From a virus (Duplodnaviria; Caudoviricetes), in the IMG/VR virus record IMGVR_UViG_3300010356_002264: a stretch of DNA of 64,000 nt. One strand, written 5' to 3'. How positions within the stretch are numbered: position 1 is the first letter of the stretch; every line of letters begins with the position of its first letter. This document shows, piece after piece, positions 1 to 64,000 of this stretch. The translations under genes were made by a program, and so were the position numbers. The notes below the pieces were generated by a model. It saw only the letters and a list, made by a program, of their open reading frames with translations. It was not told where the DNA came from and did no database searches.

Positions 1-216
1 CTCGTTCAGGTCGATCCCCAGGGCGGCAGCCTCAAGTTGCCCTGGCCAGAAACCTGCCCAGCGGGAGAAGTTCGGGTCGTGGTTTGGGCAGGCGCACGAG
101 AGACGCTGACCTCCACAGGCGGAGCAGCGCTCGACGTCACACCCCGCGCGGTGCCGGCATCCTGGGAGGGTTTTGCAGTCAGGACACGGGCGTAGCTGGT
201 CGCTGGTGGAGGTCAT
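1..216 (-). CDS. Cys-rich hypothetical protein, runs off window start
   Basis: Manual translation from ATG 216: MTSTSDQLRPCPDC..HRAGCDVERCSACGGQRLSCAC; start overlaps the upstream stop (ATGA). Confidence 0.65.
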   Translation of the reverse strand, partial: MTSTSDQLRPCPDCKTLPGCRHRAGCDVERCSACGGQRLSCACPNHDPNFSRWAGFWPGQLEAAALGIDLNE

Positions 217-686
217 CGCTTTCCGTCCTTCTGACCCAGGGAGGCGCGCCGAGCGCGCTCCATCAGGTCCAGCACCTTGGAACGCGGAAGGTCGAGCACC
301 ACGGACAGCTCGTCGGCCACCATGGATCGGAGTCGGTCACGCAGCGTACGCTCCACGTAGGAGGGAGTCTTCCGCCCCAGCAGGTCACGCAGGTGGCTCG
401 CGAGCTCCGACAGGACGCTCTCCTTGACCACCTCCTCGTAGACGCGGCGACGGCGCGTCCAGTAGTTGTGGGCCAGGGGCTCTGGGGCCTCAGCCAGGAG
501 GTCCAGGACCTCCTGAGCCTCGACCGGAGTGACCGTCTCACGCGTCATCAAGTCCACACGCTCGGGAGGGATCTCGATGCGTGGTGGGGTTCCCAAGGAC
601 GTGAGAGGCTCCAGGACGAGGAGGTCATCATCCGATGACAGGACCCTACACACGCCCACTCCTCGGTACACACGGTGGTTTGCCAT
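213..686 (-). CDS. carD: CarD/CdnL-family RNA polymerase-binding factor
   Basis: VYRGVG N-terminus, NYWTRRRRVYEE, ELASHLRDL, SYVER, ELSVVL follow the CarD/CdnL pattern; ATG 686 is 36 nt after a TCAGCTCC motif. Confidence 0.8.
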   Translation of the reverse strand: MANHRVYRGVGVCRVLSSDDDLLVLEPLTSLGTPPRIEIPPERVDLMTRETVTPVEAQEVLDLLAEAPEPLAHNYWTRRRRVYEEVVKESVLSELASHLRDLLGRKTPSYVERTLRDRLRSMVADELSVVLDLPRSKVLDLMERARRASLGQKDGKR

Positions 687-761
687 ACTGTTTTCTAGCT
701 GCGAGACACATGGCGGAGCTGAGGTGTCGCGCGAATCCGACTGGAGGTTCATCGACCTGCC

Positions 762-1511
762 TTACCCCTTGGGGTTGGCGGGCAACTTCCCTCGAAGTGG
801 GCGGGCTCCGCCGCCCGCGTACTGGATGCGGCCACCCGTCGTGTCACCATCGACCCGCAGGGAGATCGCGGTGTCGACGGACTGCGTGGTCTCGTTGGGT
901 GTGGCCACCACGCTGGCGAGCGCCACCAGCCGCTCGCCCAGCGCGAGTCCCTGGTAGCGCTGCTGCGAAGCCTGTAGCCGGCGGAACCCGTCAGCCACCC
1001 CGCGTATCTCGTCCTCCACGACGGAGGCCGCCGCGGTGGCCCCGCCGCGCGCCCCGATGAGGGACGAGATGATCGTCCCGTACCACGGGTACGCGGGGGC
1101 GCTCCCCCGGTTGGTCACGCTCCACTTGGCGACCTGCTGGAAGACCAGGTCAGGACCCGTGACCCACGCGACGGCACGGTCTTGCAGGCGCGCGTCGTTC
1201 TCCACGAGGCTCCCCGCGCAGCGGGGGCACACGGAGGGGTAGCTCACGTAGCGCACCTCGACCGTCTCGTTTCGGGGAGCCCAGCCGCGCCACGACACCT
1301 CCGTGCTCCCCACCTCAGCAGCCCAGCCAGGCCAACCCGTGCCGGACCCCCCCGCACGACCCTCTTGAGAGACCACCACGCCCCCCACGCGCACCTCAAC
1401 GGGACCCGCGACCTCTCCCCGGAGAGTGACAGTCCCGGTCCCGGAGCGGACGCGCGTCCGCTCCCTCACCAGGTGGGGACAGCTCCAGGCGATGCGAGCG
1501 TCTCGGCTCAT
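762..1511 (-). CDS. putative virion/baseplate (gp25-like) protein
   Basis: CPRC motif then VTGPDLVFQQVAKW..TNRGS..YPWYGT..SLIG resembles gp25-like proteins; similarity by eye only. Confidence 0.45.
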   Translation of the reverse strand: MSRDARIAWSCPHLVRERTRVRSGTGTVTLRGEVAGPVEVRVGGVVVSQEGRAGGSGTGWPGWAAEVGSTEVSWRGWAPRNETVEVRYVSYPSVCPRCAGSLVENDARLQDRAVAWVTGPDLVFQQVAKWSVTNRGSAPAYPWYGTIISSLIGARGGATAAASVVEDEIRGVADGFRRLQASQQRYQGLALGERLVALASVVATPNETTQSVDTAISLRVDGDTTGGRIQYAGGGARPLRGKLPANPKG

Positions 1512-1527
1512 GTGGCAAGGATACCGC

Positions 1528-1746
1528 ATGCCCACACCCATCAAGATCCTTCTCTTTGTCCTGGCCGGCGGCCTGATCGGCTACTCGTGCTCGCCCTCCC
1601 CGTCAGCGTTCGACGTGTCAACGCGCGTCTCTGGCTGGGCGGGCGTGTTCCTCGTCATCGCGGTGGTGTGCGTCGCGTTCATGGACGCTCCCACCGCAGA
1701 AGACGAGACCAAGGTCGATGAGACGAGCTCCGGAGAGACTCCATGA
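1528..1746 (+). CDS. small membrane protein
   Basis: Two hydrophobic segments; stop overlaps next ATG. Confidence 0.55.
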   Translation: MPTPIKILLFVLAGGLIGYSCSPSPSAFDVSTRVSGWAGVFLVIAVVCVAFMDAPTAEDETKVDETSSGETP

Positions 1747-1907
1747 ACGCGCGCCTCTACACCCTCATCGTCCTGTACGGGTTCATGGGGTTCTCCTGCT
1801 CGCCAGCCACCTCGCCGCTGCTGCTCGCCCAGCACGCGATGGGCACCGCCGCTTGGCTCGGAGTCCTGACGATCCTCGTCCACTTCTGGTACACGGAGTA
1901 CCGATGA
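1743..1907 (+). CDS. small membrane protein
   Basis: Manual translation MNARLYTLIVLYGFMGF..; GGAG upstream; ATGA coupling at both ends. Confidence 0.5.
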   Translation: MNARLYTLIVLYGFMGFSCSPATSPLLLAQHAMGTAAWLGVLTILVHFWYTEYR

Positions 1908-2305
1908 CAACCCCCAAGACGCCCAGCAAGTTCGTCGTCGAGATCCCGACCCTTGGGGTCAACGCGACCGCGTACAGGATGCAGCGGGATGGCATCACCC
2001 GCGTCGAGTTCCCCCTGTACGCCTACGACCGGAAGACGGTCGAGCCGAGGACGATCGCCCTGCCTGGCCTCGACTGGACGAGCGACCACCTGCGCACCCT
2101 CATCCTCCAGATGGTGAGCGACTACCTGCGCGGGGTCGAGGACGGGAGGCGTGAGGTCCGCGACCAGGTGCTGCGCGGGATCGGCCTCCACGGGCTGCGC
2201 GACGCGGTCGACGACCTGACCGACCGCGTCGACAAGATGGCGGACCGTCTCGACGAGACGCCGACCCGCAGGAGGGGGACCAAGGCCCCCGCCCGCAAGG
2301 ACTAG
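1904..2305 (+). CDS. hypothetical protein
   Basis: GGAG before ATG 1904; high GC3. Confidence 0.6.
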   Translation: MTTPKTPSKFVVEIPTLGVNATAYRMQRDGITRVEFPLYAYDRKTVEPRTIALPGLDWTSDHLRTLILQMVSDYLRGVEDGRREVRDQVLRGIGLHGLRDAVDDLTDRVDKMADRLDETPTRRRGTKAPARKD

Positions 2306-2306
2306 C

Positions 2307-2918
2307 GTGAAGGATTATCCCAGCATCGACGCCACGGTGCGCGGCGGCACCCACTACGTGTTCGGCAAGTACGACGGGTCGAGCCTGCGCTCCGAGTGGA
2401 GCCCGAAGAGGGGCTTCTGGAAGCACGGCAAGCGCAACGGGCTGCTCGACGACTCCAACCCCCACCTCCTCAGGGGACCGGACCTCTTTCGGGAGAAGTA
2501 CGAGGAGGACCTGTCGAGGATCTTCCGCGACGCGCGGTGGCGAAAGGTGGTCGTGTTCTACGAGTTCTGGGGGCCGCAGAGCTTCGCGGGACTGCACGAG
2601 GAGGGCGACGCCCACACGGTGACGCTGTTCGACGTCGCGGCCGACAACCGCGGCATCCTGCCCCCCAACGAGTTCGTGCGCCTGCTGCGGGGCGTCGACC
2701 ACGCGGTGCTGCTGCACCACGGGAGCGTGGGGGACGTCATCGAGCCGGTCCGCGCCGGGACGCTGCCTGGCATGCCGTTCGAGGGGGTCGTGTGCAAGAG
2801 CGCGGAGCTCGCGAGCCCCGGCCTGCCCCGCATGTTCAAGGTGAAGAACCAGGCGTGGTACGCGCGCCTGCGCGAGCGATGCCGAGGTGACGACAAGCTG
2901 TACGAGAGGCTCGCGTGA
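2307..2918 (+). CDS. ATP-dependent RNA ligase (Rnl2-like nucleotidyltransferase domain)
   Basis: Motifs in order: I KYDGS, III EFWG, IIIa LFDV, IV EGVV, V FKVK; no OB domain. Confidence 0.75.
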   Translation: MKDYPSIDATVRGGTHYVFGKYDGSSLRSEWSPKRGFWKHGKRNGLLDDSNPHLLRGPDLFREKYEEDLSRIFRDARWRKVVVFYEFWGPQSFAGLHEEGDAHTVTLFDVAADNRGILPPNEFVRLLRGVDHAVLLHHGSVGDVIEPVRAGTLPGMPFEGVVCKSAELASPGLPRMFKVKNQAWYARLRERCRGDDKLYERLA

Positions 2919-2943
2919 CGGGTACTCCGGGGAGGAGGCCCCC

Positions 2944-3105
2944 ATGAACGCCCTGCTGCTTGGACTCGCCCTCACGATCGCCGACCCCTCACCCTCGACC
3001 CCCGGGAAGCCCGCCGCCGAGAAGTCCGCCAAGCCCCCCAAGAAGGACAAGAAGAAGGGGAAAGGGAAGGAATCCGACGCCGACAACAAACCCCCCATGG
3101 TCTAG
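2944..3105 (+). CDS. small Lys-rich protein with signal-like N-terminus
   Basis: GGAGG before ATG; MNALLLGLALT.. Confidence 0.5.
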   Translation: MNALLLGLALTIADPSPSTPGKPAAEKSAKPPKKDKKKGKGKESDADNKPPMV

Positions 3106-3153
3106 CTGACAGGGGGAAAGTCTCTTGGTAGGCTACGGGGATTCCGAGGTCCC

Positions 3154-3465
3154 ATGAAGACGCCCAAGCCCCCCGCGATCGTCGCGCGAATGGTCCGCGC
3201 CCTGCGAACCATGCCCCTGGAGAAGACCCGAGCCCGCGACCTGCTCGTCCTTAGCCGGCAGGCCCAGCTGCTCGCGAAGAACCAGCCCGAGGAGGCCAGG
3301 CGTCGCCTCCTCACCTTCAGCCACTACCTGTCCGTCCTGGTGCGGGCCTCCCGCACCGCGCGGATCGGCGTCGTGGTCGACATCCTGCGGCTCCTCGATG
3401 AGATGCGACTCAAGCAGCCCCTCACCCCGCCCCCCGAGGCGCGGGACGGAGCGACCAGCGGGTGA
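3154..3465 (+). CDS. hypothetical protein
   Basis: GAGG before ATG; high GC3. Confidence 0.55.
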   Translation: MKTPKPPAIVARMVRALRTMPLEKTRARDLLVLSRQAQLLAKNQPEEARRRLLTFSHYLSVLVRASRTARIGVVVDILRLLDEMRLKQPLTPPPEARDGATSG

Positions 3466-3749
3466 CCGCTGGTACATCTCGCGGCGCGCCCTCCTCAGGG
3501 TGAGCCAGCGCGGACCTGACGGGCGCTACCGGGTCGAGAACCTCGAGCGGCTCGCCCGTCGCCTGGGGGTCGGGCTTCCCCGCATGCCTCGCGAGTGGAA
3601 GGGCTACCGCCTCTCCCTCGTGGGCCGGCTGGAGCGGGTGGTGAGCGCGCCGCGCGACCACTACCCCGGCGAGCGCGACCGCTGGTGAATCCCCCCGATC
3701 GGCCCGTTGAGATCAAGAGTAAAATGCGTGGACCCAAAGGAGCCCGCGC

Positions 3750-4589
3750 ATGTCCGAGCCCACCGATCTTCCCCCGGATCCCATCGTCCTGCACCACTAC
3801 GGCGAGGACGCCCCGTCCGGGGGAGAACCATCGCCTGAGGCGTACGCGAGCGCCCAGGAGGACGCCCTGGAGCTGGAGGCGCTGGGCGCAGTCAACGCGA
3901 TGATCGCGCGGGAGGCGCGGGAGATCGTTCGGAACCCGGACCCCCTGGTGCGCGCCGCCGCCGCCTACCAGCTCGCGCCGCACGAGGTCCCGTTCCTCCT
4001 GGGAGACCCGGACGCCTGCGTGCGGCTCGCCGCCGCGCGCATCTGCGCGGCCTTCCCCCTGCTGCGGGTGCTGCTCTGGGACCTCGGGCTGCGCCGGCGC
4101 GACCCCTCCAGGGACGTGCGGCAGGCGGTGACGGACCTGCTCGCGACGGACGCCTCGACAGTGCGGACACAGATCCCCACCTGGGCGACCGAGGCGATGT
4201 TCGCCTCGGAGCTCTTCGCGCCCAAGCAGGACTTCGAGAGCGACCGCCTCCCCGTGTCGAGGGTCATCCCGAGCATCATGCCGAGCGGCTGCGCTCGCGA
4301 CCGGGCCGCGAGCGCCGTCTGGGCGCGTCGCGAGATCCTCGACTACCCGGCCGCGGACTTCGAGCCCAGCCCGCGGGACGAGCCCGACACCCTGCGCAAG
4401 ACGGTCGCCCGCGTGCACGACGCGAACCATCAGTCGTGGTCGCCCGCGGACGCGCTTCCCCTCGTGGGGGGCTACCACGACGTCGAGCGCATAAACCATC
4501 CGACCCCGCATGGCCCGCCGACGGAGGGCTGGGACCTTGCGGCCCGGCTGGACGCCCCGACGGACCCCACCTCCAAGGAGACCCCTTGA
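3750..4589 (+). CDS. HEAT-repeat-like protein
   Basis: Repeated DP..VR.AAA units; AAGGAG RBS. Confidence 0.6.
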   Translation: MSEPTDLPPDPIVLHHYGEDAPSGGEPSPEAYASAQEDALELEALGAVNAMIAREAREIVRNPDPLVRAAAAYQLAPHEVPFLLGDPDACVRLAAARICAAFPLLRVLLWDLGLRRRDPSRDVRQAVTDLLATDASTVRTQIPTWATEAMFASELFAPKQDFESDRLPVSRVIPSIMPSGCARDRAASAVWARREILDYPAADFEPSPRDEPDTLRKTVARVHDANHQSWSPADALPLVGGYHDVERINHPTPHGPPTEGWDLAARLDAPTDPTSKETP

Positions 4590-7500
4590 GCGACACCGAA
4601 TCCCTTTCTCTCCCGGCCGACGAGGTCGGGTTCAAGTTCGATGAGACCTGCGACGTCGCGGTCCCCCAGGACGTGCTCGTTCGGCCCGGAACGATCCTGG
4701 CGATCTGCCGGGTCCTTCCGCCCCCGGACGGGCACATCGTCTGCAAGCCGACGCGCCTGCTCGACGGCATGGACGAGGACTACGAGTGCTGCGTGGTCCT
4801 AACCGACGAGGCGCACGCCGTGTTGTTCGGAGACGCTGTTCGGGGCGACGGGTATCGCGCCGTCAAGGTGGCCCCCGTCAAGCCGGTCGAGACCGTGGTG
4901 GTTCGCCACGAGGCGGGCGCTCCCCCCATCCAGGAGGGCACGCTGCTGGCCCGCTCGGCGAGGTCGAGCGGACTGCATCGCCTCGTCGTGGACCCCAACC
5001 TGGGCGCGGACGAGGTGCTATACGTCGCGGCGGAGTCGCCCACGACGCTGGTCGCCGCGGGGTCCGTGCGGGTGCGTGCGCACCGCGTCGCGCGCGCCCT
5101 CAACGGCCTGGTCGTCGGGTCGATCCTCCCCGGGCTCCGGGCCCTGTGGCCCAGCGACCCCCCGAAGGCGGGCAAGCTCGCCGAGAGGGACTTCGCGCGC
5201 ATGCGGGGTGCCGCGACGCTGCTCAAGTCCGCGACGCGTCAGCCGGCCGCGCCCGACGCCCTCCCCCCGCTTGACGAGCTTGGGGGCCAGGAGGTCGTCG
5301 AGGTCCTCATGCTGAACGGGGAGGCCGAGAGGTCCGTCAAGGGAACGGTGATCGTGCCCCGCGACGTCCGCTTCTACGAGGGGCGCAGGTGGCACGTCTA
5401 CGAGCGGCAGGACCAGTGGAACGAGGACCGGGGATACCCGCTCGTCGTGGCCGGGGAGGAGACGCGCGAGGCCCCCGAGGGCTACATGCGCGTCGTGCAA
5501 GCGGTGGGCACCCTGCCCCCCGAGCCTCCGGGCGAGGTGCGGGAGGAACCTGACGAGGAGGAGCACGACGTGCGGGAAGCGCCGGGAGACGAAGACGTAT
5601 GGCTGCTCGAGCAGACGGCCTCCCCGGAGGCTCCGCCCAGGCTCGTCCAGACGGAGGCGGCGGACGTGCTGGTGGCCGCGATGCGCGGCACGGGGCCTCG
5701 GCGGACCCGCGCGATGAAGGCCGCGCGCCGGCTGCTGGCGAACGAGAACCTCAGCGTCCACGTGCTCGCGCGGATCACCGCGGGGCTCGCCCAGCAGGGC
5801 GACAAGCCCGAGGTGGCGAGCTCGCTCGCGCGGAGCGAGTCCCCCGTGCGGCGGGCCGCGGCGGCGTTCCTCCTGCCCGTCGAGCACCTTCCCTTCCTGA
5901 CGACCGACCCGAACGAGGCGGTGCGCCAGGCGGCCCACCTGGCCACCAGGCAGGACCGGACCTGGGTGCACCCCGTGGTCAAGGGGAACTTCGTGGCGGC
6001 GGTCAAGGCGATCATCCTGCGGGCCGCGAAGGTCGACGACGACTCGGCGCTCGACGTGCTCGCCTCGCTGTGGAGCGACAAGCCCGAGCCCCCCGAGCGG
6101 ATCGAGGAGGCGATGCGCGCCCTGGAGCTGTCGGACCAGGACGGGCTCAGCCTGTCGGGGATCGGCGAGGAGGAGGCCGAGGAGGACTCGGACGACGTCG
6201 CGACCCTCGCGCGGCTGTGGTCGGCCGACGTCCCGGAGGGGTCGCCCCTGCCCAACGTCGACGACAACCCCACGGAGCTCGACCCGCTCGCCGACCTGAG
6301 GGAGGTCGCGAACATCCCGCGCGCGGCCCAGGAGGTGCCTCGACGCAACGCGATCCCGCTTCGCGACTTCACCTCGAAGGGACCCCGGACGCCCAAGGCG
6401 ACCCCCTTCGGGGACTACGGCACCCCCGAGGCCGAGAACACGCACGCGATCATCAAGCGCGCCACCCTGCGGGCCATCCAGCAGCTCGAGTGCGCCGTGT
6501 GCGGGTCGAGGATGACCCGCACCCTCGACCCGCGTCAGGTGGGGGCGTGCCCGATCGGGCACGAGTGGGTGAACTACCGCTGCACCAAGGACCCGAGCCA
6601 CCTGGTGGTCGACCGACCCGAGCCGATGACCTACAAGGCGGACCCGGACGAGGAGCAGGCGGCCCGCCCCAACACGCCCCGCTACGTGAGCATCTTCGAC
6701 CAGCTCGGATGGCCTCACGAGGAGACGGTCGCGGTGGTAGATGCCAAACCGTCCCACCTGCGCAACACGCTCCTTCTCCGCGTCGACTGGCGGCAAGAAG
6801 GCGGGGTCGTGATACCCGTCTGCCGGGAAGCCGTCGCCGAGGAACTTCCTCCCAAGAACATCGAGGACCTCTGGGTGGGAACGGGGACCTACGCGAAGAG
6901 CGTGAACGTCCCGCACTACGTGCGTGCCGTCAACATCGCGGCACGTCCCCACGGGGAGCCGTCCATACTCGACGCGATCGACCGAACGGCGATCCGCGAC
7001 GACCTCGGATGGGCAGAGCAGCTCACCGCGATGGGGATTCGTGTTCCGGTGAGCTACTCCAGGCTCGACGACCCGCGTCGCTGGCCCCTGGAGGACATCG
7101 AGCAGCGTGGGCGCATCATGCAGAAGGTGTCCGAGGTGATGCGAGAGGTCGTGCTGGGCGAGCCCGTGGGGCAAGCGCTCGGCTACCTTGCCGACCTGCA
7201 CGGCTCGTGGTTCGGTCTGACACAAGACGTCGTAGTGATTCCCGAGGACGCGCGGGTGGAATCGAACCTCCTGCTGCGATGTCGCGGGTGGCGACAGGCG
7301 GGCCTGGGAGACTCGCTCATGGGGGTGCCTGCGTGCGCCGTGGCCTACGCCGCGGACTTCGAGGGATCTCCGTCGGAGGCAGTACAGCCCCGCGCCTTAC
7401 GCGTTGCGACAGGAGACACGCTGATCGCGCAGGTTGGCAACACGACCCTGCGACTCGCCCGTGTCCACGTGGGGGGAGACCTTGGGCCGGACGCGATCGA

Positions 7501-8581
7501 GAAGAAGATCGCCGAACTGGTGAATCCCCGAGGGCGCGTCAAGGCGCTGCGGAAGCTGGGGCTTGTGGTGCGCGAGGACGAAGCGGAGACCCCCATAACC
7601 CAGGGCCCCATCACCCCGCAGGAGCACCGCGCGATGGACGAGGTGTTCGGGGCGGAGACCCTGACGACCTCTGTGCCTCCCGACCCGAGCCAGGTGACCA
7701 TGCAGGACACCCACGCCGATCTCGAGCGAGCGCGACGCCAGGAGCGCGCCCGCTCCGTCGGGTTCGGTCCGGAGTCCGAGGTGGGTTGGGCCGCCTACGA
7801 GGACCAGGGGATGTCGGTTCCGAACCCCGAGGTCCGCACGGTCCAGCCGGCGCGCCAGGTCGGAGGACCCGGGGACGAGATCGCCCCGCTCCCCGTCCTG
7901 TCCCTCGACGAGATTCCTGACGGCGACGACGGCCCGCTCGGGCCGGACCCGGAGGCTCCCGAGGTCGAGCGCATCCGCAAGACCTTGTGGGGGGACGACA
8001 AGGAGATCGTCTCGACGGTCGCCGATCACGAGGCCGAGAGGGCCGAGAGGCTCGTGAAGCGCATCGACGGCATGAGCCCCGAAGAGGTGGCGCGCAGGGT
8101 CGCGGGGGAAGACCCGCCCACCCACCACGCGCGGGTGCCAGAGCACGCGGACGACTTTGACGGGGGCCCGGGGCCTTGGGCTGTCAACATGCCCGAGCAG
8201 GATGCCCGCGCCGTCAGGGACCTGGCCGAGAGGGCCACGCGGGCCGCGCGCGCGGAGCTCGGTGCGGACGCCGACGACGAGGCGGTCTTCCTGCTCGCCC
8301 GCGGCCTGATGGACGACCCCGAGGCGCTCAAGGCGGCCGAGGGACGACTCCTGAAGCAGGCGGAGGACGCGGAGGACGCCCACACGTTCGCGCTCATCGA
8401 CAAGACGATCGAGGACGTGCGGCCGGGACCGGAGACGATGCAGCGCCAGGTCCTCGCGGAGAAGGTCGAGGCAGAGGAGCGCGAGGTGATCGCCAGCCTG
8501 GGGGACGAGGAGCCGAGCAAGGCGGGGCAGCAGATGCAGGACGCCGTCGCGCTCCTGGCGGGAACGGGGGCCTCGTCGTGA
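4586..8581 (+). CDS. large acidic protein (~1330 aa) with short HEAT-like repeat and Zn-ribbon
   Basis: TTG start after AAGGAG, overlapping previous stop; SESPVRRAAA/DPNEAVRQAA; CAVC..C..C. Confidence 0.75.
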   Translation: MSDTESLSLPADEVGFKFDETCDVAVPQDVLVRPGTILAICRVLPPPDGHIVCKPTRLLDGMDEDYECCVVLTDEAHAVLFGDAVRGDGYRAVKVAPVKPVETVVVRHEAGAPPIQEGTLLARSARSSGLHRLVVDPNLGADEVLYVAAESPTTLVAAGSVRVRAHRVARALNGLVVGSILPGLRALWPSDPPKAGKLAERDFARMRGAATLLKSATRQPAAPDALPPLDELGGQEVVEVLMLNGEAERSVKGTVIVPRDVRFYEGRRWHVYERQDQWNEDRGYPLVVAGEETREAPEGYMRVVQAVGTLPPEPPGEVREEPDEEEHDVREAPGDEDVWLLEQTASPEAPPRLVQTEAADVLVAAMRGTGPRRTRAMKAARRLLANENLSVHVLARITAGLAQQGDKPEVASSLARSESPVRRAAAAFLLPVEHLPFLTTDPNEAVRQAAHLATRQDRTWVHPVVKGNFVAAVKAIILRAAKVDDDSALDVLASLWSDKPEPPERIEEAMRALELSDQDGLSLSGIGEEEAEEDSDDVATLARLWSADVPEGSPLPNVDDNPTELDPLADLREVANIPRAAQEVPRRNAIPLRDFTSKGPRTPKATPFGDYGTPEAENTHAIIKRATLRAIQQLECAVCGSRMTRTLDPRQVGACPIGHEWVNYRCTKDPSHLVVDRPEPMTYKADPDEEQAARPNTPRYVSIFDQLGWPHEETVAVVDAKPSHLRNTLLLRVDWRQEGGVVIPVCREAVAEELPPKNIEDLWVGTGTYAKSVNVPHYVRAVNIAARPHGEPSILDAIDRTAIRDDLGWAEQLTAMGIRVPVSYSRLDDPRRWPLEDIEQRGRIMQKVSEVMREVVLGEPVGQALGYLADLHGSWFGLTQDVVVIPEDARVESNLLLRCRGWRQAGLGDSLMGVPACAVAYAADFEGSPSEAVQPRALRVATGDTLIAQVGNTTLRLARVHVGGDLGPDAIEKKIAELVNPRGRVKALRKLGLVVREDEAETPITQGPITPQEHRAMDEVFGAETLTTSVPPDPSQVTMQDTHADLERARRQERARSVGFGPESEVGWAAYEDQGMSVPNPEVRTVQPARQVGGPGDEIAPLPVLSLDEIPDGDDGPLGPDPEAPEVERIRKTLWGDDKEIVSTVADHEAERAERLVKRIDGMSPEEVARRVAGEDPPTHHARVPEHADDFDGGPGPWAVNMPEQDARAVRDLAERATRAARAELGADADDEAVFLLARGLMDDPEALKAAEGRLLKQAEDAEDAHTFALIDKTIEDVRPGPETMQRQVLAEKVEAEEREVIASLGDEEPSKAGQQMQDAVALLAGTGASS

Positions 8582-9189
8582 CGCCCGCCCAGGTGGCCGC
8601 CGCGTGCGGCCTGAAGGACCCCGACGCCCACGTGCGGGCAGCCGAGACGGTCGCCCCGTCCACGGACGGCCGCAAGCGCGGCTACACGACCCGGATGCTC
8701 TGCCAGGCGGTCTCCCACGCCTCCGAGGGCAAGGAGGTGGTGGTGGTCGCCCTGCCCTCCTACGTGCGGGACGAGACGATGTTCCGGCTCGCGACCGGCA
8801 TGGCCGCGCGGGCGGGGCTCCGGCTCCAGCGCATCGAGGGGCAGCGGGCGCAGTTCGACCGCGGGTCGATCCGCGTGGCGTCGAGCCAGGACCCCGCGGG
8901 CGTGCCGGCAGGAGAGCGGCCCGGCCTCGTGGTGCTGCGCGACCACCTCGTCGAGGCGACGGCCCCGCTGTACCTCCCCGCCAAGGAGTGGACCTGCCAC
9001 CACGTGGTCCCCCGCGACGGGAAGCGCTGCGCGTCGTGCGGTGAGGACCTGCGAGGCCAGGACCTGCGCGACGCCCGGCGCCGGCGCGGGGAGCAGGAGG
9101 CCGCCCAGCGCGAGGTCCCGAGCAGGGTGATCCTCGACCCCCGGGGGACAGCTCCCGCGTCAGCCACGTACGTTCCCCAGAAGCCATGA
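8578..9189 (+). CDS. hypothetical protein, degenerate P-loop-like segment
   Basis: GTGA coupling; GRKRGYTT; C-terminal CxH/CxxC. Confidence 0.55.
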   Translation: MTPAQVAAACGLKDPDAHVRAAETVAPSTDGRKRGYTTRMLCQAVSHASEGKEVVVVALPSYVRDETMFRLATGMAARAGLRLQRIEGQRAQFDRGSIRVASSQDPAGVPAGERPGLVVLRDHLVEATAPLYLPAKEWTCHHVVPRDGKRCASCGEDLRGQDLRDARRRRGEQEAAQREVPSRVILDPRGTAPASATYVPQKP

Positions 9190-9665
9190 TCCCACCCAAG
9201 CCTTGGCCACGCGACGCGCGCCCCTACGCGGACCTGCGCAGGCGCTTCAGCAGCGCGCTCACCTCCGTCCTACCGGCGGTCGCCCACTACCCCCTCACGG
9301 TGCTGCTGGAGGAGTTCGACGAGTACGTCGAGGGGGGACCCGCTCGCGACCCCCGCGAGGTCGACGCGCTCCAGGGGATCCTGTCGGCGCTCCTGGCGTA
9401 CCGGAACGCGTACCGGGAGCGCGCCCAGGACCCCAGCCCGGTCCAGGAGTCCGCGGGCCGACCGAGGTGGGCGCTGTTCTGCATGGGCTGGCACGCGATG
9501 CCCGGCGAGCGGGGGCTCCTCCCCCACGCGCCCCCGGACGGGGTGCCCGAGCGCCGCTGGGGCCTGTGGGCGCGCCTGTGGGTGCAGGCGGGAAGCCCGA
9601 CCGGTGCGGCCTACGACGAGTGGATGGCGGACGTCACCCGGTCGGGAGCGCTCGAACCAAGGTGA
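9186..9665 (+). CDS. hypothetical protein
   Basis: Start/stop coupling on both sides. Confidence 0.55.
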   Translation: MIPPKPWPRDARPYADLRRRFSSALTSVLPAVAHYPLTVLLEEFDEYVEGGPARDPREVDALQGILSALLAYRNAYRERAQDPSPVQESAGRPRWALFCMGWHAMPGERGLLPHAPPDGVPERRWGLWARLWVQAGSPTGAAYDEWMADVTRSGALEPR

Positions 9666-10144
9666 GGAGCCCCGTCGTCAAGCGCGCGACCCACGTGCTG
9701 CGGGTCCCCCAGGTGCGCGCGCTGCGCGAGGCCGAGCAGGAGCACTGCTACGTGCTCGGCCTCGACGCCGGCCACCACGTGACCGTCGTCCACCTGGTCT
9801 CGGTGGGGACCGTGGACATCGCCTACCCCCACGCGCGGGACGTCTTCCGGGAGCTCATCCGGCACAACTGCGTGAAGTTCGTGTTCGTCCACAACCACCC
9901 GGGAGGCCACACGGGTCCGTCCGACGGGGACCGCGACGTGACCGCGTGGCTGCGGCACGCCGGGGAGTGGCTCGGGATCCCGCTCGTCGCCCACGTGCTC
10001 GTGCCGGGCCGGCGAGGGTGCCCGGTCGACGTGGGACCCCCCCTGGAGGCCCCGGACCGATCCCGAACCGAACCCGCCGGTATGCGAGGCTGCCAGCGGG
10101 GCGGAAGATCCGCTCATGAGCTACCGCACGAGCCACTGCCGTAA
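9662..10144 (+). CDS. RadC-like JAB/MPN domain protein
   Basis: EQEH..VLGLD, GTVD, HNHPGG...PSDGD. Confidence 0.85.
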   Translation: MRSPVVKRATHVLRVPQVRALREAEQEHCYVLGLDAGHHVTVVHLVSVGTVDIAYPHARDVFRELIRHNCVKFVFVHNHPGGHTGPSDGDRDVTAWLRHAGEWLGIPLVAHVLVPGRRGCPVDVGPPLEAPDRSRTEPAGMRGCQRGGRSAHELPHEPLP

Positions 10145-11171
10145 CCTGCGCTGCACGCCCCTCAACTACCAGTTCGCCGACGCGGTCCAGCCGCGTCCCG
10201 AGGAGTTCGTCGTGGGTCCGGCGGGCACCAACGCCCCCTACCACACGATCCAGGCGGGCATCGACGCGGCGGCGGCCGGGGGGGAGCGGACCCTCTTCAA
10301 CCCGGCCCTCGTGCGGGTGCTGCCGGGGGCCTACCCCGACCAGGTGGTCACGCTGCGCAAGCACGTCCACGTGTGGGGGGCGGGCACCAAGGACGAGGCG
10401 ATCTCGTTCTTCAACGGCTACGTGGTGGTCGACCTCGCGCCCGACCCGTTCGGGGCGTTCGTCGAGTGGCGCGGCATGGGGGTGAACGCCCCGCTCGGGG
10501 CCCCGGCCGGCATCCACTTCACCGGCTCCAACCCCCAGGCGCTCGGCCTGGAGGACGACATCGTCACGGGCAGCGCGGTGAGCCTCCTCATGGACAACAC
10601 CTCGACCGTGAACGCCACCGTCGAGGCGAACCTCGTCCAACTCGCCCCGTTGAGCGCGGCCTTCCAGGCGGTCGTGCAGGACTCCGGGCTGCTCCAGGTG
10701 AAGTACTCCGAGCTCACCAACACCAACCTCGTCGGGGGCGAGTCGCCCGAGGTGCTGCGGTTCGGCCCCACGAGCGCGCACGCGCGCGGGCTCCTGGCGA
10801 TCGTCGACTACTCGACGATCATCGGGCGCGTCGCGGTGGACGGTCGGCTGTCGACGGCGACCGCCGACAACACCATCGTGGTGGTGCTCGGCTACTGCCC
10901 GCAGAGCACCACCACCGCGACGGCCAAGCCGCTCGTGAACACGACGGGCGCGGTCGCCCCGAACGTCGTGTCGGTCGGCCTCTACTACCACCTGCTGGCC
11001 CCCTCGAACTGGGTCGCGGGCAACCCCGCCGTGCAGGGGACGCCCCTGTTCTCGACCGTGAAGGTCCAGAACGCGGCCGTCTCGGGCAAGGGGTCCCTTG
11101 ATGGGGTTCCGTTCTCGTCGCTGACCGACACCTTCTACGCGATCTCCGACCCCGTCCCGTTCGTCTCGTAG
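10116..11171 (+). CDS. beta-helix/pectin-lyase-like protein, possibly virion-associated
   Basis: PYHTIQAGIDAA..VRVLPGAY cap motif; V/T/N/G-rich. Confidence 0.55.
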   Translation: MSYRTSHCRNLRCTPLNYQFADAVQPRPEEFVVGPAGTNAPYHTIQAGIDAAAAGGERTLFNPALVRVLPGAYPDQVVTLRKHVHVWGAGTKDEAISFFNGYVVVDLAPDPFGAFVEWRGMGVNAPLGAPAGIHFTGSNPQALGLEDDIVTGSAVSLLMDNTSTVNATVEANLVQLAPLSAAFQAVVQDSGLLQVKYSELTNTNLVGGESPEVLRFGPTSAHARGLLAIVDYSTIIGRVAVDGRLSTATADNTIVVVLGYCPQSTTTATAKPLVNTTGAVAPNVVSVGLYYHLLAPSNWVAGNPAVQGTPLFSTVKVQNAAVSGKGSLDGVPFSSLTDTFYAISDPVPFVS

Positions 11172-11209
11172 GTCAGCTCTGAACGGGAACCCCCGGGTCC
11201 CCACTCCCC

Positions 11210-11578
11210 ATGTTGAGCCTTCCTGCCCAAGACCTCGCCGACGCCCTGCACCAGGGCTGTGACCCGCACCTGCTGCACCCCTTCCTAATCGACGCGATCG
11301 ACCGCCTCGTCCGCCTGGAGGCGACCCCCGCGTCCGACGTCATCCATGGAGCGCTAGAGCGCGCCGAGACGGCCGTGATGGCCCCCATGGTGTTCGGAGG
11401 GGACCTGCCGAGCCCCGTCCTGTCCCTTCTTGGAACGATCGCGCTCGACGTCGGAGCGCTCGTCGACCACCTGCGCAGGTCGGAGGCCGAGCGCCAGCAG
11501 CTCAGGGACGCCCTGCACGCAACGCGCGGGGTAGATTTGCCGCATGCACATCCTCACCAAGCAGGTCCATGTGGTTGA
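11210..11578 (+). CDS. hypothetical protein
   Basis: ATG 37 nt after TCAGCTCT (11173). Confidence 0.55.
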   Translation: MLSLPAQDLADALHQGCDPHLLHPFLIDAIDRLVRLEATPASDVIHGALERAETAVMAPMVFGGDLPSPVLSLLGTIALDVGALVDHLRRSEAERQQLRDALHATRGVDLPHAHPHQAGPCG

Positions 11579-11867
11579 GCTCGACGAGCTCATCCGCTTC
11601 GCCTCCCAGGTCGCTGGCCGGGAGGTCGCACCCTTCGTGCTCGACCCCCGCAGGATCGCCCTGTTCGAGCTCGCCCGCCTGCCCCCGCTCCCCCGCCTGC
11701 ACGAGGCGAGCGGCCACCTGAGCCCCGTCCAGCACGCCAAGTGGGAGGCGCTGCGCGCCCCCGACCCCCCGATCGTGTCGGTCTCGATCGAGACGATCCT
11801 CGACGCCCTGGTCCGCGAGGGGCGAGCCCCCGGGGGGACCTACCTCGTCGTCGGGGCTTCCGGGTAA
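11544..11867 (+). CDS. hypothetical protein
   Basis: High GC3; tiles with neighbours. Confidence 0.55.
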   Translation: MHILTKQVHVVELDELIRFASQVAGREVAPFVLDPRRIALFELARLPPLPRLHEASGHLSPVQHAKWEALRAPDPPIVSVSIETILDALVREGRAPGGTYLVVGASG

Positions 11868-11875
11868 GCTCGGAC

Positions 11876-12223
11876 ATGAGCCGAACCACCCTACTAGAGC
11901 CCCGCACGATGAAGGCCACCGCGGCCCACCACCAGCTGGGCGACCTCAGCAGTAGTGTGCCCGACTGGTGCGTGGTGACCGAGGAGGACGAGGACAACTA
12001 CTACGGGCGCTGGGTGCTCGGGATGGGGTTCTTCAACGTCCGCTTCCCCAAGGCGACCACGCACGAGCTCACCGCAGAGGACGAGCGGGCGTTCAACGCC
12101 ATGGTGCCCCGGATACGGATCGGCGGCCTGGGACACGCATCCGAAACATACGGCCCGCACCGGGCCTGGCCTTCGAGCGAGCATTTCCCCGCCGACCTCG
12201 GGGCGGAGATCGCTCGCCTATGA
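11876..12223 (+). CDS. hypothetical protein
   Basis: High GC3; stop overlaps next ATG. Confidence 0.55.
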   Translation: MSRTTLLEPRTMKATAAHHQLGDLSSSVPDWCVVTEEDEDNYYGRWVLGMGFFNVRFPKATTHELTAEDERAFNAMVPRIRIGGLGHASETYGPHRAWPSSEHFPADLGAEIARL

Positions 12224-12720
12224 CCTCACCCACCCTTCACAGCGCGGTCGCCGCACTCCTGCGGGAGCTCCCGCAAGACCTCGTCGTGTGGCGCGTCCTC
12301 GACGTGGAGTACACGGCGTCTGCCCTGGCGCAGGAGGTCGCGCAGGGGTCCGTGTTCGGCACACAGTACGCGGAGGACCTGCTGCGGGTCTGTCGAGACC
12401 TGCTCGGACGGCACGAGCGTCGAGAGCGTCGAGAGCGTCACGCCCTCCCCGCAGGTCGGCTGGCCATACGAGAGCGGACGCGGTCTCTCGGCCGGTCGTC
12501 GGACCCCGACGTAAGGCAGCTCGCCCACGACGCCGACCGCATGCTCCTGCTGCTGGAGGCGCTGCTGCTGGTGGACCACCCGGAGTCCCCCCTGTCGGAC
12601 GGGGACCACGCGGGCGCGGTCAACTTCCTCCTTCAGCTCGTCCCCAAGGTGCGGGCGCTGCTCGGTAGCGAGGGAGCCCCAGACGATGAGTCCGCCTACG
12701 CCGTCCTCCGCGAGCCCTGA
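12220..12720 (+). CDS. hypothetical protein
   Basis: ATGA coupling. Confidence 0.5.
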   Translation: MTSPTLHSAVAALLRELPQDLVVWRVLDVEYTASALAQEVAQGSVFGTQYAEDLLRVCRDLLGRHERRERRERHALPAGRLAIRERTRSLGRSSDPDVRQLAHDADRMLLLLEALLLVDHPESPLSDGDHAGAVNFLLQLVPKVRALLGSEGAPDDESAYAVLREP

Positions 12721-12946
12721 GGGGCCGCGCCGGACCTGCCCCGTGTGCCTGATCCGTGCCCCACTACAAGGTGGGAGGTTCGTGCTGCACGCGATGGACC
12801 GGATCAACGGCAAGAACATCCCCTGCCCCTGGACGGGCATCCCCAATCCCCCCGGCGTGTTCGACCTAAACTCTGAGGTCGGCCAGCTCACCCAGCGCTT
12901 CGACGTCATGATCGCCGTCGGGAAGCGCGGAAAGCTCTTCCTGTGA
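12686..12946 (+). CDS. small Cys/His-containing protein
   Basis: CPVC..H..C; coupled to tatD. Confidence 0.5.
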   Translation: MSPPTPSSASPEGPRRTCPVCLIRAPLQGGRFVLHAMDRINGKNIPCPWTGIPNPPGVFDLNSEVGQLTQRFDVMIAVGKRGKLFL

Positions 12947-13782
12947 CCCCCCAGAATCCACCCGACCTCGTAGACATCGGCACCAACCTCTCGAACCGCC
13001 AGTTCGACCCCGACCGCCCCGAGGTGATCGCCCGCGCCCAGCAGGCCGGCGTTCGCGCGATCGTCGCGACCGGCACCGACCTGCGCGCGACCCGCGCCGG
13101 CCTGGAGCTCGCGGCCCGCTACCCCGGCGTCGTCTACACGACGTGCGGGGTCCACCCACACAACGCGACGACCTACGAGCGGGACAGCCCCCACCTCACG
13201 ACCCTCGCCCGCGACCCCGCCGTGGTGGCGATCGGCGAGTGCGGCCTCGACTTCAACCGCGACTTCTCGCCCCGCCCCGTCCAGGAGCGCGCCTTCGCCT
13301 CCCAGGTGGAGACCGCCATCGAGACCAGAAAGCCGCTCTTCCTCCACGAGCGGGACGCCCACGTGCGCTTCCTGTCCATCCTCGACGACTACCGCGACCA
13401 CGGGACCCTGCCCGTTCCCGCCGTCGTCCACTGCTTCACCGGAACCGACAAGGAGGTGCGGGCCTACCTCGACCGAGGGTTCATGATCGGCGTCACCGGG
13501 TGGGTCTGCGACGACCGCCGCAACGGGGCACTCCTCCGCGCCCTCGCCCTCTTGCCCATGGACCGGCTGCTCCTGGAGACCGACGCCCCCTTCCTCCGCC
13601 CGCCCGGCCTCCTCGGACAGACCCGCCGCAACGAGCCCTGTAACCTCGTCCACGTGTGCCGCCGCGTCGCCGCCGTGCTCCGCAAGACCCCCGAGGAGGT
13701 CGCCCGCACCACCACCGACAACGCCCGACGCTTCTTCCGCCTGCCGGCCTCCAGCCCCCCGACTCCCGACAAGAGCCCGTAG
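12943..13782 (+). CDS. tatD: TatD-family nuclease
   Basis: DIGTNL, GVHPH, IGECGLDFNR, FLHERDA, HCFTG, ETDAPF, RNEP. Confidence 0.95.
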   Translation: MTPQNPPDLVDIGTNLSNRQFDPDRPEVIARAQQAGVRAIVATGTDLRATRAGLELAARYPGVVYTTCGVHPHNATTYERDSPHLTTLARDPAVVAIGECGLDFNRDFSPRPVQERAFASQVETAIETRKPLFLHERDAHVRFLSILDDYRDHGTLPVPAVVHCFTGTDKEVRAYLDRGFMIGVTGWVCDDRRNGALLRALALLPMDRLLLETDAPFLRPPGLLGQTRRNEPCNLVHVCRRVAAVLRKTPEEVARTTTDNARRFFRLPASSPPTPDKSP

Positions 13783-13824
13783 CCCGAGTACCCTGGACGG
13801 GCGATCAACGCCCGAGGAGCCCCC

Positions 13825-14061
13825 ATGGCAACCGACCCCGAGGCGGAGCGCGAGTACGCCCGCATCGATCCCATCCAGTCCGTGAGCGAGATGACGCGCG
13901 CGGTAGACGCCCTCCCCTCCAACCTCCGGCGCTGCGTCATCTACCTCGGCCTGGCCCGCTCCCGCTTCCAGTGGTGGTGGAGCCTGCTCGCCCGGAAGCA
14001 CGGGATACCACCGTGCGACTGGCCCGACCCACCAGGCACCGTGCTAGCCTCTCTCGCATGA
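13825..14061 (+). CDS. hypothetical protein
   Basis: GAGGAG RBS; coupled to next ORF. Confidence 0.5.
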   Translation: MATDPEAEREYARIDPIQSVSEMTRAVDALPSNLRRCVIYLGLARSRFQWWWSLLARKHGIPPCDWPDPPGTVLASLA

Positions 14062-14264
14062 GAGACCCCGCCCGCATCGTCCCCATGCTCGACGCCCTCC
14101 GCCGCGTGTGGGAGAAGAACCCCGACCTCCGCCTCGGTCAGATCGTCAGCAACGCTGCCCGCTCGCACGGCGCGTGGCCCGACGTCTTCTCCATCGAGGA
14201 CGAAGACCTCCTGCGCGGGCTCAACAGCTCGCCCCAGGCCCGCCCCCGCTACCCCCACGCATGA
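14058..14264 (+). CDS. YihD/DUF1040-like small protein
   Basis: MRDPARI..L..VWEKNPDLRLGQIV. Confidence 0.65.
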   Translation: MRDPARIVPMLDALRRVWEKNPDLRLGQIVSNAARSHGAWPDVFSIEDEDLLRGLNSSPQARPRYPHA

Positions 14265-15163
14265 GCACCCCACCGGCCAGATCCCACGTCCCCTCACCCA
14301 GCTACCCCCAGAGCCGCCCCACAGGCGAGCTCGTCGCCCTCATGACCGGCTCCGGCCCCCGCATCGGCGACGCCCTCCACGCGGACCCCGACGCCATGAC
14401 CGACGTCCTGGCGGCCCTCACCCGGCTCGCCGCCCTGGAGGCCGCCACCCCCCCAGAGGTCGAGACCGCGCTCGCCCAGGCCGACCTGCTCATCAACAAC
14501 CACCGAGACCCCGAGGTCTGCACCCTCGCCAACCACACCCGCCGCCTCGCCCAGGCGCTCACTGAAGCCCGCGCCGAGCTAGCCCGCCTCACCTCCGAGA
14601 ACGAAGACCAGCACGCCCGCCTCATGGCGCACGCCAAGCACTCCGACGCCTCCAGCCTCGCGGCCATCGAGTACATGACCCGCCTCCGCCGCGAGCGCGA
14701 CCACGCCCTCGACCGCGCCGCCACCCTCGCCCACGGAGTCCGCCTGATCCTCCGCAAGCACTCCCTCCCCCCCTCCAACATGCAGGCCGCCCACGCCTGG
14801 GAGCGCGACCACGCCGCCCTGTACGCCGAACCCTACGCCCCAACCCCTCGACCCCCATCCCCCATCCCCTCCACCTTCGTCGACCTCTGCACCGCCGGCC
14901 TCCGCCTCCCCACCGAGGCCGACGACTTCATCGACTCCTGGCACGACGGCCACGACCCCCGCCCCCTCGCCCAGGCCCTCGGCCTCTCCCCCGAGGAGTA
15001 CGCCCGCTTCACCACCGACCCCACCGAGCTCCCCCGCGCCCTCGCACGCGCCTCCCTCACCGCCAAGGTCCGCCTCGCCCTCGCCCCCCTCACCGACCAG
15101 CCCGTCACCCCAGAGCTCCTCGACGAGCTCGCCAAGACCCTCACCCTCACCCTGTCCCCCTAG
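14261..15163 (+). CDS. hypothetical coiled-coil protein
   Basis: ATGA coupling; third positions mostly C. Confidence 0.6.
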   Translation: MSTPPARSHVPSPSYPQSRPTGELVALMTGSGPRIGDALHADPDAMTDVLAALTRLAALEAATPPEVETALAQADLLINNHRDPEVCTLANHTRRLAQALTEARAELARLTSENEDQHARLMAHAKHSDASSLAAIEYMTRLRRERDHALDRAATLAHGVRLILRKHSLPPSNMQAAHAWERDHAALYAEPYAPTPRPPSPIPSTFVDLCTAGLRLPTEADDFIDSWHDGHDPRPLAQALGLSPEEYARFTTDPTELPRALARASLTAKVRLALAPLTDQPVTPELLDELAKTLTLTLSP

Positions 15164-15214
15164 TCAGCTCCACCCAGCTCCCCCCACCCCGACGGGTCCC
15201 CAAAGGAGTCCCCC

Positions 15215-15805
15215 ATGCCACCTGCTCGCCACGTCTTCAACACCCTGTCCCCCCTGCCGTTCCTCCTGTTCTTCGCCTCCCTCTGCTCCGCCACACGCCA
15301 CCTCGCACCCTTCTGGTCTTTCCTGACCTCCCTCCTGTGCGCCTTGTCCGTCTGCTCCGCCTCAAGCTCCCTCCGCACCAACCTCCGCACCCTCCTACGC
15401 ACCACCAACCCCTCCGCTCCCGACCCCCTGCCCTACCCACGAGGACGCCTCCTCGCCAGCGCCCTCGTCCTCCTCACCTTCCTCGCCCTCAGCCACCTCA
15501 CGAGCCTCAACTTCCTCTCCGTCCCCCGCTACCTCGCCGCCCCCACCCTCGCCCTCTTCCTCCTCCACGCCCTCGCCCAGTACGCCGCCACGCTCCACCT
15601 CCGCACCCTCATCGCCCTCGCGGACCTCGACGCCAACCACCCCGGCACCCCCTCCTCCTCCCGACTCCACCCCTCCCCAACCCCACACGTCAAGGTCGGC
15701 CCGCTCCACCTCCCCATCAGCCCCCGCCCCGACCGACTCCTCCGACTCTCCGCCCCCATCGCCGACCTCTACCTCCGCTACCCACACCTCGCCTGGATCC
15801 CGTAA
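15215..15805 (+). CDS. hypothetical membrane protein
   Basis: AAGGAG RBS; about four hydrophobic segments; extremely C-rich. Confidence 0.6.
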   Translation: MPPARHVFNTLSPLPFLLFFASLCSATRHLAPFWSFLTSLLCALSVCSASSSLRTNLRTLLRTTNPSAPDPLPYPRGRLLASALVLLTFLALSHLTSLNFLSVPRYLAAPTLALFLLHALAQYAATLHLRTLIALADLDANHPGTPSSSRLHPSPTPHVKVGPLHLPISPRPDRLLRLSAPIADLYLRYPHLAWIP

Positions 15806-16284
15806 CGGTCCGACCTCCCCCTCCCCCTCCCCCTGGGGGTACCCCCCCACCCCCCACAGAACCGCTCGATAAACCTTCGGGACCAGCCAAGGGACCCGTT
15901 TTGGGCGAATCGAACCGACATCATGAGTAGACGCCGTTTTCCCCCCGTTTTGACCCCCTTTCTACCGGACCTCACCTCGACGGACCAGATCACCCCCCTT
16001 TCGGGGCGATCTCACCGACGGTACGCGACCGACCTCCGTGCGCGCCGACGCGCGACCGAGTCGCCTCGACCCGAAGGCGTCGCGGGGCCGGTTCACCGAC
16101 GGGCGGCACGGGCACGGTGCGTGAGGGTCCCGCGTCGTGGCGTTTCGGGGGGTCCGTGGCGCACCGTGGCGTTCACGGGCCGGAGGGGGCCGGTGAGGGG
16201 TCGGACAAGCGAACGGCGAGTCGAGACGGTTCGTAGCCCAGCGGGGGGGTTGACGAAACGGGGGAGGCAGGGGAGGATGTGGGC
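15806..16284. other. skew-inversion region, candidate replication origin or genome end
   Basis: + strand switches from extremely C-rich to extremely G-rich; short repeats TCACCGACGG x2 and CGCGACCGA x2; C and T tracts. Confidence 0.5.
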
Positions 16285-16869
16285 ATGACGGGAGCGGTGA
16301 GTCTTGAGGTGTACGCGCGGCTTGGGGGGGCGAGTCGGCAGGCGGTGCATAAGAGTGGGGATCCGGTGAGGTGGCTTGGGGCGCGGGTGAGGCGGGGGTT
16401 GGTGCCTGTGCGGCCGGAGAGCGTGCGAGGTGCGTGGGGTGTGGCGCGTGCGCGGGCCGGGGAGCTCGTGGAGGCTGCGCGTGGGAGGCTGCTGGGTCGG
16501 GGGGGTGCGTCTGGTGTGGGGCGGAGGCGAGCGGAGAGTGCGGAGGGGCTGGGGGAGGCGCTGGGGGTGGTGGTGCGGGCCGGGGAGACGGTGGTGGAGG
16601 TGTTCGCGCGGTGGGTTCGTGAGCAGGTGCGTGCGGTGGGGCGGCTTGGGCGGGGTAGGCGGCCTAGGGGTTGGCGGGCGGTGGTGCCGTGGCTGGACGG
16701 GGTGTGGTTGCCGCGGTGGGTGGGGCGGTTGTGCGGAGTGTTGGCGGTGGTGCCGGAGGGTCGGCGGTACGTGTCGGAGCGGGTGGAGGGGTCTGGGGAG
16801 GTGCAGGAGGAGCAGGAGGACCCGTGGGGGGACGATGGGGAGGGGTCGCTGCTCTACGAGAGCGACTGA
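16285..16869 (+). CDS. hypothetical protein (G-rich coding strand)
   Basis: GGAGG upstream; third positions mostly G/T. Confidence 0.5.
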   Translation: MTGAVSLEVYARLGGASRQAVHKSGDPVRWLGARVRRGLVPVRPESVRGAWGVARARAGELVEAARGRLLGRGGASGVGRRRAESAEGLGEALGVVVRAGETVVEVFARWVREQVRAVGRLGRGRRPRGWRAVVPWLDGVWLPRWVGRLCGVLAVVPEGRRYVSERVEGSGEVQEEQEDPWGDDGEGSLLYESD

Positions 16870-16907
16870 CGCAGCTCTACGAGGAGCAGAGGGTTCGACG
16901 TAGGGGT

Positions 16908-17177
16908 ATGGCGACGACGCAGGATCTAGAGGAAGAGATCAACCGGGCGGCGGAGTACGCGGGGTTTCCGTCGAGGTGGGTGGCGCGGGTGGTGGAGCGG
17001 GATGGGGATGTATGGGTGGAGGTAGACGGGCGTGTCTACCAGGTGGACCTGGCGTGGGCGCTGGGGAACGTGAGGCGGTTGGCGGACCGGTGTTCGGTGG
17101 CGCAGATGGTGCACGCGCTGGAGGTGTCGCACCCTGGGGTGATGGGGGTGAGCAGCAAGCAGCGGGCGCGGGGTTAG
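16908..17177 (+). CDS. hypothetical protein
   Basis: MATTQDLEEEI..; converges on tRNase Z stop. Confidence 0.5.
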   Translation: MATTQDLEEEINRAAEYAGFPSRWVARVVERDGDVWVEVDGRVYQVDLAWALGNVRRLADRCSVAQMVHALEVSHPGVMGVSSKQRARG

Positions 17178-18022
17178 GGTGCGAGCAGGGGGGTGACGCG
17201 GTCGCGGAGGCCGTCGGGGAGGTGGGCGAGGGCCTCGTGGACCTGGGAGTCGCTGTACTTCAGGCTGAAGTGCTTGAGGACGACGTGGCGGGAGGCGAGC
17301 GCCTGGGGGCAGCGGTGGTGTAGCTCGACGAGTTCGTCGAGGTGGGTGTGTCCGTAGCGTGCGGCGGCTGAGGTGGGGTCTGGAGGGAGGTAGGTGGCCT
17401 CCAGCAGGAGGACCTCGGAGCGTCCGACCTCTGGGTGGCGCTCCAGGGTGTCGACGGTGGAGTCGCCGACGTAGGTGAGCAGGTCGAAGGTTACGTCGTC
17501 GGTGACGGTCTCGCCGCGCTGAGCGCGGGTGCGGATGGTCTCGGTGGGGAGGCCGGCGAGCGCGGGCTTGAGCTTGCGGCGGGTTTCGGTGACGGTGTAG
17601 CCGCGGGAGGGTGCGCGGTGGGTGGCGTCGAAGGCGCGGACGGAGTAGCGGGACGACAGGTGGAGGACGTCTCCGGGGGAGACGGGGTGGACGATGGAGT
17701 CGAGGTCCTGGGGGTCGGCGTGCTCCATGCGCTCGTGGGCGCGGAGGACGGCGAGCAGGTCGTCGCGGGACTCGGCGGGCACGTAGACGCGCGGGGGAGG
17801 GGCGGAGGACAGGGCGCGGAGGCGCAGGTGTCGGACGAGGCCGAGCACGTGGTCGTGGTGGACGTGGGACAGGAGCACGTTGCGGAGGCCGGCAACGTCT
17901 TGGTCGCAGTGGCCGAGGTCGAAGCAGGCGTCGAGTGCGGGGACCGCGACGTAGGTCGCGAGGCCGCTTCGGCTGAAGCCGTGGAGGGTGAGGGGGCCGA
18001 GGGGGAGCGTGACGGGCTGCAT
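17174..18022 (-). CDS. rnz: tRNase Z-like metallo-beta-lactamase (TM/plant short type)
   Basis: SHVHHDH, H..PSRGY..RRKLKP flexible arm, GDS, LEATY, GHTH, HFS.KY. Confidence 0.85.
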   Translation of the reverse strand: MQPVTLPLGPLTLHGFSRSGLATYVAVPALDACFDLGHCDQDVAGLRNVLLSHVHHDHVLGLVRHLRLRALSSAPPPRVYVPAESRDDLLAVLRAHERMEHADPQDLDSIVHPVSPGDVLHLSSRYSVRAFDATHRAPSRGYTVTETRRKLKPALAGLPTETIRTRAQRGETVTDDVTFDLLTYVGDSTVDTLERHPEVGRSEVLLLEATYLPPDPTSAAARYGHTHLDELVELHHRCPQALASRHVVLKHFSLKYSDSQVHEALAHLPDGLRDRVTPLLAP

Positions 18023-18063
18023 GGCGTGAAGTCGATGTGCATCCGTCGGATGGAGCTGAGGGC

Positions 18064-18447
18064 TTACCTCTGGGTGATGGACGCGAGCGCGTCGGGTCCC
18101 GTGTGGGTGTGGGGCTTGCCCGCGGGGAGGTACAGGGCCCCGAGGGCGTTGACGCCCTCCAGCTTGTCCGAGTAGATGGTGCCACGGGGGGTCGGGTGGG
18201 GCTTCTTGTAGGTCTCGGGCTTGAGGACGGCGCCGGTCGTCTTGTCGACGAAGCAGAAGGCGCGCTCGTGCCGGTGGCGGTCCGACTCGGGACCCGAGTA
18301 GTGGACGTCGAGGACGAGCACGTAGCGGCGGCCGTCCTTGCACTCCAGGGTGTGGGAGGTGCGGCTCTCCTCGGCGTCGACGATCTTCTGGGCGCGGGCG
18401 ACGAAGGTCGCGAGGGCAGCGGGGAAGCGGGGGTCTGTCTGGCTCAT
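18064..18447 (-). CDS. hypothetical phage protein
   Basis: FCFVDKTTGAVLKP..RGTI; ATG 37 nt from motif at 18484. Confidence 0.65.
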   Translation of the reverse strand: MSQTDPRFPAALATFVARAQKIVDAEESRTSHTLECKDGRRYVLVLDVHYSGPESDRHRHERAFCFVDKTTGAVLKPETYKKPHPTPRGTIYSDKLEGVNALGALYLPAGKPHTHTGPDALASITQR

Positions 18448-18484
18448 GGGGGAGAGTCGCCCGGTCGGGTCGGATCGGAGCTGA

Positions 18485-18733
18485 CTACTCGACGCGGCGG
18501 AGGTCCCTGATGGACACGGGGAGAGTGAAGCCGTGCAGCCGCACGCCGCCCTCGGGGGTGAGGGCCTCGACCACGTACTCGGTGTTGACGGACAGGTGCG
18601 CGGAGGCGTTGCCCCCCACGGTACCAGAGGTGCCGGGGACGAAGGCGCGGCGCGAGGTGCTGGATCTCCTGCCCCTGCGGGTCGCGCGCACGACGCGGTC
18701 GCCCGGCTGGAGCGGTCGGGGTTGGTTGTCCAT
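18485..18733 (-). CDS. hypothetical protein
   Basis: ATG 37 nt from ACAGCTCG at 18770. Confidence 0.6.
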   Translation of the reverse strand: MDNQPRPLQPGDRVVRATRRGRRSSTSRRAFVPGTSGTVGGNASAHLSVNTEYVVEALTPEGGVRLHGFTLPVSIRDLRRVE

Positions 18734-18798
18734 GGGGGGAGGTCGCTGGCCGCGGACGGACCCGAGCTGTTCGGAGCCCAGCGGGCGGGTTGACGAAA

Positions 18799-19386
18799 CT
18801 ACAGGGCGAGGAAGCCGGTCGTCATGCGCTCCAGGTCCAGGTGGAGGCCGAGCGGGGGGACCGGGGCCTGCCAGGAGGCCGCGAGGTCGGCCGCGCCGCG
18901 CTTGCGGGGGTCGACGCGGAGCGCGAGGGCGAGCTTGTGGCGCAGCGCGTGGAGGGCGGCGTAGTCGGAGGGGCCGGACCCGTACTCCCCGAGGGCCGTC
19001 AGGGTGACGCGCCGGCCCTCCACGGAGCGGGTGAGGGCGAGCGGGACGGGGAAGAAGCGCGGGATCCCGGCGGGGACCAGGGAGCGGAGGTGGATCTTGT
19101 CGGTGCGGCCGGTCACCAGCAGCCCGGTGCTCGACGCCCAGCCGGCGGACCCCACGGTGAACCGCTCCACGACGTGCAGCAGGACGACCCGGCGGGCGAA
19201 GTCGTCGAGGAGGTGGTGCGCCGGGGCGTAGTCGCCCACGCCGAGCAGGCGCACCAGGACGCTCCGCTGGCCGAAGCGCACCGCCTCGAAGCGGACGCCG
19301 GGCGCAAGGGGCTGGGGTTCGCGGCGCTGGTGCTCGTCGGGGAGCAGGTCCTCCAGGTGGGAGGTGACGCTGCGGAGCAGGCTCAT
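18799..19386 (-). CDS. hypothetical protein
   Basis: AAGGAG RBS; coupled. Confidence 0.55.
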   Translation of the reverse strand: MSLLRSVTSHLEDLLPDEHQRREPQPLAPGVRFEAVRFGQRSVLVRLLGVGDYAPAHHLLDDFARRVVLLHVVERFTVGSAGWASSTGLLVTGRTDKIHLRSLVPAGIPRFFPVPLALTRSVEGRRVTLTALGEYGSGPSDYAALHALRHKLALALRVDPRKRGAADLAASWQAPVPPLGLHLDLERMTTGFLAL

Positions 19387-19622
19387 GGGGACTCCTTGGG
19401 TCTACCGGAGGGGACCAGGCGCGGGAGCTCCTGGCAGTAGCGTGCGATCGCCAAACACTGCGGGCAGTCGGGGGTGCGGCGCGAGGGGACCCCGCGGGGT
19501 CGCTTGCACCAGTCGGTGATCCCGCAGAGGGTGACCGCGTCTGCGCCGGGGTAGGGGGCGATGTGGACCATCACCCTCCCGTCGTGGGGGTCGGTCTCGA
19601 CGACCGTCTCAAGCCGACGCAT
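19383..19622 (-). CDS. small zinc-binding protein
   Basis: H..TLCG..CPQC. Confidence 0.55.
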   Translation of the reverse strand: MRRLETVVETDPHDGRVMVHIAPYPGADAVTLCGITDWCKRPRGVPSRRTPDCPQCLAIARYCQELPRLVPSGRPKESP

Positions 19623-19854
19623 CGGGCACTTTGGGGAGGAAGGGGGCCGCGGCCTGCTCGGCGGCGAGCGCCGCCTGGAGGACGTCGGGGGCGGTGCCGC
19701 CCGCGAGGCGCTTGTGCCCGTCCCAGACGGTCCAGGCGGGGTCGCGGTCCTCGCAGGTGGTGACCTGGAGGTACAGGTGCTGGGCGCGCGCCGACCACCA
19801 GGGCTGGATGTCCTGCTGCTGGGTCCATCCTTCAGGGAGCTTTGGAGTCTTCAT
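19609..19854 (-). CDS. hypothetical protein
   Basis: ATG 37 nt from motif at 19891. Confidence 0.6.
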   Translation of the reverse strand: MKTPKLPEGWTQQQDIQPWWSARAQHLYLQVTTCEDRDPAWTVWDGHKRLAGGTAPDVLQAALAAEQAAAPFLPKVPDASA

Positions 19855-20404
19855 GAGGGGTAGTCGAGGTGGCGGACGAGACCGGAGCTGACCGCTCGGC
19901 CGCGCGCAGGAGCGCGCGGGTCGCGAGCGTGAGGGCCAGGGTGTCCTGGGTGTAGAGGACCTCGCCGCCCCGCCACAGGGAGGCGGCGTACGCCGTGGGG
20001 GCCTTGAGGTCGTCGCAGCGCACCACCTGGAGGTACAGGTCCCCCACCTCGCGCGAGTAGACGCCGACGTTCTCCGTCCAGCCGGCCGGGACGGGGGGAC
20101 GGTCCTCCTCGCGGCGGTCCACGACCATGCGGATCCCCGCGACCGTGGACCGGTCGTCGCACAGGCGGAGGCCGTTGTCCGCGAGGAACTCGGCCGCTCG
20201 CGCCCTGGCGAGGTCGAAGTACTCGTCGTGCAGGCACTGCCCGAAGCCGTCGAGCGGCAGGAGGCGGTTCTCCTCGCGGAGGGAGGACCCCTCGCCCCAG
20301 AAGTCCAGGGTGAGGACGAAGGTGAGCCGGTAGGTCGTGTCCCCGACCACGAGCGGCGCGAGGACCGGGTCGGGGAGCCGGCGGGGAAAGTCCTTGACGC
20401 CCAT
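19832..20404 (-). CDS. hypothetical protein
   Basis: TGATG coupling; GGAGG. Confidence 0.55.
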   Translation of the reverse strand: MGVKDFPRRLPDPVLAPLVVGDTTYRLTFVLTLDFWGEGSSLREENRLLPLDGFGQCLHDEYFDLARARAAEFLADNGLRLCDDRSTVAGIRMVVDRREEDRPPVPAGWTENVGVYSREVGDLYLQVVRCDDLKAPTAYAASLWRGGEVLYTQDTLALTLATRALLRAAERSAPVSSATSTTPHEDSKAP

Positions 20405-20781
20405 CAGGCGCGCGGTGCCTCCTTGGCACCCGCGGCGATCACCATCCGGGCGAGCTCCCCGAAGGGGCGCGGCTCCGCGAGGTCGAAGCAGGCGTCGGCG
20501 GCGGCGAGGACCTGGGGGTCCACGGCGATCCGCTGCGCGCGCGCGAGGCTCCCCCGGATGGCCTCGCCGACCAGGAGCGCTCGGGTGAGGTCGTCGCCCG
20601 AGTAGGCCGCCACGGTGCAGACGACGCGCACCTGCGAGGCGGGCAGGAAGTGGACGGACGCGCGCGCGAGCTCTTGGCTCGCTCCGTCGTAGAGGGCGAT
20701 GACGGCGACGTTTCGGCCGCACACGTCCATCTGGTAGGTGATGAGGGGGGAGTCAGTATCGGGGAAGTCAACGACACTCAT
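20404..20781 (-). CDS. hypothetical protein
   Basis: ATG 37 nt from motif at 20818. Confidence 0.6.
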   Translation of the reverse strand: MSVVDFPDTDSPLITYQMDVCGRNVAVIALYDGASQELARASVHFLPASQVRVVCTVAAYSGDDLTRALLVGEAIRGSLARAQRIAVDPQVLAAADACFDLAEPRPFGELARMVIAAGAKEAPRA

Positions 20782-20831
20782 GCGGAGTAGTCGATACTTG
20801 TCCGCCTACAGGAGCTGACGGCCCGCGCCAG

Positions 20832-21656
20832 CTACGCGCGTTTCTGCCTCGCGGGAGCTTTGCGCTCGCGCGGGAACACGTACAGGTGGGGGATGCAGCT
20901 AAGTCCCTGGTACGTGCGGCGCACGGCGAACTTGCTCGCCAGGTGCTTCTCGTAGCGGTCGAGGACGTTCTCATCGTGGTTGTGGACCCCGCAGTGGGCC
21001 ACTTCGATACCGAGGCTCCCACGCTTGCGCACGTAGAACCCGTGACCCGTGGGTTGGAGGTCGTTGGTCGCGTTGTTCGCTGGGGGAAACACCTTGCGCA
21101 TGTGGTCGTAGACCTTGGGGACGTCGACGGACCGGAACCAGGAGTTTAGGTTCCCCTCGGCCACGCCGGGAGGAGCCTTGAACTCGTGCCGAGGCCCGAT
21201 GGCGGACACGTCGTCTACGAGTCGAACATCCACACGACCCTTGCAGCGGGGGCAGTAGACCACGTAGCCCGCCTGATAGATGCCGTCGGAGGGGCCCACG
21301 ATGCCGGGCTTCCAGTCCTTGGCGTTGACCTGGAAGAGCGCCTCGCAGTTCGTGCAGGCGATGAGGTCCCCGAAGTGCGCCGAGGGGGCCTTCGACTTGC
21401 CTGCCATGTACCGGACGCGCGACGCGACTCGACGCGCCTCCAGGGTGACAGCCCGTAGGAGGCTGGAGGTCATGAGCGTGCAGGCGTCCGACACGTTACG
21501 AAGCGGCGGGCAGTCGACCTGGATCTCAGGCTTGTGGGGGTCGTTGAACCGTACGGTAGCGGTGGGGCGCACGATGGGGTCTCGGTCGAACCTCACGGTG
21601 GCCTGCACCTGAGCGATGTCGGGGCCTACCAGCATGCAGAAGAGGATCTTGTTCAT
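20832..21656 (-). CDS. hypothetical protein with Zn ribbon
   Basis: CTNC...CPRC; ATGA coupling. Confidence 0.6.
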   Translation of the reverse strand: MNKILFCMLVGPDIAQVQATVRFDRDPIVRPTATVRFNDPHKPEIQVDCPPLRNVSDACTLMTSSLLRAVTLEARRVASRVRYMAGKSKAPSAHFGDLIACTNCEALFQVNAKDWKPGIVGPSDGIYQAGYVVYCPRCKGRVDVRLVDDVSAIGPRHEFKAPPGVAEGNLNSWFRSVDVPKVYDHMRKVFPPANNATNDLQPTGHGFYVRKRGSLGIEVAHCGVHNHDENVLDRYEKHLASKFAVRRTYQGLSCIPHLYVFPRERKAPARQKRA

Positions 21657-21922
21657 GGGGTCCCTTGGGGGCGTCGCGGACAGGTCTGCATGAGGTGCGC
21701 GTGTCGCGCCTCTGGTCCCTTGTTTCCGCGCATCGAGACGGACGCCGAGCAGTAGGGGCAGACCCCAGCGGAGAGCGACTTGGGCTCGGCCGCGAAGTAC
21801 GGCATCCCGAACGGCTCGTGGTTGGGGTTCTCGTTGCACGCCTGGTACCACGGGTGGCCCGCCTGGTGGTACGCGCAGCAGGCGGGATGGTTTGGATGAG
21901 GACGGTCTTTTTGGGCGGACAT
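21653..21922 (-). CDS. small Cys/His-rich protein
   Basis: CPYC..H...C; TAATG coupling. Confidence 0.5.
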   Translation of the reverse strand: MSAQKDRPHPNHPACCAYHQAGHPWYQACNENPNHEPFGMPYFAAEPKSLSAGVCPYCSASVSMRGNKGPEARHAHLMQTCPRRPQGTP

Positions 21923-22722
21923 TAGGTGTTCCCTCCGACCCACTCGCCGGCCTCGTTCCACTCGCCGGGGTGGTGCGCTAGTTGCTGTATCGTCGACACG
22001 GCCACGCGGTCGATCGACCCGAGGATGACCTGCTTGCCATAGGGCTTGCCGCCCACACGAAACTCCCCGTTCTTGTGGTCGAACGACAAGAGCGACCGCG
22101 AGGTCTCCTCGTCGGTTCGGCAGAGCTCCCGGAGCATGAAGTTGATCAGCAGCTTCTCTCGAAGCTCGCTGTACCTGTAGCCTTCCTCCGTCGAGGTGAC
22201 CACCTCGCGGACCTTGCATAGTTCGGACAGCAGCGTGCGGAGGTACGAGGGGTCGGTGAACGCGCTCGCGTACCCCTTGGCCCCACGTACCTCCTCGTGG
22301 TTAGCGGAGGTATGCGCCATCGCCAGGAGCCGCAGCGTCCGTTCCCACCGAGGGGTTCCGACCGGAGGGCTGACCAAGCAGCGCGGGCTGAACGACGTTC
22401 CCGTGACGTAGCACTCTCCCACCACGGAGATCGCGTGGGCCATGACGGTCCAGTCGTAGCGCAGTCCGGCGAGGAGGACTGTGTTGGGGTCACAAGCGGT
22501 GACCACCAGCGTGGAAGGAAATGTGCTCTCGGGCGACACCGGCAGGCCGAGGAACGGTGCCAGGCGGTTGAGCACGGATGTGCGCAGTACGACGGCGGCA
22601 TCCTCGACGCCGTCCAGCGCGCGGTAGATGCGGTAGAGGTTCAGCAGGTCCGCACGCTTGTCCTCATCAGGCTTCGAGGTCGTGTTGAGGTGGAGGGCTT
22701 GAATCCAGGATGGCCGGTTCAT
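21922..22722 (-). CDS. hypothetical protein
   Basis: ATG 22722 is 37 nt from motif at 22759. Confidence 0.6.
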   Translation of the reverse strand: MNRPSWIQALHLNTTSKPDEDKRADLLNLYRIYRALDGVEDAAVVLRTSVLNRLAPFLGLPVSPESTFPSTLVVTACDPNTVLLAGLRYDWTVMAHAISVVGECYVTGTSFSPRCLVSPPVGTPRWERTLRLLAMAHTSANHEEVRGAKGYASAFTDPSYLRTLLSELCKVREVVTSTEEGYRYSELREKLLINFMLRELCRTDEETSRSLLSFDHKNGEFRVGGKPYGKQVILGSIDRVAVSTIQQLAHHPGEWNEAGEWVGGNT

Positions 22723-22774
22723 GCCGCCTAGTCGCGTGGACACCAAAGACCGGAGCTGAAGGGTATGTATCGAC

Positions 22775-23704
22775 ATGCGGATCGCGGCCATCGACTGCGG
22801 CACCAACACCATCCACCTGATCGTCGCTGACCGAACTCCCGAGGGGACGAGCATCCTGGAGCACCAGGTCGCGACCCCTCGGCTCGGCCGGGGCCTCGCT
22901 CAGACGGGGGTCATCGACTCCCACGCGGCCGAGGCCGCGCTGCGCGCGCTGCACGCCTTCCACGACCGCGCGGTGGAGCTCGGGGCTGAGCGCCTCGTGG
23001 GCGTCGGGACAGAGGCGCTGCGAAGCGCGCGCAACGCCGAGGACCTCCTTGAGTGCGTGTGGGCGCTCGGCATCCCGCTGCGCATCATCACCGGGGAGGA
23101 GGAGGCGCGCCTCTCCTTCATCGCGGCCTGTCACGCGGCGGGCATTGAGACGGAGGTGACCCTCATCGACCTGGGGGGAGGTTCGACGGAGGTCGTCATC
23201 GGGTCCAAGGGTCGTCCCACCGATTGGGCGAGCTTGCCCTTCGGCTCCACGACGCTCACCGACAGGTTCGCCGAGTCGGGTGACCTGGTGGGCGACGTGC
23301 GCGCAGCCGTTGGTAAGGCGATCGCCACGGCTCCTGAGCCGCGAGGGTCGGTCGTCTTGACGGGAGGGACGGCGAACGCGGTAGTAGGCGCCGTGGTGGC
23401 CGACGCGCGCAGGAAGGCTTCCGAGCAGGACCTGACCCACCCAAGCGGGGTCGTTCAGTGCCCCGCCAGGGCCTTCCTGGCCCTGGTGGAAGCTACCATT
23501 GGCCGGAAGGAGGAGGAGCTCGCCGCGCTGCCCTGGGTGGGACCTGAGCGCGCCAAGGTGCTCCGGGCCGGCGCGATCGCGCTCGACGTCCTCGTTGATC
23601 GCCCAACCGTCAAGCAGGTCGTGGTGACACCCCACGGGCTCTGCTGGGGGTTGATCCTCGACACGGAGTTCGGCCCGGAGGCCGCTGGGACGGGTCTCGT
23701 ATGA
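22775..23704 (+). CDS. ppx: Ppx/GppA-family exopolyphosphatase / pppGpp phosphohydrolase
   Basis: AAIDCGTNT, RLGRG, TEALR.A.N, GEEEARL, DLGGGSTE, GGT. Confidence 0.92.
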   Translation: MRIAAIDCGTNTIHLIVADRTPEGTSILEHQVATPRLGRGLAQTGVIDSHAAEAALRALHAFHDRAVELGAERLVGVGTEALRSARNAEDLLECVWALGIPLRIITGEEEARLSFIAACHAAGIETEVTLIDLGGGSTEVVIGSKGRPTDWASLPFGSTTLTDRFAESGDLVGDVRAAVGKAIATAPEPRGSVVLTGGTANAVVGAVVADARRKASEQDLTHPSGVVQCPARAFLALVEATIGRKEEELAALPWVGPERAKVLRAGAIALDVLVDRPTVKQVVVTPHGLCWGLILDTEFGPEAAGTGLV

Positions 23705-23945
23705 CGGCGCGTAGCTCGTCGAGGCGAACCTTGAGCAAGGACGGAGTCTTGACCGAGGACGGGGTGCCCGCGAGGATCGCGTAGCGTGTCTCCGCGCGGA
23801 GTGCTCGCTCCTCGTTAATGAGCCCCTCCTGGGCCGCTACGCAGAGGTGGTCGAAGCACAGGGGGTAGGTGTCCTTCTTGTGTGTGAGGGTCGTGACGAC
23901 CGGCTCCGAACAGGGGACGTACGCGCACCTGGGAGGATTGTCCAT
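23610..23945 (-). CDS. small Cys-containing protein
   Basis: ATG 37 nt from minus-strand half of palindromic motif. Confidence 0.55.
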   Translation of the reverse strand: MDNPPRCAYVPCSEPVVTTLTHKKDTYPLCFDHLCVAAQEGLINEERALRAETRYAILAGTPSSVKTPSLLKVRLDELRAVIRDPSQRPPGRTPCRGSTPSRARGVSPRPA

Positions 23946-23974
23946 GCGCCTTCCTGGGTTGTTCGTCACGGTCC

Positions 23975-23991
23975 GGAGCTGACTCAGCTCC
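23975..23991. promoter_or_regulatory. back-to-back TCAGCTCC motif (GGAGCTGA-C-TCAGCTCC), bidirectional promoter
   Basis: Each half is 37 nt from a divergent ATG (23945 -, 24021 +); CGACTA on the + side. Confidence 0.75.
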
Positions 23992-24020
23992 AAAGACCTT
24001 TTACTCATCGACTACAAGAC

Positions 24021-24941
24021 ATGTGCTTCCAGACCACGCCCTCCCTGGGCAGCTACATCGAGCTGTACGACCCGCTGTACCACCCTGTCGATGGGCGACC
24101 TCCCTTGATCGTCGCGTACGGGATGGGGGTTGACTCGACCGCCATGCTCGTCGAGCTGGTGAACCTGTCGATCCGACCCGACCTGATACTCTTTGCAGAT
24201 ACCGGGGACGAGAAGCCGGAGACCTACGCCTACCTGGCGATCATCAACGCCTTCCTGCGCGCGAACGGCTACCCAGAGGTCATCGTGGTGCGTCGCTCTC
24301 CGACGACCTCTCGCAAGAGCGGGATGGTGTACAGGACACTCGGGGAGAACTGCGTGGCCAACGCGACGCTCCCCTCGCTGGCGTTCGGTCGCAAGGGGTG
24401 CTCGCAGAAGTGGAAGCGTGAGCCGCAGGATAAGCACGTCAACGGTTGGGCTCCGGCGCGCGCGGCCTGGAAGCGTGGGCAGAAGGTCGTCAAGCTCATC
24501 GGCTACGACGCCGGGCCCAAGGACGCGCGTCGCAGCAAGATCGCCGACGACGCCAAGTACACCTACCTCTATCCACTGCGCGAGTGGGGGTGGGACCGAG
24601 AGCGGTGCGAGCGAGAGATCGCGCGCGCCGGCCTGCCGGTGCCCCCGAAGTCGGCCTGCGTGTTCTGCCCGGCCACCAAGCCCGAGGAGCTAGAGGAGAT
24701 GATCCGTCGAGACGTGCAGGTCGCCTACAAGATCATCCAGATGGAGGCGGTGGCGGCTCCGGGGCTAAAGAACATCGACGGCCTGTGGCGCAAGGCAACC
24801 AAGAAGCGGCCCGGCGCGATGACCCCCTACGTGCGAGAGGTACTCCAGCGGATCGCCGACGAGAAGGGGCGCGGCGTCGTGCGGTCCCCTGCGCTGCGGG
24901 TCCTGCGGGAGGACGACGCGAGCACAACCCCCTGCGGGTAG
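24021..24941 (+). CDS. PAPS-reductase-like (PP-loop) protein
   Basis: YGMGVDST, FADTGDEKPETY, C..KWK..P, YPL, KSACVFCP. Confidence 0.8.
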   Translation: MCFQTTPSLGSYIELYDPLYHPVDGRPPLIVAYGMGVDSTAMLVELVNLSIRPDLILFADTGDEKPETYAYLAIINAFLRANGYPEVIVVRRSPTTSRKSGMVYRTLGENCVANATLPSLAFGRKGCSQKWKREPQDKHVNGWAPARAAWKRGQKVVKLIGYDAGPKDARRSKIADDAKYTYLYPLREWGWDRERCEREIARAGLPVPPKSACVFCPATKPEELEEMIRRDVQVAYKIIQMEAVAAPGLKNIDGLWRKATKKRPGAMTPYVREVLQRIADEKGRGVVRSPALRVLREDDASTTPCG

Positions 24942-24953
24942 GTTGACGAAATA

Positions 24954-25349
24954 ATGCCCAAGCCCACGAAGCACCCCTGGCGCGACCTGGCCCGAGCGGC
25001 CCGGCGCGTGGCATGTGAGGAGTCATCCCCTCGGACATTCAGACGCCGCGTCCTGAAGCTCATCGCGGAGATCGAACGGTCGGAAGTCCTGCTCCAGCAA
25101 GGTCGGAATCGACCGAGTCCCAGCGCCCTGCACTGCCCCTGTTGTGGAGCGAAGCTCCAGCCTGTTTCTCCGCAGGACCCATACTGGGGAGACTTCTGTG
25201 AGGGCTATCGACGAGAAAACGGTACTGAGTGGTACCTCTGTCCCTCGAAGAGATGCACGTACCACGACGCCCCGCTAGTCCTCTTCAACTCCTATCATGG
25301 GTGGAACCATCCGGCCGGCGACAACTGGGCGATAGGCTGGGTGAAGTAG
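24954..25349 (+). CDS. hypothetical Zn-finger protein
   Basis: CPCC..CPSKRC. Confidence 0.55.
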   Translation: MPKPTKHPWRDLARAARRVACEESSPRTFRRRVLKLIAEIERSEVLLQQGRNRPSPSALHCPCCGAKLQPVSPQDPYWGDFCEGYRRENGTEWYLCPSKRCTYHDAPLVLFNSYHGWNHPAGDNWAIGWVK

Positions 25350-25387
25350 CTCAGCTCCAACCACCTCCCTTTCATCCCTATCCCTGC

Positions 25388-25720
25388 ATGGGAACACAGT
25401 TCATCCTGGGTGAGGTCGTCCCGCGCGCGAAGGCCGTGCGGTGCGCGGAGCTCGCCACGAAGTTCAACCAGGCGACCCCTGGGTCCGAGGTCCTCATGCG
25501 CAGCGTCGACGGGCACCTGCTCGTCGGGTTCCACGTGGGCTGGTCGGAGGACAAGAAGGTCGCGTCCCCCCTCGATCGATACGACGTCATGCCCCGCTGG
25601 GAGGCGCTTCGCAAGTACCTCAAGGAAAACGGACTCGACCCTGGCGTCGGTCGCGACATGACATTCGAGTGCGAGAGGGAGAACAAGATCCCAGCGCTCG
25701 ACACGGAGACCCCCGCATGA
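25388..25720 (+). CDS. hypothetical protein
   Basis: ATG 37 nt from motif at 25351. Confidence 0.6.
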   Translation: MGTQFILGEVVPRAKAVRCAELATKFNQATPGSEVLMRSVDGHLLVGFHVGWSEDKKVASPLDRYDVMPRWEALRKYLKENGLDPGVGRDMTFECERENKIPALDTETPA

Positions 25721-26058
25721 GCACGCACGTCTACTTCGGCTGCATCCTCGCGTCCAACCAGCGCAAGGTCTTCAACCTGCACGACCTCCCCCTGGGGTTC
25801 CAGGCGCTGCATCCCGGACCCCATGTGGTGGCTTCCACGCCTCAAAACGAGGCCGACGGACCTGCGTGGGTGGGGGTCGAGGCGCAGGGCCTCCCAGCAG
25901 GGCCGGTCCCGCTGGCGAGCCTGTCGGTGCGTTCCTTCCGGTACAGGGACACCGTGGAGCGGTGGCACGCGTTCTGCGAGTTCGTCAGGGCGGCGACCGG
26001 CCTGGACCTTGGGGAAGGTGAGCTCCTGCTCACCTACCTCGACACCGACGAGGACTAG
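25717..26058 (+). CDS. hypothetical protein
   Basis: ATGA coupling; GGAG. Confidence 0.55.
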   Translation: MSTHVYFGCILASNQRKVFNLHDLPLGFQALHPGPHVVASTPQNEADGPAWVGVEAQGLPAGPVPLASLSVRSFRYRDTVERWHAFCEFVRAATGLDLGEGELLLTYLDTDED

Positions 26059-26867
26059 CGCGACCCCTCGACGTACTTCTGCACGATCTCCCGCCACTCG
26101 TTACGGTAGCGCTCGAGGGTCGCGGCGATTATCCCGGCGACGTCGAAGCGCCGCTTCGTCTCCAGGTTGTCGCGGGACAATATGCGAGCTTGATCGCCGA
26201 GGTCGTCGAGCAGGTAGGCTGTCTTCGCGTCCACCGACTCCGCCTTGAGCTTCTCCAGGGCCGCCGTGGTCCAGACGATCTCCCGACCCCACTGTATGAG
26301 GTTCTGGGCGTACTTCTCGCCCGCCGCGATGTGCTTGAGGAAGTTCTGCGTGTATCCCGCAACGTCGTCCGAGGAGGCGATGCGCACGACGGGGACCGCT
26401 ACTCCCTCCAGGTGGGCGCGCAGCATCCAGAGGCGCTTGTCGAGCGAGCGGGACACCTCGATGTAGAGGTCGGCGGTGTCCTGGTCCCCCAGGTCAATCG
26501 ACCGGATGATGTCCTCGCGCGCGCGGTTGGACACCAGCGCCACCCGCTCGGCGAGCGCTTGCACGTGGGCGAGACCATCGAGGAGGTTCGGTGGGTAGGG
26601 CGGAAGCCCCGCCCCTGCGGCGGCCTGCTCCAGGGTGCCGCCGGCCAACGCGCCAAGCTGCACGGCGCGCTCCGCGACGTCGTCCGCGTGGTTGCGCACC
26701 TCGCCAGCCAGGTCGTCAAAGAGCCCGTGGAGCGCCTGGAACTGAGGCCCTTTGACGTTCCAGTGGGCCTGCTTGGCGGCCAGCATAAGGGCCGTGAGGT
26801 CAGCGAGGGTCTTGTTGAGGACCACACCGAGGAGGATGCGGTTCGGGGTGGGGAGGTTGATCTGCAC
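26055..26867 (-). CDS. dps: Dps ferritin-like protein with ~100 aa C-terminal extension
   Basis: KQAHWNVKGPQF.ALH.LFD, DDVAER..QLG, DQDTADL, LDK.LWML; GTG start inferred from GGAG. Confidence 0.9.
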   Translation of the reverse strand: MQINLPTPNRILLGVVLNKTLADLTALMLAAKQAHWNVKGPQFQALHGLFDDLAGEVRNHADDVAERAVQLGALAGGTLEQAAAGAGLPPYPPNLLDGLAHVQALAERVALVSNRAREDIIRSIDLGDQDTADLYIEVSRSLDKRLWMLRAHLEGVAVPVVRIASSDDVAGYTQNFLKHIAAGEKYAQNLIQWGREIVWTTAALEKLKAESVDAKTAYLLDDLGDQARILSRDNLETKRRFDVAGIIAATLERYRNEWREIVQKYVEGSR

Positions 26868-26919
26868 GCTACAGCTCCGATGATAGAGGATACCTCGCGC
26901 TCCCCGTACTGGAGGATCC

Positions 26920-28269
26920 ATGACCTGGGAGTGCCACGGCTGCGGCGAGCAGCACCCGAACATCCCCGACGCCTGTAGGGCGTGCGGAACGAAGCCCGAG
27001 ATCGTCGAGAACGTGTGGCGGTGCCGGTACTGCTCGACGGCGGGCATCCCGGCGGGCAAGCCGCGCTGCACGACCTGCGGGAAGGAGCGCGAGGCGGAGT
27101 CTGACTTCGCGGTCGACCCCTCCCGGGTCCTCGACGTTGAGGTGGGGCGCAAGCTCGCGGAGGGCACGCTCGTCAAGTGCGCCTACTGCGAGGACCTCAT
27201 CGAGCCGTTCGACGCGGCGGGCAACCCGCGGAAGTCCTGCGACACCTGCGGGGCCTCTCGTGGAGAGGCCAAGGCCGCGGCCGTGGAGCAGACGATCCCG
27301 GCGGATCAGGCAGGGACGTACCGCCCGATGCAGTACGCCGCCTCACCGCCCGCCCAGTCCCCGCACCCAGGTACTCCCGCCCAGTCGTGGCAGGAGGCCA
27401 ACGCGCTAGCCGACGAGCACGAAGATCCCCCTGGCGGGGTCTTCGCCTCGCCGGGAGCCTTCGACTACAAGCGGGCCGCGATCCTCGGTGGGGTTGGTCT
27501 TGGGGGCCTCGTCCTGCTGTTGTGGCTCGGGGGGCTCCTCGTGCAGGCGTTCCGCGCCTACCCGGTCGACGCGACGGTCACCGCCAAGCGATGGGAGCGA
27601 TCGATCGCCGTCGAGCGCCACGTCATCCTGCACGAATCCGGGTGGATCGGGCAGAAGCCTATCGAGGCGTGGGACGTGTCCTGCGCGACGAGGCAGAACG
27701 GGAACCGCCGGATCTCCGACGGGTGGGTCCCTGTCCCCACTGTGAAGTGGTTCGCCTGTGACCACCAGGAGTCCTACTCCGCCCGAGAGCCCTACATGGT
27801 CAGGGGGCAGAAGTACTGCGCCAGCTTCGCCTACAAGTCCAAGGGCAAGGTGTCGGTCAAGGAGTGCGCGGACTGGCGGACCCCTACCTCGACCGCGTAC
27901 CGCACCGTCACCAAGCAGAGGTGCGTGGGAGCCAACCGCACCGTCATCGAGTCGGTCGAGCGGTACCACTTCGAGCCCATCTGGGACCAGTACTGTAGCT
28001 GGACCGCCGATGGGGGTTGGAGGTACGCCCGCGCTCTCACAGCTTCAGGCGGCGCGCAGGACCCCCCGCGCTGGCCCGAGGTCCAGGGCCTCTCTGCGGA
28101 TGAGCGGACGTCCACGCGCACCGAGAGCTACAGCGTCGAGGTCAGCGGGGGCAAGATCGACCCGTTCCAGCGCATCCTGCTACCCGAGGTCGTGTGGCGG
28201 GAGCGGCACGTAGGCAGCACCCTGCGAGTGTGGGCTCGTCGGGGTAGCGTAATAAGCTCCAGCTACTGA
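26920..28269 (+). CDS. Zn-ribbon membrane protein with Cys-rich C-terminal domain
   Basis: Six CxxC motifs, one TM segment; GGAGG RBS. Confidence 0.75.
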   Translation: MTWECHGCGEQHPNIPDACRACGTKPEIVENVWRCRYCSTAGIPAGKPRCTTCGKEREAESDFAVDPSRVLDVEVGRKLAEGTLVKCAYCEDLIEPFDAAGNPRKSCDTCGASRGEAKAAAVEQTIPADQAGTYRPMQYAASPPAQSPHPGTPAQSWQEANALADEHEDPPGGVFASPGAFDYKRAAILGGVGLGGLVLLLWLGGLLVQAFRAYPVDATVTAKRWERSIAVERHVILHESGWIGQKPIEAWDVSCATRQNGNRRISDGWVPVPTVKWFACDHQESYSAREPYMVRGQKYCASFAYKSKGKVSVKECADWRTPTSTAYRTVTKQRCVGANRTVIESVERYHFEPIWDQYCSWTADGGWRYARALTASGGAQDPPRWPEVQGLSADERTSTRTESYSVEVSGGKIDPFQRILLPEVVWRERHVGSTLRVWARRGSVISSSY

Positions 28270-28279
28270 GGAGGTCACG

Positions 28280-28813
<534 letters not shown>

Positions 28814-29155
28814 ACCAAAAGAAAAACAGCGATCATCAGCTCCTGCCGCTTACCTGCCCTCTACTGCGAGTCAGTCCGGCTCGATTCGGACATAGACTCC
28901 GCAAAAAAGAACGAGACCTCAAAAAAACTTCTTGACCCTTAAACGGGTATGACGTAGAAAGAACTTCACCATGTTGGCCCTGACGCAAAAAACAGACCTG
29001 ACGAACCGTGGAAGTTCCACGGCCCCGTCATATCTGCGCGCAGGGACCAATCTGGTGGCGATGCCGGGTTTTGCGGCCTCGAAGCGCCAGCCCTGCCACC
29101 TTGGTTGGATCGCTAGCACGCCTGGACCTTAGAGTAACCTCGAAGAGAGCTTAAC

Positions 29156-29199
29156 TCGAAGGGCCGGGCGGTGAAGACCTCCCGGCCCTTCGACGTTTT
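29156..29199 (+). terminator. strong hairpin plus short T-tract upstream of tRNA array
   Basis: TCGAAGGGCCGGG..CCCGGCCCTTCGA-CG-TTTT. Confidence 0.55.
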
Positions 29200-29242
29200 G
29201 GGGTCCTAGGACTCCGATGGAGAACGCAGAAGGACGGTGTAT

Positions 29243-29312
29243 ATGTCGCGATCAGGGATCAGGTTGGTCTCCAAAACCGACCAGCGGGGTTCAATTCCTC
29301 GGCGACATGCCA
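29243..29312 (+). tRNA. tRNA-Trp(CCA), atypical fold
   Basis: ATGTCGC/GCGACAT-G-CCA; loop ctCCAaa; tiny D-arm; 7-bp anticodon stem. Confidence 0.75.
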
Positions 29313-29313
29313 A

Positions 29314-29386
29314 GCCCTCGTAGCACAACTGGCGGTGCGTCGGTTTCGTAAACCGAAGGTAGTCGGTTCGAGTCCGGCCGAGGGCA
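29314..29386 (+). tRNA. tRNA-Thr(CGT)
   Basis: cloverleaf; tcggt-ttCGTaa-accga. Confidence 0.9.
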
Positions 29387-29428
29387 CAAGTATCGACATA
29401 GGTGCGTGCGTGAATCGCGCATAGCATT

Positions 29429-29501
29429 GCGGGACTAGCTCATCCGGTAGAGTGCCTGGTTGCCAATCAGGAGGTGGAGGGTTCAAGTCCCTCGTCCCGC
29501 A
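29429..29501 (+). tRNA. tRNA-Gly(GCC)
   Basis: cctgg-ttGCCaa-tcagg. Confidence 0.9.
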
Positions 29502-29515
29502 CTGTAGGAACATAT

Positions 29516-29601
29516 CCCGGCGTATACCGTTATGGACACGGGGCAGACTGTAAATCTGTCGCCTTCGGGTAGGGGGGGTTCGATTCCCTCCGCCGGGACC
29601 A
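29516..29601 (+). tRNA. tRNA-Tyr(GTA)
   Basis: gcaga-ctGTAaa-tctgt; long variable arm; C1:G72; ACCA. Confidence 0.9.
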
Positions 29602-29747
29602 TGCGAGCGACCATCTATACGGTGGGCTCGCCTCTCTCAGCCCCGCAAGAGCTGAGAGGCTGACAACTCAAGAGTGAGAGATGAAGAGCGCGGGGCTCGC
29701 GCCACTTCCCGGGGTGATGCTCGAAGGTGGTCAGTCCCGCGCAGTAT

Positions 29748-29819
29748 GCGCCCGAGGCCGACTGGTGAGGCAGCTGATTCTTAATCAGTTTGAGGTGGGT
29801 TCGATCCCCACTGGGCGCA
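29748..29819 (+). tRNA. tRNA-Lys(CTT)
   Basis: gctga-ttCTTaa-tcagt. Confidence 0.88.
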
Positions 29820-29881
29820 CTCAAGGAGCCACACATGCAGACCAAACGCGCGGCGAGGGGAGCTCGCAGTCAGGACCCCGC

Positions 29882-29954
29882 GCCGCTGTAGCTCAACTGG
29901 CTGAGCAGCGTCCTTTTAAGTCGTTGGATGAGGGTTCGAGTCCCTCCAGCGGCA
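29882..29954 (+). tRNA. tRNA-Lys(TTT)
   Basis: loop ctTTTaa. Confidence 0.88.
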
Positions 29955-29973
29955 ACGATAAGGTAGAGTAGCT

Positions 29974-30075
29974 TTACCGACTCCCACGAACGGGCCCTAC
30001 AAGCACAGGTTCGACTCCTGTACCCTCCACTCTTACGGGGGGCGCGGTTAATGGTCCGCTCACTCGAGTTGGTAA
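29974..30075 (+). ncRNA. permuted tRNA-mimic / Y-RNA-like RNA, copy 1 (short)
   Basis: TTACCGACTC/GAGTTGGTAA; CCACGAA x CTCACTC; CGGGCC/GGTCCG; T-arm then loop-closed acceptor stem. Confidence 0.7.
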
Positions 30076-30078
30076 CAT

Positions 30079-30153
30079 GCGGGTTTGGCCGAGCGGCCCA
30101 GGCACCAGCTTCCCAAGCTGGACACGAGGGTTCAACTCCCTCAACCCGTACCA
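30079..30153 (+). tRNA. tRNA-Gly(CCC)
   Basis: ccagc-ttCCCaa-gctgg; CCA. Confidence 0.9.
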
Positions 30154-30154
30154 T

Positions 30155-30227
30155 GCGAGCGTCGCCCGACCGGCCGGGCACCAGCCTTCCAAGCTGGACC
30201 AAGCGGGTTCGAGTCCCGTCGCTCGCT
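30155..30227 (+). tRNA. tRNA-Gly(TCC)
   Basis: ccagc-ctTCCaa-gctgg. Confidence 0.9.
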
Positions 30228-30267
30228 CTGACAGCTCGGCGGGTAGTTCCTTCCCAGAGGAACTCCC

Positions 30268-30939
30268 ATGAAGATCTGCAAGGATGGCAAGCGGGTCGTT
30301 GTTACGGACCACGCCGCAACACGGTACGCCGCTCGGTACGACCGCGGGCTTGGGGTCGAGGAGGCCCGCACGAAGCTGGGGGTCCACATCATGAAGTCGA
30401 GCGCCAAGCGGCTCGTGGACAAGTCTCCCGCGGGGGACCCCCTCATGCTGCTACCGGAACTCGACTGCGTGGTGGTGATCAAGCCAGACAACCGAGAGGG
30501 GCACGAGGGGGACCTCGTGGTCCCCACGGTCCTCGACAACCCGGATCGAAAGGTGAACCGAGGGCCGATGTACGAGAAGCTCGCGGCGATGTCCAACCTG
30601 CGCGCGACCCTCCCCGCGCAGGTGCAGGATCCGCCGCCGCCTCAAGCCCCCGAGGAACCCGAGGAACCAGAGGAACCAGAGGAACCAGAGGAGCCGCCGA
30701 AGTCGACACCTAGCGTTGACTGGCTGGAGCTCCAGCAGCTTCGTCGAATGCGTGACCAGCTAGATGTCCTGGTCGCCTCGTTGCGGAAGCGTGAGCAGCA
30801 CATTCGGGTCTCGGTCGCGGGCATCCCGGAGAACCTGAACCTTCAGGGGTGGGCCGACCGCCACATGACGCTGGCCGTGGAGCTAGGGTCCATCGGGGAC
30901 GAGGTCGAGCGCTTGCTAGCGCAGACTGCTCGGGCGTAG
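30268..30939 (+). CDS. hypothetical protein with (EEP)n linker
   Basis: ATG 37 nt from ACAGCTCG; stop inside tRNA-Gln. Confidence 0.65.
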   Translation: MKICKDGKRVVVTDHAATRYAARYDRGLGVEEARTKLGVHIMKSSAKRLVDKSPAGDPLMLLPELDCVVVIKPDNREGHEGDLVVPTVLDNPDRKVNRGPMYEKLAAMSNLRATLPAQVQDPPPPQAPEEPEEPEEPEEPEEPPKSTPSVDWLELQQLRRMRDQLDVLVASLRKREQHIRVSVAGIPENLNLQGWADRHMTLAVELGSIGDEVERLLAQTARA

Positions 30940-31002
30940 CTCAACGGTAGCAGCGGCGGCCTTTGACACCGCAGGTTGGGGGTTCGAGTCCCTCCGCCCG
31001 AA
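30930..31002 (+). tRNA. tRNA-Gln(TTG)
   Basis: loop ctTTGac; U1:A72. Confidence 0.85.
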
Positions 31003-31041
31003 CTCACTGAACGTCGTATCACTCGCCACAGGGCGAGTCGC

Positions 31042-31113
31042 TGGGGTGTAGCTCAACTGGCAGAGCGCCGGTTTCTGAAACCGTCGGTTGAAGGTTCGAC
31101 TCCTTCCACCCCA
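31042..31113 (+). tRNA. tRNA-Gln(CTG)
   Basis: loop ttCTGaa. Confidence 0.9.
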
Positions 31114-31133
31114 ACTCAGCTTTGGATTCTTCT

Positions 31134-31217
31134 GGAGGGTGCTTCTGGGGTGGCCCGGAGCCTGTTTGCTAAACAGTGCGTGTGTAACAGCACAGGGTTC
31201 GACTCCCTCACCTTCCG
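31134..31217 (+). tRNA. tRNA-Ser(GCT), 8/4 fold
   Basis: GGAGGGTG/CACCTTCC; 4-bp T-stem; ttGCTaa; G73. Confidence 0.85.
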
Positions 31218-31235
31218 CTCAACTTGACCTGACAA

Positions 31236-31317
31236 GGGAAGCAAACGCGGTGTGGACCGCGACCCGTCTCGAAAACGGTGTGCTGCAAGGCATGGGGTTC
31301 GACTCCTCTGCTTCCCG
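31236..31317 (+). tRNA. tRNA-Ser(CGA), 8/4 fold
   Basis: GGGAAGCA/TGCTTCCC; ctCGAaa. Confidence 0.85.
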
Positions 31318-31321
31318 CTCT

Positions 31322-31407
31322 GGAGGGTATCTGCGGTGTGGACCGCAGCCTGCTTGGAACGCAGTGCGCTCGGGCAACTGGGCGGGGTTCGACTCCTCTA
31401 CCTTCCG
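31322..31407 (+). tRNA. tRNA-Ser(GGA), 8/4 fold
   Basis: GGAGGGTA/TACCTTCC; ttGGAac. Confidence 0.85.
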
Positions 31408-31410
31408 CTT

Positions 31411-31595
31411 TCCCGGTAGACCAAGAGAAGCGCTGTCCTGGCCCAAGTGCGCCGCAAGGCCCCAAGGTGTCCGGTCGTGCAGCGGGCGCGCATCTGGCGC
31501 GGTTGTAGAGGTCGCCACCCCGACGGGGGAAACCCCAGGAAGATGCCCTGGCAAAGGGATAGTGGTGGAGGTGCCGGTTGGATACCGGCCCGGGA
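31411..31595 (+). ncRNA. candidate structured RNA with tRNA-like top half (element A)
   Basis: TCCCGG/CCGGGA; CGCTGTCC/GGATAGTG; GCCGG-TTGGATA-CCGGC; GNRA loops. Confidence 0.45.
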
Positions 31596-31613
31596 TTTCA
31601 TGGTTGTGCAGAT

Positions 31614-31699
31614 GGAGGAACCACCCGACGTGGCGACGGGACCTGTCTTGAAAACAGGCGAGGTGCAAGCCCTTGGGGGTTCGACTCCCTCTTCTTCCG
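31614..31699 (+). tRNA. tRNA-Ser(TGA)
   Basis: cctgt-ctTGAaa-acagg; long variable arm. Confidence 0.88.
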
Positions 31700-31710
31700 C
31701 AAGGTAGAGT

Positions 31711-32178
31711 ATGCACATGTCCGAAGGAATGCAGAAGCTCCTAGACCTTCTCCTCACGCGTCCCCCCCTCTCTGAGGACCAAGTCAAGGCTCGCGGCCTC
31801 GCGTGGCGCGAGGCCGTCGTTGCGCTCATCGTGACCCTGGAGAACTGGCTACAACCGCTAGTCGCCGCGAACGTGGTCACGGTGACCCGCACGGAGCACG
31901 ACCTACAGGACATGTGGATGGGGTCTAACACCGTGCCGGGCCTCGTAATGCGGTACGGGCTCGTCGAGGTCCGATTCGAGCCCTTGGGTGTACAGGCGGC
32001 ACGCTGCGTAGCTCCTGACATCTTCATGGCAGAGGGTCGGGTCGACATCGTATGTGGGCCGCACAGCGTTCCCCTCATTCTCAAGGAAGAGAAGTGGTAT
32101 GCCGTCAGTCTTCGAGGTCGCAGCTCCGAGCTCACGGAGGACATCCTCTCCTGCATCCTCGCCGAGATGCTTTTGTAA
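31711..32178 (+). CDS. hypothetical protein
   Basis: ORF fills inter-tRNA gap. Confidence 0.65.
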   Translation: MHMSEGMQKLLDLLLTRPPLSEDQVKARGLAWREAVVALIVTLENWLQPLVAANVVTVTRTEHDLQDMWMGSNTVPGLVMRYGLVEVRFEPLGVQAARCVAPDIFMAEGRVDIVCGPHSVPLILKEEKWYAVSLRGRSSELTEDILSCILAEMLL

Positions 32179-32182
32179 CCTC

Positions 32183-32255
32183 GCTGGACGATGCTGTCGT
32201 GGGACGGCGCCGGCCTTGTAGCCCGGTCTTGGCGGTTCGACTCCGACGTCCAGCA
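32183..32255 (+). tRNA. tRNA-Thr(TGT), atypical 8-bp acceptor
   Basis: GCTGGACG/CGTCCAGC; 6-bp D-stem with GTGG loop; ctTGTag. Confidence 0.65.
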
Positions 32256-32379
32256 CTCACGATTCACCAGTTCGGCGCTCCGACGGAGGAGACCGGGGCG
32301 GGTCGCACCTGTCCTCGGCGGGGTGGTTAGAGCCCACCCGCTGAAGCCTTGATGGTTAGCCTCTGATGTTAACCGTTTC

Positions 32380-32706
32380 ATGCAGTGTCGATGGTGCAGG
32401 AAGAGTCTCCAGGGTCGGCAGCGGTCGTTCTGCTCTGTCTCGTGCAAGGTCACCTGGAACGTGACGGAGTGGAGACGCAGGACGAAGAAGAAGGCTGTCG
32501 AGTACCTCGGAGGACAGTGCGTCAGGTGCGGCTACAACAAGTGCCTCCGGTCCCTGGTCTTCCACCATCGAGATCCGGCCGAGAAAGAGTTTCAGATTGC
32601 TAGTAGCCACATACGAGGGTGGGAGAGGATTCGCAAAGAGTTAGATAAGTGCATACTGCTATGTGCGAACTGTCACGGAGAACAGCACGAGGACATTCCC
32701 AGGTAG
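32380..32706 (+). CDS. HNH endonuclease
   Basis: CVRCG..FHHRDP..KC.LLCANCH..H. Confidence 0.85.
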   Translation: MQCRWCRKSLQGRQRSFCSVSCKVTWNVTEWRRRTKKKAVEYLGGQCVRCGYNKCLRSLVFHHRDPAEKEFQIASSHIRGWERIRKELDKCILLCANCHGEQHEDIPR

Positions 32707-32771
32707 CTCAATGGCAGAGCACGAAGCTGTTAACTTCGGTTATGGGGGTTCGAGTCCCTCCTTGGGAGCCA
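32697..32771 (+). tRNA. tRNA-Asn(GTT)
   Basis: cgaag-ctGTTaa-cttcg; GCCA. Confidence 0.92.
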
Positions 32772-32784
32772 GCGACGAAAACAT

Positions 32785-32857
32785 GCCCCTTGTAGCTCAC
32801 CGGTCGAGCAGCAAGCCGTTAACTTGCCTGTAGTGGGTTCGACTCCCACCGGGGGCG
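32785..32857 (+). tRNA. tRNA-Asn(GTT) variant with C33
   Basis: gcaag-ccGTTaa-cttgc. Confidence 0.75.
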
Positions 32858-32893
32858 CTAAGTAACAAAGCTATGTAGGAACATAGTCACCAT

Positions 32894-32967
32894 GGTCCGG
32901 TAGCCAAGTGGTAAGGCACCTGCCTGCAAAGCAGACATCGCCGGTTCGATTCCGGCACGGACCTCCA
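32894..32967 (+). tRNA. tRNA-Cys(GCA)
   Basis: ctGCAaa; U73-CCA. Confidence 0.9.
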
Positions 32968-33009
32968 AATAGTCAGCTCCAGTACGTCGGGTCGCATCAA
33001 CGTAGGAGC

Positions 33010-33279
33010 ATGAGTCGACAGCTACTTCCGTTCGCGATGTTCCCTCCCGGAACCAAGGTCCGCTTCAAGGACGCGCTCGACCGCGCCCCGGACTTCACGG
33101 TACCGGCCGGGGCGCTCGGTGTGGTGATGGTGGTGGACGAGGAGTTCGAGCGGATCGTCGTCAAGGTGACCTCCCCCGAGGTGCCCGGCCTCACGGACGA
33201 CCCCGAGTGGAAGGGAGAGGTCATCTTCTGCCTCCCCGAGGGGGACGACCCGGTCGCGGACCTAGAGGTAGTGGCGTAG
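33010..33279 (+). CDS. hypothetical protein
   Basis: ATG 37 nt from motif at 32973. Confidence 0.65.
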   Translation: MSRQLLPFAMFPPGTKVRFKDALDRAPDFTVPAGALGVVMVVDEEFERIVVKVTSPEVPGLTDDPEWKGEVIFCLPEGDDPVADLEVVA

Positions 33280-33306
33280 AGTTTAAGCAGCTAGCCCGAG
33301 GCATGA

Positions 33307-33412
33307 GCCCCCGCTGGGGCCACGTCGAGGAAAGGAGGACGTCCTGGAGGGCACCAGGGCGGGATCGACCTACCTCGACGCCGGTGGGCCGGGTTGAAGT
33401 CCCGTAGGGGGC
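33307..33412 (+). ncRNA. candidate structured RNA with tRNA-like top half (element B)
   Basis: GCCCCC/GGGGGC; CGTCGAGG/CCTCGACG; CGGG-TTGAAGT-CCCG. Confidence 0.4.
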
Positions 33413-33447
33413 CTCTCTTTCCCAGTATAGAAGCGAGTTCGCAGTAT

Positions 33448-33522
33448 CAGCGTGTAGCTCAGCCTGGCCAGAGCACGTGCTTGGGGTGCACGGGGTCGGA
33501 GGTTCAAGTCCTCTCACGCTGA
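33448..33522 (+). tRNA. tRNA-Pro(GGG)
   Basis: cgtgc-ttGGGgt-gcacg. Confidence 0.92.
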
Positions 33523-33559
33523 CTCAGTTTTGAACGTCAAAATGTGATAGGTTCACTTC

Positions 33560-34183
33560 ATGGCGAAACCTGAAGTGAAGACCGAGGCGATCCGGCTCCG
33601 TGTCGAGGAACGGAAGTCCCTCCGAGACATTAAGAAGCTTACGGGCGTGTCGCAGGGCATCTTGAGTTTGTGGCTGCGCCCCTACCCACTCTCATCTGAA
33701 GAGCGGAAAGCGATCGCCAAAGCGAAGCGTGCGCTGCAACCTGATCCAGCCCGCAGAGATCCAGGACTCGAAGCAAAGGCACGCACGAACCTATGCGGAC
33801 AGATGACCGAGAGGGATCATAAGGGGCGCGTCGCCGAGATGATGGTTGCGCTTCGGCTCGCCGAGCAAGGGTTCCTCGTCTATAAACCCTTGTTTGACTG
33901 CACGCGCGTCGACTGGCTCGCCTACAACCCAAAGACTGGTACGTACAATCGAATACAAGTCAAATGGTGTAAGTCTCCAAAGACAGGAAGGGCTCAAGTA
34001 AGTCTACGATGTAGACACGGAAAATTAAGACGTACATATACAGAATCAGACGTAGACTACGTTATAGGTTATGATCAATGTACGGACACAACTTACGTAT
34101 GGTCGATTAGTGAAGTATCTCACATTAAATCCGATATCACCGTCAATGAAAACGCACGTGAACGATGGGACAAACTGAGGTAA
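33560..34183 (+). CDS. PD-(D/E)XK endonuclease with N-terminal HTH
   Basis: KGRVAE, YKPL, VDWL, RIQVK; lower GC. Confidence 0.85.
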   Translation: MAKPEVKTEAIRLRVEERKSLRDIKKLTGVSQGILSLWLRPYPLSSEERKAIAKAKRALQPDPARRDPGLEAKARTNLCGQMTERDHKGRVAEMMVALRLAEQGFLVYKPLFDCTRVDWLAYNPKTGTYNRIQVKWCKSPKTGRAQVSLRCRHGKLRRTYTESDVDYVIGYDQCTDTTYVWSISEVSHIKSDITVNENARERWDKLR

Positions 34184-34184
34184 T

Positions 34185-34258
34185 CGGGGTGTAGCGAAGC
34201 TTGGTATCGCGCCTGATTCGGATTCAGGAGATCGTGGGTTCAAATCCCGCCACCCCGA
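34185..34258 (+). tRNA. tRNA-Pro(CGG)
   Basis: cctga-ttCGGat-tcagg. Confidence 0.92.
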
Positions 34259-34260
34259 CA

Positions 34261-34425
34261 ATGGAACACCAAGTAAGTAAGAATCCATCGAGATGGGTTC
34301 TCCCCGTCCTGATAGGACTTATTACAGCTCATCTTTGGCACGCATGGGTGTTGGATCGGCACGTCGAAGCAATCAACAAGATCCGTATCGAACTGCATAA
34401 AGTGCAACAAAACTTGAAAAAGTAG
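34261..34425 (+). CDS. small membrane protein
   Basis: One TM segment; low GC. Confidence 0.5.
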   Translation: MEHQVSKNPSRWVLPVLIGLITAHLWHAWVLDRHVEAINKIRIELHKVQQNLKK

Positions 34426-34429
34426 GTTC

Positions 34430-34503
34430 CCGCACGTAGCACGGTCTGGTAGTGCATCCGGCTGATATCCGGGAGGTCGAAGGTTCAAATCCTTCCGTGC
34501 GGA
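34430..34503 (+). tRNA. tRNA-Ile(GAT)
   Basis: loop ctGATat. Confidence 0.88.
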
Positions 34504-34505
34504 CT

Positions 34506-34582
34506 GTGAACGAAGGCGAAGTGGTCGAGCCCCCTGGCTGTGAACCAGGGCTAAGCGGGTTCAAGTCCCGTCGTTCACCCCA
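34506..34582 (+). tRNA. tRNA-His(GTG), no encoded G-1
   Basis: cctgg-ctGTGaa-ccagg; C73-CCA. Confidence 0.85.
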
Positions 34583-34587
34583 CTCAT

Positions 34588-34665
34588 GGTGGTCGTAGCT
34601 CAACTGGCTAGAGCGTCGGGCTGTGAACCCGAAGACGAGGAGTTCGACTCTCCCCGATCACCCCA
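34588..34665 (+). tRNA. tRNA-His(GTG)
   Basis: tcggg-ctGTGaa-cccga; G-1; CCCA. Confidence 0.9.
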
Positions 34666-34666
34666 C

Positions 34667-34744
34667 GTCCCGGTAGCTCAGTCTCAGGTAGAGCATCCGG
34701 CTGAAACCCGGAGGTCGGCGGTTCGATTCCGCCTCGGGACACCA
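34667..34744 (+). tRNA. tRNA-Phe(GAA)
   Basis: ctGAAac; ACCA. Confidence 0.92.
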
Positions 34745-34745
34745 T

Positions 34746-34818
34746 CCCCTGGTAGCTCATGTGGTACGAGCGTCGGACTGAAAATCCGAAGATCGTGGTT
34801 CGACTCCACGCCGGGGGA
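34746..34818 (+). tRNA. tRNA-Phe(GAA)
   Basis: tcgga-ctGAAaa-tccga. Confidence 0.9.
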
Positions 34819-34944
34819 CTAGCGGGCAGGGCGGGACGCGCCGCCTCGCGGTGGCGTTGGGCTTCGGCCCACCCCTGCCTGCTCCGGGCCGCTGACGGGC
34901 CCGTCCGATGACGGCGGAGAAGCGGGATGCCGCGCGCAGCACCT

Positions 34945-35016
34945 GGGGTCGTAGTGATAGCGGTAGCACGCCTGCATGGCATGCAGGTAGCAGGGGTTCG
35001 ACTCCCCTCGGCTCCA
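34945..35016 (+). tRNA. tRNA-Ala(GGC)
   Basis: atGGCat; G3:U70. Confidence 0.9.
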
Positions 35017-35031
35017 CTCAGGTAGACGGTC

Positions 35032-35175
35032 GGAACGTGGGGGCGGTACCTCACGCGGGGCGGCTGTAGCCGGCTGGACGAGCATCGCTCGCGTCCCGGG
35101 AGGGCTCCTGCGGCGCGGTGGGAGACCACCTGCGGGCGAGCGCGATAGCGCCGAGCGCTCGGTCCCTCACGTTCC
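35032..35175 (+). ncRNA. candidate structured RNA
   Basis: 12-bp terminal helix GGAACGTGGGGG/CCCTCACGTTCC enclosing several hairpins. Confidence 0.4.
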
Positions 35176-35179
35176 TTTC

Positions 35180-35210
35180 TCAGCTCCGGTTCTCGTGAAA
35201 TTTTCGACTG
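35180..35210 (+). promoter_or_regulatory. TCAGCTCC-N17-CGACTG promoter-like motif (representative copy)
   Basis: 37 nt before ATG 35217; no SD. Confidence 0.75.
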
Positions 35211-35216
35211 TCCGTC

Positions 35217-35519
35217 ATGGACGCCAACGAACTCAAGAACCTCGCCGACGGTGTTAACGAGAGCAAGCGTGCTGAGACGGAGCGCGCGAACCTAGAGAAG
35301 GTAAACCAGGTGCTCAGGCGCTGCGAGGATGTGGCCCGCCAGGGAGGCTACAAGCTAACCTACATGGACTCCTGCCTCAACCCGCAGGTCCTTGGGAAGC
35401 TGACGGCCTCGAAGGCGAACAACGGGTTGGGGCTCGTCGTAGTGGACAAGTCGGACCGCTCGCGATCGCGCCCCCACTTCAGCTACGAGATCTCCTGGGA
35501 GGGGGCTGAGGGTAAATGA
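35217..35519 (+). CDS. hypothetical protein
   Basis: Follows motif. Confidence 0.65.
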   Translation: MDANELKNLADGVNESKRAETERANLEKVNQVLRRCEDVARQGGYKLTYMDSCLNPQVLGKLTASKANNGLGLVVVDKSDRSRSRPHFSYEISWEGAEGK

Positions 35520-35554
35520 AGGTAGTACGTGGCGGCTTGACGCCACCTGACATC

Positions 35555-35630
35555 GCGGGGTTAGCTCATGTGGTAGAGCGCTGGTGTGACACGCCAGAGG
35601 TGGGAGGTTCAAGTCCTCCACTCCGCACCA
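35555..35630 (+). tRNA. tRNA-Val(GAC)
   Basis: gtGACac; ACCA. Confidence 0.9.
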
Positions 35631-35631
35631 T

Positions 35632-35706
35632 GGGGTCGTAGTGATAGCGGTAGCACGCCTGCCTCGCACGCAGGTAGCAGGGGTTCAATTCCCCTCGACT
35701 CCACCA
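35632..35706 (+). tRNA. tRNA-Ala(CGC)
   Basis: ctCGCac; G3:U70; ACCA. Confidence 0.92.
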
Positions 35707-35740
35707 GACAAGTCGCCCACGAGGGCAGAAGGGAGAGACC

Positions 35741-36049
35741 ATGCGCCACAGCATCGACAAGTTTCCCGCCTGGAAGAACGCCTCACGGCGGGAGGTCTCG
35801 ACCCTGTTCGCGCCCTTCAGCCCCTACTGCCTGATGAGCCTGGCGAAGCTCTTCCGCGGTGAGGACGTGGTGGTGGGCAACTCTGCCCCCGTGCTGGCCC
35901 GACGCGACCGGCCCGGCCTGGCCCCCAAGAAGCGGGGCGGCCTGAATGAGCACGGCCGGTCCTGCTCCTGCTGCAACCCTCGCCAGGGGCGGCCCCGCAA
36001 GCCCTACGACCGGGCGCGGACCCCCAGGATCAGCGCGGACCTGGACTAG
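35741..36049 (+). CDS. hypothetical protein
   Basis: GGGAG RBS; HGRSCSCC motif. Confidence 0.55.
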   Translation: MRHSIDKFPAWKNASRREVSTLFAPFSPYCLMSLAKLFRGEDVVVGNSAPVLARRDRPGLAPKKRGGLNEHGRSCSCCNPRQGRPRKPYDRARTPRISADLD

Positions 36050-36202
36050 CTCAGCTCCGGCCGTGTGCGGCCTTGACACGACCCTCTGGTCCGAGGGTCT
36101 CTGTCATAGGGTGGTTGGCCCCCGCTCGGGATTCTCTGTGGCGGGAAGTTCAGAGAACCTCGGGCCGCTTCCCTTCAACCTCATGATGCCGCATCATGAG
36201 GT

Positions 36203-36619
36203 ATGTACGAGAATACGAAGGTTAAGGGTGAGGCTGCCGAGGTCGAAGTCCTGGTAAACCTTAAACGTCGGGGTTATCGAGTTTCGGTTCCGTTTGGAGA
36301 GAACTCACCTTATGATCTTATCGTCGAGTCTCCATCTGGCATGCTGTACCGGATACAGGTACGTGCTGCGTCGTGGAAGCTGGGACACCTCGTACTATCG
36401 CTTAGGTGCGTCAGCAAGAACTACAGTCGCACCCTCGACAGGTCACGAATCGAAGCTTTCATAGTTTGGGATGGAACGACCTGCTATGTCGTACCTTGTG
36501 TTGACACACAAGGATGCGAAACGACATTCTCTCTCCGACGAGACGCAGCGAAAAACGGGCAGAAGAAAAAGACGCGGGATGCGGACACCTATGCGAATGC
36601 GTTTCACTTGATTCCATAA
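36203..36619 (+). CDS. PD-(D/E)XK endonuclease
   Basis: KGEAAE, VSVPFGENSPYDLI, RIQVR. Confidence 0.85.
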   Translation: MYENTKVKGEAAEVEVLVNLKRRGYRVSVPFGENSPYDLIVESPSGMLYRIQVRAASWKLGHLVLSLRCVSKNYSRTLDRSRIEAFIVWDGTTCYVVPCVDTQGCETTFSLRRDAAKNGQKKKTRDADTYANAFHLIP

Positions 36620-36691
36620 GGGCGTTTAGCTCAATCGGTAGAGTGATGGCCTTGCAAGCCGTCGACGGGGGTTCGATTCCCCCAACGTCCA
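36620..36691 (+). tRNA. tRNA-Ala(TGC)
   Basis: ctTGCaa; G3:U70. Confidence 0.9.
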
Positions 36692-36814
36692 CAGGGTTTG
36701 CCGGCGACCGCGACGTCGCGACAGAGCGGTTGGGGCGTCCCGCCTAATCGTTGGGCTACAAGGCTCCTCGCCTATCGCCCCCAGGTACAGTCAGAGGTGC
36801 CCTCCCTCACCGTG

Positions 36815-37636
36815 ATGACTGGAGACAACTTCATCCAGGTTCCCACGCTAGCCGATGCGTCAGTCGACGTAGTGGTGACGAGCCCGCCATACTGGGGACA
36901 GCGCGAGGGCCCAGGGATTGGTCAAGAGCCAGATCCCCGTGAGTACCTACGGTCGGTCGCGAGGGTCTTCGAGGTCCTGCGACCCAAGATGAAGCATCGG
37001 GGCATCCTGTGGGTGAACCTTGGGGACGCCTACAACACCCCGGTGAACTGGAGCCCTCAGAGCGCGCACAAGTACAGCACGCTTGGCCCACAGCGGGCCG
37101 GACTCCCTGCGGGGAATGCGGCCTACGTCAAGCCGCGGGGGACGCGCAGGGCCTTCGTGAAGCCCGAGGTGCCATGGCTCCGGTATGGGAGCCTCCTGGC
37201 GCTACCACATCGGCTCGTCGCCGCCCTGTGCGACTTGGGCTACCTCCTGCGAGGGGAGGTCATCTGGCGGAAGCGCAACCCACTGCCGGAGGGACGATGC
37301 CGCCGGCCGCACCGCCAGCACGAGGTGATCCTCCTACTCGCGCTCCGAGAGGACCACGAGTTCCGGGTGAGCCCTCCGGTGGGGAGCGTCTGGGAGGTGG
37401 CGAACGAACTTCCCAGAGGGGAGCGACACTACTCGCGCTTCCCCGTCGAGATCCCGCGACGGTGTATAGAGGCGTACGGGCTCGTGGGAGGTGAGGTACT
37501 GGTGCTCGACCCCTTCTCCGGGTCGGGAACGACCGGGATCGCCGCCCGGTCGCTGGGATGCTCGTTCGTAGGCGTTGAGATCGATCCTCTTCGCGCCGAA
37601 GAATCACGTAGGACACTAGGGATTACAGGCGTGTAG
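36815..37636 (+). CDS. beta-class N4C/N6A DNA methyltransferase (start uncertain)
   Basis: TSPPY precedes LDPFSGSGTT. Confidence 0.9.
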   Translation: MTGDNFIQVPTLADASVDVVVTSPPYWGQREGPGIGQEPDPREYLRSVARVFEVLRPKMKHRGILWVNLGDAYNTPVNWSPQSAHKYSTLGPQRAGLPAGNAAYVKPRGTRRAFVKPEVPWLRYGSLLALPHRLVAALCDLGYLLRGEVIWRKRNPLPEGRCRRPHRQHEVILLLALREDHEFRVSPPVGSVWEVANELPRGERHYSRFPVEIPRRCIEAYGLVGGEVLVLDPFSGSGTTGIAARSLGCSFVGVEIDPLRAEESRRTLGITGV

Positions 37637-37702
37637 CTCAGCGGCAGCAGCATCGGCCTTACAAGCCGAGGGTCGAGGGTTCAACTCCCTCCGCGCCTAC
37701 CA
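37627..37702 (+). tRNA. tRNA-Val(TAC)
   Basis: tcggc-ctTACaa-gccga; ACCA. Confidence 0.9.
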
Positions 37703-37703
37703 C

Positions 37704-37779
37704 GGCCGCGTAGCTCATCTGGCAGAGCGCCTGGGTCACATCCAGGAGGTAGAGGGTTCAACTCCCTCCGTGGCTACCA
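37704..37779 (+). tRNA. tRNA-Val(CAC)
   Basis: cctgg-gtCACat-ccagg; ACCA. Confidence 0.9.
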
Positions 37780-37786
37780 AGTTCTC

Positions 37787-37859
37787 GGGTGTGCAGCTCG
37801 ACTGGTCGAGCGGCGGCTTCATACGCCGATGGTTGAGGGTTCGAGTCCCTCCGCACCCA
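37787..37859 (+). tRNA. tRNA(CAT), Met or Ile2
   Basis: loop ttCATac. Confidence 0.85.
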
Positions 37860-37909
37860 CTCCATTCTGATGGATAGTTTCAGCGTCCGAGCCGAAAGAA
37901 CTACCCCTC

Positions 37910-38332
37910 CTAATGGATAGTTCGACGCAGCGCGCTCAGGACGAGGCGGCGCGCGACGCGTGCGTCGGACGCTGTCGGCTTGGACCGAGAGTTCCGGCCC
38001 GGAGCGTCGAGCCACATGTCGGCCGCGCAGTGCAGGGCATCAGGCCCGTAGGTGTAGGTCGGGGTCCAGTGGGAGACCCGGAGCTTGTCGGGGTCGCCGC
38101 CCCAGGCGATGACGTCGTGCCGCAACTTCGGGTCCTGACTGGCCGCCAGAGTGATCTTGGCCCCGTGGTCCTTGGGTAGGAGGGACAGCGGCTTGTCCAG
38201 CACGATGCGCATCGCTCGACTGAACAGTTCCCGGTGTTTGTCGCTCAGGGGATTCTCAGGTGGGGGGCCACTCGATCCACCGTCCGAGTAAGGTAGGGTT
38301 CGACCGGGACGTCCGCGACGATCATGTGACAC
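37910..38332 (-). CDS. hypothetical protein, antisense to array
   Basis: ORF fills gap; start uncertain. Confidence 0.45.
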   Translation of the reverse strand: MSHDRRGRPGRTLPYSDGGSSGPPPENPLSDKHRELFSRAMRIVLDKPLSLLPKDHGAKITLAASQDPKLRHDVIAWGGDPDKLRVSHWTPTYTYGPDALHCAADMWLDAPGRNSRSKPTASDARVARRLVLSALRRTIH

Positions 38333-38544
38333 GCGCTGGTCGACATGGACCGCGGCGTTCGCCTTCTGGGGTCGTGAGTACGATGGTAGGTGACCTGGTG
38401 AGGCTTCACGTAGTCCCCGACGTCGATCTTCTGGATGACGTCGAGCGCCTGGTTCACGAAGCGGAACATCGCCGCCTCGTCTCCAAGCGCCCTGGAGACT
38501 TCAGTACCGATGCCAAGAAGGTAGCCGTCGAGAGCGTGGTTCAT
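38245..38544 (-). CDS. hypothetical protein, antisense to array
   Basis: MNHALDGYLLG..; high GC3 in first half. Confidence 0.45.
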   Translation of the reverse strand: MNHALDGYLLGIGTEVSRALGDEAAMFRFVNQALDVIQKIDVGDYVKPHQVTYHRTHDPRRRTPRSMSTSACHMIVADVPVEPYLTRTVDRVAPHLRIP

Positions 38545-38554
38545 GACACACCTG

Positions 38555-38628
38555 GGAGGTGTAGCTTAGCTGGTCAAAGCAGTGGGCTCATAACCCGAAG
38601 ATCGAGGGTTCAAGTCCCTCCACCTCCA
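38555..38628 (+). tRNA. tRNA(CAT) with initiator-type anticodon stem
   Basis: GGG-ctCATaa-CCC. Confidence 0.88.
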
Positions 38629-38640
38629 CCTGACGAAACC

Positions 38641-38844
38641 ATGGCACAGCAAAACATCATATACGAGGATCAACTTCCCTGTGTGGGCTGCGGAAGTTCC
38701 GTTCCGGTCAGCCTGACGGTCGAGCTTCTTCACGGGGAGAAGAAGGACGTGGCCGCCAGGATGGGTCGCGAGTGGGAGTTGACGCTAGCTAAGCTAAGCG
38801 AGACGGGCGTACGTTGTGACGACTGCCACTCGCAGGAAGTTTGA
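38641..38844 (+). CDS. small Zn-ribbon protein
   Basis: CVGC..CDDC. Confidence 0.55.
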   Translation: MAQQNIIYEDQLPCVGCGSSVPVSLTVELLHGEKKDVAARMGREWELTLAKLSETGVRCDDCHSQEV

Positions 38845-38862
38845 CTGAAGGTAACTGATCCT

Positions 38863-38935
38863 GCCGTCGAGGCTCATACGGATGGGCGCCTGCTTGGTAA
38901 GCAGGAGGCAGCGAGTTCGAGTCTCGCCGACGGCA
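38863..38935 (+). tRNA. tRNA-Thr(GGT)
   Basis: cctgc-ttGGTaa-gcagg. Confidence 0.9.
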
Positions 38936-38937
38936 CT

Positions 38938-39071
38938 GACTTCGTCCCTCGAGAAGGCCCTACAAGCCGGTTGGTTCAACTCCAACCTCCCCCACTCTAC
39001 GGGGGAGACGCCTCGCGGAGAGGCAGCAGACCGTAAATCTGTCACCAATGGTCTTCCCACTCGACGAAGTT
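38938..39071 (+). ncRNA. permuted tRNA-mimic / Y-RNA-like RNA, copy 2
   Basis: GACTTCGTC/GACGAAGTT; CCTCGAG x CCCACTC; AAGGCC/GGTCTT; T-arm, closed acceptor, D-arm, GCAGA-ccGTAaa-TCTGT. Confidence 0.8.
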
Positions 39072-39075
39072 TCCC

Positions 39076-39150
39076 GCTCCCGTAGCACAACTGGATAGTG
39101 CACAGGTCTACGAAACCTGGTTCATGGGGGTTCGAGTCCCTCCGGGAGCA
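39076..39150 (+). tRNA. tRNA-Arg(ACG)
   Basis: caggt-ctACGaa-acctg. Confidence 0.92.
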
Positions 39151-39152
39151 CT

Positions 39153-39300
39153 AGCTTCACCCCTCGTGTGGGCCACACACGCGACGCTATCCGGGTTCGA
39201 CTCCCGGTCCCTCCTCACTGTGGGGGGATTGCCTAACGGTAAGGCAGCAGATCAACCATCTGTCGAAAGACGCAACACGGCCCACCCACTCGGTGAAGCT
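39153..39300 (+). ncRNA. permuted tRNA-mimic / Y-RNA-like RNA, copy 3
   Basis: AGCTTCACC/GGTGAAGCT; CCTCGTG x CCCACTC; TGGGCC/GGCCCA; same arm order. Confidence 0.8.
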
Positions 39301-39336
39301 CACCTTCTACGAAGTGACTATGAAGTCACATCTGGT

Positions 39337-39753
39337 ATGAAGCGCTGCGCGACATGCCAGACCCACAAACCGCTCGACGAGTTCACTCGGAACAAGACGA
39401 AGAAGGACGGCCGCAACGCCTCCTGTAAGGTCTGCCATCGAGCCTATGTGCGACGGCACTACCAGAAGAACAAGGCTTACTACGTCAGCAAGGCGCGAAA
39501 GTACCAGGCTGGCATCAAACAGATCATCCGAGAGCTAAAGACGGTCCCCTGCGCCGACTGCAAGAGGACATACGACTGGTGGGTGATGGACTTCGACCAT
39601 GCACGCGGCACCAAGAAGTTCACCATATCTCGTATGCAAGGACGTGTCGGTTTACAGAACGCACTCTTCGAGATCGCGAAGTGCGACATCGTCTGCTCCA
39701 ACTGCCACAGGGATCGCACGTACAAGCGGAGGATCGCCTCCAGCACCCCGTAG
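39337..39753 (+). CDS. HNH endonuclease
   Basis: CATC..CKVC; CADC..DFDH..KCDIVCSNCH. Confidence 0.85.
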   Translation: MKRCATCQTHKPLDEFTRNKTKKDGRNASCKVCHRAYVRRHYQKNKAYYVSKARKYQAGIKQIIRELKTVPCADCKRTYDWWVMDFDHARGTKKFTISRMQGRVGLQNALFEIAKCDIVCSNCHRDRTYKRRIASSTP

Positions 39754-39763
39754 CTCTCGTCAA

Positions 39764-39910
39764 GTTCGTTCCGCCCCTCGAGCAGGTCACACAAGCGATT
39801 GCAGGTTCGACTCCTGCCTCCCCGACTTCACCGGGGAGTAGCCAAACGGTAAAGGCACTGGAACAAGGATCCATCAAAAAGCACACGGCCTACCCACTCG
39901 GCGGAACGAC
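39764..39910 (+). ncRNA. permuted tRNA-mimic / Y-RNA-like RNA, copy 4
   Basis: TCGTTCCGCC/GGCGGAACGA; CCTCGAG x CCCACTC; AGGTC/GGCCT; same arm order. Confidence 0.8.
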
Positions 39911-39951
39911 CCTCTCAGCTCCAGGTGCTCACGGAAACAGGAGCGCCTCCC

Positions 39952-40377
39952 ATGCCCCCCCGACCCCCTCAGACCCTCAGCCCATCGCAGGTCACCATGC
40001 TGCGCGCGGCGAGCGCCGGCCGGGGACCGACCGACCACCTGGTGGGTCGAGGGCGCAGCTTCCATGGTGGGGCCGTGGGGACGCGGTTCTCGCTGACGCG
40101 CCGGGGCCTGCTTGACCGGCAGGGGAACATCACCGCGGCCGGCGTGGACCGGCTCAGGGAGCTCGACCTCTGGGCGCTGCGGGCGCGGGTAGCCGGCCTT
40201 GGAGCCGACGACCTCCGCGCGCTGCGCGAGTGCGTCGAGTACGCGCTCCCCCGCTTCCGTGACGCCTACACCGACCACATCCTGGAGGAAGGCGAGGAGG
40301 CCAGGCTGCGTGCCCGTCACGGGCGAGCGGAGCGTCTCCAGGCCATCCTCTTCCCCCCGAACGCTCCCGTAACCTAG
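39952..40377 (+). CDS. hypothetical protein (possible wHTH)
   Basis: ATG 37 nt from motif at 39915; LTRRGLL..ITAAG. Confidence 0.6.
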   Translation: MPPRPPQTLSPSQVTMLRAASAGRGPTDHLVGRGRSFHGGAVGTRFSLTRRGLLDRQGNITAAGVDRLRELDLWALRARVAGLGADDLRALRECVEYALPRFRDAYTDHILEEGEEARLRARHGRAERLQAILFPPNAPVT

Positions 40378-40435
40378 CTGGACAGGGTGCTGGCCTCCGA
40401 AGCCAGATGTGGGGGTTCGAGTCCCTCCGGGAGCA
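40363..40435 (+). tRNA. tRNA-Arg(CCG)
   Basis: ctggc-ctCCGaa-gccag. Confidence 0.92.
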
Positions 40436-40474
40436 CAGCTTGACAAGCCATCACCTGCTTAGATACAAGACGAC

Positions 40475-40930
40475 ATGGGCCGACATCACACGAAGGATAA
40501 GGGTGATGCAGGAGTGGGGTTTGTCATCGCGGACTGTATGCGGCATGGGATCCAGATATGTCTACCGATTAGCGAGCATCTACCGTTCGACTTGATCATG
40601 GTTGACGAGACGGGGAAACTGGCCCGAACTCAGGTTAAGTATCGCGCAGCTAAGGACGGAGTCGTTGAGGTGGGCCTCCGCTCGATATGGAGCGACCGCA
40701 ACGGAGTACATACGAAGACGCCTAGCTACGATCAGTTCGACGCTGTGGCCGTCTTCTGTCCCAACACGACGTGTGTGTACTACGTACTTGCTAGCGAGCT
40801 ATCTGGCATACGAAGCAGCTTCGTTATCCGTCTTTCCCCTTCCGAAGATGGTCAGACCAAGAGAGTAAGGCTGGCCTCGACGTTTACGAATCCATTACGT
40901 GTATTTGCACCCGTCGCCAAATCTGGATAA
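40475..40930 (+). CDS. PD-(D/E)XK endonuclease
   Basis: TKDKGD, PISEHLPFDLI, RTQVK. Confidence 0.85.
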   Translation: MGRHHTKDKGDAGVGFVIADCMRHGIQICLPISEHLPFDLIMVDETGKLARTQVKYRAAKDGVVEVGLRSIWSDRNGVHTKTPSYDQFDAVAVFCPNTTCVYYVLASELSGIRSSFVIRLSPSEDGQTKRVRLASTFTNPLRVFAPVAKSG

Positions 40931-40981
40931 GGCACGAGTCTTCTAAACTCGCATCTGTGGGTTCGATCCCCACCGGGTGCA
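40907..40981 (+). tRNA. tRNA-Arg(TCT)
   Basis: cgagt-ctTCTaa-actcg. Confidence 0.9.
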
Positions 40982-41004
40982 CAACCAGCGGGTAGATCGG
41001 CCCC

Positions 41005-41208
41005 ATGAGCTCATACCTCCGGTACCTGTGCCCCAAGTGCCAGCAGCCCGTCCAGGAGGACGCCGACCACCCCGCGGTGGGGTTCTGCAACACGGACGGC
41101 TGCCAGGTCGGGGCGATCCAGACGCGCTACTGCGCGCTCGTCGACGTCACCGTCGACGGCCTGGTCCTGGAGGTCGTCTCCCCGGCCTCCCACCTGTACA
41201 CGGGATGA
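41005..41208 (+). CDS. small Zn-binding protein
   Basis: CPKC..CNTDGC. Confidence 0.55.
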   Translation: MSSYLRYLCPKCQQPVQEDADHPAVGFCNTDGCQVGAIQTRYCALVDVTVDGLVLEVVSPASHLYTG

Positions 41209-41282
41209 AGAAAATCGACCAGGACGTGCGGATTCTCAGCTCGGGTCGTGCGGGTGGTTCCGACCTTCCTGTGTAAGACGCA

Positions 41283-41427
41283 GGGCTTCGGGAAAAACGG
41301 TGGTGCTCATCGAGCACACGGGACATCGACCCCGAACGAAGTCAGGCAGGCTTCTGTTGCTATGTCGGCAACTTGGCACCACCCGCGACGGGTGGAGGAC
41401 GCGGGTTCAACTCCCGCCAGGGGCCCG
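41283..41427 (+). ncRNA. candidate structured RNA with tmRNA-like 3' end (element C)
   Basis: GGGCTTC/GGGGCCC; GGTGGTGC/GCACCACC; GGAC-GCGGG-TTCAACT-CCCGC; motif promoter at 41236. Confidence 0.5.
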
Positions 41428-41801
41428 ATTGGGTGTAAGTCTGCGCGTGACCCTGACCTGGATGATGACGGTCACTCATCGCCAGGGCAGTGCGCGGTCC
41501 GAAGCCCAGACATCTATGGGGTCAACCCCACCATGCGGCCTGCCTCGTGCGGCCTGTCGGGGAACACCCCACCTTCTATGAGGACCCGTCCCAACGGGAG
41601 ACCTACGGGACACTGCCAAGTGGATTGGTCCTCACCCTCTTGATGAGAACCCTGCCTACCCAGGTGGGGGCGAAACCGGCTCCGTTGTCCGCAATGTAAA
41701 CGACCGAGCAGTTCCGTCTCATCCTCCACACAACTAGAGGGGACGCAGCGACGTCAGACACCGCGCGTCCTCCCGCGGTCGGAGCGTGCTCCGACCGTTC
41801 C

Positions 41802-41874
41802 GTTCCCGTAGCCAAGCGGATAAGGCTCCTGTTTCCTAAACAGGCATTCGCAGGTTCGATTCCTGCCGGGGACA
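41802..41874 (+). tRNA. tRNA-Arg(CCT)
   Basis: cctgt-ttCCTaa-acagg. Confidence 0.92.
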
Positions 41875-42188
41875 CGAAAGGCGAGCCGCGGTGAACCGGC
41901 CCCGTCCGAGCGCGAGTTCACGCGCGAGGGTGGCAAGCTGCGCGGACGCTTGTTTTACGGGCAGGTAGCTCTACATGAGCGGGTGCGTGGGCGGCAAGTC
42001 GCTCGACGCTGGAGCCTCAGTCCAACTCTGAGGTGACTGGTTCACCCCGGTCCCTGCCCCCCGTTTCCACGAACCGAAGGAGCCGACCGTGCGCACATAG
42101 TTGGCTCCGCGAGGTCAGACCCGTGCGTGGGTCTGACCTCGTAGGTACGCCTGCCTGGTAAGTACGCTATGCGAAACTACGTTAGTGT

Positions 42189-42677
42189 ATGCCAGTCAAG
42201 TACACGCGCGAAGCTCTCACCAAGGTCGTAGCCTCCTCCACCAGCATCCTCCAGGTTCTCCGCAAGCTCGGTGTCAGACCAGCAGGCGGAAGCCACTCCT
42301 ACATCACGGGCCTGATCAAGCGGCACGGTCTCGACACGGCCCACTTCACGGGTAAGGGTTCAAACCGAGGCACACACCATGTAGGGGGTCCAGACCGGAT
42401 CCCCTGGCACGAGGTGCTCGTGCTAGATCGCCTCGGAGGTAGGAAGGAGGTCACGTCGCGTCTCCGGCGCGCAATGGTCGAGGCGGGCATCCCCTACGTC
42501 TGCAAGCTGTGCGGCAACCCGCCCGAGTGGTGCGGTAGACCACTCACCTTACAGATCGACCACATGAACGGAGACTTCCTCGACAACCGGAGAGAGAACC
42601 TCCGGTTCACCTGTCCAAACTGTCACTCCCAGACGGACAACTGGGGTAGTAAGAATCGTTATGCTCGGGTGGTGTAA
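42189..42677 (+). CDS. HNH endonuclease
   Basis: CKLCG..LQIDHMNG..DNRRENLRFTCPNCH. Confidence 0.9.
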   Translation: MPVKYTREALTKVVASSTSILQVLRKLGVRPAGGSHSYITGLIKRHGLDTAHFTGKGSNRGTHHVGGPDRIPWHEVLVLDRLGGRKEVTSRLRRAMVEAGIPYVCKLCGNPPEWCGRPLTLQIDHMNGDFLDNRRENLRFTCPNCHSQTDNWGSKNRYARVV

Positions 42678-42745
42678 TGGCAGCCACGTTAGCTTGAGGT
42701 GCTAATGGTCGAAAGACCGTGCGGGTTCGACTCCCGCCCCGAGTA
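42663..42745 (+). tRNA. tRNA-Leu(GAG)
   Basis: ttagc-ttGAGgt-gctaa; long variable arm. Confidence 0.92.
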
Positions 42746-42760
42746 CTCACAGTCCTTCCT

Positions 42761-42846
42761 GCGCAGATGCTGGAACCTTGGTAGACAACACGGCCTCAGA
42801 AACCGTGGCCCTTCGGGGCGTGGGGGTTCGACTCCCCCTCTGCGCA
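42761..42846 (+). tRNA. tRNA-Leu(CAG)
   Basis: loop ctCAGaa. Confidence 0.9.
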
Positions 42847-42851
42847 CTCCT

Positions 42852-42934
42852 GCTCGTGTGGTGGAATGGCAGACACACCAGACTTAGGATCTGGCGGCCT
42901 TCGGGCCGTGAGGGTTCGACTCCCTCCACGAGTA
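42852..42934 (+). tRNA. tRNA-Leu(TAG)
   Basis: ccaga-ctTAGga-tctgg. Confidence 0.92.
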
Positions 42935-42997
42935 CTCTGGTCGACGAGCTACAAGCGGGAACGGCGCCTGACACCCGACGCTCGTCGACCGGTTCAT

Positions 42998-43083
42998 GCC
43001 CAGGTGGTGGAACTTTGGTAGACACACCGGCTCGAGATGCCGGCGCTCGCGAGGGCGTGCAGGTTCGACTCCTGTCCTGGGTA
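42998..43083 (+). tRNA. tRNA-Leu(GAG) variant with C33
   Basis: ccggc-tcGAGat-gccgg. Confidence 0.8.
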
Positions 43084-43131
43084 CCGAGGTACGAAGTATG
43101 GATCACTTATGTCGCCCACGAGCAGACCTGA

Positions 43132-43215
43132 GCTCGGGTGGCGGAACTAGGCAGACGCGCCGTCCTTAAAACTCGGTGCCCACGTGGCGTAGGGGTTCGA
43201 TTCCCCTCCCGAGCA
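43132..43215 (+). tRNA. tRNA-Leu(TAA)
   Basis: ctTAAaa; two mismatches in anticodon stem. Confidence 0.8.
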
Positions 43216-43253
43216 CACCTCTTCATCTCTCGCTCTTCCAGCGCTCAACATAC

Positions 43254-43338
43254 GCCCAGGTGGCGGAACTTCGGCAGACGCGCTCGCCTCAAAACCGAGT
43301 GTCTACGTGACGTGTGGGTTCGACTCCCTCCCTGGGCA
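43254..43338 (+). tRNA. tRNA-Leu(CAA)
   Basis: loop ctCAAaa. Confidence 0.85.
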
Positions 43339-43384
43339 CTTTAACGGTAGACATACCGTATCAACACATCATAGACTCTACCTA

Positions 43385-43891
43385 ATGGGACGACGACGGT
43401 TATGGACCGACGAGCAATTCGTCTCAGCAGCTCGCTCCGGCCACTCCGTGGCCTCTGTCCTACGTACTTTAGGTTTACGTCCCACAGGGGCCAACTACGA
43501 AACAGTACATAAATACCTACATAAATTAGGTTGTGATGTAGCTCATTGGACAGGGCAAGCTCATCTTCGCGGTAAGACCCACTCATGGAAAGCCAAGGAG
43601 CCCCTCGACACGATACTCGTAGACGGAAGATATGTTAATACATCTCACATTAAGAAGAGGATGGTTCGAGAGGGTATTCTCGACGAGAAATGTTACGAGT
43701 GTGGACTGACAGAATGGAGAGGAAAAGCGATCGCACTTCATCTCGAACACAAGAATGGAAAGAAGGACGACAATCGACGGGAGAATTTATGTTTATTGTG
43801 CCCTAACTGCCATTCTCAAACATCTACATACTGTGGACTAAACAAGAAGAACCTGAAAGGAGGCCCTCGATGTCGGAGACACTTGTGTTAA
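43385..43891 (+). CDS. HNH endonuclease, same family as 42189
   Basis: CYECG..LHLEHKNG..DNRRENL.LLCPNCH; low GC. Confidence 0.9.
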   Translation: MGRRRLWTDEQFVSAARSGHSVASVLRTLGLRPTGANYETVHKYLHKLGCDVAHWTGQAHLRGKTHSWKAKEPLDTILVDGRYVNTSHIKKRMVREGILDEKCYECGLTEWRGKAIALHLEHKNGKKDDNRRENLCLLCPNCHSQTSTYCGLNKKNLKGGPRCRRHLC

Positions 43892-44439
43892 GCCCCAGCT
43901 ACGAGTACGTCGGGAGGGTCTCCTGGGACCGCGCCATCACGCTACTCTTCCTGGGGAAGGTCGAGGTACTGGAGGAGTACGAGGATCGGGACATTCGCTC
44001 GGTGACCTTCAGCATCAAGATGCCGTCGGTGATTCGCTTCCTCCAGGCGATCCGCGGGAAGAGGCGCGCGGTGAAGTTCTCGCGAGAGAACATCTACGCC
44101 CGTGACCAGGGCCGGTGCCAGTACTGCTGGCGGAAGGTCACGCGGGACGAGTTCACCTACGACCACGTCAACCCGCGGGCCGCAGGTGGCAAGACCACCT
44201 GGGAGAACGTCGTGGCCTCGTGCATGCAGTGCAACCAGGACAAGAAGAACCGCACGCCGGCCGAGGCCGGGATGCGGCTCCGTACGACCCCAGTGCGGCC
44301 CAAGCGGCTGCCTGATGTCCGCATCACCCTCGTGTGGCGCAAGGGCATGCCGGAGTCGTGGAAGTCGTGGGTGCGCGACTTCATCTACTGGAACGGCGAG
44401 CTCGACAACGACGAGGGGGATGCCCTCGCGGGCGTCTAG
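43870..44439 (+). CDS. HNH endonuclease (HNH_5/McrA-like)
   Basis: FSRENIYARD..CQYC..TYDHV.PR..GG.TTWENVV..C..CN..K. Confidence 0.92.
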   Translation: MSETLVLSPSYEYVGRVSWDRAITLLFLGKVEVLEEYEDRDIRSVTFSIKMPSVIRFLQAIRGKRRAVKFSRENIYARDQGRCQYCWRKVTRDEFTYDHVNPRAAGGKTTWENVVASCMQCNQDKKNRTPAEAGMRLRTTPVRPKRLPDVRITLVWRKGMPESWKSWVRDFIYWNGELDNDEGDALAGV

Positions 44440-44753
44440 TCCCGCAGGACCAGCAGGTCGAACTGCATGAGGGCCTCCCCTTCATGCAGTTCGACTTCCG
44501 TGTAGTTGCCCTCCCGCTCATACCATCCAGATTGTGGGGCGTCCTGCCCCCTTGCGCGGAACGCCGCGTCGATCACCAGACATAAACTCCGGTACTGCTG
44601 GTAGCTCTGTGGGGTGTGCTTGACGCGCACGTCGACGACGTGTCCGTACAGGTCGTTCTGTCGCGCGACGACGGAGGTGACCTCCAGGCCCTTGGAGGAG
44701 GCTTCCGACCGAATGAGGTGCTCAAGATCCGCAGCGGTAAACAGGTTCTTCAT
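44436..44753 (-). CDS. hypothetical protein
   Basis: ATG 37 nt from motif at 44790. Confidence 0.6.
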   Translation of the reverse strand: MKNLFTAADLEHLIRSEASSKGLEVTSVVARQNDLYGHVVDVRVKHTPQSYQQYRSLCLVIDAAFRARGQDAPQSGWYEREGNYTEVELHEGEALMQFDLLVLRD

Positions 44754-44791
44754 GCCTGGTAGTAGATGCGGGCCGTCACTACGGAGCTGAC

Positions 44792-45754
44792 TTAGGAGAG
44801 CACGGAGATGCGGTCGAGTACGCGCTTCTCGTCTCCGAGCTTGACGACCTCGAAGTTGGCCTCCCCGCACCCTGTCATGGCGTCCGCGACCGACCCGAGG
44901 AAGCTGGGGAACACGAACGTGTCCCATCCCCCCAGGGCGAGGCCCGCCTCAAGTCCGACCTGAGTGATGCAGCCCTCGTCGATCCACACGAGGTTGACGC
45001 CGCGCCCCCAGTCGAACGAGTAAGCGCCCAGGAGCAGGAGGTCAACGCCCGACATCCCCTCAGGGATCGGGCTGCCACACGCCTTGAGGACGTCGGTCCA
45101 GCGGACCCCGCGCACCGTGGGGACGCGACCGGACAGGGCCGCCTGGCGGGCGCAGGCCGTCACCGTGGACTCGAAGTCCGCCTCCGAGCACAGCAGGCCG
45201 ATGCGCTTCTCCTTGCGGATCGCGCTGCGCACAGATACCTGCGACCGGCGCGAGCACGCGTTCGGCGACACCCAGCCGCCGGCCGCGACCGCGCCACGGA
45301 CGGCCGACCCGGAAACCCGGAGGGCCGAATGGCTGCCCTCAGGCTCCACGATCACCCACCGGTCTACGAGCCAGGAGAACCCGGTCGTCTCGGTGCGGTA
45401 CCGCTCCTGCTCCCGCCACTCCTCACCGGGGCGAGCCGCCCGAACGACGACGTCACAGCGGTTCCGTACGAGCTCGTGAAGGACCCGCTGACCCTTCGCG
45501 TCGGGTGGGCGCGTCACCTTGACGGGGAGTCCCGACCCCAGGAGGCAGAAGCCGGCGAGGTCACAGCGCTGCTGCTCGGTGAGCGCGTAGGGGCGCGTGG
45601 GGTCGGTCATGATGGACAGCACGACCTCCTCAGCGATGTCGGAGGCTGCACGCACGAGCGCCTCGTGCCCGCGGGTGAAGGGGTCGCAGGAGGCGAACAC
45701 GAGGGCCCGCTTGTAGTTCTTGGGGGCCGTCTTGGTGGAAAGGTCGGTCGTCAT
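44792..45754 (-). CDS. CoaD-like nucleotidyltransferase with C-terminal extension
   Basis: ASCDPFTRGH, VVRAAR, VSGSAVR. Confidence 0.7.
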   Translation of the reverse strand: MTTDLSTKTAPKNYKRALVFASCDPFTRGHEALVRAASDIAEEVVLSIMTDPTRPYALTEQQRCDLAGFCLLGSGLPVKVTRPPDAKGQRVLHELVRNRCDVVVRAARPGEEWREQERYRTETTGFSWLVDRWVIVEPEGSHSALRVSGSAVRGAVAAGGWVSPNACSRRSQVSVRSAIRKEKRIGLLCSEADFESTVTACARQAALSGRVPTVRGVRWTDVLKACGSPIPEGMSGVDLLLLGAYSFDWGRGVNLVWIDEGCITQVGLEAGLALGGWDTFVFPSFLGSVADAMTGCGEANFEVVKLGDEKRVLDRISVLS

Positions 45755-45761
45755 GGAGCAC

Positions 45762-45944
45762 CTACTCGGGAAGGGTGGAGAGCCACTGGTGGAGGGCGGG
45801 GCCGCCTTGGTGCAGGCCGGAGAAGACCCAGACCATGAGCCCGACGAGCAGCGCCCGCAGGGGCTCGACGCCCGCGAAGCTCGCGGCGGCGCTGGCAGAC
45901 CCGAGGATGAGGCCCTCGCGCAAGATGAGTGCAAGGCCCCTCAC
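45762..45944 (-). CDS. small membrane protein
   Basis: Two hydrophobic segments; GTGA coupling to kinase. Confidence 0.5.
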   Translation of the reverse strand: MRGLALILREGLILGSASAAASFAGVEPLRALLVGLMVWVFSGLHQGGPALHQWLSTLPE

Positions 45945-46804
45945 GGCTTCGTCTTGACCGTCAGGACGGTCCCGTCGCGGAATCGCAGCGCCTCACGAGT
46001 CGATGGGCGCTTGAAGACCTTCTCGCGGATCTCATGGATCGTCTTGCGCACCAGGGCGGCCGAGTGCGGCCGAACCGTGGGGTCCGCGCAGAGGAGGTGC
46101 GCGATGAGGTCCCGCAGGGGTTCGCAGGTGTCAGACGGAACGACCCCCGTGCAAGGGTCCCCGCCGAGCATCGCGATCATCACCTTTCCTGCGGACCAGA
46201 GATCGGACTCGCCGATCGGTGGCATGCGGGATAGGATCTCTGGCGCGATGTAGCCAGGCGACCCACCCTTCCCCACGCTGTCCCGCTTGGACCCAGCGAC
46301 CGACACGGTGAAGTCGGTGAGTACCGCCCCGTGTTGTGGGACGTCGACGATGAGGTTGTCGGGCTTGACGTCCCCGTGGAAGACTCCGCACTTGTGCAGG
46401 TGACCTAGCGCCTCAAGCAGGCGATCCGCGACCCACAGGGTGTGCTCGTCATCTAGCGGCCGGCGCGCGACGAACGCGGTACGGTCGGCGTTCGGCTGAA
46501 CGTCGAGGATCTTCCCGAGCGTCTGGCCTGGAGCCCAGGTGAGCACCATGAAGGGGAACCCTTCGCGGTCGACGACGTAGTCGTGCAGCGCGGGGATCGT
46601 GTAGTGGTGAGGGATGCGGGACAGGAGGCTAGCCTCCTGCAAGAAGAGCGTAGCTTCGTCTCCGTCCTTCCACTTGGACTGCTTGACCGCCACCCGGTGG
46701 CCCAGGTGTATGTGTCGCGCCTCGTAGACGCAGCCGAACGAACCCTCTCCGACGAGTTTCTTGAGGGCGTAGCTCCCCACCTGGAGGTTTGAACTTGCTG
46801 GCAT
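45941..46804 (-). CDS. Hanks-type Ser/Thr protein kinase
   Basis: GEGSFG, VAVK, HGDVKPDN, DFT, GSPGYIAPE, SDLWS; ATG 37 nt from motif. Confidence 0.92.
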   Translation of the reverse strand: MPASSNLQVGSYALKKLVGEGSFGCVYEARHIHLGHRVAVKQSKWKDGDEATLFLQEASLLSRIPHHYTIPALHDYVVDREGFPFMVLTWAPGQTLGKILDVQPNADRTAFVARRPLDDEHTLWVADRLLEALGHLHKCGVFHGDVKPDNLIVDVPQHGAVLTDFTVSVAGSKRDSVGKGGSPGYIAPEILSRMPPIGESDLWSAGKVMIAMLGGDPCTGVVPSDTCEPLRDLIAHLLCADPTVRPHSAALVRKTIHEIREKVFKRPSTREALRFRDGTVLTVKTKP

Positions 46805-47287
46805 GCTCACAGCACGAGCAGCCGCGCGCCCCAGGAGCTGACGGTTACAGGTCGCGCGACCTGTAACCGAGCAGGTGCAGCCCCATCACGATGCTGGCCG
46901 CCACACCCCACATCAGGGCGATCGACCCTCCTACCGACAGGTCGAAGCGCACGACGGTCGCTAGGATCCCCATCCATACGGGGATCCCTAACACCTCAGG
47001 CCAGTAGTCCGAGGGGTCCACCAGGCCCGCCAGGACCTGCAAGGGTCCTAGCAGGACACGGAGAAGCAAGCGGAACCACAGGACCGCAGAGATGACGCGG
47101 CCCACGGGGGCGCGCGAAGGCCCCCTACAGGGGAAACAGGAGATGAGAGGAGACACGGCGAAACTCGCAGAGGCAGGACGTGATGCGCAGGCGATGCTGG
47201 AGGGCGTTACGTCGGTTGTCGGGTACTACGCTCGATGAGATCGAGGAGACTTCAAAGGTCCCTTTCCCTCTGGGAACCTCTTGTTAG

Positions 47288-47360
47288 TTGCGAGCGGGAG
47301 GATTTGAACCTCCGACCTTCTGGGTATGAGCCAGACGAGCTACCGCTGCTCCACGCCGCA
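47288..47360 (-). tRNA. tRNA-Met(CAT), fMet-like body
   Basis: Reverse complement TGCGGCGTGGAGCAGCGGTAGCTCGTCTGG-ctCATac-CCAGAAGGTCGGAGGTTCAAATCC. Confidence 0.85.
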
Positions 47361-47409
47361 ATGAGTATGATGCAGGATCGTGGTCACTTTGTCAAGCGGA
47401 GCTGAGAAA

Positions 47410-48090
47410 ATGCGTCGCACCCGCCAGTTGATAGAACCCCTTGAGCGCCGTCCGGGCTACTGTACGTGGTGCAAGAAGCCCGTACCGCCGAGGAGACGCA
47501 CCTGGTGTTCGACCGCTTGCGTGTACGAGTACCGGATCCGAGCGGATCCTCGCTTCATGCGCCGGGAGCTTCGCAAGCGAGACAAGGAGGTCTGCCAGGC
47601 GTGCGGGTTCGACTGCCGATGGCTGGCCAGCTTCCTCCGCAGGCTCGGCACGCTGGAGGTACAGGTCCACACGGAGGAGACCGCCCAGATGCTCCGCTGG
47701 ACGCGCCTTCCCCCACCATCTCCCCGGCTGCCGTTCGGTCGCGAGATGACCCCGCAGATGGCCGCGTGGATAGAGGAGACGGAGCGCCTGCGTCCGCGCT
47801 GGGGGCCCGTCAATCACCGCACCACGACGGACGGGCGCATCGTCGCTCTCGACAAGAAGGAGCGGCCCTACCGAGACTGGCGCGACTGGTGGGGCTGCGA
47901 GGTGATGGGGCTCACGCGCGCGGACGCACGCAGGCGGACCTACTGGGAGGCCGACCACGTGGTGACGGTCGCCGAGGGAGGCGGGGATCTCGGGCTGGCC
48001 AATCTTCAGACCTTGTGTCTTTGGTGCCATCGCAAAAAATCTACGTCAGATTGTCGACGGATAAAGACTAAGAAACAGGTTGATAGTTAA
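47410..48090 (+). CDS. HNH endonuclease with insertion
   Basis: CTWC..CSTAC; RDKEVCQACG..WEADHVV..GGG..NLQTLCLWCH. Confidence 0.8.
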   Translation: MRRTRQLIEPLERRPGYCTWCKKPVPPRRRTWCSTACVYEYRIRADPRFMRRELRKRDKEVCQACGFDCRWLASFLRRLGTLEVQVHTEETAQMLRWTRLPPPSPRLPFGREMTPQMAAWIEETERLRPRWGPVNHRTTTDGRIVALDKKERPYRDWRDWWGCEVMGLTRADARRRTYWEADHVVTVAEGGGDLGLANLQTLCLWCHRKKSTSDCRRIKTKKQVDS

Positions 48091-48114
48091 AGATGACATC
48101 GGTAGATTACACTG

Positions 48115-48966
48115 ATGTCGCAAGCTCCCTGGTGGATCATCTACTTCGTGCGGTCTGGACCTCCAGGAGGTCCGATCAAGATCGGAGTCACCGTCGACCT
48201 CCTGAAGAGGATAAAGCTGCTTCAGACGGGCAACCCAGAGAAGCTCGTGCTGTTGCGGGCCATCACAGGCGACGCTCTACTAGAGAGAGAACTACACGCT
48301 AGATTCAAACACATAAGAATACACGGGGAATGGTTTAAGCCTACTGATGAACTATTGTCCTTCATTGATCAAATCTCTGACGCTTGGGCGAACGACTTCA
48401 ATGAATCATTAAAACGACCCTGCACTTGCGGCAGAAATCAGTACACGGTATCTCAGCTTCCTAACGAGGCGTTCGTCGCGTTGTGTCGTCGTTGTCTCAT
48501 GCGTCAGAACGGGCACATGAACACGTTCCTCACTCGGTGCGCCCACCGAGAACGCCCCTATGTTCCCCCGAAGCCCTGTTCACATTGTGCGGTACCCTCG
48601 AAGCCTTTGCGTAAGGGCAGGTGTCATACGTGCCACGAATACTACCGTAGGCACGGAGTGGATCGAGACTTATCTCTACCGCGTAAGAAGATATGCGCTA
48701 ACTGCAACAAAGAATGCGAACGATTATCTAGGAGTAGGTGCAGGATCTGCTACTCGTACTGGTATCAGTATGGCGTTGAGCGAGGACCCGACGACAACAT
48801 CCACGCAAACAAGGGACCTGAAACCATAAGACGATACACGAGGAGACGTCTTGTGGACATCATACCAAGTGATACTTCTCACAGCTCCGGTCCTCCGTCC
48901 GTCTCCGACCCACCCGCATGCCTCACATCCTCTCTGAGCGTCCCCAACGAGGAACCCTCGACGTAG
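48115..48966 (+). CDS. GIY-YIG (T5orf172/MUG113-like) protein with Zn fingers
   Basis: IYFV..IKIG.T..RIK.LQTGNP..LERELH.RF..GEWF; low GC. Confidence 0.85.
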   Translation: MSQAPWWIIYFVRSGPPGGPIKIGVTVDLLKRIKLLQTGNPEKLVLLRAITGDALLERELHARFKHIRIHGEWFKPTDELLSFIDQISDAWANDFNESLKRPCTCGRNQYTVSQLPNEAFVALCRRCLMRQNGHMNTFLTRCAHRERPYVPPKPCSHCAVPSKPLRKGRCHTCHEYYRRHGVDRDLSLPRKKICANCNKECERLSRSRCRICYSYWYQYGVERGPDDNIHANKGPETIRRYTRRRLVDIIPSDTSHSSGPPSVSDPPACLTSSLSVPNEEPST

Positions 48967-49415
48967 ACTACGGGTTCGTTCACGACCGCGAGGGTCGCCC
49001 CACGTGGCTCGCGGTCGGCAACGCCTGCTCGCGCAACTCACGGCGCTGGTCCGCCGTGGTGACCCTGTGTGGACAGGCGGAGCTCGACAACTCCCGCGCC
49101 AACTACATCGAGGTGTGCCCGCCCCCGACCCTGATGGTCCCGCTCGACGAGATGGAGGGAGGGTCGTCGCGGCACCTCCCCATCATCCTCGCGTTCGTGC
49201 AGCACTACGTGCGCGGGGATCGCCCCCAGGTGCTCGTCCACTGCGACGCAGGGATCAAGCGAGGCCCTGCGATCGCGATCTTCCTCCTTACGGCGCACGG
49301 GTGGGAGGAGCGAGACGCAATCGAGGGGGTCCAACGCGCACGCCCCGTAGCCAGCCCCTCTCCAGCCCTCCTGAGCGAGGGTCGGGACTACCTAGAAGAG
49401 ATCCTCTGCCCGTAG
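48918..49415 (+). CDS. dual-specificity phosphatase
   Basis: VLVHCDAGIKRG (HCx5R); ATG 37 nt from ACAGCTCC. Confidence 0.85.
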   Translation: MPHILSERPQRGTLDVDYGFVHDREGRPTWLAVGNACSRNSRRWSAVVTLCGQAELDNSRANYIEVCPPPTLMVPLDEMEGGSSRHLPIILAFVQHYVRGDRPQVLVHCDAGIKRGPAIAIFLLTAHGWEERDAIEGVQRARPVASPSPALLSEGRDYLEEILCP

Positions 49416-49416
49416 T

Positions 49417-49447
49417 TCAGCTCCGGTTAGCTCGGTCCAATCGACTA
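49417..49447 (+). promoter_or_regulatory. TCAGCTCC-N17-CGACTA promoter-like motif (consensus copy)
   Basis: 37 nt before ATG 49454. Confidence 0.75.
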
Positions 49448-49453
49448 TCCGGC

Positions 49454-49714
49454 ATGAGCAAGACCTCCAAACCGGCCCGCAAGGGCAACATGAACCTCGG
49501 GTACGACGAGAACGACCCCTCTACCTGGCCGCACGACGTGCGCCTGTTCCACGAGCTTCGCTCGATGCCCGCCGATATGCTTGTGGCGATCGTCCACGGG
49601 GACGTCAAGGTGGACGATGTGGCACGCAAGATCCTCGCGGACTGTGGGCTGGACGACCAAGGCAAGTGGGTAGGTCCCGACAAGGCGGCCAAGATCCACA
49701 AGGTGACACTGTGA
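49454..49714 (+). CDS. hypothetical protein
   Basis: LADCGLDDQGKWVG; follows motif. Confidence 0.65.
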   Translation: MSKTSKPARKGNMNLGYDENDPSTWPHDVRLFHELRSMPADMLVAIVHGDVKVDDVARKILADCGLDDQGKWVGPDKAAKIHKVTL

Positions 49715-50415
49715 ACCCGCTCTACGTGAACTACTGGTGCGGGTGCGACCCGCGCACCCAGACGCTTTGTCCCGAGGGGAAGCGATACGCGACCTCAACC
49801 AAGAGAGGCGTCGGCAAGGACGTGCAGCACAACTCGTGGTTGCTTGACGTCCACACTAGGGTTGCCGAGGTGTGTCTCGGTCTACGGGAGATCGAGTCCT
49901 TCCAGGACGTCCCTCAGATGCCGGCCAACCAGTACGAGATCGACGTCGAGTGGCCATACCTGGAGGAGACGGTCCAGAAGCACATCCGAGAGGACGGCCT
50001 AGACCTCCTACCTCGCTTCCAGCGAGGTCATGTGTGGTCGGAGGACCAGCAGCGGGCCTACGTGGCCAACATGCTGCACGGATGCGAGGTCGCTCGGACG
50101 ATCATCTTCAACCACAGTCAGTGGGACGATCTTCCCCAGAACCCCCCGAAGGGAACGATGGTGATCGTTGACGGTCTCCAGCGACTAGAGGCCGTGCGGA
50201 AGTTCATGCGCGGCGACCTACTGGTGTTCGGTAAACGATACTGCGAGTTCAAGGGCGCACTGCGCATGCAGTATGGGCGGTTCAAGATCCGCATCACCAA
50301 GCTGCCTACCGAGGCGGCGGTCATCCGGTTCTACCTGGCCCTCAACGCGGGGGGTACACCTCACACCGAGGAGGAGATCATGCGAGTTCGTAGCCTCCTC
50401 CAGGAGGTGCAGTGA
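49711..50415 (+). CDS. DUF262 (GmrS/ParB-like) domain protein
   Basis: PRFQRGHVWS, IVDGLQRL, LNAGGTP. Confidence 0.85.
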   Translation: MNPLYVNYWCGCDPRTQTLCPEGKRYATSTKRGVGKDVQHNSWLLDVHTRVAEVCLGLREIESFQDVPQMPANQYEIDVEWPYLEETVQKHIREDGLDLLPRFQRGHVWSEDQQRAYVANMLHGCEVARTIIFNHSQWDDLPQNPPKGTMVIVDGLQRLEAVRKFMRGDLLVFGKRYCEFKGALRMQYGRFKIRITKLPTEAAVIRFYLALNAGGTPHTEEEIMRVRSLLQEVQ

Positions 50416-50648
50416 TGGCGGGCGGGCCCCTCATGACGGAGCACGACCGCGAGGTGCGACGTCGCGCCATCGAGGAGGCGATCGCGGTCCTAGAACTCAA
50501 CTCCCCGTTCCCCGACGCAGAAGGTCGCAGCATGATGGTGCGCACGCTTCACGACCGAACCATCGGGGAGCTCCGTAAGCTCCAGCAGGTGGCGTCGGTC
50601 GAGGAGTACATCGCTCTACCAAGCGCGGGGGACTACCGGCGCGGGTAG
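50412..50648 (+). CDS. hypothetical protein
   Basis: Coupled; GGAGG. Confidence 0.5.
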   Translation: MMAGGPLMTEHDREVRRRAIEEAIAVLELNSPFPDAEGRSMMVRTLHDRTIGELRKLQQVASVEEYIALPSAGDYRRG

Positions 50649-50655
50649 GTCACGC

Positions 50656-51099
50656 ATGCACCAACTCCTGACCCCCCTCCTCGTCGCGGTTCCCGCATCC
50701 CTCGTGCTCGTGTACGCGATCCTCGCGTACGTCAACCACCGCGGCCTCACCCTCCTGGCCCGTGGGGTCGAGAGCGTTCGGTTCCCCGTACTGCGCGAGC
50801 TCCTCGACGAGGAGGTCAGGCGGGTCCGGCGCGAGGCCCTCCTGCACCCGCTACGCACCGCGTCGCGCATCAGCGACTGGCACAGGCTAGGCGTCGAGTT
50901 CTACTTCGAGTCCCTGGCGAACCGCGGGGGCCTGGAGTTCGAGGACCCCATCAACGGGACGTCTAGGGACATCTGGCTCCTGGACGCCATCGAGGCGCAC
51001 AACCTCCAGTGGATCTGGCCCCAGCATCGGCCTCGGATCACCAACGCTGCCCCAGCGTCTCCGCGGGGCCGTACCGATAGGTCGCGACGAGCTGCGTGA
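50656..51099 (+). CDS. hypothetical membrane-anchored protein
   Basis: N-terminal TM segment. Confidence 0.55.
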   Translation: MHQLLTPLLVAVPASLVLVYAILAYVNHRGLTLLARGVESVRFPVLRELLDEEVRRVRREALLHPLRTASRISDWHRLGVEFYFESLANRGGLEFEDPINGTSRDIWLLDAIEAHNLQWIWPQHRPRITNAAPASPRGRTDRSRRAA

Positions 51100-51661
51100 C
51101 GTAGGGGTGAGCCCGCTGGGCGGCGAAGTCGCAGAATGTGCTGAGCACCCCCCGGTCGTCGGGGGTCTTCTCTATCGCGTGGAGCAGCGCGCGTGCGTCC
51201 GTCCCGCAGACCATCACGGGGAGCCCCCTGTCCAGCGGACCCTGGGCGTTCACCTCCCATCCCGTTGGGGGCTTCCAGGTCGCACTCCACAGGACGAACC
51301 GACTCCCCTTGTTCTCTCCGGCTCGCCCGCAGTGAACAACGTGTGTCACGCATGTTGGTGGTGGAGCCGCACGCAGCTTGCGCAGCAGCAGGGTCGAGCG
51401 GACGCGCGGCACTCCGTATGCTCTCCAGGAGGCTTCCGCGTCCTCACAGACCGCCATGAACGGGGTCCAGCCCACCCCCACCGAACAGCACCCCACGAGG
51501 TCCGGTCCGTAGGGGCTCGCGTAGGCCAGCGGCTTGACCTCGTCGGCTACCGCGAGGTAGCTCGCCGATGGCCCGCTTTCATCTCCTCCGAACCAGGCGA
51601 CGATTGCGCTCACCGGAACCTCACCACGAGCGGACCCTCCTACAGGAGCGTGACATACCAA
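51038..51661 (-). CDS. hypothetical protein (start uncertain)
   Basis: ORF fills gap. Confidence 0.45.
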   Translation of the reverse strand: MVCHAPVGGSARGEVPVSAIVAWFGGDESGPSASYLAVADEVKPLAYASPYGPDLVGCCSVGVGWTPFMAVCEDAEASWRAYGVPRVRSTLLLRKLRAAPPPTCVTHVVHCGRAGENKGSRFVLWSATWKPPTGWEVNAQGPLDRGLPVMVCGTDARALLHAIEKTPDDRGVLSTFCDFAAQRAHPYVTQLVATYRYGPAETLGQRW

Positions 51662-51676
51662 GCCATAACCGACGGA

Positions 51677-52234
51677 CTACAGGAGCGAGCTGTCCAGGGC
51701 GCGCAGGGCCTCCACGTTGGTCCGGTTGATGTACCAGGCCGGCGGCCGGCGCGCGAGCACATCCAGCAGGATGTCCTCCGCGCGCACCCGGTCGCGCGTT
51801 ATGCGGTACCCGCAGTAGGCCGTCGGGCTGCGGTTGGCCCCCTGGAGGCAGTGGAACAGCACGGGTCCGCGCGTGCGGTGCTGGTCCACGAACGCCCACG
51901 CGGGCACGCACTTGGTGAGCAGCCCCTCCCCCTGGTCCTCGTGCTCCACGTGGAACATCGGGACCGACGGCATCGCGACCCGCGCGCCCACATAGCGCGC
52001 GTCCGCCTCCGAGAGGATCGAGACGACCGCCACGAAGCGCGGGTCCACCCGCGCCTCTACGGACCCCACGAAGAAGCCTGGGGCCACCTCGTGACAGGCG
52101 GGCTTGTTTGGTTGCTGGGCCGGACAGTGCGTGCGGTGGGACATCGAGAGCTTGAGCCCAAACTTGCAGTGCGGGCACACCGTGGGGGGGTAGTAGAAGG
52201 GTTCGGGTCCCTTGTCCGTGTTGGTGAGGGTCAT
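51677..52234 (-). CDS. dual-specificity phosphatase
   Basis: VLFHCLQGANRS; ATG 37 nt from motif. Confidence 0.85.
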   Translation of the reverse strand: MTLTNTDKGPEPFYYPPTVCPHCKFGLKLSMSHRTHCPAQQPNKPACHEVAPGFFVGSVEARVDPRFVAVVSILSEADARYVGARVAMPSVPMFHVEHEDQGEGLLTKCVPAWAFVDQHRTRGPVLFHCLQGANRSPTAYCGYRITRDRVRAEDILLDVLARRPPAWYINRTNVEALRALDSSLL

Positions 52235-52263
52235 GGTAGGGCGTATACCCGCGTCGGCGGATT

Positions 52264-52281
52264 CGAGCTGAAGTCAGCTCT
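52264..52281. promoter_or_regulatory. second back-to-back motif pair (CGAGCTGA-AG-TCAGCTCT)
   Basis: 37 nt to ATG 52234 (-) and to ATG 52311 (+). Confidence 0.7.
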
Positions 52282-52310
52282 GATCACCGTCGGTGAGGCG
52301 ACTTCACACT

Positions 52311-52514
52311 ATGACGAACAACGGCTTCACGAAGGGCACCAAGGTGCTGAGCAGGGACGGCAAGCAGGAGGGGGCGCTTACAGGGGGTCGGCGCCGCTGC
52401 CAGCTCGCCGGGTGCAACGGGATCCGAGTCGTGGTGCGGTGGGCGGACAACAAGGTGACATACCCCTGCACGAAGGGTCTGGAACCGCACGGCGAGGCCC
52501 TTCGGATCGCATAG
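52311..52514 (+). CDS. small Cys-containing protein
   Basis: CQLAGC..W..PC. Confidence 0.6.
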   Translation: MTNNGFTKGTKVLSRDGKQEGALTGGRRRCQLAGCNGIRVVVRWADNKVTYPCTKGLEPHGEALRIA

Positions 52515-52554
52515 TGATCAGCTCCGGTATTTGGATCTCTGGCGACAGGACCCC

Positions 52555-53892
52555 ATGACCCTATACCACGTCATCCCGATCAAGAACTTCGCACGCGGCT
52601 ACGACAAGTACGCGAGGAGCTATCGCAAGGCCCTCATCCCAGAGAGCCGCTACCCCGACGAGTTCTACCTCGTGCGCGAGGACGAGGTCCCGCAGGCGGT
52701 CGAGAAGGCCCGCACGCTATGCCAGCGGGTCGGGGGGTCTGTGCAGGGGGACGTCCTCGTGCTGGAGACGCAGGTCGACGAGTCGGCCACCCTACCCCAC
52801 CCGCGCGGCGGGTTCGGCGTCGTGTACCCTCGTGGCGAGATCACGCTATCCTGCGTGCGCCGCACGACCTTGGACGGCCGTCGGGGCGAGGTCATCTCGG
52901 TGGAGGACGCGACTGCCTGGTCGCTTGCGGAGCACGACCTCCAGCCCTACGAGGCCCTGCGTCCACGGTCGATATCCTTCCTGCCGATCGCGCGCGGCTG
53001 CCAGGCATCGTGCAGCTTCTGCTTCTCGGAGGCGAGCGCCTCTGCCGACCAGCGACAGGCCCAGCCCGACTGGGCCCTATGGAATCGCTGGGCCGTCGAG
53101 GCGAAGATCGTTGGGGCCGAGCGGGCGGTCATTACAGGTGGTGGTGAGCCGACTCTCATGCGAGACGAGGACCTCCCGCGCCTGATCCGTATGTGTCGTC
53201 AACACTTCGACAAGGTCGTTCTCATCACCAACGGGTTCGCGCTGACTCAGCAGTCTCCGTCGTGGGCCATCGCCAAGCTCGGGGCACTCTACGGGGCGGG
53301 CCTGTCAGTCCTTTCGGTCTCGCGCCACCACATGAGCGAGGACCGCAACACCGACATCATGCTCCTGCGGACGCTGACGCCAGACCTGCTGCGCCTCGTC
53401 GTCGACCGTCGGCCCTTCTTCAAGGATCTGCGGGTGCGCCTTGTGTGCGTGCTCCAGAAGGGCGGGATCGAGACGATCGGCGATGTGGAGAGCTACGTGA
53501 CCTGGGCGGCCAACCACGGTGCGGACGAGGTGTGCTTCAAGGAGCTCTACGTCTCCACGAGTCGCGAGTCCGTCTACCACTCGCGCAAAGCCAACCAGTG
53601 GAGCGCCGACCACCAGGTGCCCCTGTCTGTCGTGACCGACTGGGCGTGTGCGCTTGGCCTCCAGGCCGAGTCCCGCCTCCCCTGGGGTGCTCCCGTCTTC
53701 GCGCTCCAGCGGAACGGGCGACCCATGCGAGTCGCCGCCTACACAGAGCCCTCGCTCTACTGGGAACGCACGAGCGGCATCGCCCGAAGCTGGAACGTCA
53801 TGGCCGACGGTACCTGCCTCGCCTCGCTGGAGGACTGCGCGAGCAGGCTCGACCCTCCTGGCATCCTGGCATCCCCAGAGGTGACGTCGTGA
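52555..53892 (+). CDS. radical SAM enzyme with extra N-terminal domain
   Basis: CQASCSFC, ITGGGEP, ITNG; ATG 37 nt from motif at 52518. Confidence 0.88.
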   Translation: MTLYHVIPIKNFARGYDKYARSYRKALIPESRYPDEFYLVREDEVPQAVEKARTLCQRVGGSVQGDVLVLETQVDESATLPHPRGGFGVVYPRGEITLSCVRRTTLDGRRGEVISVEDATAWSLAEHDLQPYEALRPRSISFLPIARGCQASCSFCFSEASASADQRQAQPDWALWNRWAVEAKIVGAERAVITGGGEPTLMRDEDLPRLIRMCRQHFDKVVLITNGFALTQQSPSWAIAKLGALYGAGLSVLSVSRHHMSEDRNTDIMLLRTLTPDLLRLVVDRRPFFKDLRVRLVCVLQKGGIETIGDVESYVTWAANHGADEVCFKELYVSTSRESVYHSRKANQWSADHQVPLSVVTDWACALGLQAESRLPWGAPVFALQRNGRPMRVAAYTEPSLYWERTSGIARSWNVMADGTCLASLEDCASRLDPPGILASPEVTS

Positions 53893-54905
53893 CGTCCACC
53901 GAGTTCGTCGAGCGGAGTCGGTCCCTCCACCTGGACTTCAAGAGCTTCCTCGCCTGGAAGCAGGAGGCGATGACGCTCTTCCCCGAGGCGCGGGACTTCA
54001 GCGAGACGCGCATCGCGCGCACCTTCGCGAATCTGGCCCCCAAACCGTCCACGGAGAGCCGGGCAATCCACCGGTGCGACCTCTCCCGCCTGTGGCTGGA
54101 GGTCCGCCAACTCCCCGCCGAGATCGGAGTGCGAGCTCGTGTCTGTGCGGGAGTGCGGGCGGCCCTCCACGGCCTATTCGCTGGGTTCTCCCAGCAGCGG
54201 TCGCGGATCGCGATCCCCTCGGACGTCTATCCAGTCTACGAGGAGATCGCCCAGCGGATGGGCCTCGGGAGGTTCCACTTCCCTACCTTCCCCGAGCTCG
54301 AACTCCCGCGCCTGCTCGCGACCTGTTCGGGAAGCCACATCACGCACGTGCTGCTCCCCTACCCGCTCAAGCTTCACGGGCGCGCGTGGACCGACGAGGA
54401 AGTCGATACGGCAATCTCGTGGCTTCGAGAGAACTCGATGCGACGACTCCTGCTCGATGGGGTCTACTCGTTCGGCACGACCCTGGCCGATCATCGACTG
54501 CTCGCGCTACTCGACACCGACCAGGTCATCTACCTCGACTCCCTCTCGAAGGGGTGGTTGCACGAGTGGGTCATGGGTGTCACGATCCTCCCCGAGCAGG
54601 ACCTCTACGCGCTGGCCCCCTGTCTCATGCCTCCCGTCGAAGTGGGACAACCAAGCGTGGCCCATTCCCTCCTCACGGAGTTCGCAAACTTTCCCCAGAA
54701 GCTCCGGGTTCACCTCGAAGCACATCGACACGCTACCGAGATGAACTTCTCTGACTGGGGGGTCCAGTCGACGGCCGAGCGGGGCTACCTCCTGCCCGTC
54801 CAGCGGAACCACCTTGACCTGCTCGTCGACAAGAACGTCGTCGCGCTGCCGGCGAGCGTCTTCGGATCAAACCGTGCCGGCTGGTCGATCGTGAGTGCCC
54901 TCTAG
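53889..54905 (+). CDS. PLP-dependent aminotransferase class I/II-like protein
   Basis: P..YPVY, P...HG, LLDGVY, LDSLSKG, LPASVF; GTGA coupling. Confidence 0.7.
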   Translation: MTSTEFVERSRSLHLDFKSFLAWKQEAMTLFPEARDFSETRIARTFANLAPKPSTESRAIHRCDLSRLWLEVRQLPAEIGVRARVCAGVRAALHGLFAGFSQQRSRIAIPSDVYPVYEEIAQRMGLGRFHFPTFPELELPRLLATCSGSHITHVLLPYPLKLHGRAWTDEEVDTAISWLRENSMRRLLLDGVYSFGTTLADHRLLALLDTDQVIYLDSLSKGWLHEWVMGVTILPEQDLYALAPCLMPPVEVGQPSVAHSLLTEFANFPQKLRVHLEAHRHATEMNFSDWGVQSTAERGYLLPVQRNHLDLLVDKNVVALPASVFGSNRAGWSIVSAL

Positions 54906-54914
54906 GCTGCGGGT

Positions 54915-55532
54915 CTACGCCTGACGAACCCCATGCGCCAAGAGCTTAGCTACGACTCGCGCCTGGACGGCCTCTCGCAAGCTCTCCTCTACTGCTTGTC
55001 TCGAACAGGAGGGTCTGCGCCACTCCGTCGTGGGGATTCCACGAGGATTGCCGACCAGGGTCTTGACCACCCGACCGACCCCGCTGATCTCTCGCTCGTA
55101 GTCGATCTCGCTCACCGGTGTGACGGATTTCCCGAGGACTTTAGGCACGTGGGCGACGCACACCACGGGTGTGCCGGCGGCGAGCACGAAGTCCCGCACC
55201 TTGTGAGAGACCTCCCCGTAGACGCCAGGGCGCTGGAACAGCGTGCGAAGCTGGCGGATTGCGTGCCCCTTACCCTCGGCGCTTCCGTCACTGCCCCCCA
55301 GGCCCATCTTGATCCCAAAGGGCGTCGTCTTCATGAGGTAGAACCCGATGGGACGGTTCTCCTTTCCCTTCGCGATCACCCAGACGTCGTAGTCCTGAAG
55401 TAGCTCCTCGGGGGAGGAGACTTTGACCCCGATCTCCTTGTAGGTCGCGTGGAGCATACTCCAGACGACGGCGAGGTGTTCGCGGCGGGCCGCGCCGCGA
55501 ACCTCGATCTCCGCCACCGCACGCCGCCGCAT
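54915..55532 (-). CDS. hypothetical phage protein
   Basis: Coupled to upstream ORF. Confidence 0.6.
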   Translation of the reverse strand: MRRRAVAEIEVRGAARREHLAVVWSMLHATYKEIGVKVSSPEELLQDYDVWVIAKGKENRPIGFYLMKTTPFGIKMGLGGSDGSAEGKGHAIRQLRTLFQRPGVYGEVSHKVRDFVLAAGTPVVCVAHVPKVLGKSVTPVSEIDYEREISGVGRVVKTLVGNPRGIPTTEWRRPSCSRQAVEESLREAVQARVVAKLLAHGVRQA

Positions 55533-56818
55533 CACCGTTTGTCTGCGGCCGTCTGGAACGCGCGGACCTTCTTGAGCAGCGGGGTCAACGCGCCTGGTGG
55601 GTTCGTGCTCGCCAGGGTGGTCACAGCGTTGTTCAGGTGCTCCCGAATCTCCTTCTCGATCTCCTCGGAGGCCCAGGGGAGCTTGTCGATCTCGGCGCGC
55701 TTCTTGATGGCTTCCAGTAGCTCGTCGGAGGCTCGCCTGCTGGCAAGCGAGATCCCGATCGCCTCGCGTGCCAGTGGACCCCCGTTGGTTACCCACCAGG
55801 TCGCGGGAGGAAGGCCCGTCTCCACGGTGGAGCTCGCCCTGAGATGTGCCCGCACGGGCTTGCCGCGCGCCTCGGGGTTGTACATCCAGACGGCGAGTGC
55901 CGTCACCGGCATGACTCGGTGCCACCCGTCGCGGTAGAAGCCGGGCCTGTCGTACTGGCGCTTGTAGGCGGCGATCGCCTGGGCGGGATCGTCGAACCCC
56001 ACCATCACCTTGTCCTCGTCGTACTTTCCCGTGTCGGGGTCAGCCTGATGGATGACGGTCGCGATCGGAGACAGAGCGTTTGGCCCCACGTAGACGTCGA
56101 GCGGGTCTCCGTCTGAGCCCAGGGAGCCCCGAAACTCACCGTAGGGGTAGTGCATGTAGGTGCGCCATCCCTTGCCCTCACGGTAGCTGCCCGCGACGTT
56201 CTCGACGTCGATGACGAGTCCCTGGAAGTTGACGCACCCCTGGAAGGGAAACTCGTCGCGCGGCGGCGCGGAGGGGCTTGGGGGACCCACCCGCACCCGG
56301 GCAAACCGGTAGGGGACCATGAAGAACCGGCCGTCCCCGGCCGAGGCGTCCGCAACCCGGGCACGCGCTTCGCGGTCGATGGGGTCGCGCAGCCGAGAGG
56401 CCGCGCGCTCGACGTTCTCCTCGGGGATCTCGATGCCGCGGTCCTGCGCGGTGATGCCATCGTCATCTGGGTACAGGTAGGGGTGGGTACCCAGTGACCG
56501 GACCCAGCTCCCGTAGGGGACGATGCGGTTCTCCTGGTCCTTTACGGGTTCTGCACGCAGGATGAGCCCCCGCTCGTCTGCCTCAAGGGCAGACAGGGGG
56601 ATCCAGATGGACCCTCCGTGACGGGCGGCCACAGCTGCCCCGCGCGCGATGAACTTCGCGCGGGCGCGAGCGGGGTCGGACGCCTTCTTGCCCTTCATCT
56701 TCTGAAAGATGCCCGTCACGTAGGCCCAGTCCTCCGCGTGCCCTTCCTCCTCGGCTCGCTGCTTGGCCTTGTCCCAGAGGTGCTCATCGCGTTGCGTCTT
56801 CACCAGGTTCGAGGGCAT
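55532..56818 (-). CDS. multidomain protein with inorganic-pyrophosphatase-like (InPase) domain
   Basis: EN..GS.R.G..W...M..PYG...G.DGDPLDVYVG..Q..G.YDEDKVM.GF. Confidence 0.8.
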   Translation of the reverse strand: MPSNLVKTQRDEHLWDKAKQRAEEEGHAEDWAYVTGIFQKMKGKKASDPARARAKFIARGAAVAARHGGSIWIPLSALEADERGLILRAEPVKDQENRIVPYGSWVRSLGTHPYLYPDDDGITAQDRGIEIPEENVERAASRLRDPIDREARARVADASAGDGRFFMVPYRFARVRVGPPSPSAPPRDEFPFQGCVNFQGLVIDVENVAGSYREGKGWRTYMHYPYGEFRGSLGSDGDPLDVYVGPNALSPIATVIHQADPDTGKYDEDKVMVGFDDPAQAIAAYKRQYDRPGFYRDGWHRVMPVTALAVWMYNPEARGKPVRAHLRASSTVETGLPPATWWVTNGGPLAREAIGISLASRRASDELLEAIKKRAEIDKLPWASEEIEKEIREHLNNAVTTLASTNPPGALTPLLKKVRAFQTAADKR

Positions 56819-56958
56819 CCCTTACTCCGTACGTGTTCGCCTATCATAGGCGGTCACATAGGGCGGTTGAGCTAGAACCCTGGTCGCATCGCGACCCAAC
56901 CAGGACCTGAGGATCAAGGTCGAGTCCTGATCGTGTTAGATGCGACCTGGAGGACCTC

Positions 56959-57474
56959 ATGGCCGATGCCTTTCAAACGACCCTTACCCTGACGCGACAG
57001 CCGGACGGGCTCTACGCGCTCCACGCGCTCACCACGACACCAGACAGCTGCCGCATCGTGGACCCCGCAAGGCTGGGCGCGGTGTACGGGCAGCCCGTGC
57101 CGAGCGACGCCGTGGCCGTCATCCTGCCAACGCGCCGCGACCAGAACTGCACGAACAGCAACCCAGGAACCATCCAGCACCGCCTTGTCAACCTGCGGCT
57201 GCCCCCAGGCAAGACCAAGGTGGTGGCCTTCCTAGTCATCAACCCAGGTTCGACGCTCCTCACGACCGCCCTGGTGCAAGCGGGGGGAGGGGCCCCAACT
57301 CCAAACCCCGTGCCCACGCCTGTGCCCACGCCTGTGCCCACGCCTGTGCCCACGCCCCGACCGCGCGTCTCTCTGCCCTTTAACACCCCACCATGGGTCG
57401 TTGGAGGTTCGAGGACGGGAGGTCGAGTCCACCTCCCGTTCGAGATTCCGCCCTGGGTCGTGCTGTTCAGCTAG
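56959..57474 (+). CDS. hypothetical protein with (PVPT)4 linker
   Basis: GGAGG RBS; 12-bp tandem repeat at about 57308-57357. Confidence 0.6.
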   Translation: MADAFQTTLTLTRQPDGLYALHALTTTPDSCRIVDPARLGAVYGQPVPSDAVAVILPTRRDQNCTNSNPGTIQHRLVNLRLPPGKTKVVAFLVINPGSTLLTTALVQAGGGAPTPNPVPTPVPTPVPTPVPTPRPRVSLPFNTPPWVVGGSRTGGRVHLPFEIPPWVVLFS

Positions 57475-58349
57475 ACCCGTAGGGACCCAAAGGCTTCAAC
57501 CCGCCCGTCGGAGTTGAGGTGAACCTCGACTTCGCGGATCTCGTTGTCTCCGCTCGCGTTGATCAGCGGGATTCCCGGTTCACAGTAGTCTGTGTCGGCA
57601 GTGAGGTCGTAGCTGCGGTGGACGTGGCCGCACAGGTGTGCGACCACGTTTGGTCGCCAGAGCTGGCGACCGGCGTGGCGCTCGTCCCACCCCATGAAGG
57701 TGTTCTTTCGATCGTAGCGCTCCGAGCTCCCGTACAGCACCATCTCGGGCACCGGAACCGTATGGGTCACGAGGATCGTGGGGGACTTGTCGTCCTCCTC
57801 CAGGTGGCGGAGGAGGGTGCGTCGACACTCCGCGTGGAGCGCGCCGGGGTGCACTCCGACACCAACCTGCGCCCACCTGCGGGCCTCGTTGTCCATGTGG
57901 TCATGGGCGGTCTGCCCGCGCGACTGGTCCGTTGCGTGGAACAGGGTCCCATCGAACCCCGCGAAGTTTCCCACGAACCGGACCCCCTTGACCGTGAAGG
58001 GAGCCTTGTCAAGCAGGTTCGCTCCCACCTTGGAGCATGCGGCTGTCATGTGGTTCACAGCGTCCTGCATGAGGACGGGTTCGTTGGAGAAGACCGCGTC
58101 GAGGTCGTTGTTCCCCGCGACAAGCATGATGTGCTCGACCGAGGAAGCTGCCGTGAGGAGCGCATGGACCCCCTGGGCGAAGGTAGCACCCATGTCGGGC
58201 TCCACGAGGTCCCCTCCGTGGAGGAGGGCGTCGTAGCGGCCCGACATGCACAGGGACCGAAGGTCGTCGAGACGACTGAACCGGCTTCCCTTGCGCCCGA
58301 ACAGGTGCCAGTCAGAGGTGAGGAGGAAGCGCAGCGTGGTTGGGCTCAT
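57471..58349 (-). CDS. calcineurin-like metallophosphoesterase
   Basis: SDWH, GGD, GNND, THTVP, GHVH. Confidence 0.88.
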   Translation of the reverse strand: MSPTTLRFLLTSDWHLFGRKGSRFSRLDDLRSLCMSGRYDALLHGGDLVEPDMGATFAQGVHALLTAASSVEHIMLVAGNNDLDAVFSNEPVLMQDAVNHMTAACSKVGANLLDKAPFTVKGVRFVGNFAGFDGTLFHATDQSRGQTAHDHMDNEARRWAQVGVGVHPGALHAECRRTLLRHLEEDDKSPTILVTHTVPVPEMVLYGSSERYDRKNTFMGWDERHAGRQLWRPNVVAHLCGHVHRSYDLTADTDYCEPGIPLINASGDNEIREVEVHLNSDGRVEAFGSLRV

Positions 58350-59536
58350 GCGTCCTCCACGATCTCGGCGTCGATGACCATGGGGCCTGAGTCGCCGCCG
58401 GCCGGGAGCAGCCTCCGGCTCTGGGGCGCGCGCAGGGGTCTGGCCGCGCCCAGCACCGTGGACGCAGGGGCGAGCGAGGTGAGGACGGTGTCGACGTTGA
58501 CCCGACCGTATGGATTGCCCGGCGTCAGGTGACGGCTCCTCAGGTCCGCGGTAAAGGCGTCGAACTTGCCCGCCGCGAGCGCCACGATCCCGATGATGAC
58601 GTCGACGACGCGCCGTGCGTCGTCGAGGTCGACGACGCGCTCATTGCCGAGCAGCTTCTTCCACTTGTCGCGGGTCGCCTGAGTCGTGGGGTCCGACGGG
58701 TAGCTCCCGTAGGGCTTCTGGACGCACCAGACGGACCAGCCGCGAGTGCGGAGCGAGTCGACCACCTTGCGCAGCGGGGTGGGGGCCTGGAGGGTGATGC
58801 CGAGCCAGCGCATGGCGTGCTCCGGGTCGATGACCTCCGGGTACGGCTCGTCCGTCACGATGACGAACAGCTTCTGTCGGATGCTGTGAGGGAAGTTGAG
58901 CATCCGGTCCGCGTAGAGCAGGGCCATGTCGCTCGACTCGCAGTCGTTCCCTCCCCCGTCGCAGTCCTTGCGCATGTGGTGGAGGTACCCCTCGAGCTCG
59001 GGCCCCGAGCCGGGAGGAGCGACCTCGATGGTGTCGGACCGTCCATAGCGCCCATTCACGGAGGCGTCCCCGAAGCCCACGAACTGGAGCTCCAAGATCT
59101 TGCGGCCGTCGATCATGGTGACAGGAGCCGAGTCGGGGGGGTCGTTGTCGACCGTCGGGTCATGCTTGTGGCCTGACTTTCCTCCGAGGAAGTCCAAGCT
59201 CTTCAGGAACAGGAACGCGAGCCGCTTGAACAGCTCCGGTCGCCACGGCCCCACGGACCCCGTGGTGTCGATGGCAACCCCGAGGTAGTTCAGGGCCGAG
59301 ATCGTATGGGGGCGTACAGTCAGGTCGACGGGAGGGTACGCGGGGCTGGGCGGCACGGGGTCGGGGTCGACTCGTCGGGAGAAGGGGGCAGGCCCCACGG
59401 TACCCGGATCCGCAGACGGCATGGATCGGGTATATGAGGTTCCGGGGGAGTAGGCGCTGTGTGCGTCGCTGAAGGCGCTGGGGGCCGCGTCGTCGCGGTC
59501 GCGAGACTCTCCCCTCCATCCAAAGTTGCCACTCAT
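58346..59536 (-). CDS. vWA-domain protein
   Basis: IDTTGS (MIDAS-like), GGGNDCES, VTDEP. Confidence 0.8.
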   Translation of the reverse strand: MSGNFGWRGESRDRDDAAPSAFSDAHSAYSPGTSYTRSMPSADPGTVGPAPFSRRVDPDPVPPSPAYPPVDLTVRPHTISALNYLGVAIDTTGSVGPWRPELFKRLAFLFLKSLDFLGGKSGHKHDPTVDNDPPDSAPVTMIDGRKILELQFVGFGDASVNGRYGRSDTIEVAPPGSGPELEGYLHHMRKDCDGGGNDCESSDMALLYADRMLNFPHSIRQKLFVIVTDEPYPEVIDPEHAMRWLGITLQAPTPLRKVVDSLRTRGWSVWCVQKPYGSYPSDPTTQATRDKWKKLLGNERVVDLDDARRVVDVIIGIVALAAGKFDAFTADLRSRHLTPGNPYGRVNVDTVLTSLAPASTVLGAARPLRAPQSRRLLPAGGDSGPMVIDAEIVEDA

Positions 59537-59717
59537 GGTGGTTCTCCTGTTTTCCTGTAGGTCTACACAGGGAGATAGGGAGCTCCAAAGGTGGAGCTGT
59601 GGTTCGACACCAGTTTCGGGGGTTTAGAGCGGAAGGAACCCTTCACAGGCCAACCAGGGTCAACTGGTTGGCCTGTGATTCATGGTGCGTTAGAACACTC
59701 ATAGACCGGAGGCTAGC

Positions 59718-60455
59718 GTGCGCATTTTATCTACGAATCCCGCGATCGTCCCTCGGCATCGCTTGACTGAGACGGACTTTGCCACGACGCGCACGGAGAT
59801 CCTTCAGATGCTCCGGCGTACCAACTACGACGTCATCCTCGTCACGGACCTACCCGAGACGCCAGCCGCTCGCGTACTCGACTGGGTGCGGGCCGCAGGA
59901 TGGCGTATCCCTGCCATCCTCGTCGGAGACGTTGTTCCACAGGAGGCTGACGCGCTGGCCTGCTTGCATACGAAGGAGGCTACGACGGAGGTGCTGGAGT
60001 CCTACTTCCGCCAGGTACCGCGTAGCAGCGAGATGAGCGGCGAGTGGCCTCCTGGCAACGTGCAGGAACTCATCATCCTCACCAAGGACAGTGTGGCCGC
60101 CCAGACGCATATGGCCGCTGAGGTGTCCAACATGAGTCGTCAGATATCGGAGCTTCGCACCGGCCTGCGCGAGGACATCCGGGAGCTCGGGAGCAAGGTC
60201 GATGAGTTCCGTCACTACGCGGACAAGCAGCGGGACGCCATCGTGGCCAAGATCGGCGAGGGACCCCTGAGTCGCGTTCAGGAAGGACTCAAGTGGGTCG
60301 TGGAGCACCCCATCCTCGCGATGGCGGTGTTCCTTGCGATCCTGGTCCTCCTGGCGTCTGTCGTCGTGGGGATCAACGCCCTACAGCCGGGCAAGATGGA
60401 GATGATCAGGGACTGGTCCTCTGGGCACGGGGCCCAGAAGGCTGGCGGGCACTAG
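59718..60455 (+). CDS. receiver-like domain + coiled coil + C-terminal TM
   Basis: YDVILVTD..IPAILV; GGAGG RBS. Confidence 0.6.
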   Translation: MRILSTNPAIVPRHRLTETDFATTRTEILQMLRRTNYDVILVTDLPETPAARVLDWVRAAGWRIPAILVGDVVPQEADALACLHTKEATTEVLESYFRQVPRSSEMSGEWPPGNVQELIILTKDSVAAQTHMAAEVSNMSRQISELRTGLREDIRELGSKVDEFRHYADKQRDAIVAKIGEGPLSRVQEGLKWVVEHPILAMAVFLAILVLLASVVVGINALQPGKMEMIRDWSSGHGAQKAGGH

Positions 60456-62749
60456 GTCGGGGGCGGGGGCGGGGGCGGAGGTACGCTCCCGCCCGAAGAG
60501 GAACTGTCCTTGGGCGGTGGGACGGAACCTCCTGATGACTTCGCGTCATCCTTCTTCGCGTCCGCATCCTCGCTCTCGCTCTCGTTGATCTGGTCGCTCA
60601 TGATCGTGTCCTCCGGAGTTTGGCGAACCTCGTCGAGCAGGACCTCCACGCGCTCGATCTCTGACATGACGAGGTCCAGGGCCCGCATCGCGCTGACCCA
60701 GTTCTTGTGAACGAGCGCACCGCCCGCGGCGGCGAGGTCGCGCTTGATGACCTGCACTCGCAGGTAGGCGAGCAGCAGGTGGCTATCCTTCGAGGGAACC
60801 TCGCGAAGCGAGCTCCCCTGAGTGGAGCTGGGAAGGCGCAAGAGGATGGCCGTGAGGCGTCGCTCCGCCTCTCCGTACACACTATGGGCGTCACGCGTCG
60901 CGTGGAGCACCACCCCGTGCTGCGCGATCGCCTTCTCGTAGAGACCGACCGTCTCGTTGGCCTTTACCTCGACGGGAGACGCGGAAGTCGCGTCGATGGG
61001 GGCTTCGATGAGGCGAAGGAGCTCCTCCTCCGCGTGCTGCGCGAGGACAAGCGTGTTGCGAGGGTTGTCGGCAGGGTCGATCGTGAGGTCGGCCGGCAGG
61101 GTCAGGTCCGCGACGCGGACGTTGATGACCCTCGTGATGGTCCTGGCGATCCGGTCGATGACGGCCGCGCACGCAGCATGTCGCCGCTCGTAGTCCCGGA
61201 TCATGTGCATCGCGGCGACTGGGTTCTTGTAGGCCAGCGTCTCCGCTTCCAGGAAGAACTGCGGGCCCTCCGCGAGGAAGGGGTGCTGCGAGAGCCACAC
61301 CATGGGTACGTGCATCGTCTCGGTTCGACGCGACAGAGCCTCGAACTCAAGCCCAGAGCGGTGGACCTGGATGCAGGTCATGACCGAGTGGATAGCGGAC
61401 TCGACGTCGGCAACACACTTGTTTGCCTCGTCATACAGCCTCGACACCTCCGCCTCTGCGTGCTCCAGGCTGAAGAAGCGCGTGCGCGTCGCCGAGCCAA
61501 ACACGTGAGCGTCGTGCAGGCTCACCGACTCAGCCATGTCCACGCGGTACGTCGCGCGCAGCCTACGACCGAGGTCTGACCCGGGGCAGGACCCCGTGAT
61601 GAGGGCTACGACCTTCGCGGTACGCCCTGCCAGGGGCGCGCAGGTGTGAAGGTGGGCGGACGCGGCCTTGACGTGTCGATCGGCCTGGTCGGCCTGCTTG
61701 CACGCCTCCGCGACCTGGTCATGGGCGCTCGTGGCGGTCAAGGGGAGCTGGCTGCGTACCCTCTCGATCCGTTCCTTGAGCTCCCGGACCGCCGCCGCCG
61801 CGCGGCTGAACCGCGTCTGGTAGTGGTCGAAGTCTCGAACCGACGGGTCCATCGCCTCGTTCATCGTCCCCAGACGGCGACGAGCGCGGTACCAGAGAAA
61901 CACGAGGAACAGGAAAAGAGCCGCTCCGAGGGCGGACGCTGCGGCCCATCGGAACGTCTGGACGCGGCGTCGCTCCTCCTGGAGACGGACCCACAGGCGA
62001 ACCTGCGACTCCACGAGGCTCTGAGCGTCTCGCATCAGGCGAGTGGATCCTGCGGTGCGTGCACTGACGGCCTGGTCCGCCGTCGCGTCGAGCATGTTGC
62101 GCTCCTCCCGACTCGCTGCGGGGTCCTGCGCGAGGAGCCTCAGCAGGGAGATCGCGCTGTCGAGGTCGGCCTCCGCGCGCGCACGGTCCAACGTCTCACG
62201 CGCCGTTGCCTCCTGCTCCGCCTCAGAGATCGCCCGTAGCGCCTGCTGCATCCCGTAGACAGGGTCGACGGGACGCTTGGAGGTCGCACGCTCGAACAGG
62301 TCGCCGGCGCCCGCGCTGGCCGGCGTCACACCAGCCGCCCGCACGGCCGCTCCGACGCCGATCGCGTAGTCGCACCTCGAGTGCTCGGGCCTCCGCACGG
62401 AGACGGAGCAGTCGTCCGACCACAGCAGCAGCATCACGGAGTGACGGTCGGGGAGCCCCTGCTGGAGCCAGGTGTCGATGAGGTCGTCGAGCGCTCGGAC
62501 GGCGGGGATCCCCGCCGCGACCCCCTCCCCTCGCGCCACGATGACGTAGCTCGGTATGGACATCTTCCCCAGGGTTTCACCCAGCTTGGCGAGCCCGGCG
62601 GGGCTCATCGAGCTCGGGTGCCAGGTGTGGGGAAGGACGTACACGTGCTGGTCGGGCTGGAATCGAACCTCGACGGCCGGCGCAGCGCGGGCTGCGAGGG
62701 GTAGGCACAACCAGATCGCCAGAGCCAAAACTGTAACCCGCATGAGCAC
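60452..62749 (-). CDS. membrane protein with signal peptide, exported domain, TM and coiled coil
   Basis: Signal-like N-terminus, one TM, Pro-rich tail. Confidence 0.7.
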   Translation of the reverse strand: MLMRVTVLALAIWLCLPLAARAAPAVEVRFQPDQHVYVLPHTWHPSSMSPAGLAKLGETLGKMSIPSYVIVARGEGVAAGIPAVRALDDLIDTWLQQGLPDRHSVMLLLWSDDCSVSVRRPEHSRCDYAIGVGAAVRAAGVTPASAGAGDLFERATSKRPVDPVYGMQQALRAISEAEQEATARETLDRARAEADLDSAISLLRLLAQDPAASREERNMLDATADQAVSARTAGSTRLMRDAQSLVESQVRLWVRLQEERRRVQTFRWAAASALGAALFLFLVFLWYRARRRLGTMNEAMDPSVRDFDHYQTRFSRAAAAVRELKERIERVRSQLPLTATSAHDQVAEACKQADQADRHVKAASAHLHTCAPLAGRTAKVVALITGSCPGSDLGRRLRATYRVDMAESVSLHDAHVFGSATRTRFFSLEHAEAEVSRLYDEANKCVADVESAIHSVMTCIQVHRSGLEFEALSRRTETMHVPMVWLSQHPFLAEGPQFFLEAETLAYKNPVAAMHMIRDYERRHAACAAVIDRIARTITRVINVRVADLTLPADLTIDPADNPRNTLVLAQHAEEELLRLIEAPIDATSASPVEVKANETVGLYEKAIAQHGVVLHATRDAHSVYGEAERRLTAILLRLPSSTQGSSLREVPSKDSHLLLAYLRVQVIKRDLAAAGGALVHKNWVSAMRALDLVMSEIERVEVLLDEVRQTPEDTIMSDQINESESEDADAKKDDAKSSGGSVPPPKDSSSSGGSVPPPPPPPPT

Positions 62750-62804
62750 ACTCCCTTTGCCGGTCGGTTCTAGGGACCCGACCAGGGTAATCTATCCTGC
62801 CCCT

Positions 62805-63584
62805 ATGCAAGATAAGCAATCAACTATGGACCTCACCCTCGATTCTGTAGCCTCTGTAGCTTCTACAGGTAAGTCGAGCTTCGGGGAGGTATCGGATCAG
62901 ATCCGAGCGGCTGTGACCTCCTGCGCGGCCTGCTCCCTGCGGTCAGGCTGCCGCGCTCCGGTCCCGTTTGACGGCCCGCTGGACGCGCCCCTTGGGGTGT
63001 TCGGGGAGGCTCCTGGTGGGGTGGAGGACGCGGAGGGGCTGCCGTTTCAGGGTCCGTCCGGCCTGCTGCTCAACCGGACGCTGGTCGCCCTGGGCTGGGC
63101 GCGGAGCCGCTGCTACGTGTCGAACGTGGTGAAGTGTCGGCCACCAGGCAACGAGAAGCCCAAGCGTCCGTTCGTCGCGAGCTGTCGACCTCACCTGGAG
63201 GCGGAGCTCGCGGCGGGACGGTTCAGGGCGATCCTGGCCCTGGGCTCCACGGCCCTGTCCGCCCTGACGGGCGAGCACGGGGCCGTGTCCGCCTTCATCC
63301 CCCGCGAGGACCTACGGGTCACGGTCGGGGGGCGGGAGGTGCCGATCGTGGCCTGCTACCACCCCTCCTACATCCTGCGCAAGCGGAGCGAGGGGGCTGA
63401 CGCCTACGAGGTTGCCATGCGGGTCTTCGCGAGTCAGCTGCGGCGGGCGATTCGCCTGGCGTCCGAGGACGTCGTCGAGCATCCCGAGCGCGATCCCGAG
63501 GTCTCCCCAGAAGGAGAGCAGGGTCTCGCGCAGGGCGATGAGGTCAGTGGACGGGATGTTGAGGGTGATCCTGTCGCCCTGTAG
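62805..63584 (+). CDS. udg: uracil-DNA glycosylase, family 4 (Fe-S)
   Basis: CAAC.L, GEAPG..ED..G.PF.G.SG, NVVKCRPP, YHPS. Confidence 0.92.
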   Translation: MQDKQSTMDLTLDSVASVASTGKSSFGEVSDQIRAAVTSCAACSLRSGCRAPVPFDGPLDAPLGVFGEAPGGVEDAEGLPFQGPSGLLLNRTLVALGWARSRCYVSNVVKCRPPGNEKPKRPFVASCRPHLEAELAAGRFRAILALGSTALSALTGEHGAVSAFIPREDLRVTVGGREVPIVACYHPSYILRKRSEGADAYEVAMRVFASQLRRAIRLASEDVVEHPERDPEVSPEGEQGLAQGDEVSGRDVEGDPVAL

Positions 63585-63770
63585 GTCCACGGTCCCCTGG
63601 ACGTAGTCGCGGCGCCCTCCGACCGCCACCTCCACCTCGATGTGCCCCGAGGGGGAGCTGGCGCGGTACACGACCTGGTCTCCAAGGCGACTCTTCCGCA
63701 CGCGCACCTCCGTGCCGGGGAAGGCCCTCGCGATCTGCTCCTTGATCTCCTTGGGACTCATGGGGCTCAT
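63312..63770 (-). CDS. hypothetical protein; 3' end overlaps udg antisense
   Basis: ATGA coupling to upstream ORF; high GC3. Confidence 0.45.
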   Translation of the reverse strand: MSPMSPKEIKEQIARAFPGTEVRVRKSRLGDQVVYRASSPSGHIEVEVAVGGRRDYVQGTVDLQGDRITLNIPSTDLIALRETLLSFWGDLGIALGMLDDVLGRQANRPPQLTREDPHGNLVGVSPLAPLAQDVGGVVAGHDRHLPPPDRDP

Positions 63771-64000
63771 AGGGCGAAGGGGGGCAGGTGGATGGTGTCC
63801 CGCAGGGGGCGCTTGTCGGGCTTGATCTTGCTGTCCGACCATACCAACCGAAAGCGGTATGGTTTCTCGACGAAGAACATGTGGGAGATGACGGGCGTGG
63901 TGTCCACCTGGCAAATGGTCTTGATGGCGAGGTCTACCTGGTCCGGAACCTCGGCGAACAGCACATGGTACAGCGGGATGCGCTCCTCGTCCTCGGTCCC

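Follow-up and report, generated by a model that had tools for sequence, protein, structure and literature searches.

A start-codon-phased, putatively phage-specific promoter class predicted to produce leaderless mRNAs in a large Caudoviricetes genome

Distribution of the element along the window

The window considered here, i.e. the whole stretch of 64,000 nucleotides that was analysed, belongs to the giant, tRNA-rich genome of a virus of the Caudoviricetes (IMG/VR record IMGVR_UViG_3300010356_002264). Putative promoters of one type, hereafter designated class I, precede about 30 units in these 64 kb, accounting for approximately a quarter of the protein genes together with tRNA arrays. The products served in this manner include a kinase, phosphatases, a CarD-like protein, a metallo-beta-lactamase (MBL)-fold hydrolase, a PAPS-reductase-like protein, and tRNAs, and the protein genes are mostly accessory or devoted to host takeover. 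Each copy is recognized by an octamer, WCAGCTCB, most often placed at a fixed distance from an ATG.

Near the left end, the class I promoter at 684..722 (−) has its ATG at 686, at offset 36, and would drive the CarD/CdnL-like gene 686-213. Rightward copies follow at 11173..11212 (leaderless ATG 11210, 122 aa) and at 15164..15217, where a 14-nt leader with AGGAG precedes ATG 15215. A series of copies is then found on the minus strand, at 18445..18484 (ATG 18447, 127 aa), 18731..18770 (ATG 18733, 82 aa), 19852..19891 (ATG 19854, 81 aa), 20779..20818 (ATG 20781, 125 aa), and 22720..22759 (ATG 22722, 266 aa), the last three of which carry the full CGACTA box. At the 20818(−) promoter, a relative in run X1 has +1 and −1 spacer indels that cancel each other. 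Two promoters stand back to back, 1 nt apart, at 23943..23982 (−; ATG 23945, 111 aa) and 23984..24023 (+; CGACTA; ATG 24021), the latter serving the 306-aa PAPS-reductase-like protein. Further plus-strand copies occur at 25351..25390 (ATG 25388, 110 aa), at 26871..26922, with a 12-nt leader containing GGAGGA before ATG 26920 (449 aa), and at 30231..30270 (ATG 30268, 223 aa), a weak copy (ACAGCTCG) with an SD-like AGAGGA in the place of the −10 box. These are followed by copies at 32973..33012 (ATG 33010, 89 aa), 35180..35219 (ATG 35217, 100 aa), and 39915..39954 (ATG 39952, 141 aa).

In the right part of the window, class I promoters on the minus strand precede a 105-aa product (44751..44790; ATG 44753) and a 287-aa Ser/Thr protein kinase (46802..46841; ATG 46804). 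Those on the plus strand serve a 165-aa dual-specificity phosphatase (48881..48920; ATG 48918) and an 86-aa product (49417..49456; ATG 49454), the latter with the top matrix score of the window. A second back-to-back pair, 2 nt apart, is formed by 52232..52271 (−; ATG 52234), ahead of a 185-aa dual-specificity phosphatase, and 52274..52313 (+; ATG 52311, 67 aa). The promoter at 52518..52557 (+; ATG 52555) leads to a 445-aa product with a weak radical-SAM-like match. Finally, a weak copy (ACAGCTCC) at 59534..59600 (−) is separated from ATG 59536 (396 aa) by a 27-nt leader with AGGAG.

Several copies lie ahead of RNA genes or structured RNA, as the original prediction had noticed. The promoter at 28836..28873 (+) precedes a structured non-coding leader (28873-29233; z −5.05) and a tRNA array; that at 41236..41273 (+), with a CGACCT box, precedes structured non-coding sequence (41273-41801; z −3.2) and tRNA-Arg at 41802. 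On the minus strand, 47360..47405 has its predicted start at 47368, 8 nt before tRNA-Met (47360-47287). Other sites had been missed, including class I promoters at 14224..14263 (+; leaderless ATG 14261, 300 aa) and 18020..18059 (−; ATG 18022, the 282-aa MBL-fold hydrolase), as well as a strict octamer at 36051..36088 (+) with no ATG at +37, followed by non-coding sequence up to tRNA-Ala at 36620 (fold z only −1.7). Also missed were a doubtful weak copy (ACAGCTCC) at 9148..9188 (+), with a poor −10 box and ATG 9186 at offset 38 (159-aa ORF), and a +37 ATG at 51693 (−) that opens 11 codons only and is probably due to chance.

Phasing to the start codon and promoter architecture

The phasing between octamer and ATG was confirmed as genuine and far above chance. 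WCAGCTCB has 40 matches in the window against 17.8 ± 4.3 in dinucleotide shuffles (maximum 29), and its strict form TCAGCTCC has 20 copies against 3.5 ± 1.8, all 20 of them in the correct orientation ahead of a gene or RNA gene. An ATG stands exactly 37 nt after the first base of the octamer in 23 of the 40 cases, and the distance histogram displays this single peak, with at most 3 at every other offset and 0.38 expected per offset. The 20 octamers originally placed 37 nt from an ATG, and the one at 722(−) placed at 36, were all found at these positions. An unbiased positional count of 6-mers upstream of 248 candidate ATG starts ranked CAGCTC at −36 at the top (22 versus 0.12 expected, P ~4e-42), and CGACTA at −12 was also significant (5 versus 0.04 expected). 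All +37 ATGs but 51693(−) open an ORF of at least 67 aa, and 21 are included in the gene map. The first 40 nt of these ORFs fold weakly, as true starts do (−5.9 versus −11.8 kcal/mol for internal sequence, P = 3e-6).

The second block, CGAC, begins at offset 25 from the octamer, i.e. after 17 nt, in 13 of the 40 octamers and 12 of the 23 ATG-phased ones. This spacing is rigid, with N18 (offset 26) in one octamer and N16 (offset 24) in none. The overall geometry consists of a −35-type box, 17 nt, a −10-type box, 6 nt, and then A(+1)TG; the octamer ends at −30, and the two blocks are separated by a spacer within the 16-18 bp range of sigma70-type promoters. The upstream box is much better conserved than the −10 box, which is poor in about half of the phased sites. 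Spacer sequences are not conserved across sites, indicating that class I is a motif rather than a repeat.

Conservation extends to several columns that played no part in selection, including C-12, G-11, and C-9. An A is present at −10 in 20 of 23 window sites and in 13 of 17 sites of a second IMG/VR contig (G001), and a pyrimidine occupies −1 in every site of both (23/23 and 17/17). These columns fit the predicted sigma70-family promoter, which would start at the A of the ATG. Typical ECF promoters have AAC at −35 and CGT at −10; such boxes are absent from class I, in which TCAGCTCC is devoid of AAC and CGAC(T)(A) has only CG in common with CGT. Nor does the −10 block correspond to the TAnnnT of T4 MotA/AsiA-type promoters, since CGACTA has G at −11 and A at −7. 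Canonical sigma70-type promoters (class II) are also present in the window, such as TTGATA-N17-TAGATT-N6-ATG at 48115, and the occurrence of the two classes side by side implies two holoenzymes.

Given this exact geometry, class I mRNAs are predicted to begin at the start codon, without a 5' leader. The start codons found at +37 are 23 ATG, with no GTG or TTG, which are also missing at this position for the 17 other octamers; GTG or TTG starts 7 of 24 SD-led gene calls. Leaderless mRNAs require AUG, and the ATG-only pattern is consistent with this. The view that many of these starts have no Shine-Dalgarno also held, the sequence being missing in 17 of the 21 called leaderless genes. So did the observation that an SD follows the predicted start in the longer-distance copies at 15164, 26871, and 59600, where AGGAG or GGAGGA lies before the ATG. 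The motif predicts a start 8 nt ahead of tRNA-Met, also precedes other RNA stretches, and has an SD sequence in the gap where the ATG lies farther off, all of which indicates that it acts in transcription rather than in translation. The start site and leaderless translation are both inferred from these patterns.

Candidate readers of class I promoters

The element recurs in two other records. A matrix trained on G001 only retrieved 25 window sites versus ~2.4 in shuffles; in G001 itself, 17 of 42 octamers are phased at +37 and 11 of 42 have CGAC at N17. In L018, a phage-like contig of 4.4 kb, 4 of 5 octamers are phased at +37. Scans of GTDB genomes, JGI metagenomes, and IMG/VR otherwise returned only single, chance-level matches, and none of 185,579 prokaryote species representatives had more than one ATG-phased bipartite copy, except the phage-like 4.4-kb contig. 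On these scans, the putative promoter code is lineage-specific.

The search for a sigma factor, proposed in the original prediction, gave no match to a sigma or RNA polymerase family among some 85 proteins of the window. In G001, there are small proteins consisting solely of sigma region-4 domains, and a class I promoter precedes one of them; region 2 was not found in this contig. The window protein 686-213 matches the C-terminal domain of CarD (Pfam CarD_C, 2.7e-6) and CdnL (PDB 2LWJ, 2e-8), the latter aligned over residues 50-160 with a YWTRRRR stretch falling on the CdnL wedge Trp. Its N-terminal 80 residues gave no Pfam match at E up to 0.1, and the PDB alignment begins at residue 50. By its sequence, this protein is a CarD/CdnL homolog and a predicted RNA-polymerase cofactor; CarD/CdnL proteins act on the bacterial RNA polymerase holoenzyme. 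A role at class I promoters is a conjecture.

The original prediction is supported in part. Sequence evidence strongly favors its leaderless-promoter half, through the exact geometry, the conserved columns, the ATG-only starts, the copies ahead of tRNA and other RNA genes, and the second record; its other half, a phage-encoded or ECF sigma, is still inferential. As the best explanation for the motif, a phage-encoded sigma probably reads class I promoters. We favor, as the probable scenario, phage-specific promoters yielding leaderless mRNAs from the A of the ATG and read by the host core polymerase together with a phage sigma. The last six bases of (T/A)CAGCTCC would occupy −35 to −30 and, after the rigid 17-nt spacer, CGAC(T)(A) would occupy −12 to −7, with a pyrimidine at −1 and transcription beginning at the A of the ATG. 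The resulting mRNA would have no 5' leader, and the ribosome would bind the 5'-terminal AUG directly. The reader would most likely combine the bacterial core RNA polymerase with a phage-encoded alternative factor of the sigma70 family, possibly ECF-like or group-3-like, and the phage CarD/CdnL homolog may aid the opening of these G+C-rich promoters.

That the phage exploits an alternative sigma of its host (ECF or group 3) is unlikely. The geometry and the Y-1/R+1 pattern would suit any sigma70-family factor, and the window search found no sigma gene, but host ECF sigmas are normally kept inactive by anti-sigma factors, and no genome among the species representatives, apart from the phage-like contig, has several phased copies. 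A further scenario, which we regard as quite unlikely, sees the octamer as the box of a phage activator replacing −35 recognition, either MotA/AsiA-like or a free region-4-like protein, with the host primary sigma melting the DNA. Octamer conservation far exceeding that of the −10 box speaks for such an arrangement, as do the region-4-only proteins; however, these were seen in G001 and not in the window, the −10 block has G-11 and A-7 in place of the A and T required by the primary sigma, and the window contains genuine TAGATT-type promoters as a separate set.

The very large phage-like genome, together with two big proteins without recognisable family (4586-8581, 1331 aa, and 62749-60452, 765 aa), could suggest that the phage brings its own RNA polymerase, either a single-subunit enzyme or a divergent multisubunit one like those of phiKZ and AR9, and either protein could conceivably be a very divergent polymerase. 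Such a reader is nevertheless highly improbable: −35 and −10 boxes 17 nt apart are the signature of recognition by a sigma, the CarD/CdnL homolog points to a bacterial RNA polymerase, and phiKZ and AR9 have short A+T-rich promoter motifs close to the start and make leadered mRNAs (PMC8244752, PMC5312081). Least credible of all is a non-promoter reading, in which the motif would be a dispersed repeat, a site of RNA processing, or a translation signal. Start sites are predicted from sequence only, which leaves some room for this view; yet the unconserved spacers argue for a motif rather than a repeat, the motif is strand-specific and found ahead of tRNA genes as well as ORFs, and neither the Y-1/A+1 pattern nor the N17 two-box geometry would follow from a signal for processing or translation 37 nt upstream.

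A broader extension of the phage-sigma scenario, which is doubtful, would make class I an orthogonal expression channel, in which a phage sigma and CarD/CdnL would deliver a quarter to a third of the genes, plus the tRNA arrays, as AUG-first messages. If so, translation would proceed without an SD sequence or normal 30S initiation, and these genes could remain expressed at the time when takeover shuts down host sigma-A transcription or SD-dependent initiation. At a more practical level, the class I pattern pins down about 25 start codons and transcription units in a genome whose proteins mostly belong to no known family, and provides a simple annotation rule for relatives. Together with its sigma, this compact and apparently orthogonal promoter would also be a candidate tool for high-G+C hosts.

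Relation to known systems

ECF promoters obey a Y-1/R+1 rule, have 16-18 bp spacers and a strong need for the −35 block, and their leaderless transcripts initiate with A (PMC7776599). Class I resembles them in its two blocks and spacer length and in its predicted Y-1/R+1 start and A-initiated leaderless transcripts, and differs by its boxes (CAGCTCC and CGAC) and by serving about a quarter of the genes, whereas ECF regulons are small. The Thermus phage phiYS40 reportedly uses host sigma-A at −10-type promoters without a −35 box; in contrast, the strongest element of class I is a novel −35-type octamer, and its −10 box is not TAnnnT. Similarly to what is predicted for class I, phiYS40 is a large phage with leaderless middle and late transcripts; most mRNAs of one temporal class have no leader, and the phage depends on leaderless translation (Sevostyanova et al. 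2007, as summarised in PMC3594737). Leaderless genes of Deinococcus-Thermus and mycobacteria also have a −10 element 6-7 nt before the start codon, no SD, and a large share of the genes (PMC12340547, PMC3898074). Their sites are read by the primary sigma (TAnnnT) and have counterparts in the class II sites of the window, class I representing a second, non-canonical specificity.

Protein 686-213 resembles the RNA-polymerase-binding factors CarD/CdnL of Myxococcus xanthus in keeping the Trp (PMC4374960; PDB 2LWJ), and differs from them in being phage-encoded and in that the N-terminal polymerase-interaction domain was not detected by Pfam. Unlike class I, the jumbo phages phiKZ and AR9 rely on their own polymerases and leadered mRNAs (PMC8244752, PMC5312081). 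A close parallel is offered by Salmonella phage 7-11, whose sigma gp47 recognizes the consensus GTAAtg-N16-aCTA, and its relative phiEco32 with gp36 (PMC8948821). Common to these phages and class I are a phage-specific two-box consensus unlike that of the host, a spacer of 16-17 nt, and many copies across the genome, and the class I reader would likewise be the host core polymerase with a phage sigma. In contrast to these phages, the class I consensus is TCAGCTCC-N17-CGACTA, the predicted +1 is the A of the ATG of a leaderless mRNA, and accessory genes and tRNAs are served rather than late structural genes, with about 30 copies in 64 kb versus 8 in the whole of phage 7-11. The class I code can be seen as a tidy variation on a strategy already known in phages, with a phage sigma as its probable reader.

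Anatomy and phasing of predicted class I promoters

The octamer WCAGCTCB occurs 40 times in the window, versus 17.8 in shuffled sequences, and its strict form TCAGCTCC 20 times, versus 3.5. An ATG is found at exactly +37, counted from the first base of the octamer, in 23 cases, and other offsets have at most three each, with 0.38 expected per offset (offsets 8 to 89). This motif-based result agrees with a count that was not seeded by the motif, in which the 6-mers ahead of 248 candidate ATG starts were tallied by their distance from the ATG: CAGCTC ranked first at -36 (22 occurrences vs 0.12 expected), and CGACTA at -12 was likewise highly significant. The motif observation is confirmed. All the coordinates listed in the original prediction were correct, and the sites at 14224 (+), 18059 (-), 9148 (+, offset 38) and 36051 (+) had been overlooked. 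The phased site at 51693 (-), followed by just 11 codons, is probably due to chance.

Alignment of the 23 phased window sites revealed unconserved spacers, indicating a motif rather than a repeat. Among columns that played no role in site selection, C is found at -12 in 18 of the 23 sites, G at -11 in 15, A at -10 in 20 and C at -9 in 17, and position -1 is invariably a pyrimidine (21 C and 2 T; 23/23). CGAC, described earlier as standing exactly 17 nt past the octamer at about half of the sites, does so in 13 cases; one case has it at 18 nt and none at 16 nt. Counting from the A of the ATG as +1 places the octamer's final six bases at -35 to -30 and CGACTA at -12 to -7, a predicted box spacing that is canonical sigma70-family geometry. 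Start sites usually favour a pyrimidine at -1 followed by a purine at +1. This preference has also been reported for ECF promoters, along with spacers of 16-18 bp and leaderless transcripts that initiate with A (PMC7776599).

Back-to-back divergent class I pairs occur at 23975-23991 (octamers 1 nt apart) and 52264-52281 (2 nt apart), and also in G001, a second IMG/VR contig with the same code, where the octamers are 3 and 4 nt apart. Since the gap varies, each pair is more likely to be two separate promoters than a single palindromic site.

Evidence for promoter function and predicted leaderless starts

The sequence data strongly support a promoter rather than a translation signal. Copies described earlier as preceding RNA regions do so: the predicted start of the 47405 (-) copy lies 8 nt ahead of a tRNA-Met (47360-47287), and those at 28836 and 41236 stand before non-coding stretches whose folding exceeds that of shuffled sequences (z -5.05 and -3.2, respectively). 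Where the ATG is more distant, as at 15164, 26871 and 59600 (14, 12 and 27 nt past the predicted start), the gap holds AGGAG or GGAGGA, in line with the Shine-Dalgarno (SD) sequences noted there earlier, and an SD is indeed absent from 17 of the 21 called genes at phased sites.

Leaderless mRNAs need a 5'-terminal AUG, and the complete lack of GTG or TTG at +37 of the other octamers fits this requirement; by comparison, 7 of 24 SD-led gene calls start with one of these codons. The start-codon argument rests only on this lack: as an ATG was the criterion for picking the sites, comparing called genes for ATG-only starts would be circular. Sequence just downstream of phased ATGs (first 40 nt) folds much more weakly than internal sequence of the same genes (-5.9 vs -11.8 kcal/mol), which argues that these ATGs are true starts. 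G-poor, weakly folded 5' coding ends were discarded as a leaderless mark, since SD-led genes have them too. Overall, a leaderless reading, with transcripts predicted to begin at the ATG, is strongly supported.

A second, sigma70-like class of predicted leaderless starts is exemplified by TTGATA-N17-TAGATT-N6-ATG at 48115 (+), which faces a divergent partner at 48030 (-) across an A+T-rich gap. TAGATT-type -10 boxes lie 5-7 nt ahead of the ATG at both positions and also at 11544, 11876, 31717 and 33560, and the TAnnnT-to-ATG distance peaks at 12 (6 cases vs a background of ~1.5). A consensus scan of 14000-33999 returned no sigma70-type promoter, and terminators were not commoner there than in shuffles.

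Gene content of the window and distribution of the code

With a G+C content of 60-72% over 64 kb, the window carries 43 tRNA genes, 42 of them in an array (29234-43339) interspersed with small ORFs and HNH endonuclease genes, together with the separate tRNA-Met on the opposite strand. The well-folded stretch 28873-29233 separates a class I promoter from the first tRNA; within it are a sigma70-like promoter (TTGACC...TAGAAA) and a strong G+C hairpin with a T run after it. The second folded stretch, 41273-41801, is non-coding, follows a class I promoter, contains the T-arm-like GGTTCAACTCC and may be a tRNA-like RNA gene uncalled by ARAGORN and Rfam. The proteins that can be recognised belong to accessory or takeover categories. 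Class I promoters precede the genes for a Ser/Thr kinase (45941-46804, -) and for two dual-specificity phosphatases (48918-49415, +; 51677-52234, -), which make up, with a Ppx/GppA phosphatase (22775-23704, +), a signalling and takeover set. Also encoded are TatD, a ferritin-like protein, a PAPS-reductase-like protein, a DNA methylase, UDG, a metallophosphatase and a protein with a pyrophosphatase domain known from phage head proteins. Two large CDSs with good coding statistics, 4586-8581 (+, 1331 aa) and 60452-62749 (-, 765 aa), have no Pfam, PHROG or PDB sequence relatives. Class I promoters are few in the flanks (1-11000 and 53000-64000), where genes are SD-led with frequent overlaps of 4 nt, a pattern that suggests longer operons belonging to a different expression class. 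INPHARED phages gave no match to the window at either DNA or protein level, and an IMG/VR search for related loci with a 445-aa protein returned nothing.

Searching IMG/VR for the exact TCAGCTCC-N17-CGACTA-N6-ATG yielded four matches, all on G001 (134.7 kb, 66% G+C, CheckV 30% complete), and a looser pattern again retrieved this contig only. An ATG lies at +37 for 17 of its 42 octamers, with the same A at -10 and pyrimidine at -1, and no orthologous genes common to G001 and the window were found. A matrix trained on G001 alone identified 25 sites in the window vs ~2.4 in shuffles, 19 of which read YATG. Scans of 185,579 species genomes (GTDB) and JGI metagenomes produced single, chance-level matches, except for L018, a contig of 4.4 kb from the bin of a Syntrophaceae MAG; four of the five octamers in L018 are phased. 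The remainder of this MAG has no phased octamers beyond chance, and tblastx of L018 gave compositional noise only. Together, these scans and the two contigs point to the code as a property of a small phage lineage, and not of any sampled cellular regulon.

A relative, found in a single public DNA run, is represented by contigs that are 85-99% alike. Among the differences listed (40 of 737), two fall in the spacer of the 20818 promoter (20779-20818), an insertion after 20801 (+1) and a deletion at 20808 (-1), which cancel and keep the 37-nt phasing; no such compensation is seen for indels lying upstream of the octamer. Only this one case was observed, and it may reflect the alignment.

Candidate readers and known systems

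Primary sigma factors need an A at -11 and a T at -7 in the -10 box, so that the class I block, with G at -11 and A at -7, cannot serve them. A phage-encoded or ECF sigma had been proposed; a search of the ~85 window proteins with Pfam, PHROGs and NCBIfam recovered no sigma factor, and no polymerase subunits either. Sigma region 2 was sought in G001 and not found, and this contig encodes proteins made of sigma region 4 only, including a 209-aa protein with two region-4 domains that follows a 221-aa protein (L044:743-2046; G001:C1:25680-26983). By eye, the 221-aa protein is NusG/KOW-like, with no Pfam match. At another G001 locus, L046 (-), a class I promoter stands ahead of the gene for a Cys-rich protein of 127 aa that contains one region-4 HTH.

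The window encodes a CarD/CdnL homolog (213-686, -; 157 aa from the ATG at 686) behind a class I promoter with an offset of 36. It matches Pfam CarD_C (2.7e-6) and, as best PDB match, M. xanthus CdnL (2LWJ, 2e-8), with the conserved Trp aligned; it has no PHROG family, and a search of 5.8 billion proteins found just one other cluster. A longer start exists at 752, with a GGTAAG box 6 nt upstream. CarD/CdnL proteins associate with the RNA polymerase of bacteria, whose open complexes they stabilise. Myxococcus CarD has been linked to ECF sigmas (PMC4374960).

Class I promoters are probably read by a phage sigma factor, and the sigma assignment is plausible. A host alternative sigma would agree with the lack of a recognisable sigma in the window, and is unlikely for a code seemingly confined to a phage lineage. 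With two promoter specificities in the window, either a second holoenzyme or an additional factor is implied. An activator, or sigma appropriation, at class I promoters is regarded as about as unlikely as a host sigma. Reading by a phage polymerase is very unlikely: the CarD/CdnL homolog argues against it, favouring the bacterial polymerase. That the motif is not a promoter, despite its many SD-less ATGs and its copies before RNA genes, is hardly credible.

In Salmonella phage 7-11, a phage sigma reads a private set of bipartite promoters (GTAAtg-N16-aCTA, n=8; PMC8948821). Leaderless temporal classes have been described in Thermus phage phiYS40 (PMC3594737), and Deinococcus-Thermus and mycobacteria commonly have leaderless genes with a -10 box adjoining the ORF (PMC12340547). 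In contrast to the predicted leaderless class I transcripts, the mRNAs of the jumbo phages investigated to date, phiKZ and AR9, which have their own polymerases, are leadered (PMC8244752, PMC5312081). New here are the class I consensus itself and its density (~30 copies in 64 kb), as well as, on present predictions, the single-base precision with which an alternative-sigma-type promoter is coupled to the start codon and the putative use of such promoters for tRNA arrays.

Follow-up and report, generated by a model that had tools for sequence, protein, structure and literature searches.

The tRNA array of a giant sewage-sludge phage, which comprises 43 tRNA genes, contains four small RNA elements whose tRNA-like parts are arranged in circularly permuted order on a conserved scaffold of two helices. 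That these elements constitute a family, as observed in an earlier note on the window (i.e., the whole 64-kb stretch of DNA analyzed here), is confirmed and goes beyond chance. Their fold is likewise real, as shown by the covariation seen across the paralogs together with one ortholog; the three-dimensional shape is what we infer. We read the elements as divergent tRNA mimics of the YrlA superfamily of bacterial Y RNAs and not as a wholly new family. What is new about them is the retention of a true anticodon arm, the occurrence in multiple copies and the setting in a tRNA array without a Ro60/TROVE gene within 64 kb.

Architecture of the permuted RNAs and their setting in the tRNA array

All four copies lie on the + strand of the 64-kb window and are separated from the flanking tRNAs by spacers of 1-5 nt (Table 1). 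They follow the common order that had been described for them, namely stem1, a 7x7 internal loop, stem2, a linker, the T arm, an acceptor stem closed by a loop and, towards the 3' end, stem2', the second strand of the loop and stem1'. The D arm and anticodon-like arm ascribed to copies 2-4 are indeed present there, sited between the acceptor stem and stem2'. Hence, an arrangement with the 3' half upstream of the 5' half and all four arms present is true of copies 2-4 and untrue of copy 1.

Table 1. The four permuted RNAs and the neighboring features of the array, with their positions in the window
Feature	Position	Strand	Remarks
Copy 1 (C1, short form)	29974..30075	+	R1 59 bits
Copy 2 (C2)	38938..39072	+	R1 138 bits; ARAGORN Tyr(gta) when re-permuted
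Copy 3 (C3)	39153..39301	+	R1 148 bits; ARAGORN Val(aac) when re-permuted
Copy 4 (C4)	39766..39909	+	R1 157 bits; ARAGORN Leu(aag) when re-permuted
tRNA-Thr(ggt)	38863..38936	+	Found by ARAGORN and Rfam; ends 2-3 nt 5' of stem1 of copy 2
tRNA-Arg(acg)	39076..39151	+	Starts 5 nt past copy 2; ends 1 nt ahead of copy 3
tRNA-Gly(ccc)	30079..30153	+	Starts 3 nt past copy 1
tRNA-Tyr	29516-29601		Normal gene of the same array
Cys-rich ORF, 138 aa	39337..39753	+	Separates copies 3 and 4

In copy 2, stem1 (38939-46/39063-70) and stem2 (38954-59/39050-55) enclose the internal-loop strands 38947-53 and 39056-62, and the body consists of the T arm (38970-86), the closed acceptor (38987-39007), the D arm (39010-24) and the anticodon-like arm (39026-42) with the loop CCGTAAA. 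Copies 3 and 4 are built to the same plan, with the anticodon-like loops TCAACCA (39247-39263) and ACAAGGA (39858-39874), respectively; copy 3 additionally displays an acceptor G3:U70 and a canonical D loop, AACGGTA. Throughout copies 2-4 the anticodon-like arm has 5 bp and a 7-nt loop, the acceptor stem has 7 bp, and the internal loop reads CCTCG(A/T)G / CCCACTC. The scaffold of copy 1 comprises a 10-bp stem1, the loops CCACGAA / CTCACTC and a 6-bp stem2, which is followed by CTACAAGC, the T arm (30005-30021) and the acceptor hairpin (30022-30042; G3:U70, then A-C) with 6 bp and a C.A mismatch. A 10-nt single strand, stem2', the loop CTCACTC and stem1' complete this copy, which has neither a D arm nor an anticodon arm. 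The loop closing the acceptor is 7-8 nt long and begins with A-C in copies 1, 2 and 4 and with T-C in copy 3, while in copy 4 and in the ortholog of copy 1 described below a C.A mismatch takes the place of the first stem2 pair.

The near invariance claimed for the 7x7 internal loop holds; its size is open to revision, because RNAalifold pairs G5-C3' and G7-C1' inside it, which may reduce the part that is strictly unpaired to 4x4 (CCWC / ACUC). Inspection of this loop by hand for a bulge-helix-bulge, a kink-turn (tandem G.A) or a palindromic loop dimer (CUCGAG) recovered none conserved across the copies.

The tRNA-likeness of the body is borne out by ARAGORN, which calls re-permuted copies 2, 3 and 4 complete tRNAs once the scaffold is cut to a variable loop of 4-5 nt. 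The acceptance of these cores as whole tRNAs sustains the earlier view that a separate anticodon-like arm is kept and that the variable-loop position is where the scaffold is attached. The program called no tRNA in re-permuted copies retaining the full or half scaffold, since the arm is then too long for it. Direct reading of the sequences reveals a T loop of the form TTCRACT and D loops with GG, together with U8, A14, A21 and the option of an A15/U48 pairing in copies 3 and 4. As pointed out previously, the anticodon arm of copy 2 is one base apart from that of the local tRNA-Tyr, the change being U33 to C. All three anticodon-like loops in the window carry C33 in place of U33; further, position 34 is A in copies 3 and 4 and position 37 is C in copy 3. 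Apart from the Tyr anticodon arm, the halves of the copies find no close match among the local tRNAs, and they are therefore not recent debris. The complementarity of the anticodon loops to neighboring tRNAs is not above expectation given 43 nearby tRNAs.

No promoter-like or terminator-like sites were found at the copies, with array-wide counts at chance level. The Cys-rich ORF matches no Pfam family at cut-off; some homologs among the matches listed for it bear source names such as McrA, and its arrangement of Cys and His residues, together with the varied genomic surroundings in which the homologs occur, suggests that it is probably HNH-like and mobile.

Support for the family and its fold

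The covariance model R1 was built from copies 2-4, whose scores of 138-157 bits are hence expected by construction. Copy 1, which lay outside the training set, scores 59 bits, with the next best match in the window at 28.6 bits. Matches of about 20 bits or more in the window outside the copies represent adjacent tRNA genes read as a single unit, and the covariance-model search of the window thus recovered the four copies and no others.

The assertion that the stems differ between copies and yet still pair is upheld by a five-sequence alignment, in which 19 of 36 pairs have changes on both sides. Pairing is seen in 95% of the cells of this alignment, as against 35-50% with the partners slid, and none of 500 shuffles reached the observed score. 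Additionally, the minimum free energy z-scores of the copies range from -2.5 to -3.9, and the loops are invariant among paralogs that are otherwise just ~50-60% alike.

Homologs of the 138-aa ORF served as the route to related phage arrays. A relative contains an ortholog of copy 1 (L019:8923-9022) with 88% identity, the stem changes of which convert U-A to C-G and G.U to A-U; its core is nearly unchanged, while the neighboring protein is just 67% identical. An alternative D-arm fold of copy 1 (GCGG/CCGC) is lost in this ortholog, whereas stem2 is kept. Copy 1 is missing in three further strains (L020-L022) and copies 2-4 in another (L023), with two more sequences (L050, L051) beginning too near the gene to take in the position of copy 1. 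Strain variants retain the stems and alter the loops: in a variant of copy 4 from another plant (run X5), ATTGTAA replaces ACAAGGA on a stem that is kept, and this loop has the canonical U33 and A37. The variant also shows a compensatory change, 39824 G>C accompanying 39832 C>G. One contig of run X5 joins 39124 to 40410, omitting copies 3 and 4.

The sole hint of expression comes from two RNA libraries, whose assembled contigs span copies 2 and 3 but may derive from DNA. All four sequencing runs consist of assembled contigs, from which ends, strand and RNA level are unreadable; the evidence drawn from them is confined to covered parts and to runs with more than a small share of the sequence words. 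BLAST searches of cultured phages with the region and a flanking protein returned nothing, or tRNA-Arg alone. Motif-pattern scans of viral, metagenome and genome contigs yielded hits that proved, upon re-scoring with R1 or folding, to be ordinary tRNAs or chance matches; they have little bearing on the spread of the family because these collections lack the contig of the window itself.

Relationship to the YrlA RNAs

YrlA is a tRNA-like Y RNA bound by the bacterial Ro60/Rsr protein (Chen et al. 2014, PMC4201824), and is also carried by actinobacteriophages. Its module order (terminal stem, T arm, closed acceptor, D arm, terminal stem) is common to the phage copies, save that copy 1 has no D stem, in keeping with their initial description as YrlA-like mimics of tRNA in circularly permuted form. 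Against the Rfam YrlA model (RF02553), copies 3 and 4 score 22.1 bits in partial matches to model positions 24-84, covering the T arm, acceptor and D arm, and copies 1 and 2 give no match. The Rfam check thus returned no strong full-length match for the window copies, all of which fall far below the gathering cut-off of 69 bits. However, the accepted phage YrlA adjoining the Ro gene of Bxz1 reaches only 32.5 bits, also under this cut-off; sub-cut-off scores are therefore normal for phage YrlA, and the cut-off is a weak test there.

Elements bridging the two groups were found in two further huge phages, within whose tRNA arrays R1 matches L047:875-964 with 30.9 bits and L046:6759-6898 with 29.4 bits, the latter over its full length. 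The first of these, taken as L047:837-967, aligns with RF02553 positions 1-114 at 51.7 bits (E 1.4e-9; 2.6e-11 in a shorter search), and it is preceded by a tRNA-Arg(acg), as is copy 3. A motif of the form GNCGAAN0-1G near the 5' end of YrlA has been proposed to bind Rsr (PMC4201824). L047:837-967 carries GGCGAATG, which fits this motif, and exact matches in the bridging elements of this phage comprise GGCGAATG and GCCGAACG. In the copies the motif is approximate: copy 1 and its ortholog have CACGAACG, agreeing at 5 of 6 fixed positions, copies 2 and 4 have CTCGAG and copy 3 has CTCGTG. This approximate GNCGAA motif adjoins stem2, whereas in the YrlA consensus the motif stands at the border of stem1 and the loop.

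In the YrlA consensus an internal loop (AUGCu / aAaAcUuG) separates stem1 from stem2, and CUAc then leads on to the T arm, acceptor and D arm; the copies have in common with it (C)UACA directly after stem2 and ACUYG at the end of the 3' loop. The YUAY element that follows the scaffold at the start of the V-region is CTAC in copies 1 and 2 and the copy 1 ortholog, with a partial match, ACAC, in copies 3 and 4. Further, the two groups share paired 5' and 3' ends, two helices around an internal loop, the permuted order and the positions of the tRNA tertiary pairs. They differ in that the scaffold of copies 2-4 leaves from the variable-loop position while the closing helix of YrlA replaces the anticodon arm, in the internal loop itself (7x7, CCWCGWR / CYCACUC, in the copies), and in the presence of four copies within a tRNA array. 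The idea of a new Y-RNA class overstated the distance, as the bridging elements link the copies to Rfam YrlA and the consensus shares the two-stem scaffold.

A search with RF02553 of 151 genomes of one class gave sub-threshold matches only, and the best two of five (L041, L042) are adjacent tRNA genes. Against the link with YrlA, it turns on two or three bridging sequences, whose R1 scores of 23-31 bits lie in the range of false hits to adjacent tRNAs. The low or absent RF02553 scores of the window copies and the approximate, differently placed GNCGAA motif weigh on the same side. The YrlA genes described in the literature are same-strand neighbors of Ro60, at distances of up to ~4 kb, and the absence of Ro60/TROVE near the copies also counts against the YrlA-superfamily reading. 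The statement that the window has no TROVE gene proved sound: PF05731 is unmatched among the 20 largest ORFs, the best tblastn match to the Bxz1 Ro protein has E 3.1, and no such gene lies within 24-29 kb either side of the copies. The loci seen for L046 and L047 likewise contain no TROVE/Ro60 gene.

Possible functions and alternative explanations

We put at roughly an even chance the reading of the copies as members of the YrlA superfamily that mimic tRNA as stable RNAs without a decoding role. They would be transcribed with the + strand tRNA array and freed by the enzymes that trim the neighboring tRNAs. The tRNA-like body, expected to be L-shaped, comprises the T arm, the D arm, the 7-bp acceptor with its 7-8 nt loop and, in copies 2-4, the anticodon arm, and is mounted via the variable-loop position onto the two-helix scaffold. 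The nearly invariant, pyrimidine-rich internal loop is a putative protein-binding site; judging by homology, the most likely partner would be a Ro60/Rsr-type protein from the host or from elsewhere in the 331-kb phage genome. Given the 7-bp acceptor and N73-C74, the loop should be opened by RNase P and the 3' end completed by the CCA enzyme, as in the case of the Mycobacterium smegmatis YrlA. The product would be a two-piece, CCA-tailed tRNA look-alike joined by the scaffold, in which the fast-changing anticodon-like loop might be the part presented to tRNA-recognizing factors. As regards the copies, Ro binding, RNase P opening and a decoy role are all predicted. The precedent is the M. smegmatis YrlA, with its acceptor stem of 7 bp: in vivo, RNase P cleaves this RNA, CA is added to complete the CCA, and the halves remain bound to Rsr after cleavage (PMC4201824). 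The copies share with it the 7-bp loop-closed acceptor, and their loops start with the N73-C74 needed by that pathway; they differ in carrying the identity-like features G3:U70 and GUA with A73, undescribed for M. smegmatis.

A rather unlikely alternative is a Ro-independent decoy or sponge, the tRNA bodies offering varied loops to tRNA-directed defense nucleases of the host or to tRNA-modifying or charging enzymes, with the scaffold binding a phage protein or serving for stabilization. Such a role would suit the location in a phage tRNA array that probably serves in part to counter tRNA depletion (an idea from PMC10264068), and the lack of a Ro60 gene nearby. It would also suit the copy 2 arm, which is that of the phage tRNA-Tyr save for U33C, the C33 of all three window loops, which should disable decoding with the look of the loop preserved, and the wholesale swap of the copy 4 loop in the other-plant strain on an unchanged stem. 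The earlier suggestion that the loops may be displayed to anticodon nucleases or ribosomes draws its sole support from this swap. However, the loop sequences number only four, so that relaxed constraint would equally give fast loop change. Moreover, the scaffold persists without an anticodon arm in copy 1 and in the relatives from L046 and L047, which excludes the arm as the family's core function.

Circularly permuted tRNA genes are known from Cyanidioschyzon merolae, a red alga, and from a small number of further algae and archaea, where maturation relies on a bulge-helix-bulge and a splicing endonuclease and passes through a circular form to yield decoding tRNAs. The phage copies resemble the C. 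merolae type in encoding the 3' half first, in the acceptor ends joined by a short loop and in the paired outer ends, but they are without a bulge-helix-bulge and U33, have the break in the variable arm and belong to a phage with a bacterial host. That they are true permuted tRNA genes, with ends sealed or paired and the acceptor loop opened by RNase P, 3' trimming and CCA addition to give a class-II-like tRNA, in one piece or two and with a very long variable arm, that is charged with Tyr (copy 2) or, via G3:U70, with Ala (copies 1 and 3), seems quite improbable; the products might then enter translation or another aminoacyl-transfer reaction. Near-universal U33 is replaced by C33 in the three window copies, copy 3 has C37, and the anticodons of copies 3 and 4 would be AAC and AAG, which to our knowledge bacteria do not use as such. 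Speaking for this reading are the presence of all arms and the acceptance of the re-permuted cores by ARAGORN, the combination in copy 2 of G1:C72, A73 and GUA with a long arm in the variable position, G3:U70 in copy 1, its ortholog and copy 3, the canonical loop of the other-plant variant, and the precedent of RNase P and CCA action on a YrlA. Nevertheless, a further Tyr-GTA would be redundant with the normal tRNA-Tyr of the array, the Asp and Glu tRNAs absent from the array are not supplied, copy 1 is without any anticodon arm, and the 7x7 loop, checked by hand, has no register for a 3-4-3 bulge-helix-bulge. More doubtful still is the proposition that copies 2-4 represent the first circularly permuted tRNAs of complete form from any bacteriophage, released from the array with stem1 pairing their ends, opened at the acceptor loop by RNase P, CCA-tailed, charged and barred by C33 from normal decoding, and directed against host immunity that targets tRNA or used in non-ribosomal aminoacyl transfer. 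If it were true, they would be two-piece molecules, or one-piece ones via phage RNA ligases, with a giant variable arm, charged with Tyr, or with Ala through G3:U70. The lowest probability falls to cis-acting processing or spacer structures, or decaying relics of tRNA rearrangement, devoid of trans function: the compensatory pairs and invariant loops in such dissimilar paralogs, the closer conservation of copy 1 than of the neighboring protein in its ortholog, and the want of local tRNA matches beyond the Tyr anticodon arm all speak against this, set against the dispensability of the copies between strains and their position among probably mobile HNH-type ORFs.

As to what the tRNA-like half does in bacterial Y RNAs, Chen et al. 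2014 list only possibilities (PMC4201824). Returning to the YrlA-superfamily reading, one genome here offers a natural series on a single conserved scaffold, from the minimal copy 1 (T arm and acceptor) to three complete forms, in which a genuine anticodon arm bears a loop that varies among paralogs and strains. This series makes testable part-by-part binding, the opening of the acceptor by RNase P and the CCA enzyme, and charging via G3:U70 or GUA with A73. Further, several unrelated huge phages have YrlA-like RNAs in their tRNA arrays and no Ro60 gene adjoining; either Ro60 is distant or host-derived, or this type of RNA has a Ro-independent use in phage-host tRNA conflict.

Two other known systems invite comparison. 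Two-piece tmRNA (RF04321, cyano_tmRNA) likewise has the T arm, acceptor 3' strand, loop and acceptor 5' strand in this order, with G3:U70 and A73 as in copy 1, and the T arm and acceptor part gives weak Rfam hits to RF04321 and cyano_tmRNA (10.8 and 7.4 bits, respectively). In contrast, the copies have no tag reading frame or pseudoknots and, at 100-150 nt, are too small; an ARAGORN tmRNA search of the window found none. The species 1 and 2 RNAs of T4 and RNA1 and RNA2 of T5 are small stable RNAs of phage tRNA clusters. Like the copies, they are non-decoding, structured, located among phage tRNA genes and presumably freed by tRNA-processing enzymes; they differ in having normal order and no conserved two-helix scaffold, where the copies are permuted.

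Architecture and structural support of the family

The four copies are built on one plan, in which a first stem of 8-10 bp is followed by a 7-nt loop (CCWCGWR), a second stem of 6 bp, an A/C-rich linker with CTACA or ACACA at its start, a T arm with the loop TTCRACT, and a 7-bp acceptor stem with its 3' strand placed ahead of its 5' strand and a closing loop of 7-8 nt. Copies 2-4 continue with two bases, a D arm, a single A and an anticodon-like arm (5 bp/7 nt), these two arms being replaced in copy 1 by a 10-nt single strand, and all copies end with a linker, the 3' strand of stem 2, the loop CYCACTC and the 3' strand of stem 1.

Family copies in the window and YrlA-like elements in tRNA arrays of other huge phages (L046, L047)
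Element	Coordinates	Strand	Remarks
Copy 1	29974-30075	+	short form
Copy 2	38938-39072	+	long form
Copy 3	39153-39301	+	long form
Copy 4	39767-39909	+	long form
YrlA-like element	L047:837-967		directly after tRNA-Arg(acg), same as copy 3
YrlA-like element	L047:5545-5660		T arm, 7-bp closed acceptor, loop ACTCTGG
YrlA-like element	L046:6758-6898		stem 1 9 bp, loop ATGCCC / CCTACTTG, stem 2 9 bp, T arm, closed acceptor, D arm

A covariance model built from copies 2-4 was searched over both strands of the window with filters off. It recovers these training sequences at 138-157 bits, values high by construction, and copy 1, which lies outside the training set, at 59 bits; all other matches in the window reach at most 28.6 bits, and those that lie off the copies and score ~20 bits or higher are adjacent tRNA genes taken as one unit. 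RNAalifold on the three long copies gives 38 pairs, with compensatory changes in 16. Further, in a model-guided alignment of five sequences (the four copies and one ortholog), 95% of the paired cells can pair, as against 35-50% when the partners are slid; 19 of 36 pairs have changes on both sides, and the observed score was reached by none of 500 shuffles. The MFE z-scores of the copies range from -2.5 to -3.9. Hence, the RNA family with a shared order of parts proposed in the earlier note is a real and well-defined feature.

tRNA features of the long copies

When the long copies are cut at the acceptor loop and re-joined in normal order, with the scaffold (stem 1, internal loop and stem 2) swapped for 4-5 nt, ARAGORN calls complete tRNAs: Tyr(gta) for copy 2, Val(aac) for copy 3 and Leu(aag) for copy 4. 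With the scaffold retained, none of the re-permuted copies is called. These calls uphold the initial suggestion of a separate anticodon-like arm and, because copies 2-4 keep a real anticodon arm, the scaffold exits at the variable-loop position, as had also been proposed. Direct reading of the sequence finds U8, A14, G18-G19, A21 and the option of an A15/U48 pairing in copies 3 and 4. Additionally, 3:70 is a G.U pair in copy 1, its ortholog and copy 3, and the acceptor loop begins with A-C, or T-C in copy 3.

Position 33 is C in all three anticodon-like loops of the window and is the single difference between the anticodon-like arm of copy 2 and that of the normal phage tRNA-Tyr. Beyond this arm, the halves of the copies have no close match among the 43 local tRNAs, so that the copies are not debris of a recent rearrangement. 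The tRNA-Tyr(gta) gene itself (29516-29601) has the 5' end CCCGGCG and the 3' end CGCCGGG-A-CCA, and hence a C1:G72 first pair of the archaeal/eukaryotic type, the bacterial type being G1:C72.

Relation to YrlA and possible function

At gathering thresholds, Rfam finds only tRNAs and makes no YrlA call on the copies. At permissive thresholds, the YrlA model (RF02553; bacterial Y RNA bound by Ro60/Rsr) aligns with copies 3 and 4 at 22 bits, over their T arm, acceptor and D arm, and does not match copy 1, so that this comparison, proposed in the earlier note, yields no strong full-length match. Tracing the homologs of a Cys-rich ORF between copies 3 and 4 gave access to tRNA arrays in further huge phages, where the window model matches three intergenic non-tRNA elements. 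The first L047 element matches RF02553 over its full length at 51.7 bits (E 1.4e-9; 2.6e-11 in a shorter search), and both L047 elements contain an exact GNCGAAN0-1G, the proposed Rsr motif of YrlA (PMC4201824). The RF02553 consensus runs in the order stem 1, internal loop, stem 2, CUAc, T arm, acceptor, D arm, and shares with the window copies (C)UACA after stem 2 and ACUYG at the end of the 3' loop. Even the YrlA of phage Bxz1, which neighbours a Ro gene, reaches no more than 32.5 bits against RF02553, so low Rfam scores are usual for phage members. The bridging match, the shared plan and consensus elements, and these usual low scores place the window family as a putative divergent branch of the YrlA superfamily; of the "new Y-RNA class" first suggested, the Y-RNA likeness is thus retained and the case for a separate class is weakened.

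The L046/L047 arrays also encode tmRNA, each YrlA-like element directly adjoins a tRNA gene, and the 8.5-20 kb seen of them contain no TROVE gene; the L046 locus has 41% G+C. The placing of YrlA-like RNAs within tRNA arrays may be a more general, as yet undescribed trait of huge phages. The window family clearly merits the attention of those studying Y RNAs, tRNA mimics or the tRNA arrays of phages.

Unlike YrlA, copies 2-4 own a real anticodon arm, and the window family has a symmetric internal loop of other sequence and four copies in one array. Further, whereas published YrlA genes lie within ~4 kb of Ro60, no Ro60/TROVE gene was found in the 64-kb window (Pfam on the 20 largest ORFs; tblastn with the Bxz1 Ro protein), in agreement with the first reading. 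The Bxz1 YrlA, upstream of the Ro gene gp220 (L034:2430-2600; Bxz1 129.9-130.1 kb), carries a small extra hairpin (GGTGG-ACA-CCACC), not anticodon-arm-like, located 3' of the D arm and ahead of the closing stem's 3' strand; hence, extra stem-loops on that side are not unique to the window family.

The copies have a defined fold and tRNA features and are tightly packed, with only 1-5 nt separating them from flanking tRNAs; no promoter-like or terminator-like sites were found at them. They could be co-transcribed with the tRNA array and released as the adjacent tRNAs are cut by RNase P and trimmed at their 3' ends. In Mycobacterium smegmatis YrlA, which has a 7-bp acceptor stem, RNase P opens the loop and CCA is completed (PMC4201824); by analogy, the acceptor loop here might be opened and completed likewise. 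The invariant internal loop would be a putative protein site, its partner by homology most likely of the Ro60/Rsr type, and the variable anticodon-like loop may be displayed to tRNA-recognising factors. Alternatively, the copies might be Ro-independent decoys, true permuted tRNAs or inert spacers. Contigs over copies 2 and 3 in two RNA libraries (X9, X23) are a weak hint of expression, as such contigs can also derive from DNA.

Array setting and strain variation

The window (66% G+C) derives from a 331.5-kb activated-sludge contig, and ARAGORN finds in it 42 plus-strand tRNA genes within 29.2-43.3 kb (29234-43339) and one more on the minus strand. The plus-strand array lacks tRNA-Asp, tRNA-Glu, Ser(gct/gga) and Pro(tgg), and has doublets of Asn, His, Phe and Leu(gag). 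Just 5' of it lies a conserved 449-aa protein (26920-28269), syntenic in all relatives seen (homologs in L019-L022), with no match in Pfam and none by tblastn in cultured phages.

Motif-pattern scans of viral, metagenome and genome collections, which also lack this phage's own contig, gave chance matches only. Four syntenic contigs were found through a neighbouring 223-aa protein (relatives 66-83% identical). The relative L019 has a copy 1 ortholog in the same position, between tRNA-Lys(ttt) and tRNA-Gly(ccc) (53 bits with the window model, 88% identical), with identical T arm and acceptor; in its stems, C-G replaces U-A and A-U replaces G.U. Copy 1 is absent from L020-L022, and copies 2-4 from L023. 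In the latter, ~380 bases without tRNA or called gene (L023:14294-14675) lie between tRNA-Arg(ccg) and tRNA-Met, the position of the copy 2-4 block in the window; the window model finds nothing there.

Variants ~90% identical occur in contigs of other sludge and wastewater runs. In run X5, the copy 4 homolog has its acceptor loop-closing pair (tRNA position 1:72) changed from G-C to C-G (39824 with 39832), its acceptor loop rewritten and its anticodon-like loop changed from ACAAGGA to ATTGTAA with the stem kept. At position 3 of the 5' internal loop, T and A interchange in several lineages. A second X5 contig joins 39124 to 40410, i.e., tRNA-Arg(acg) to tRNA-Arg(ccg), and so leaves out 1285 bases that hold copy 3, the Cys-rich ORF, copy 4 and a 141-aa ORF. 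Because the two Arg genes have ~27 bases in common at the joint, the copy 3-4 block appears to have been gained or lost through recombination between tRNA genes.
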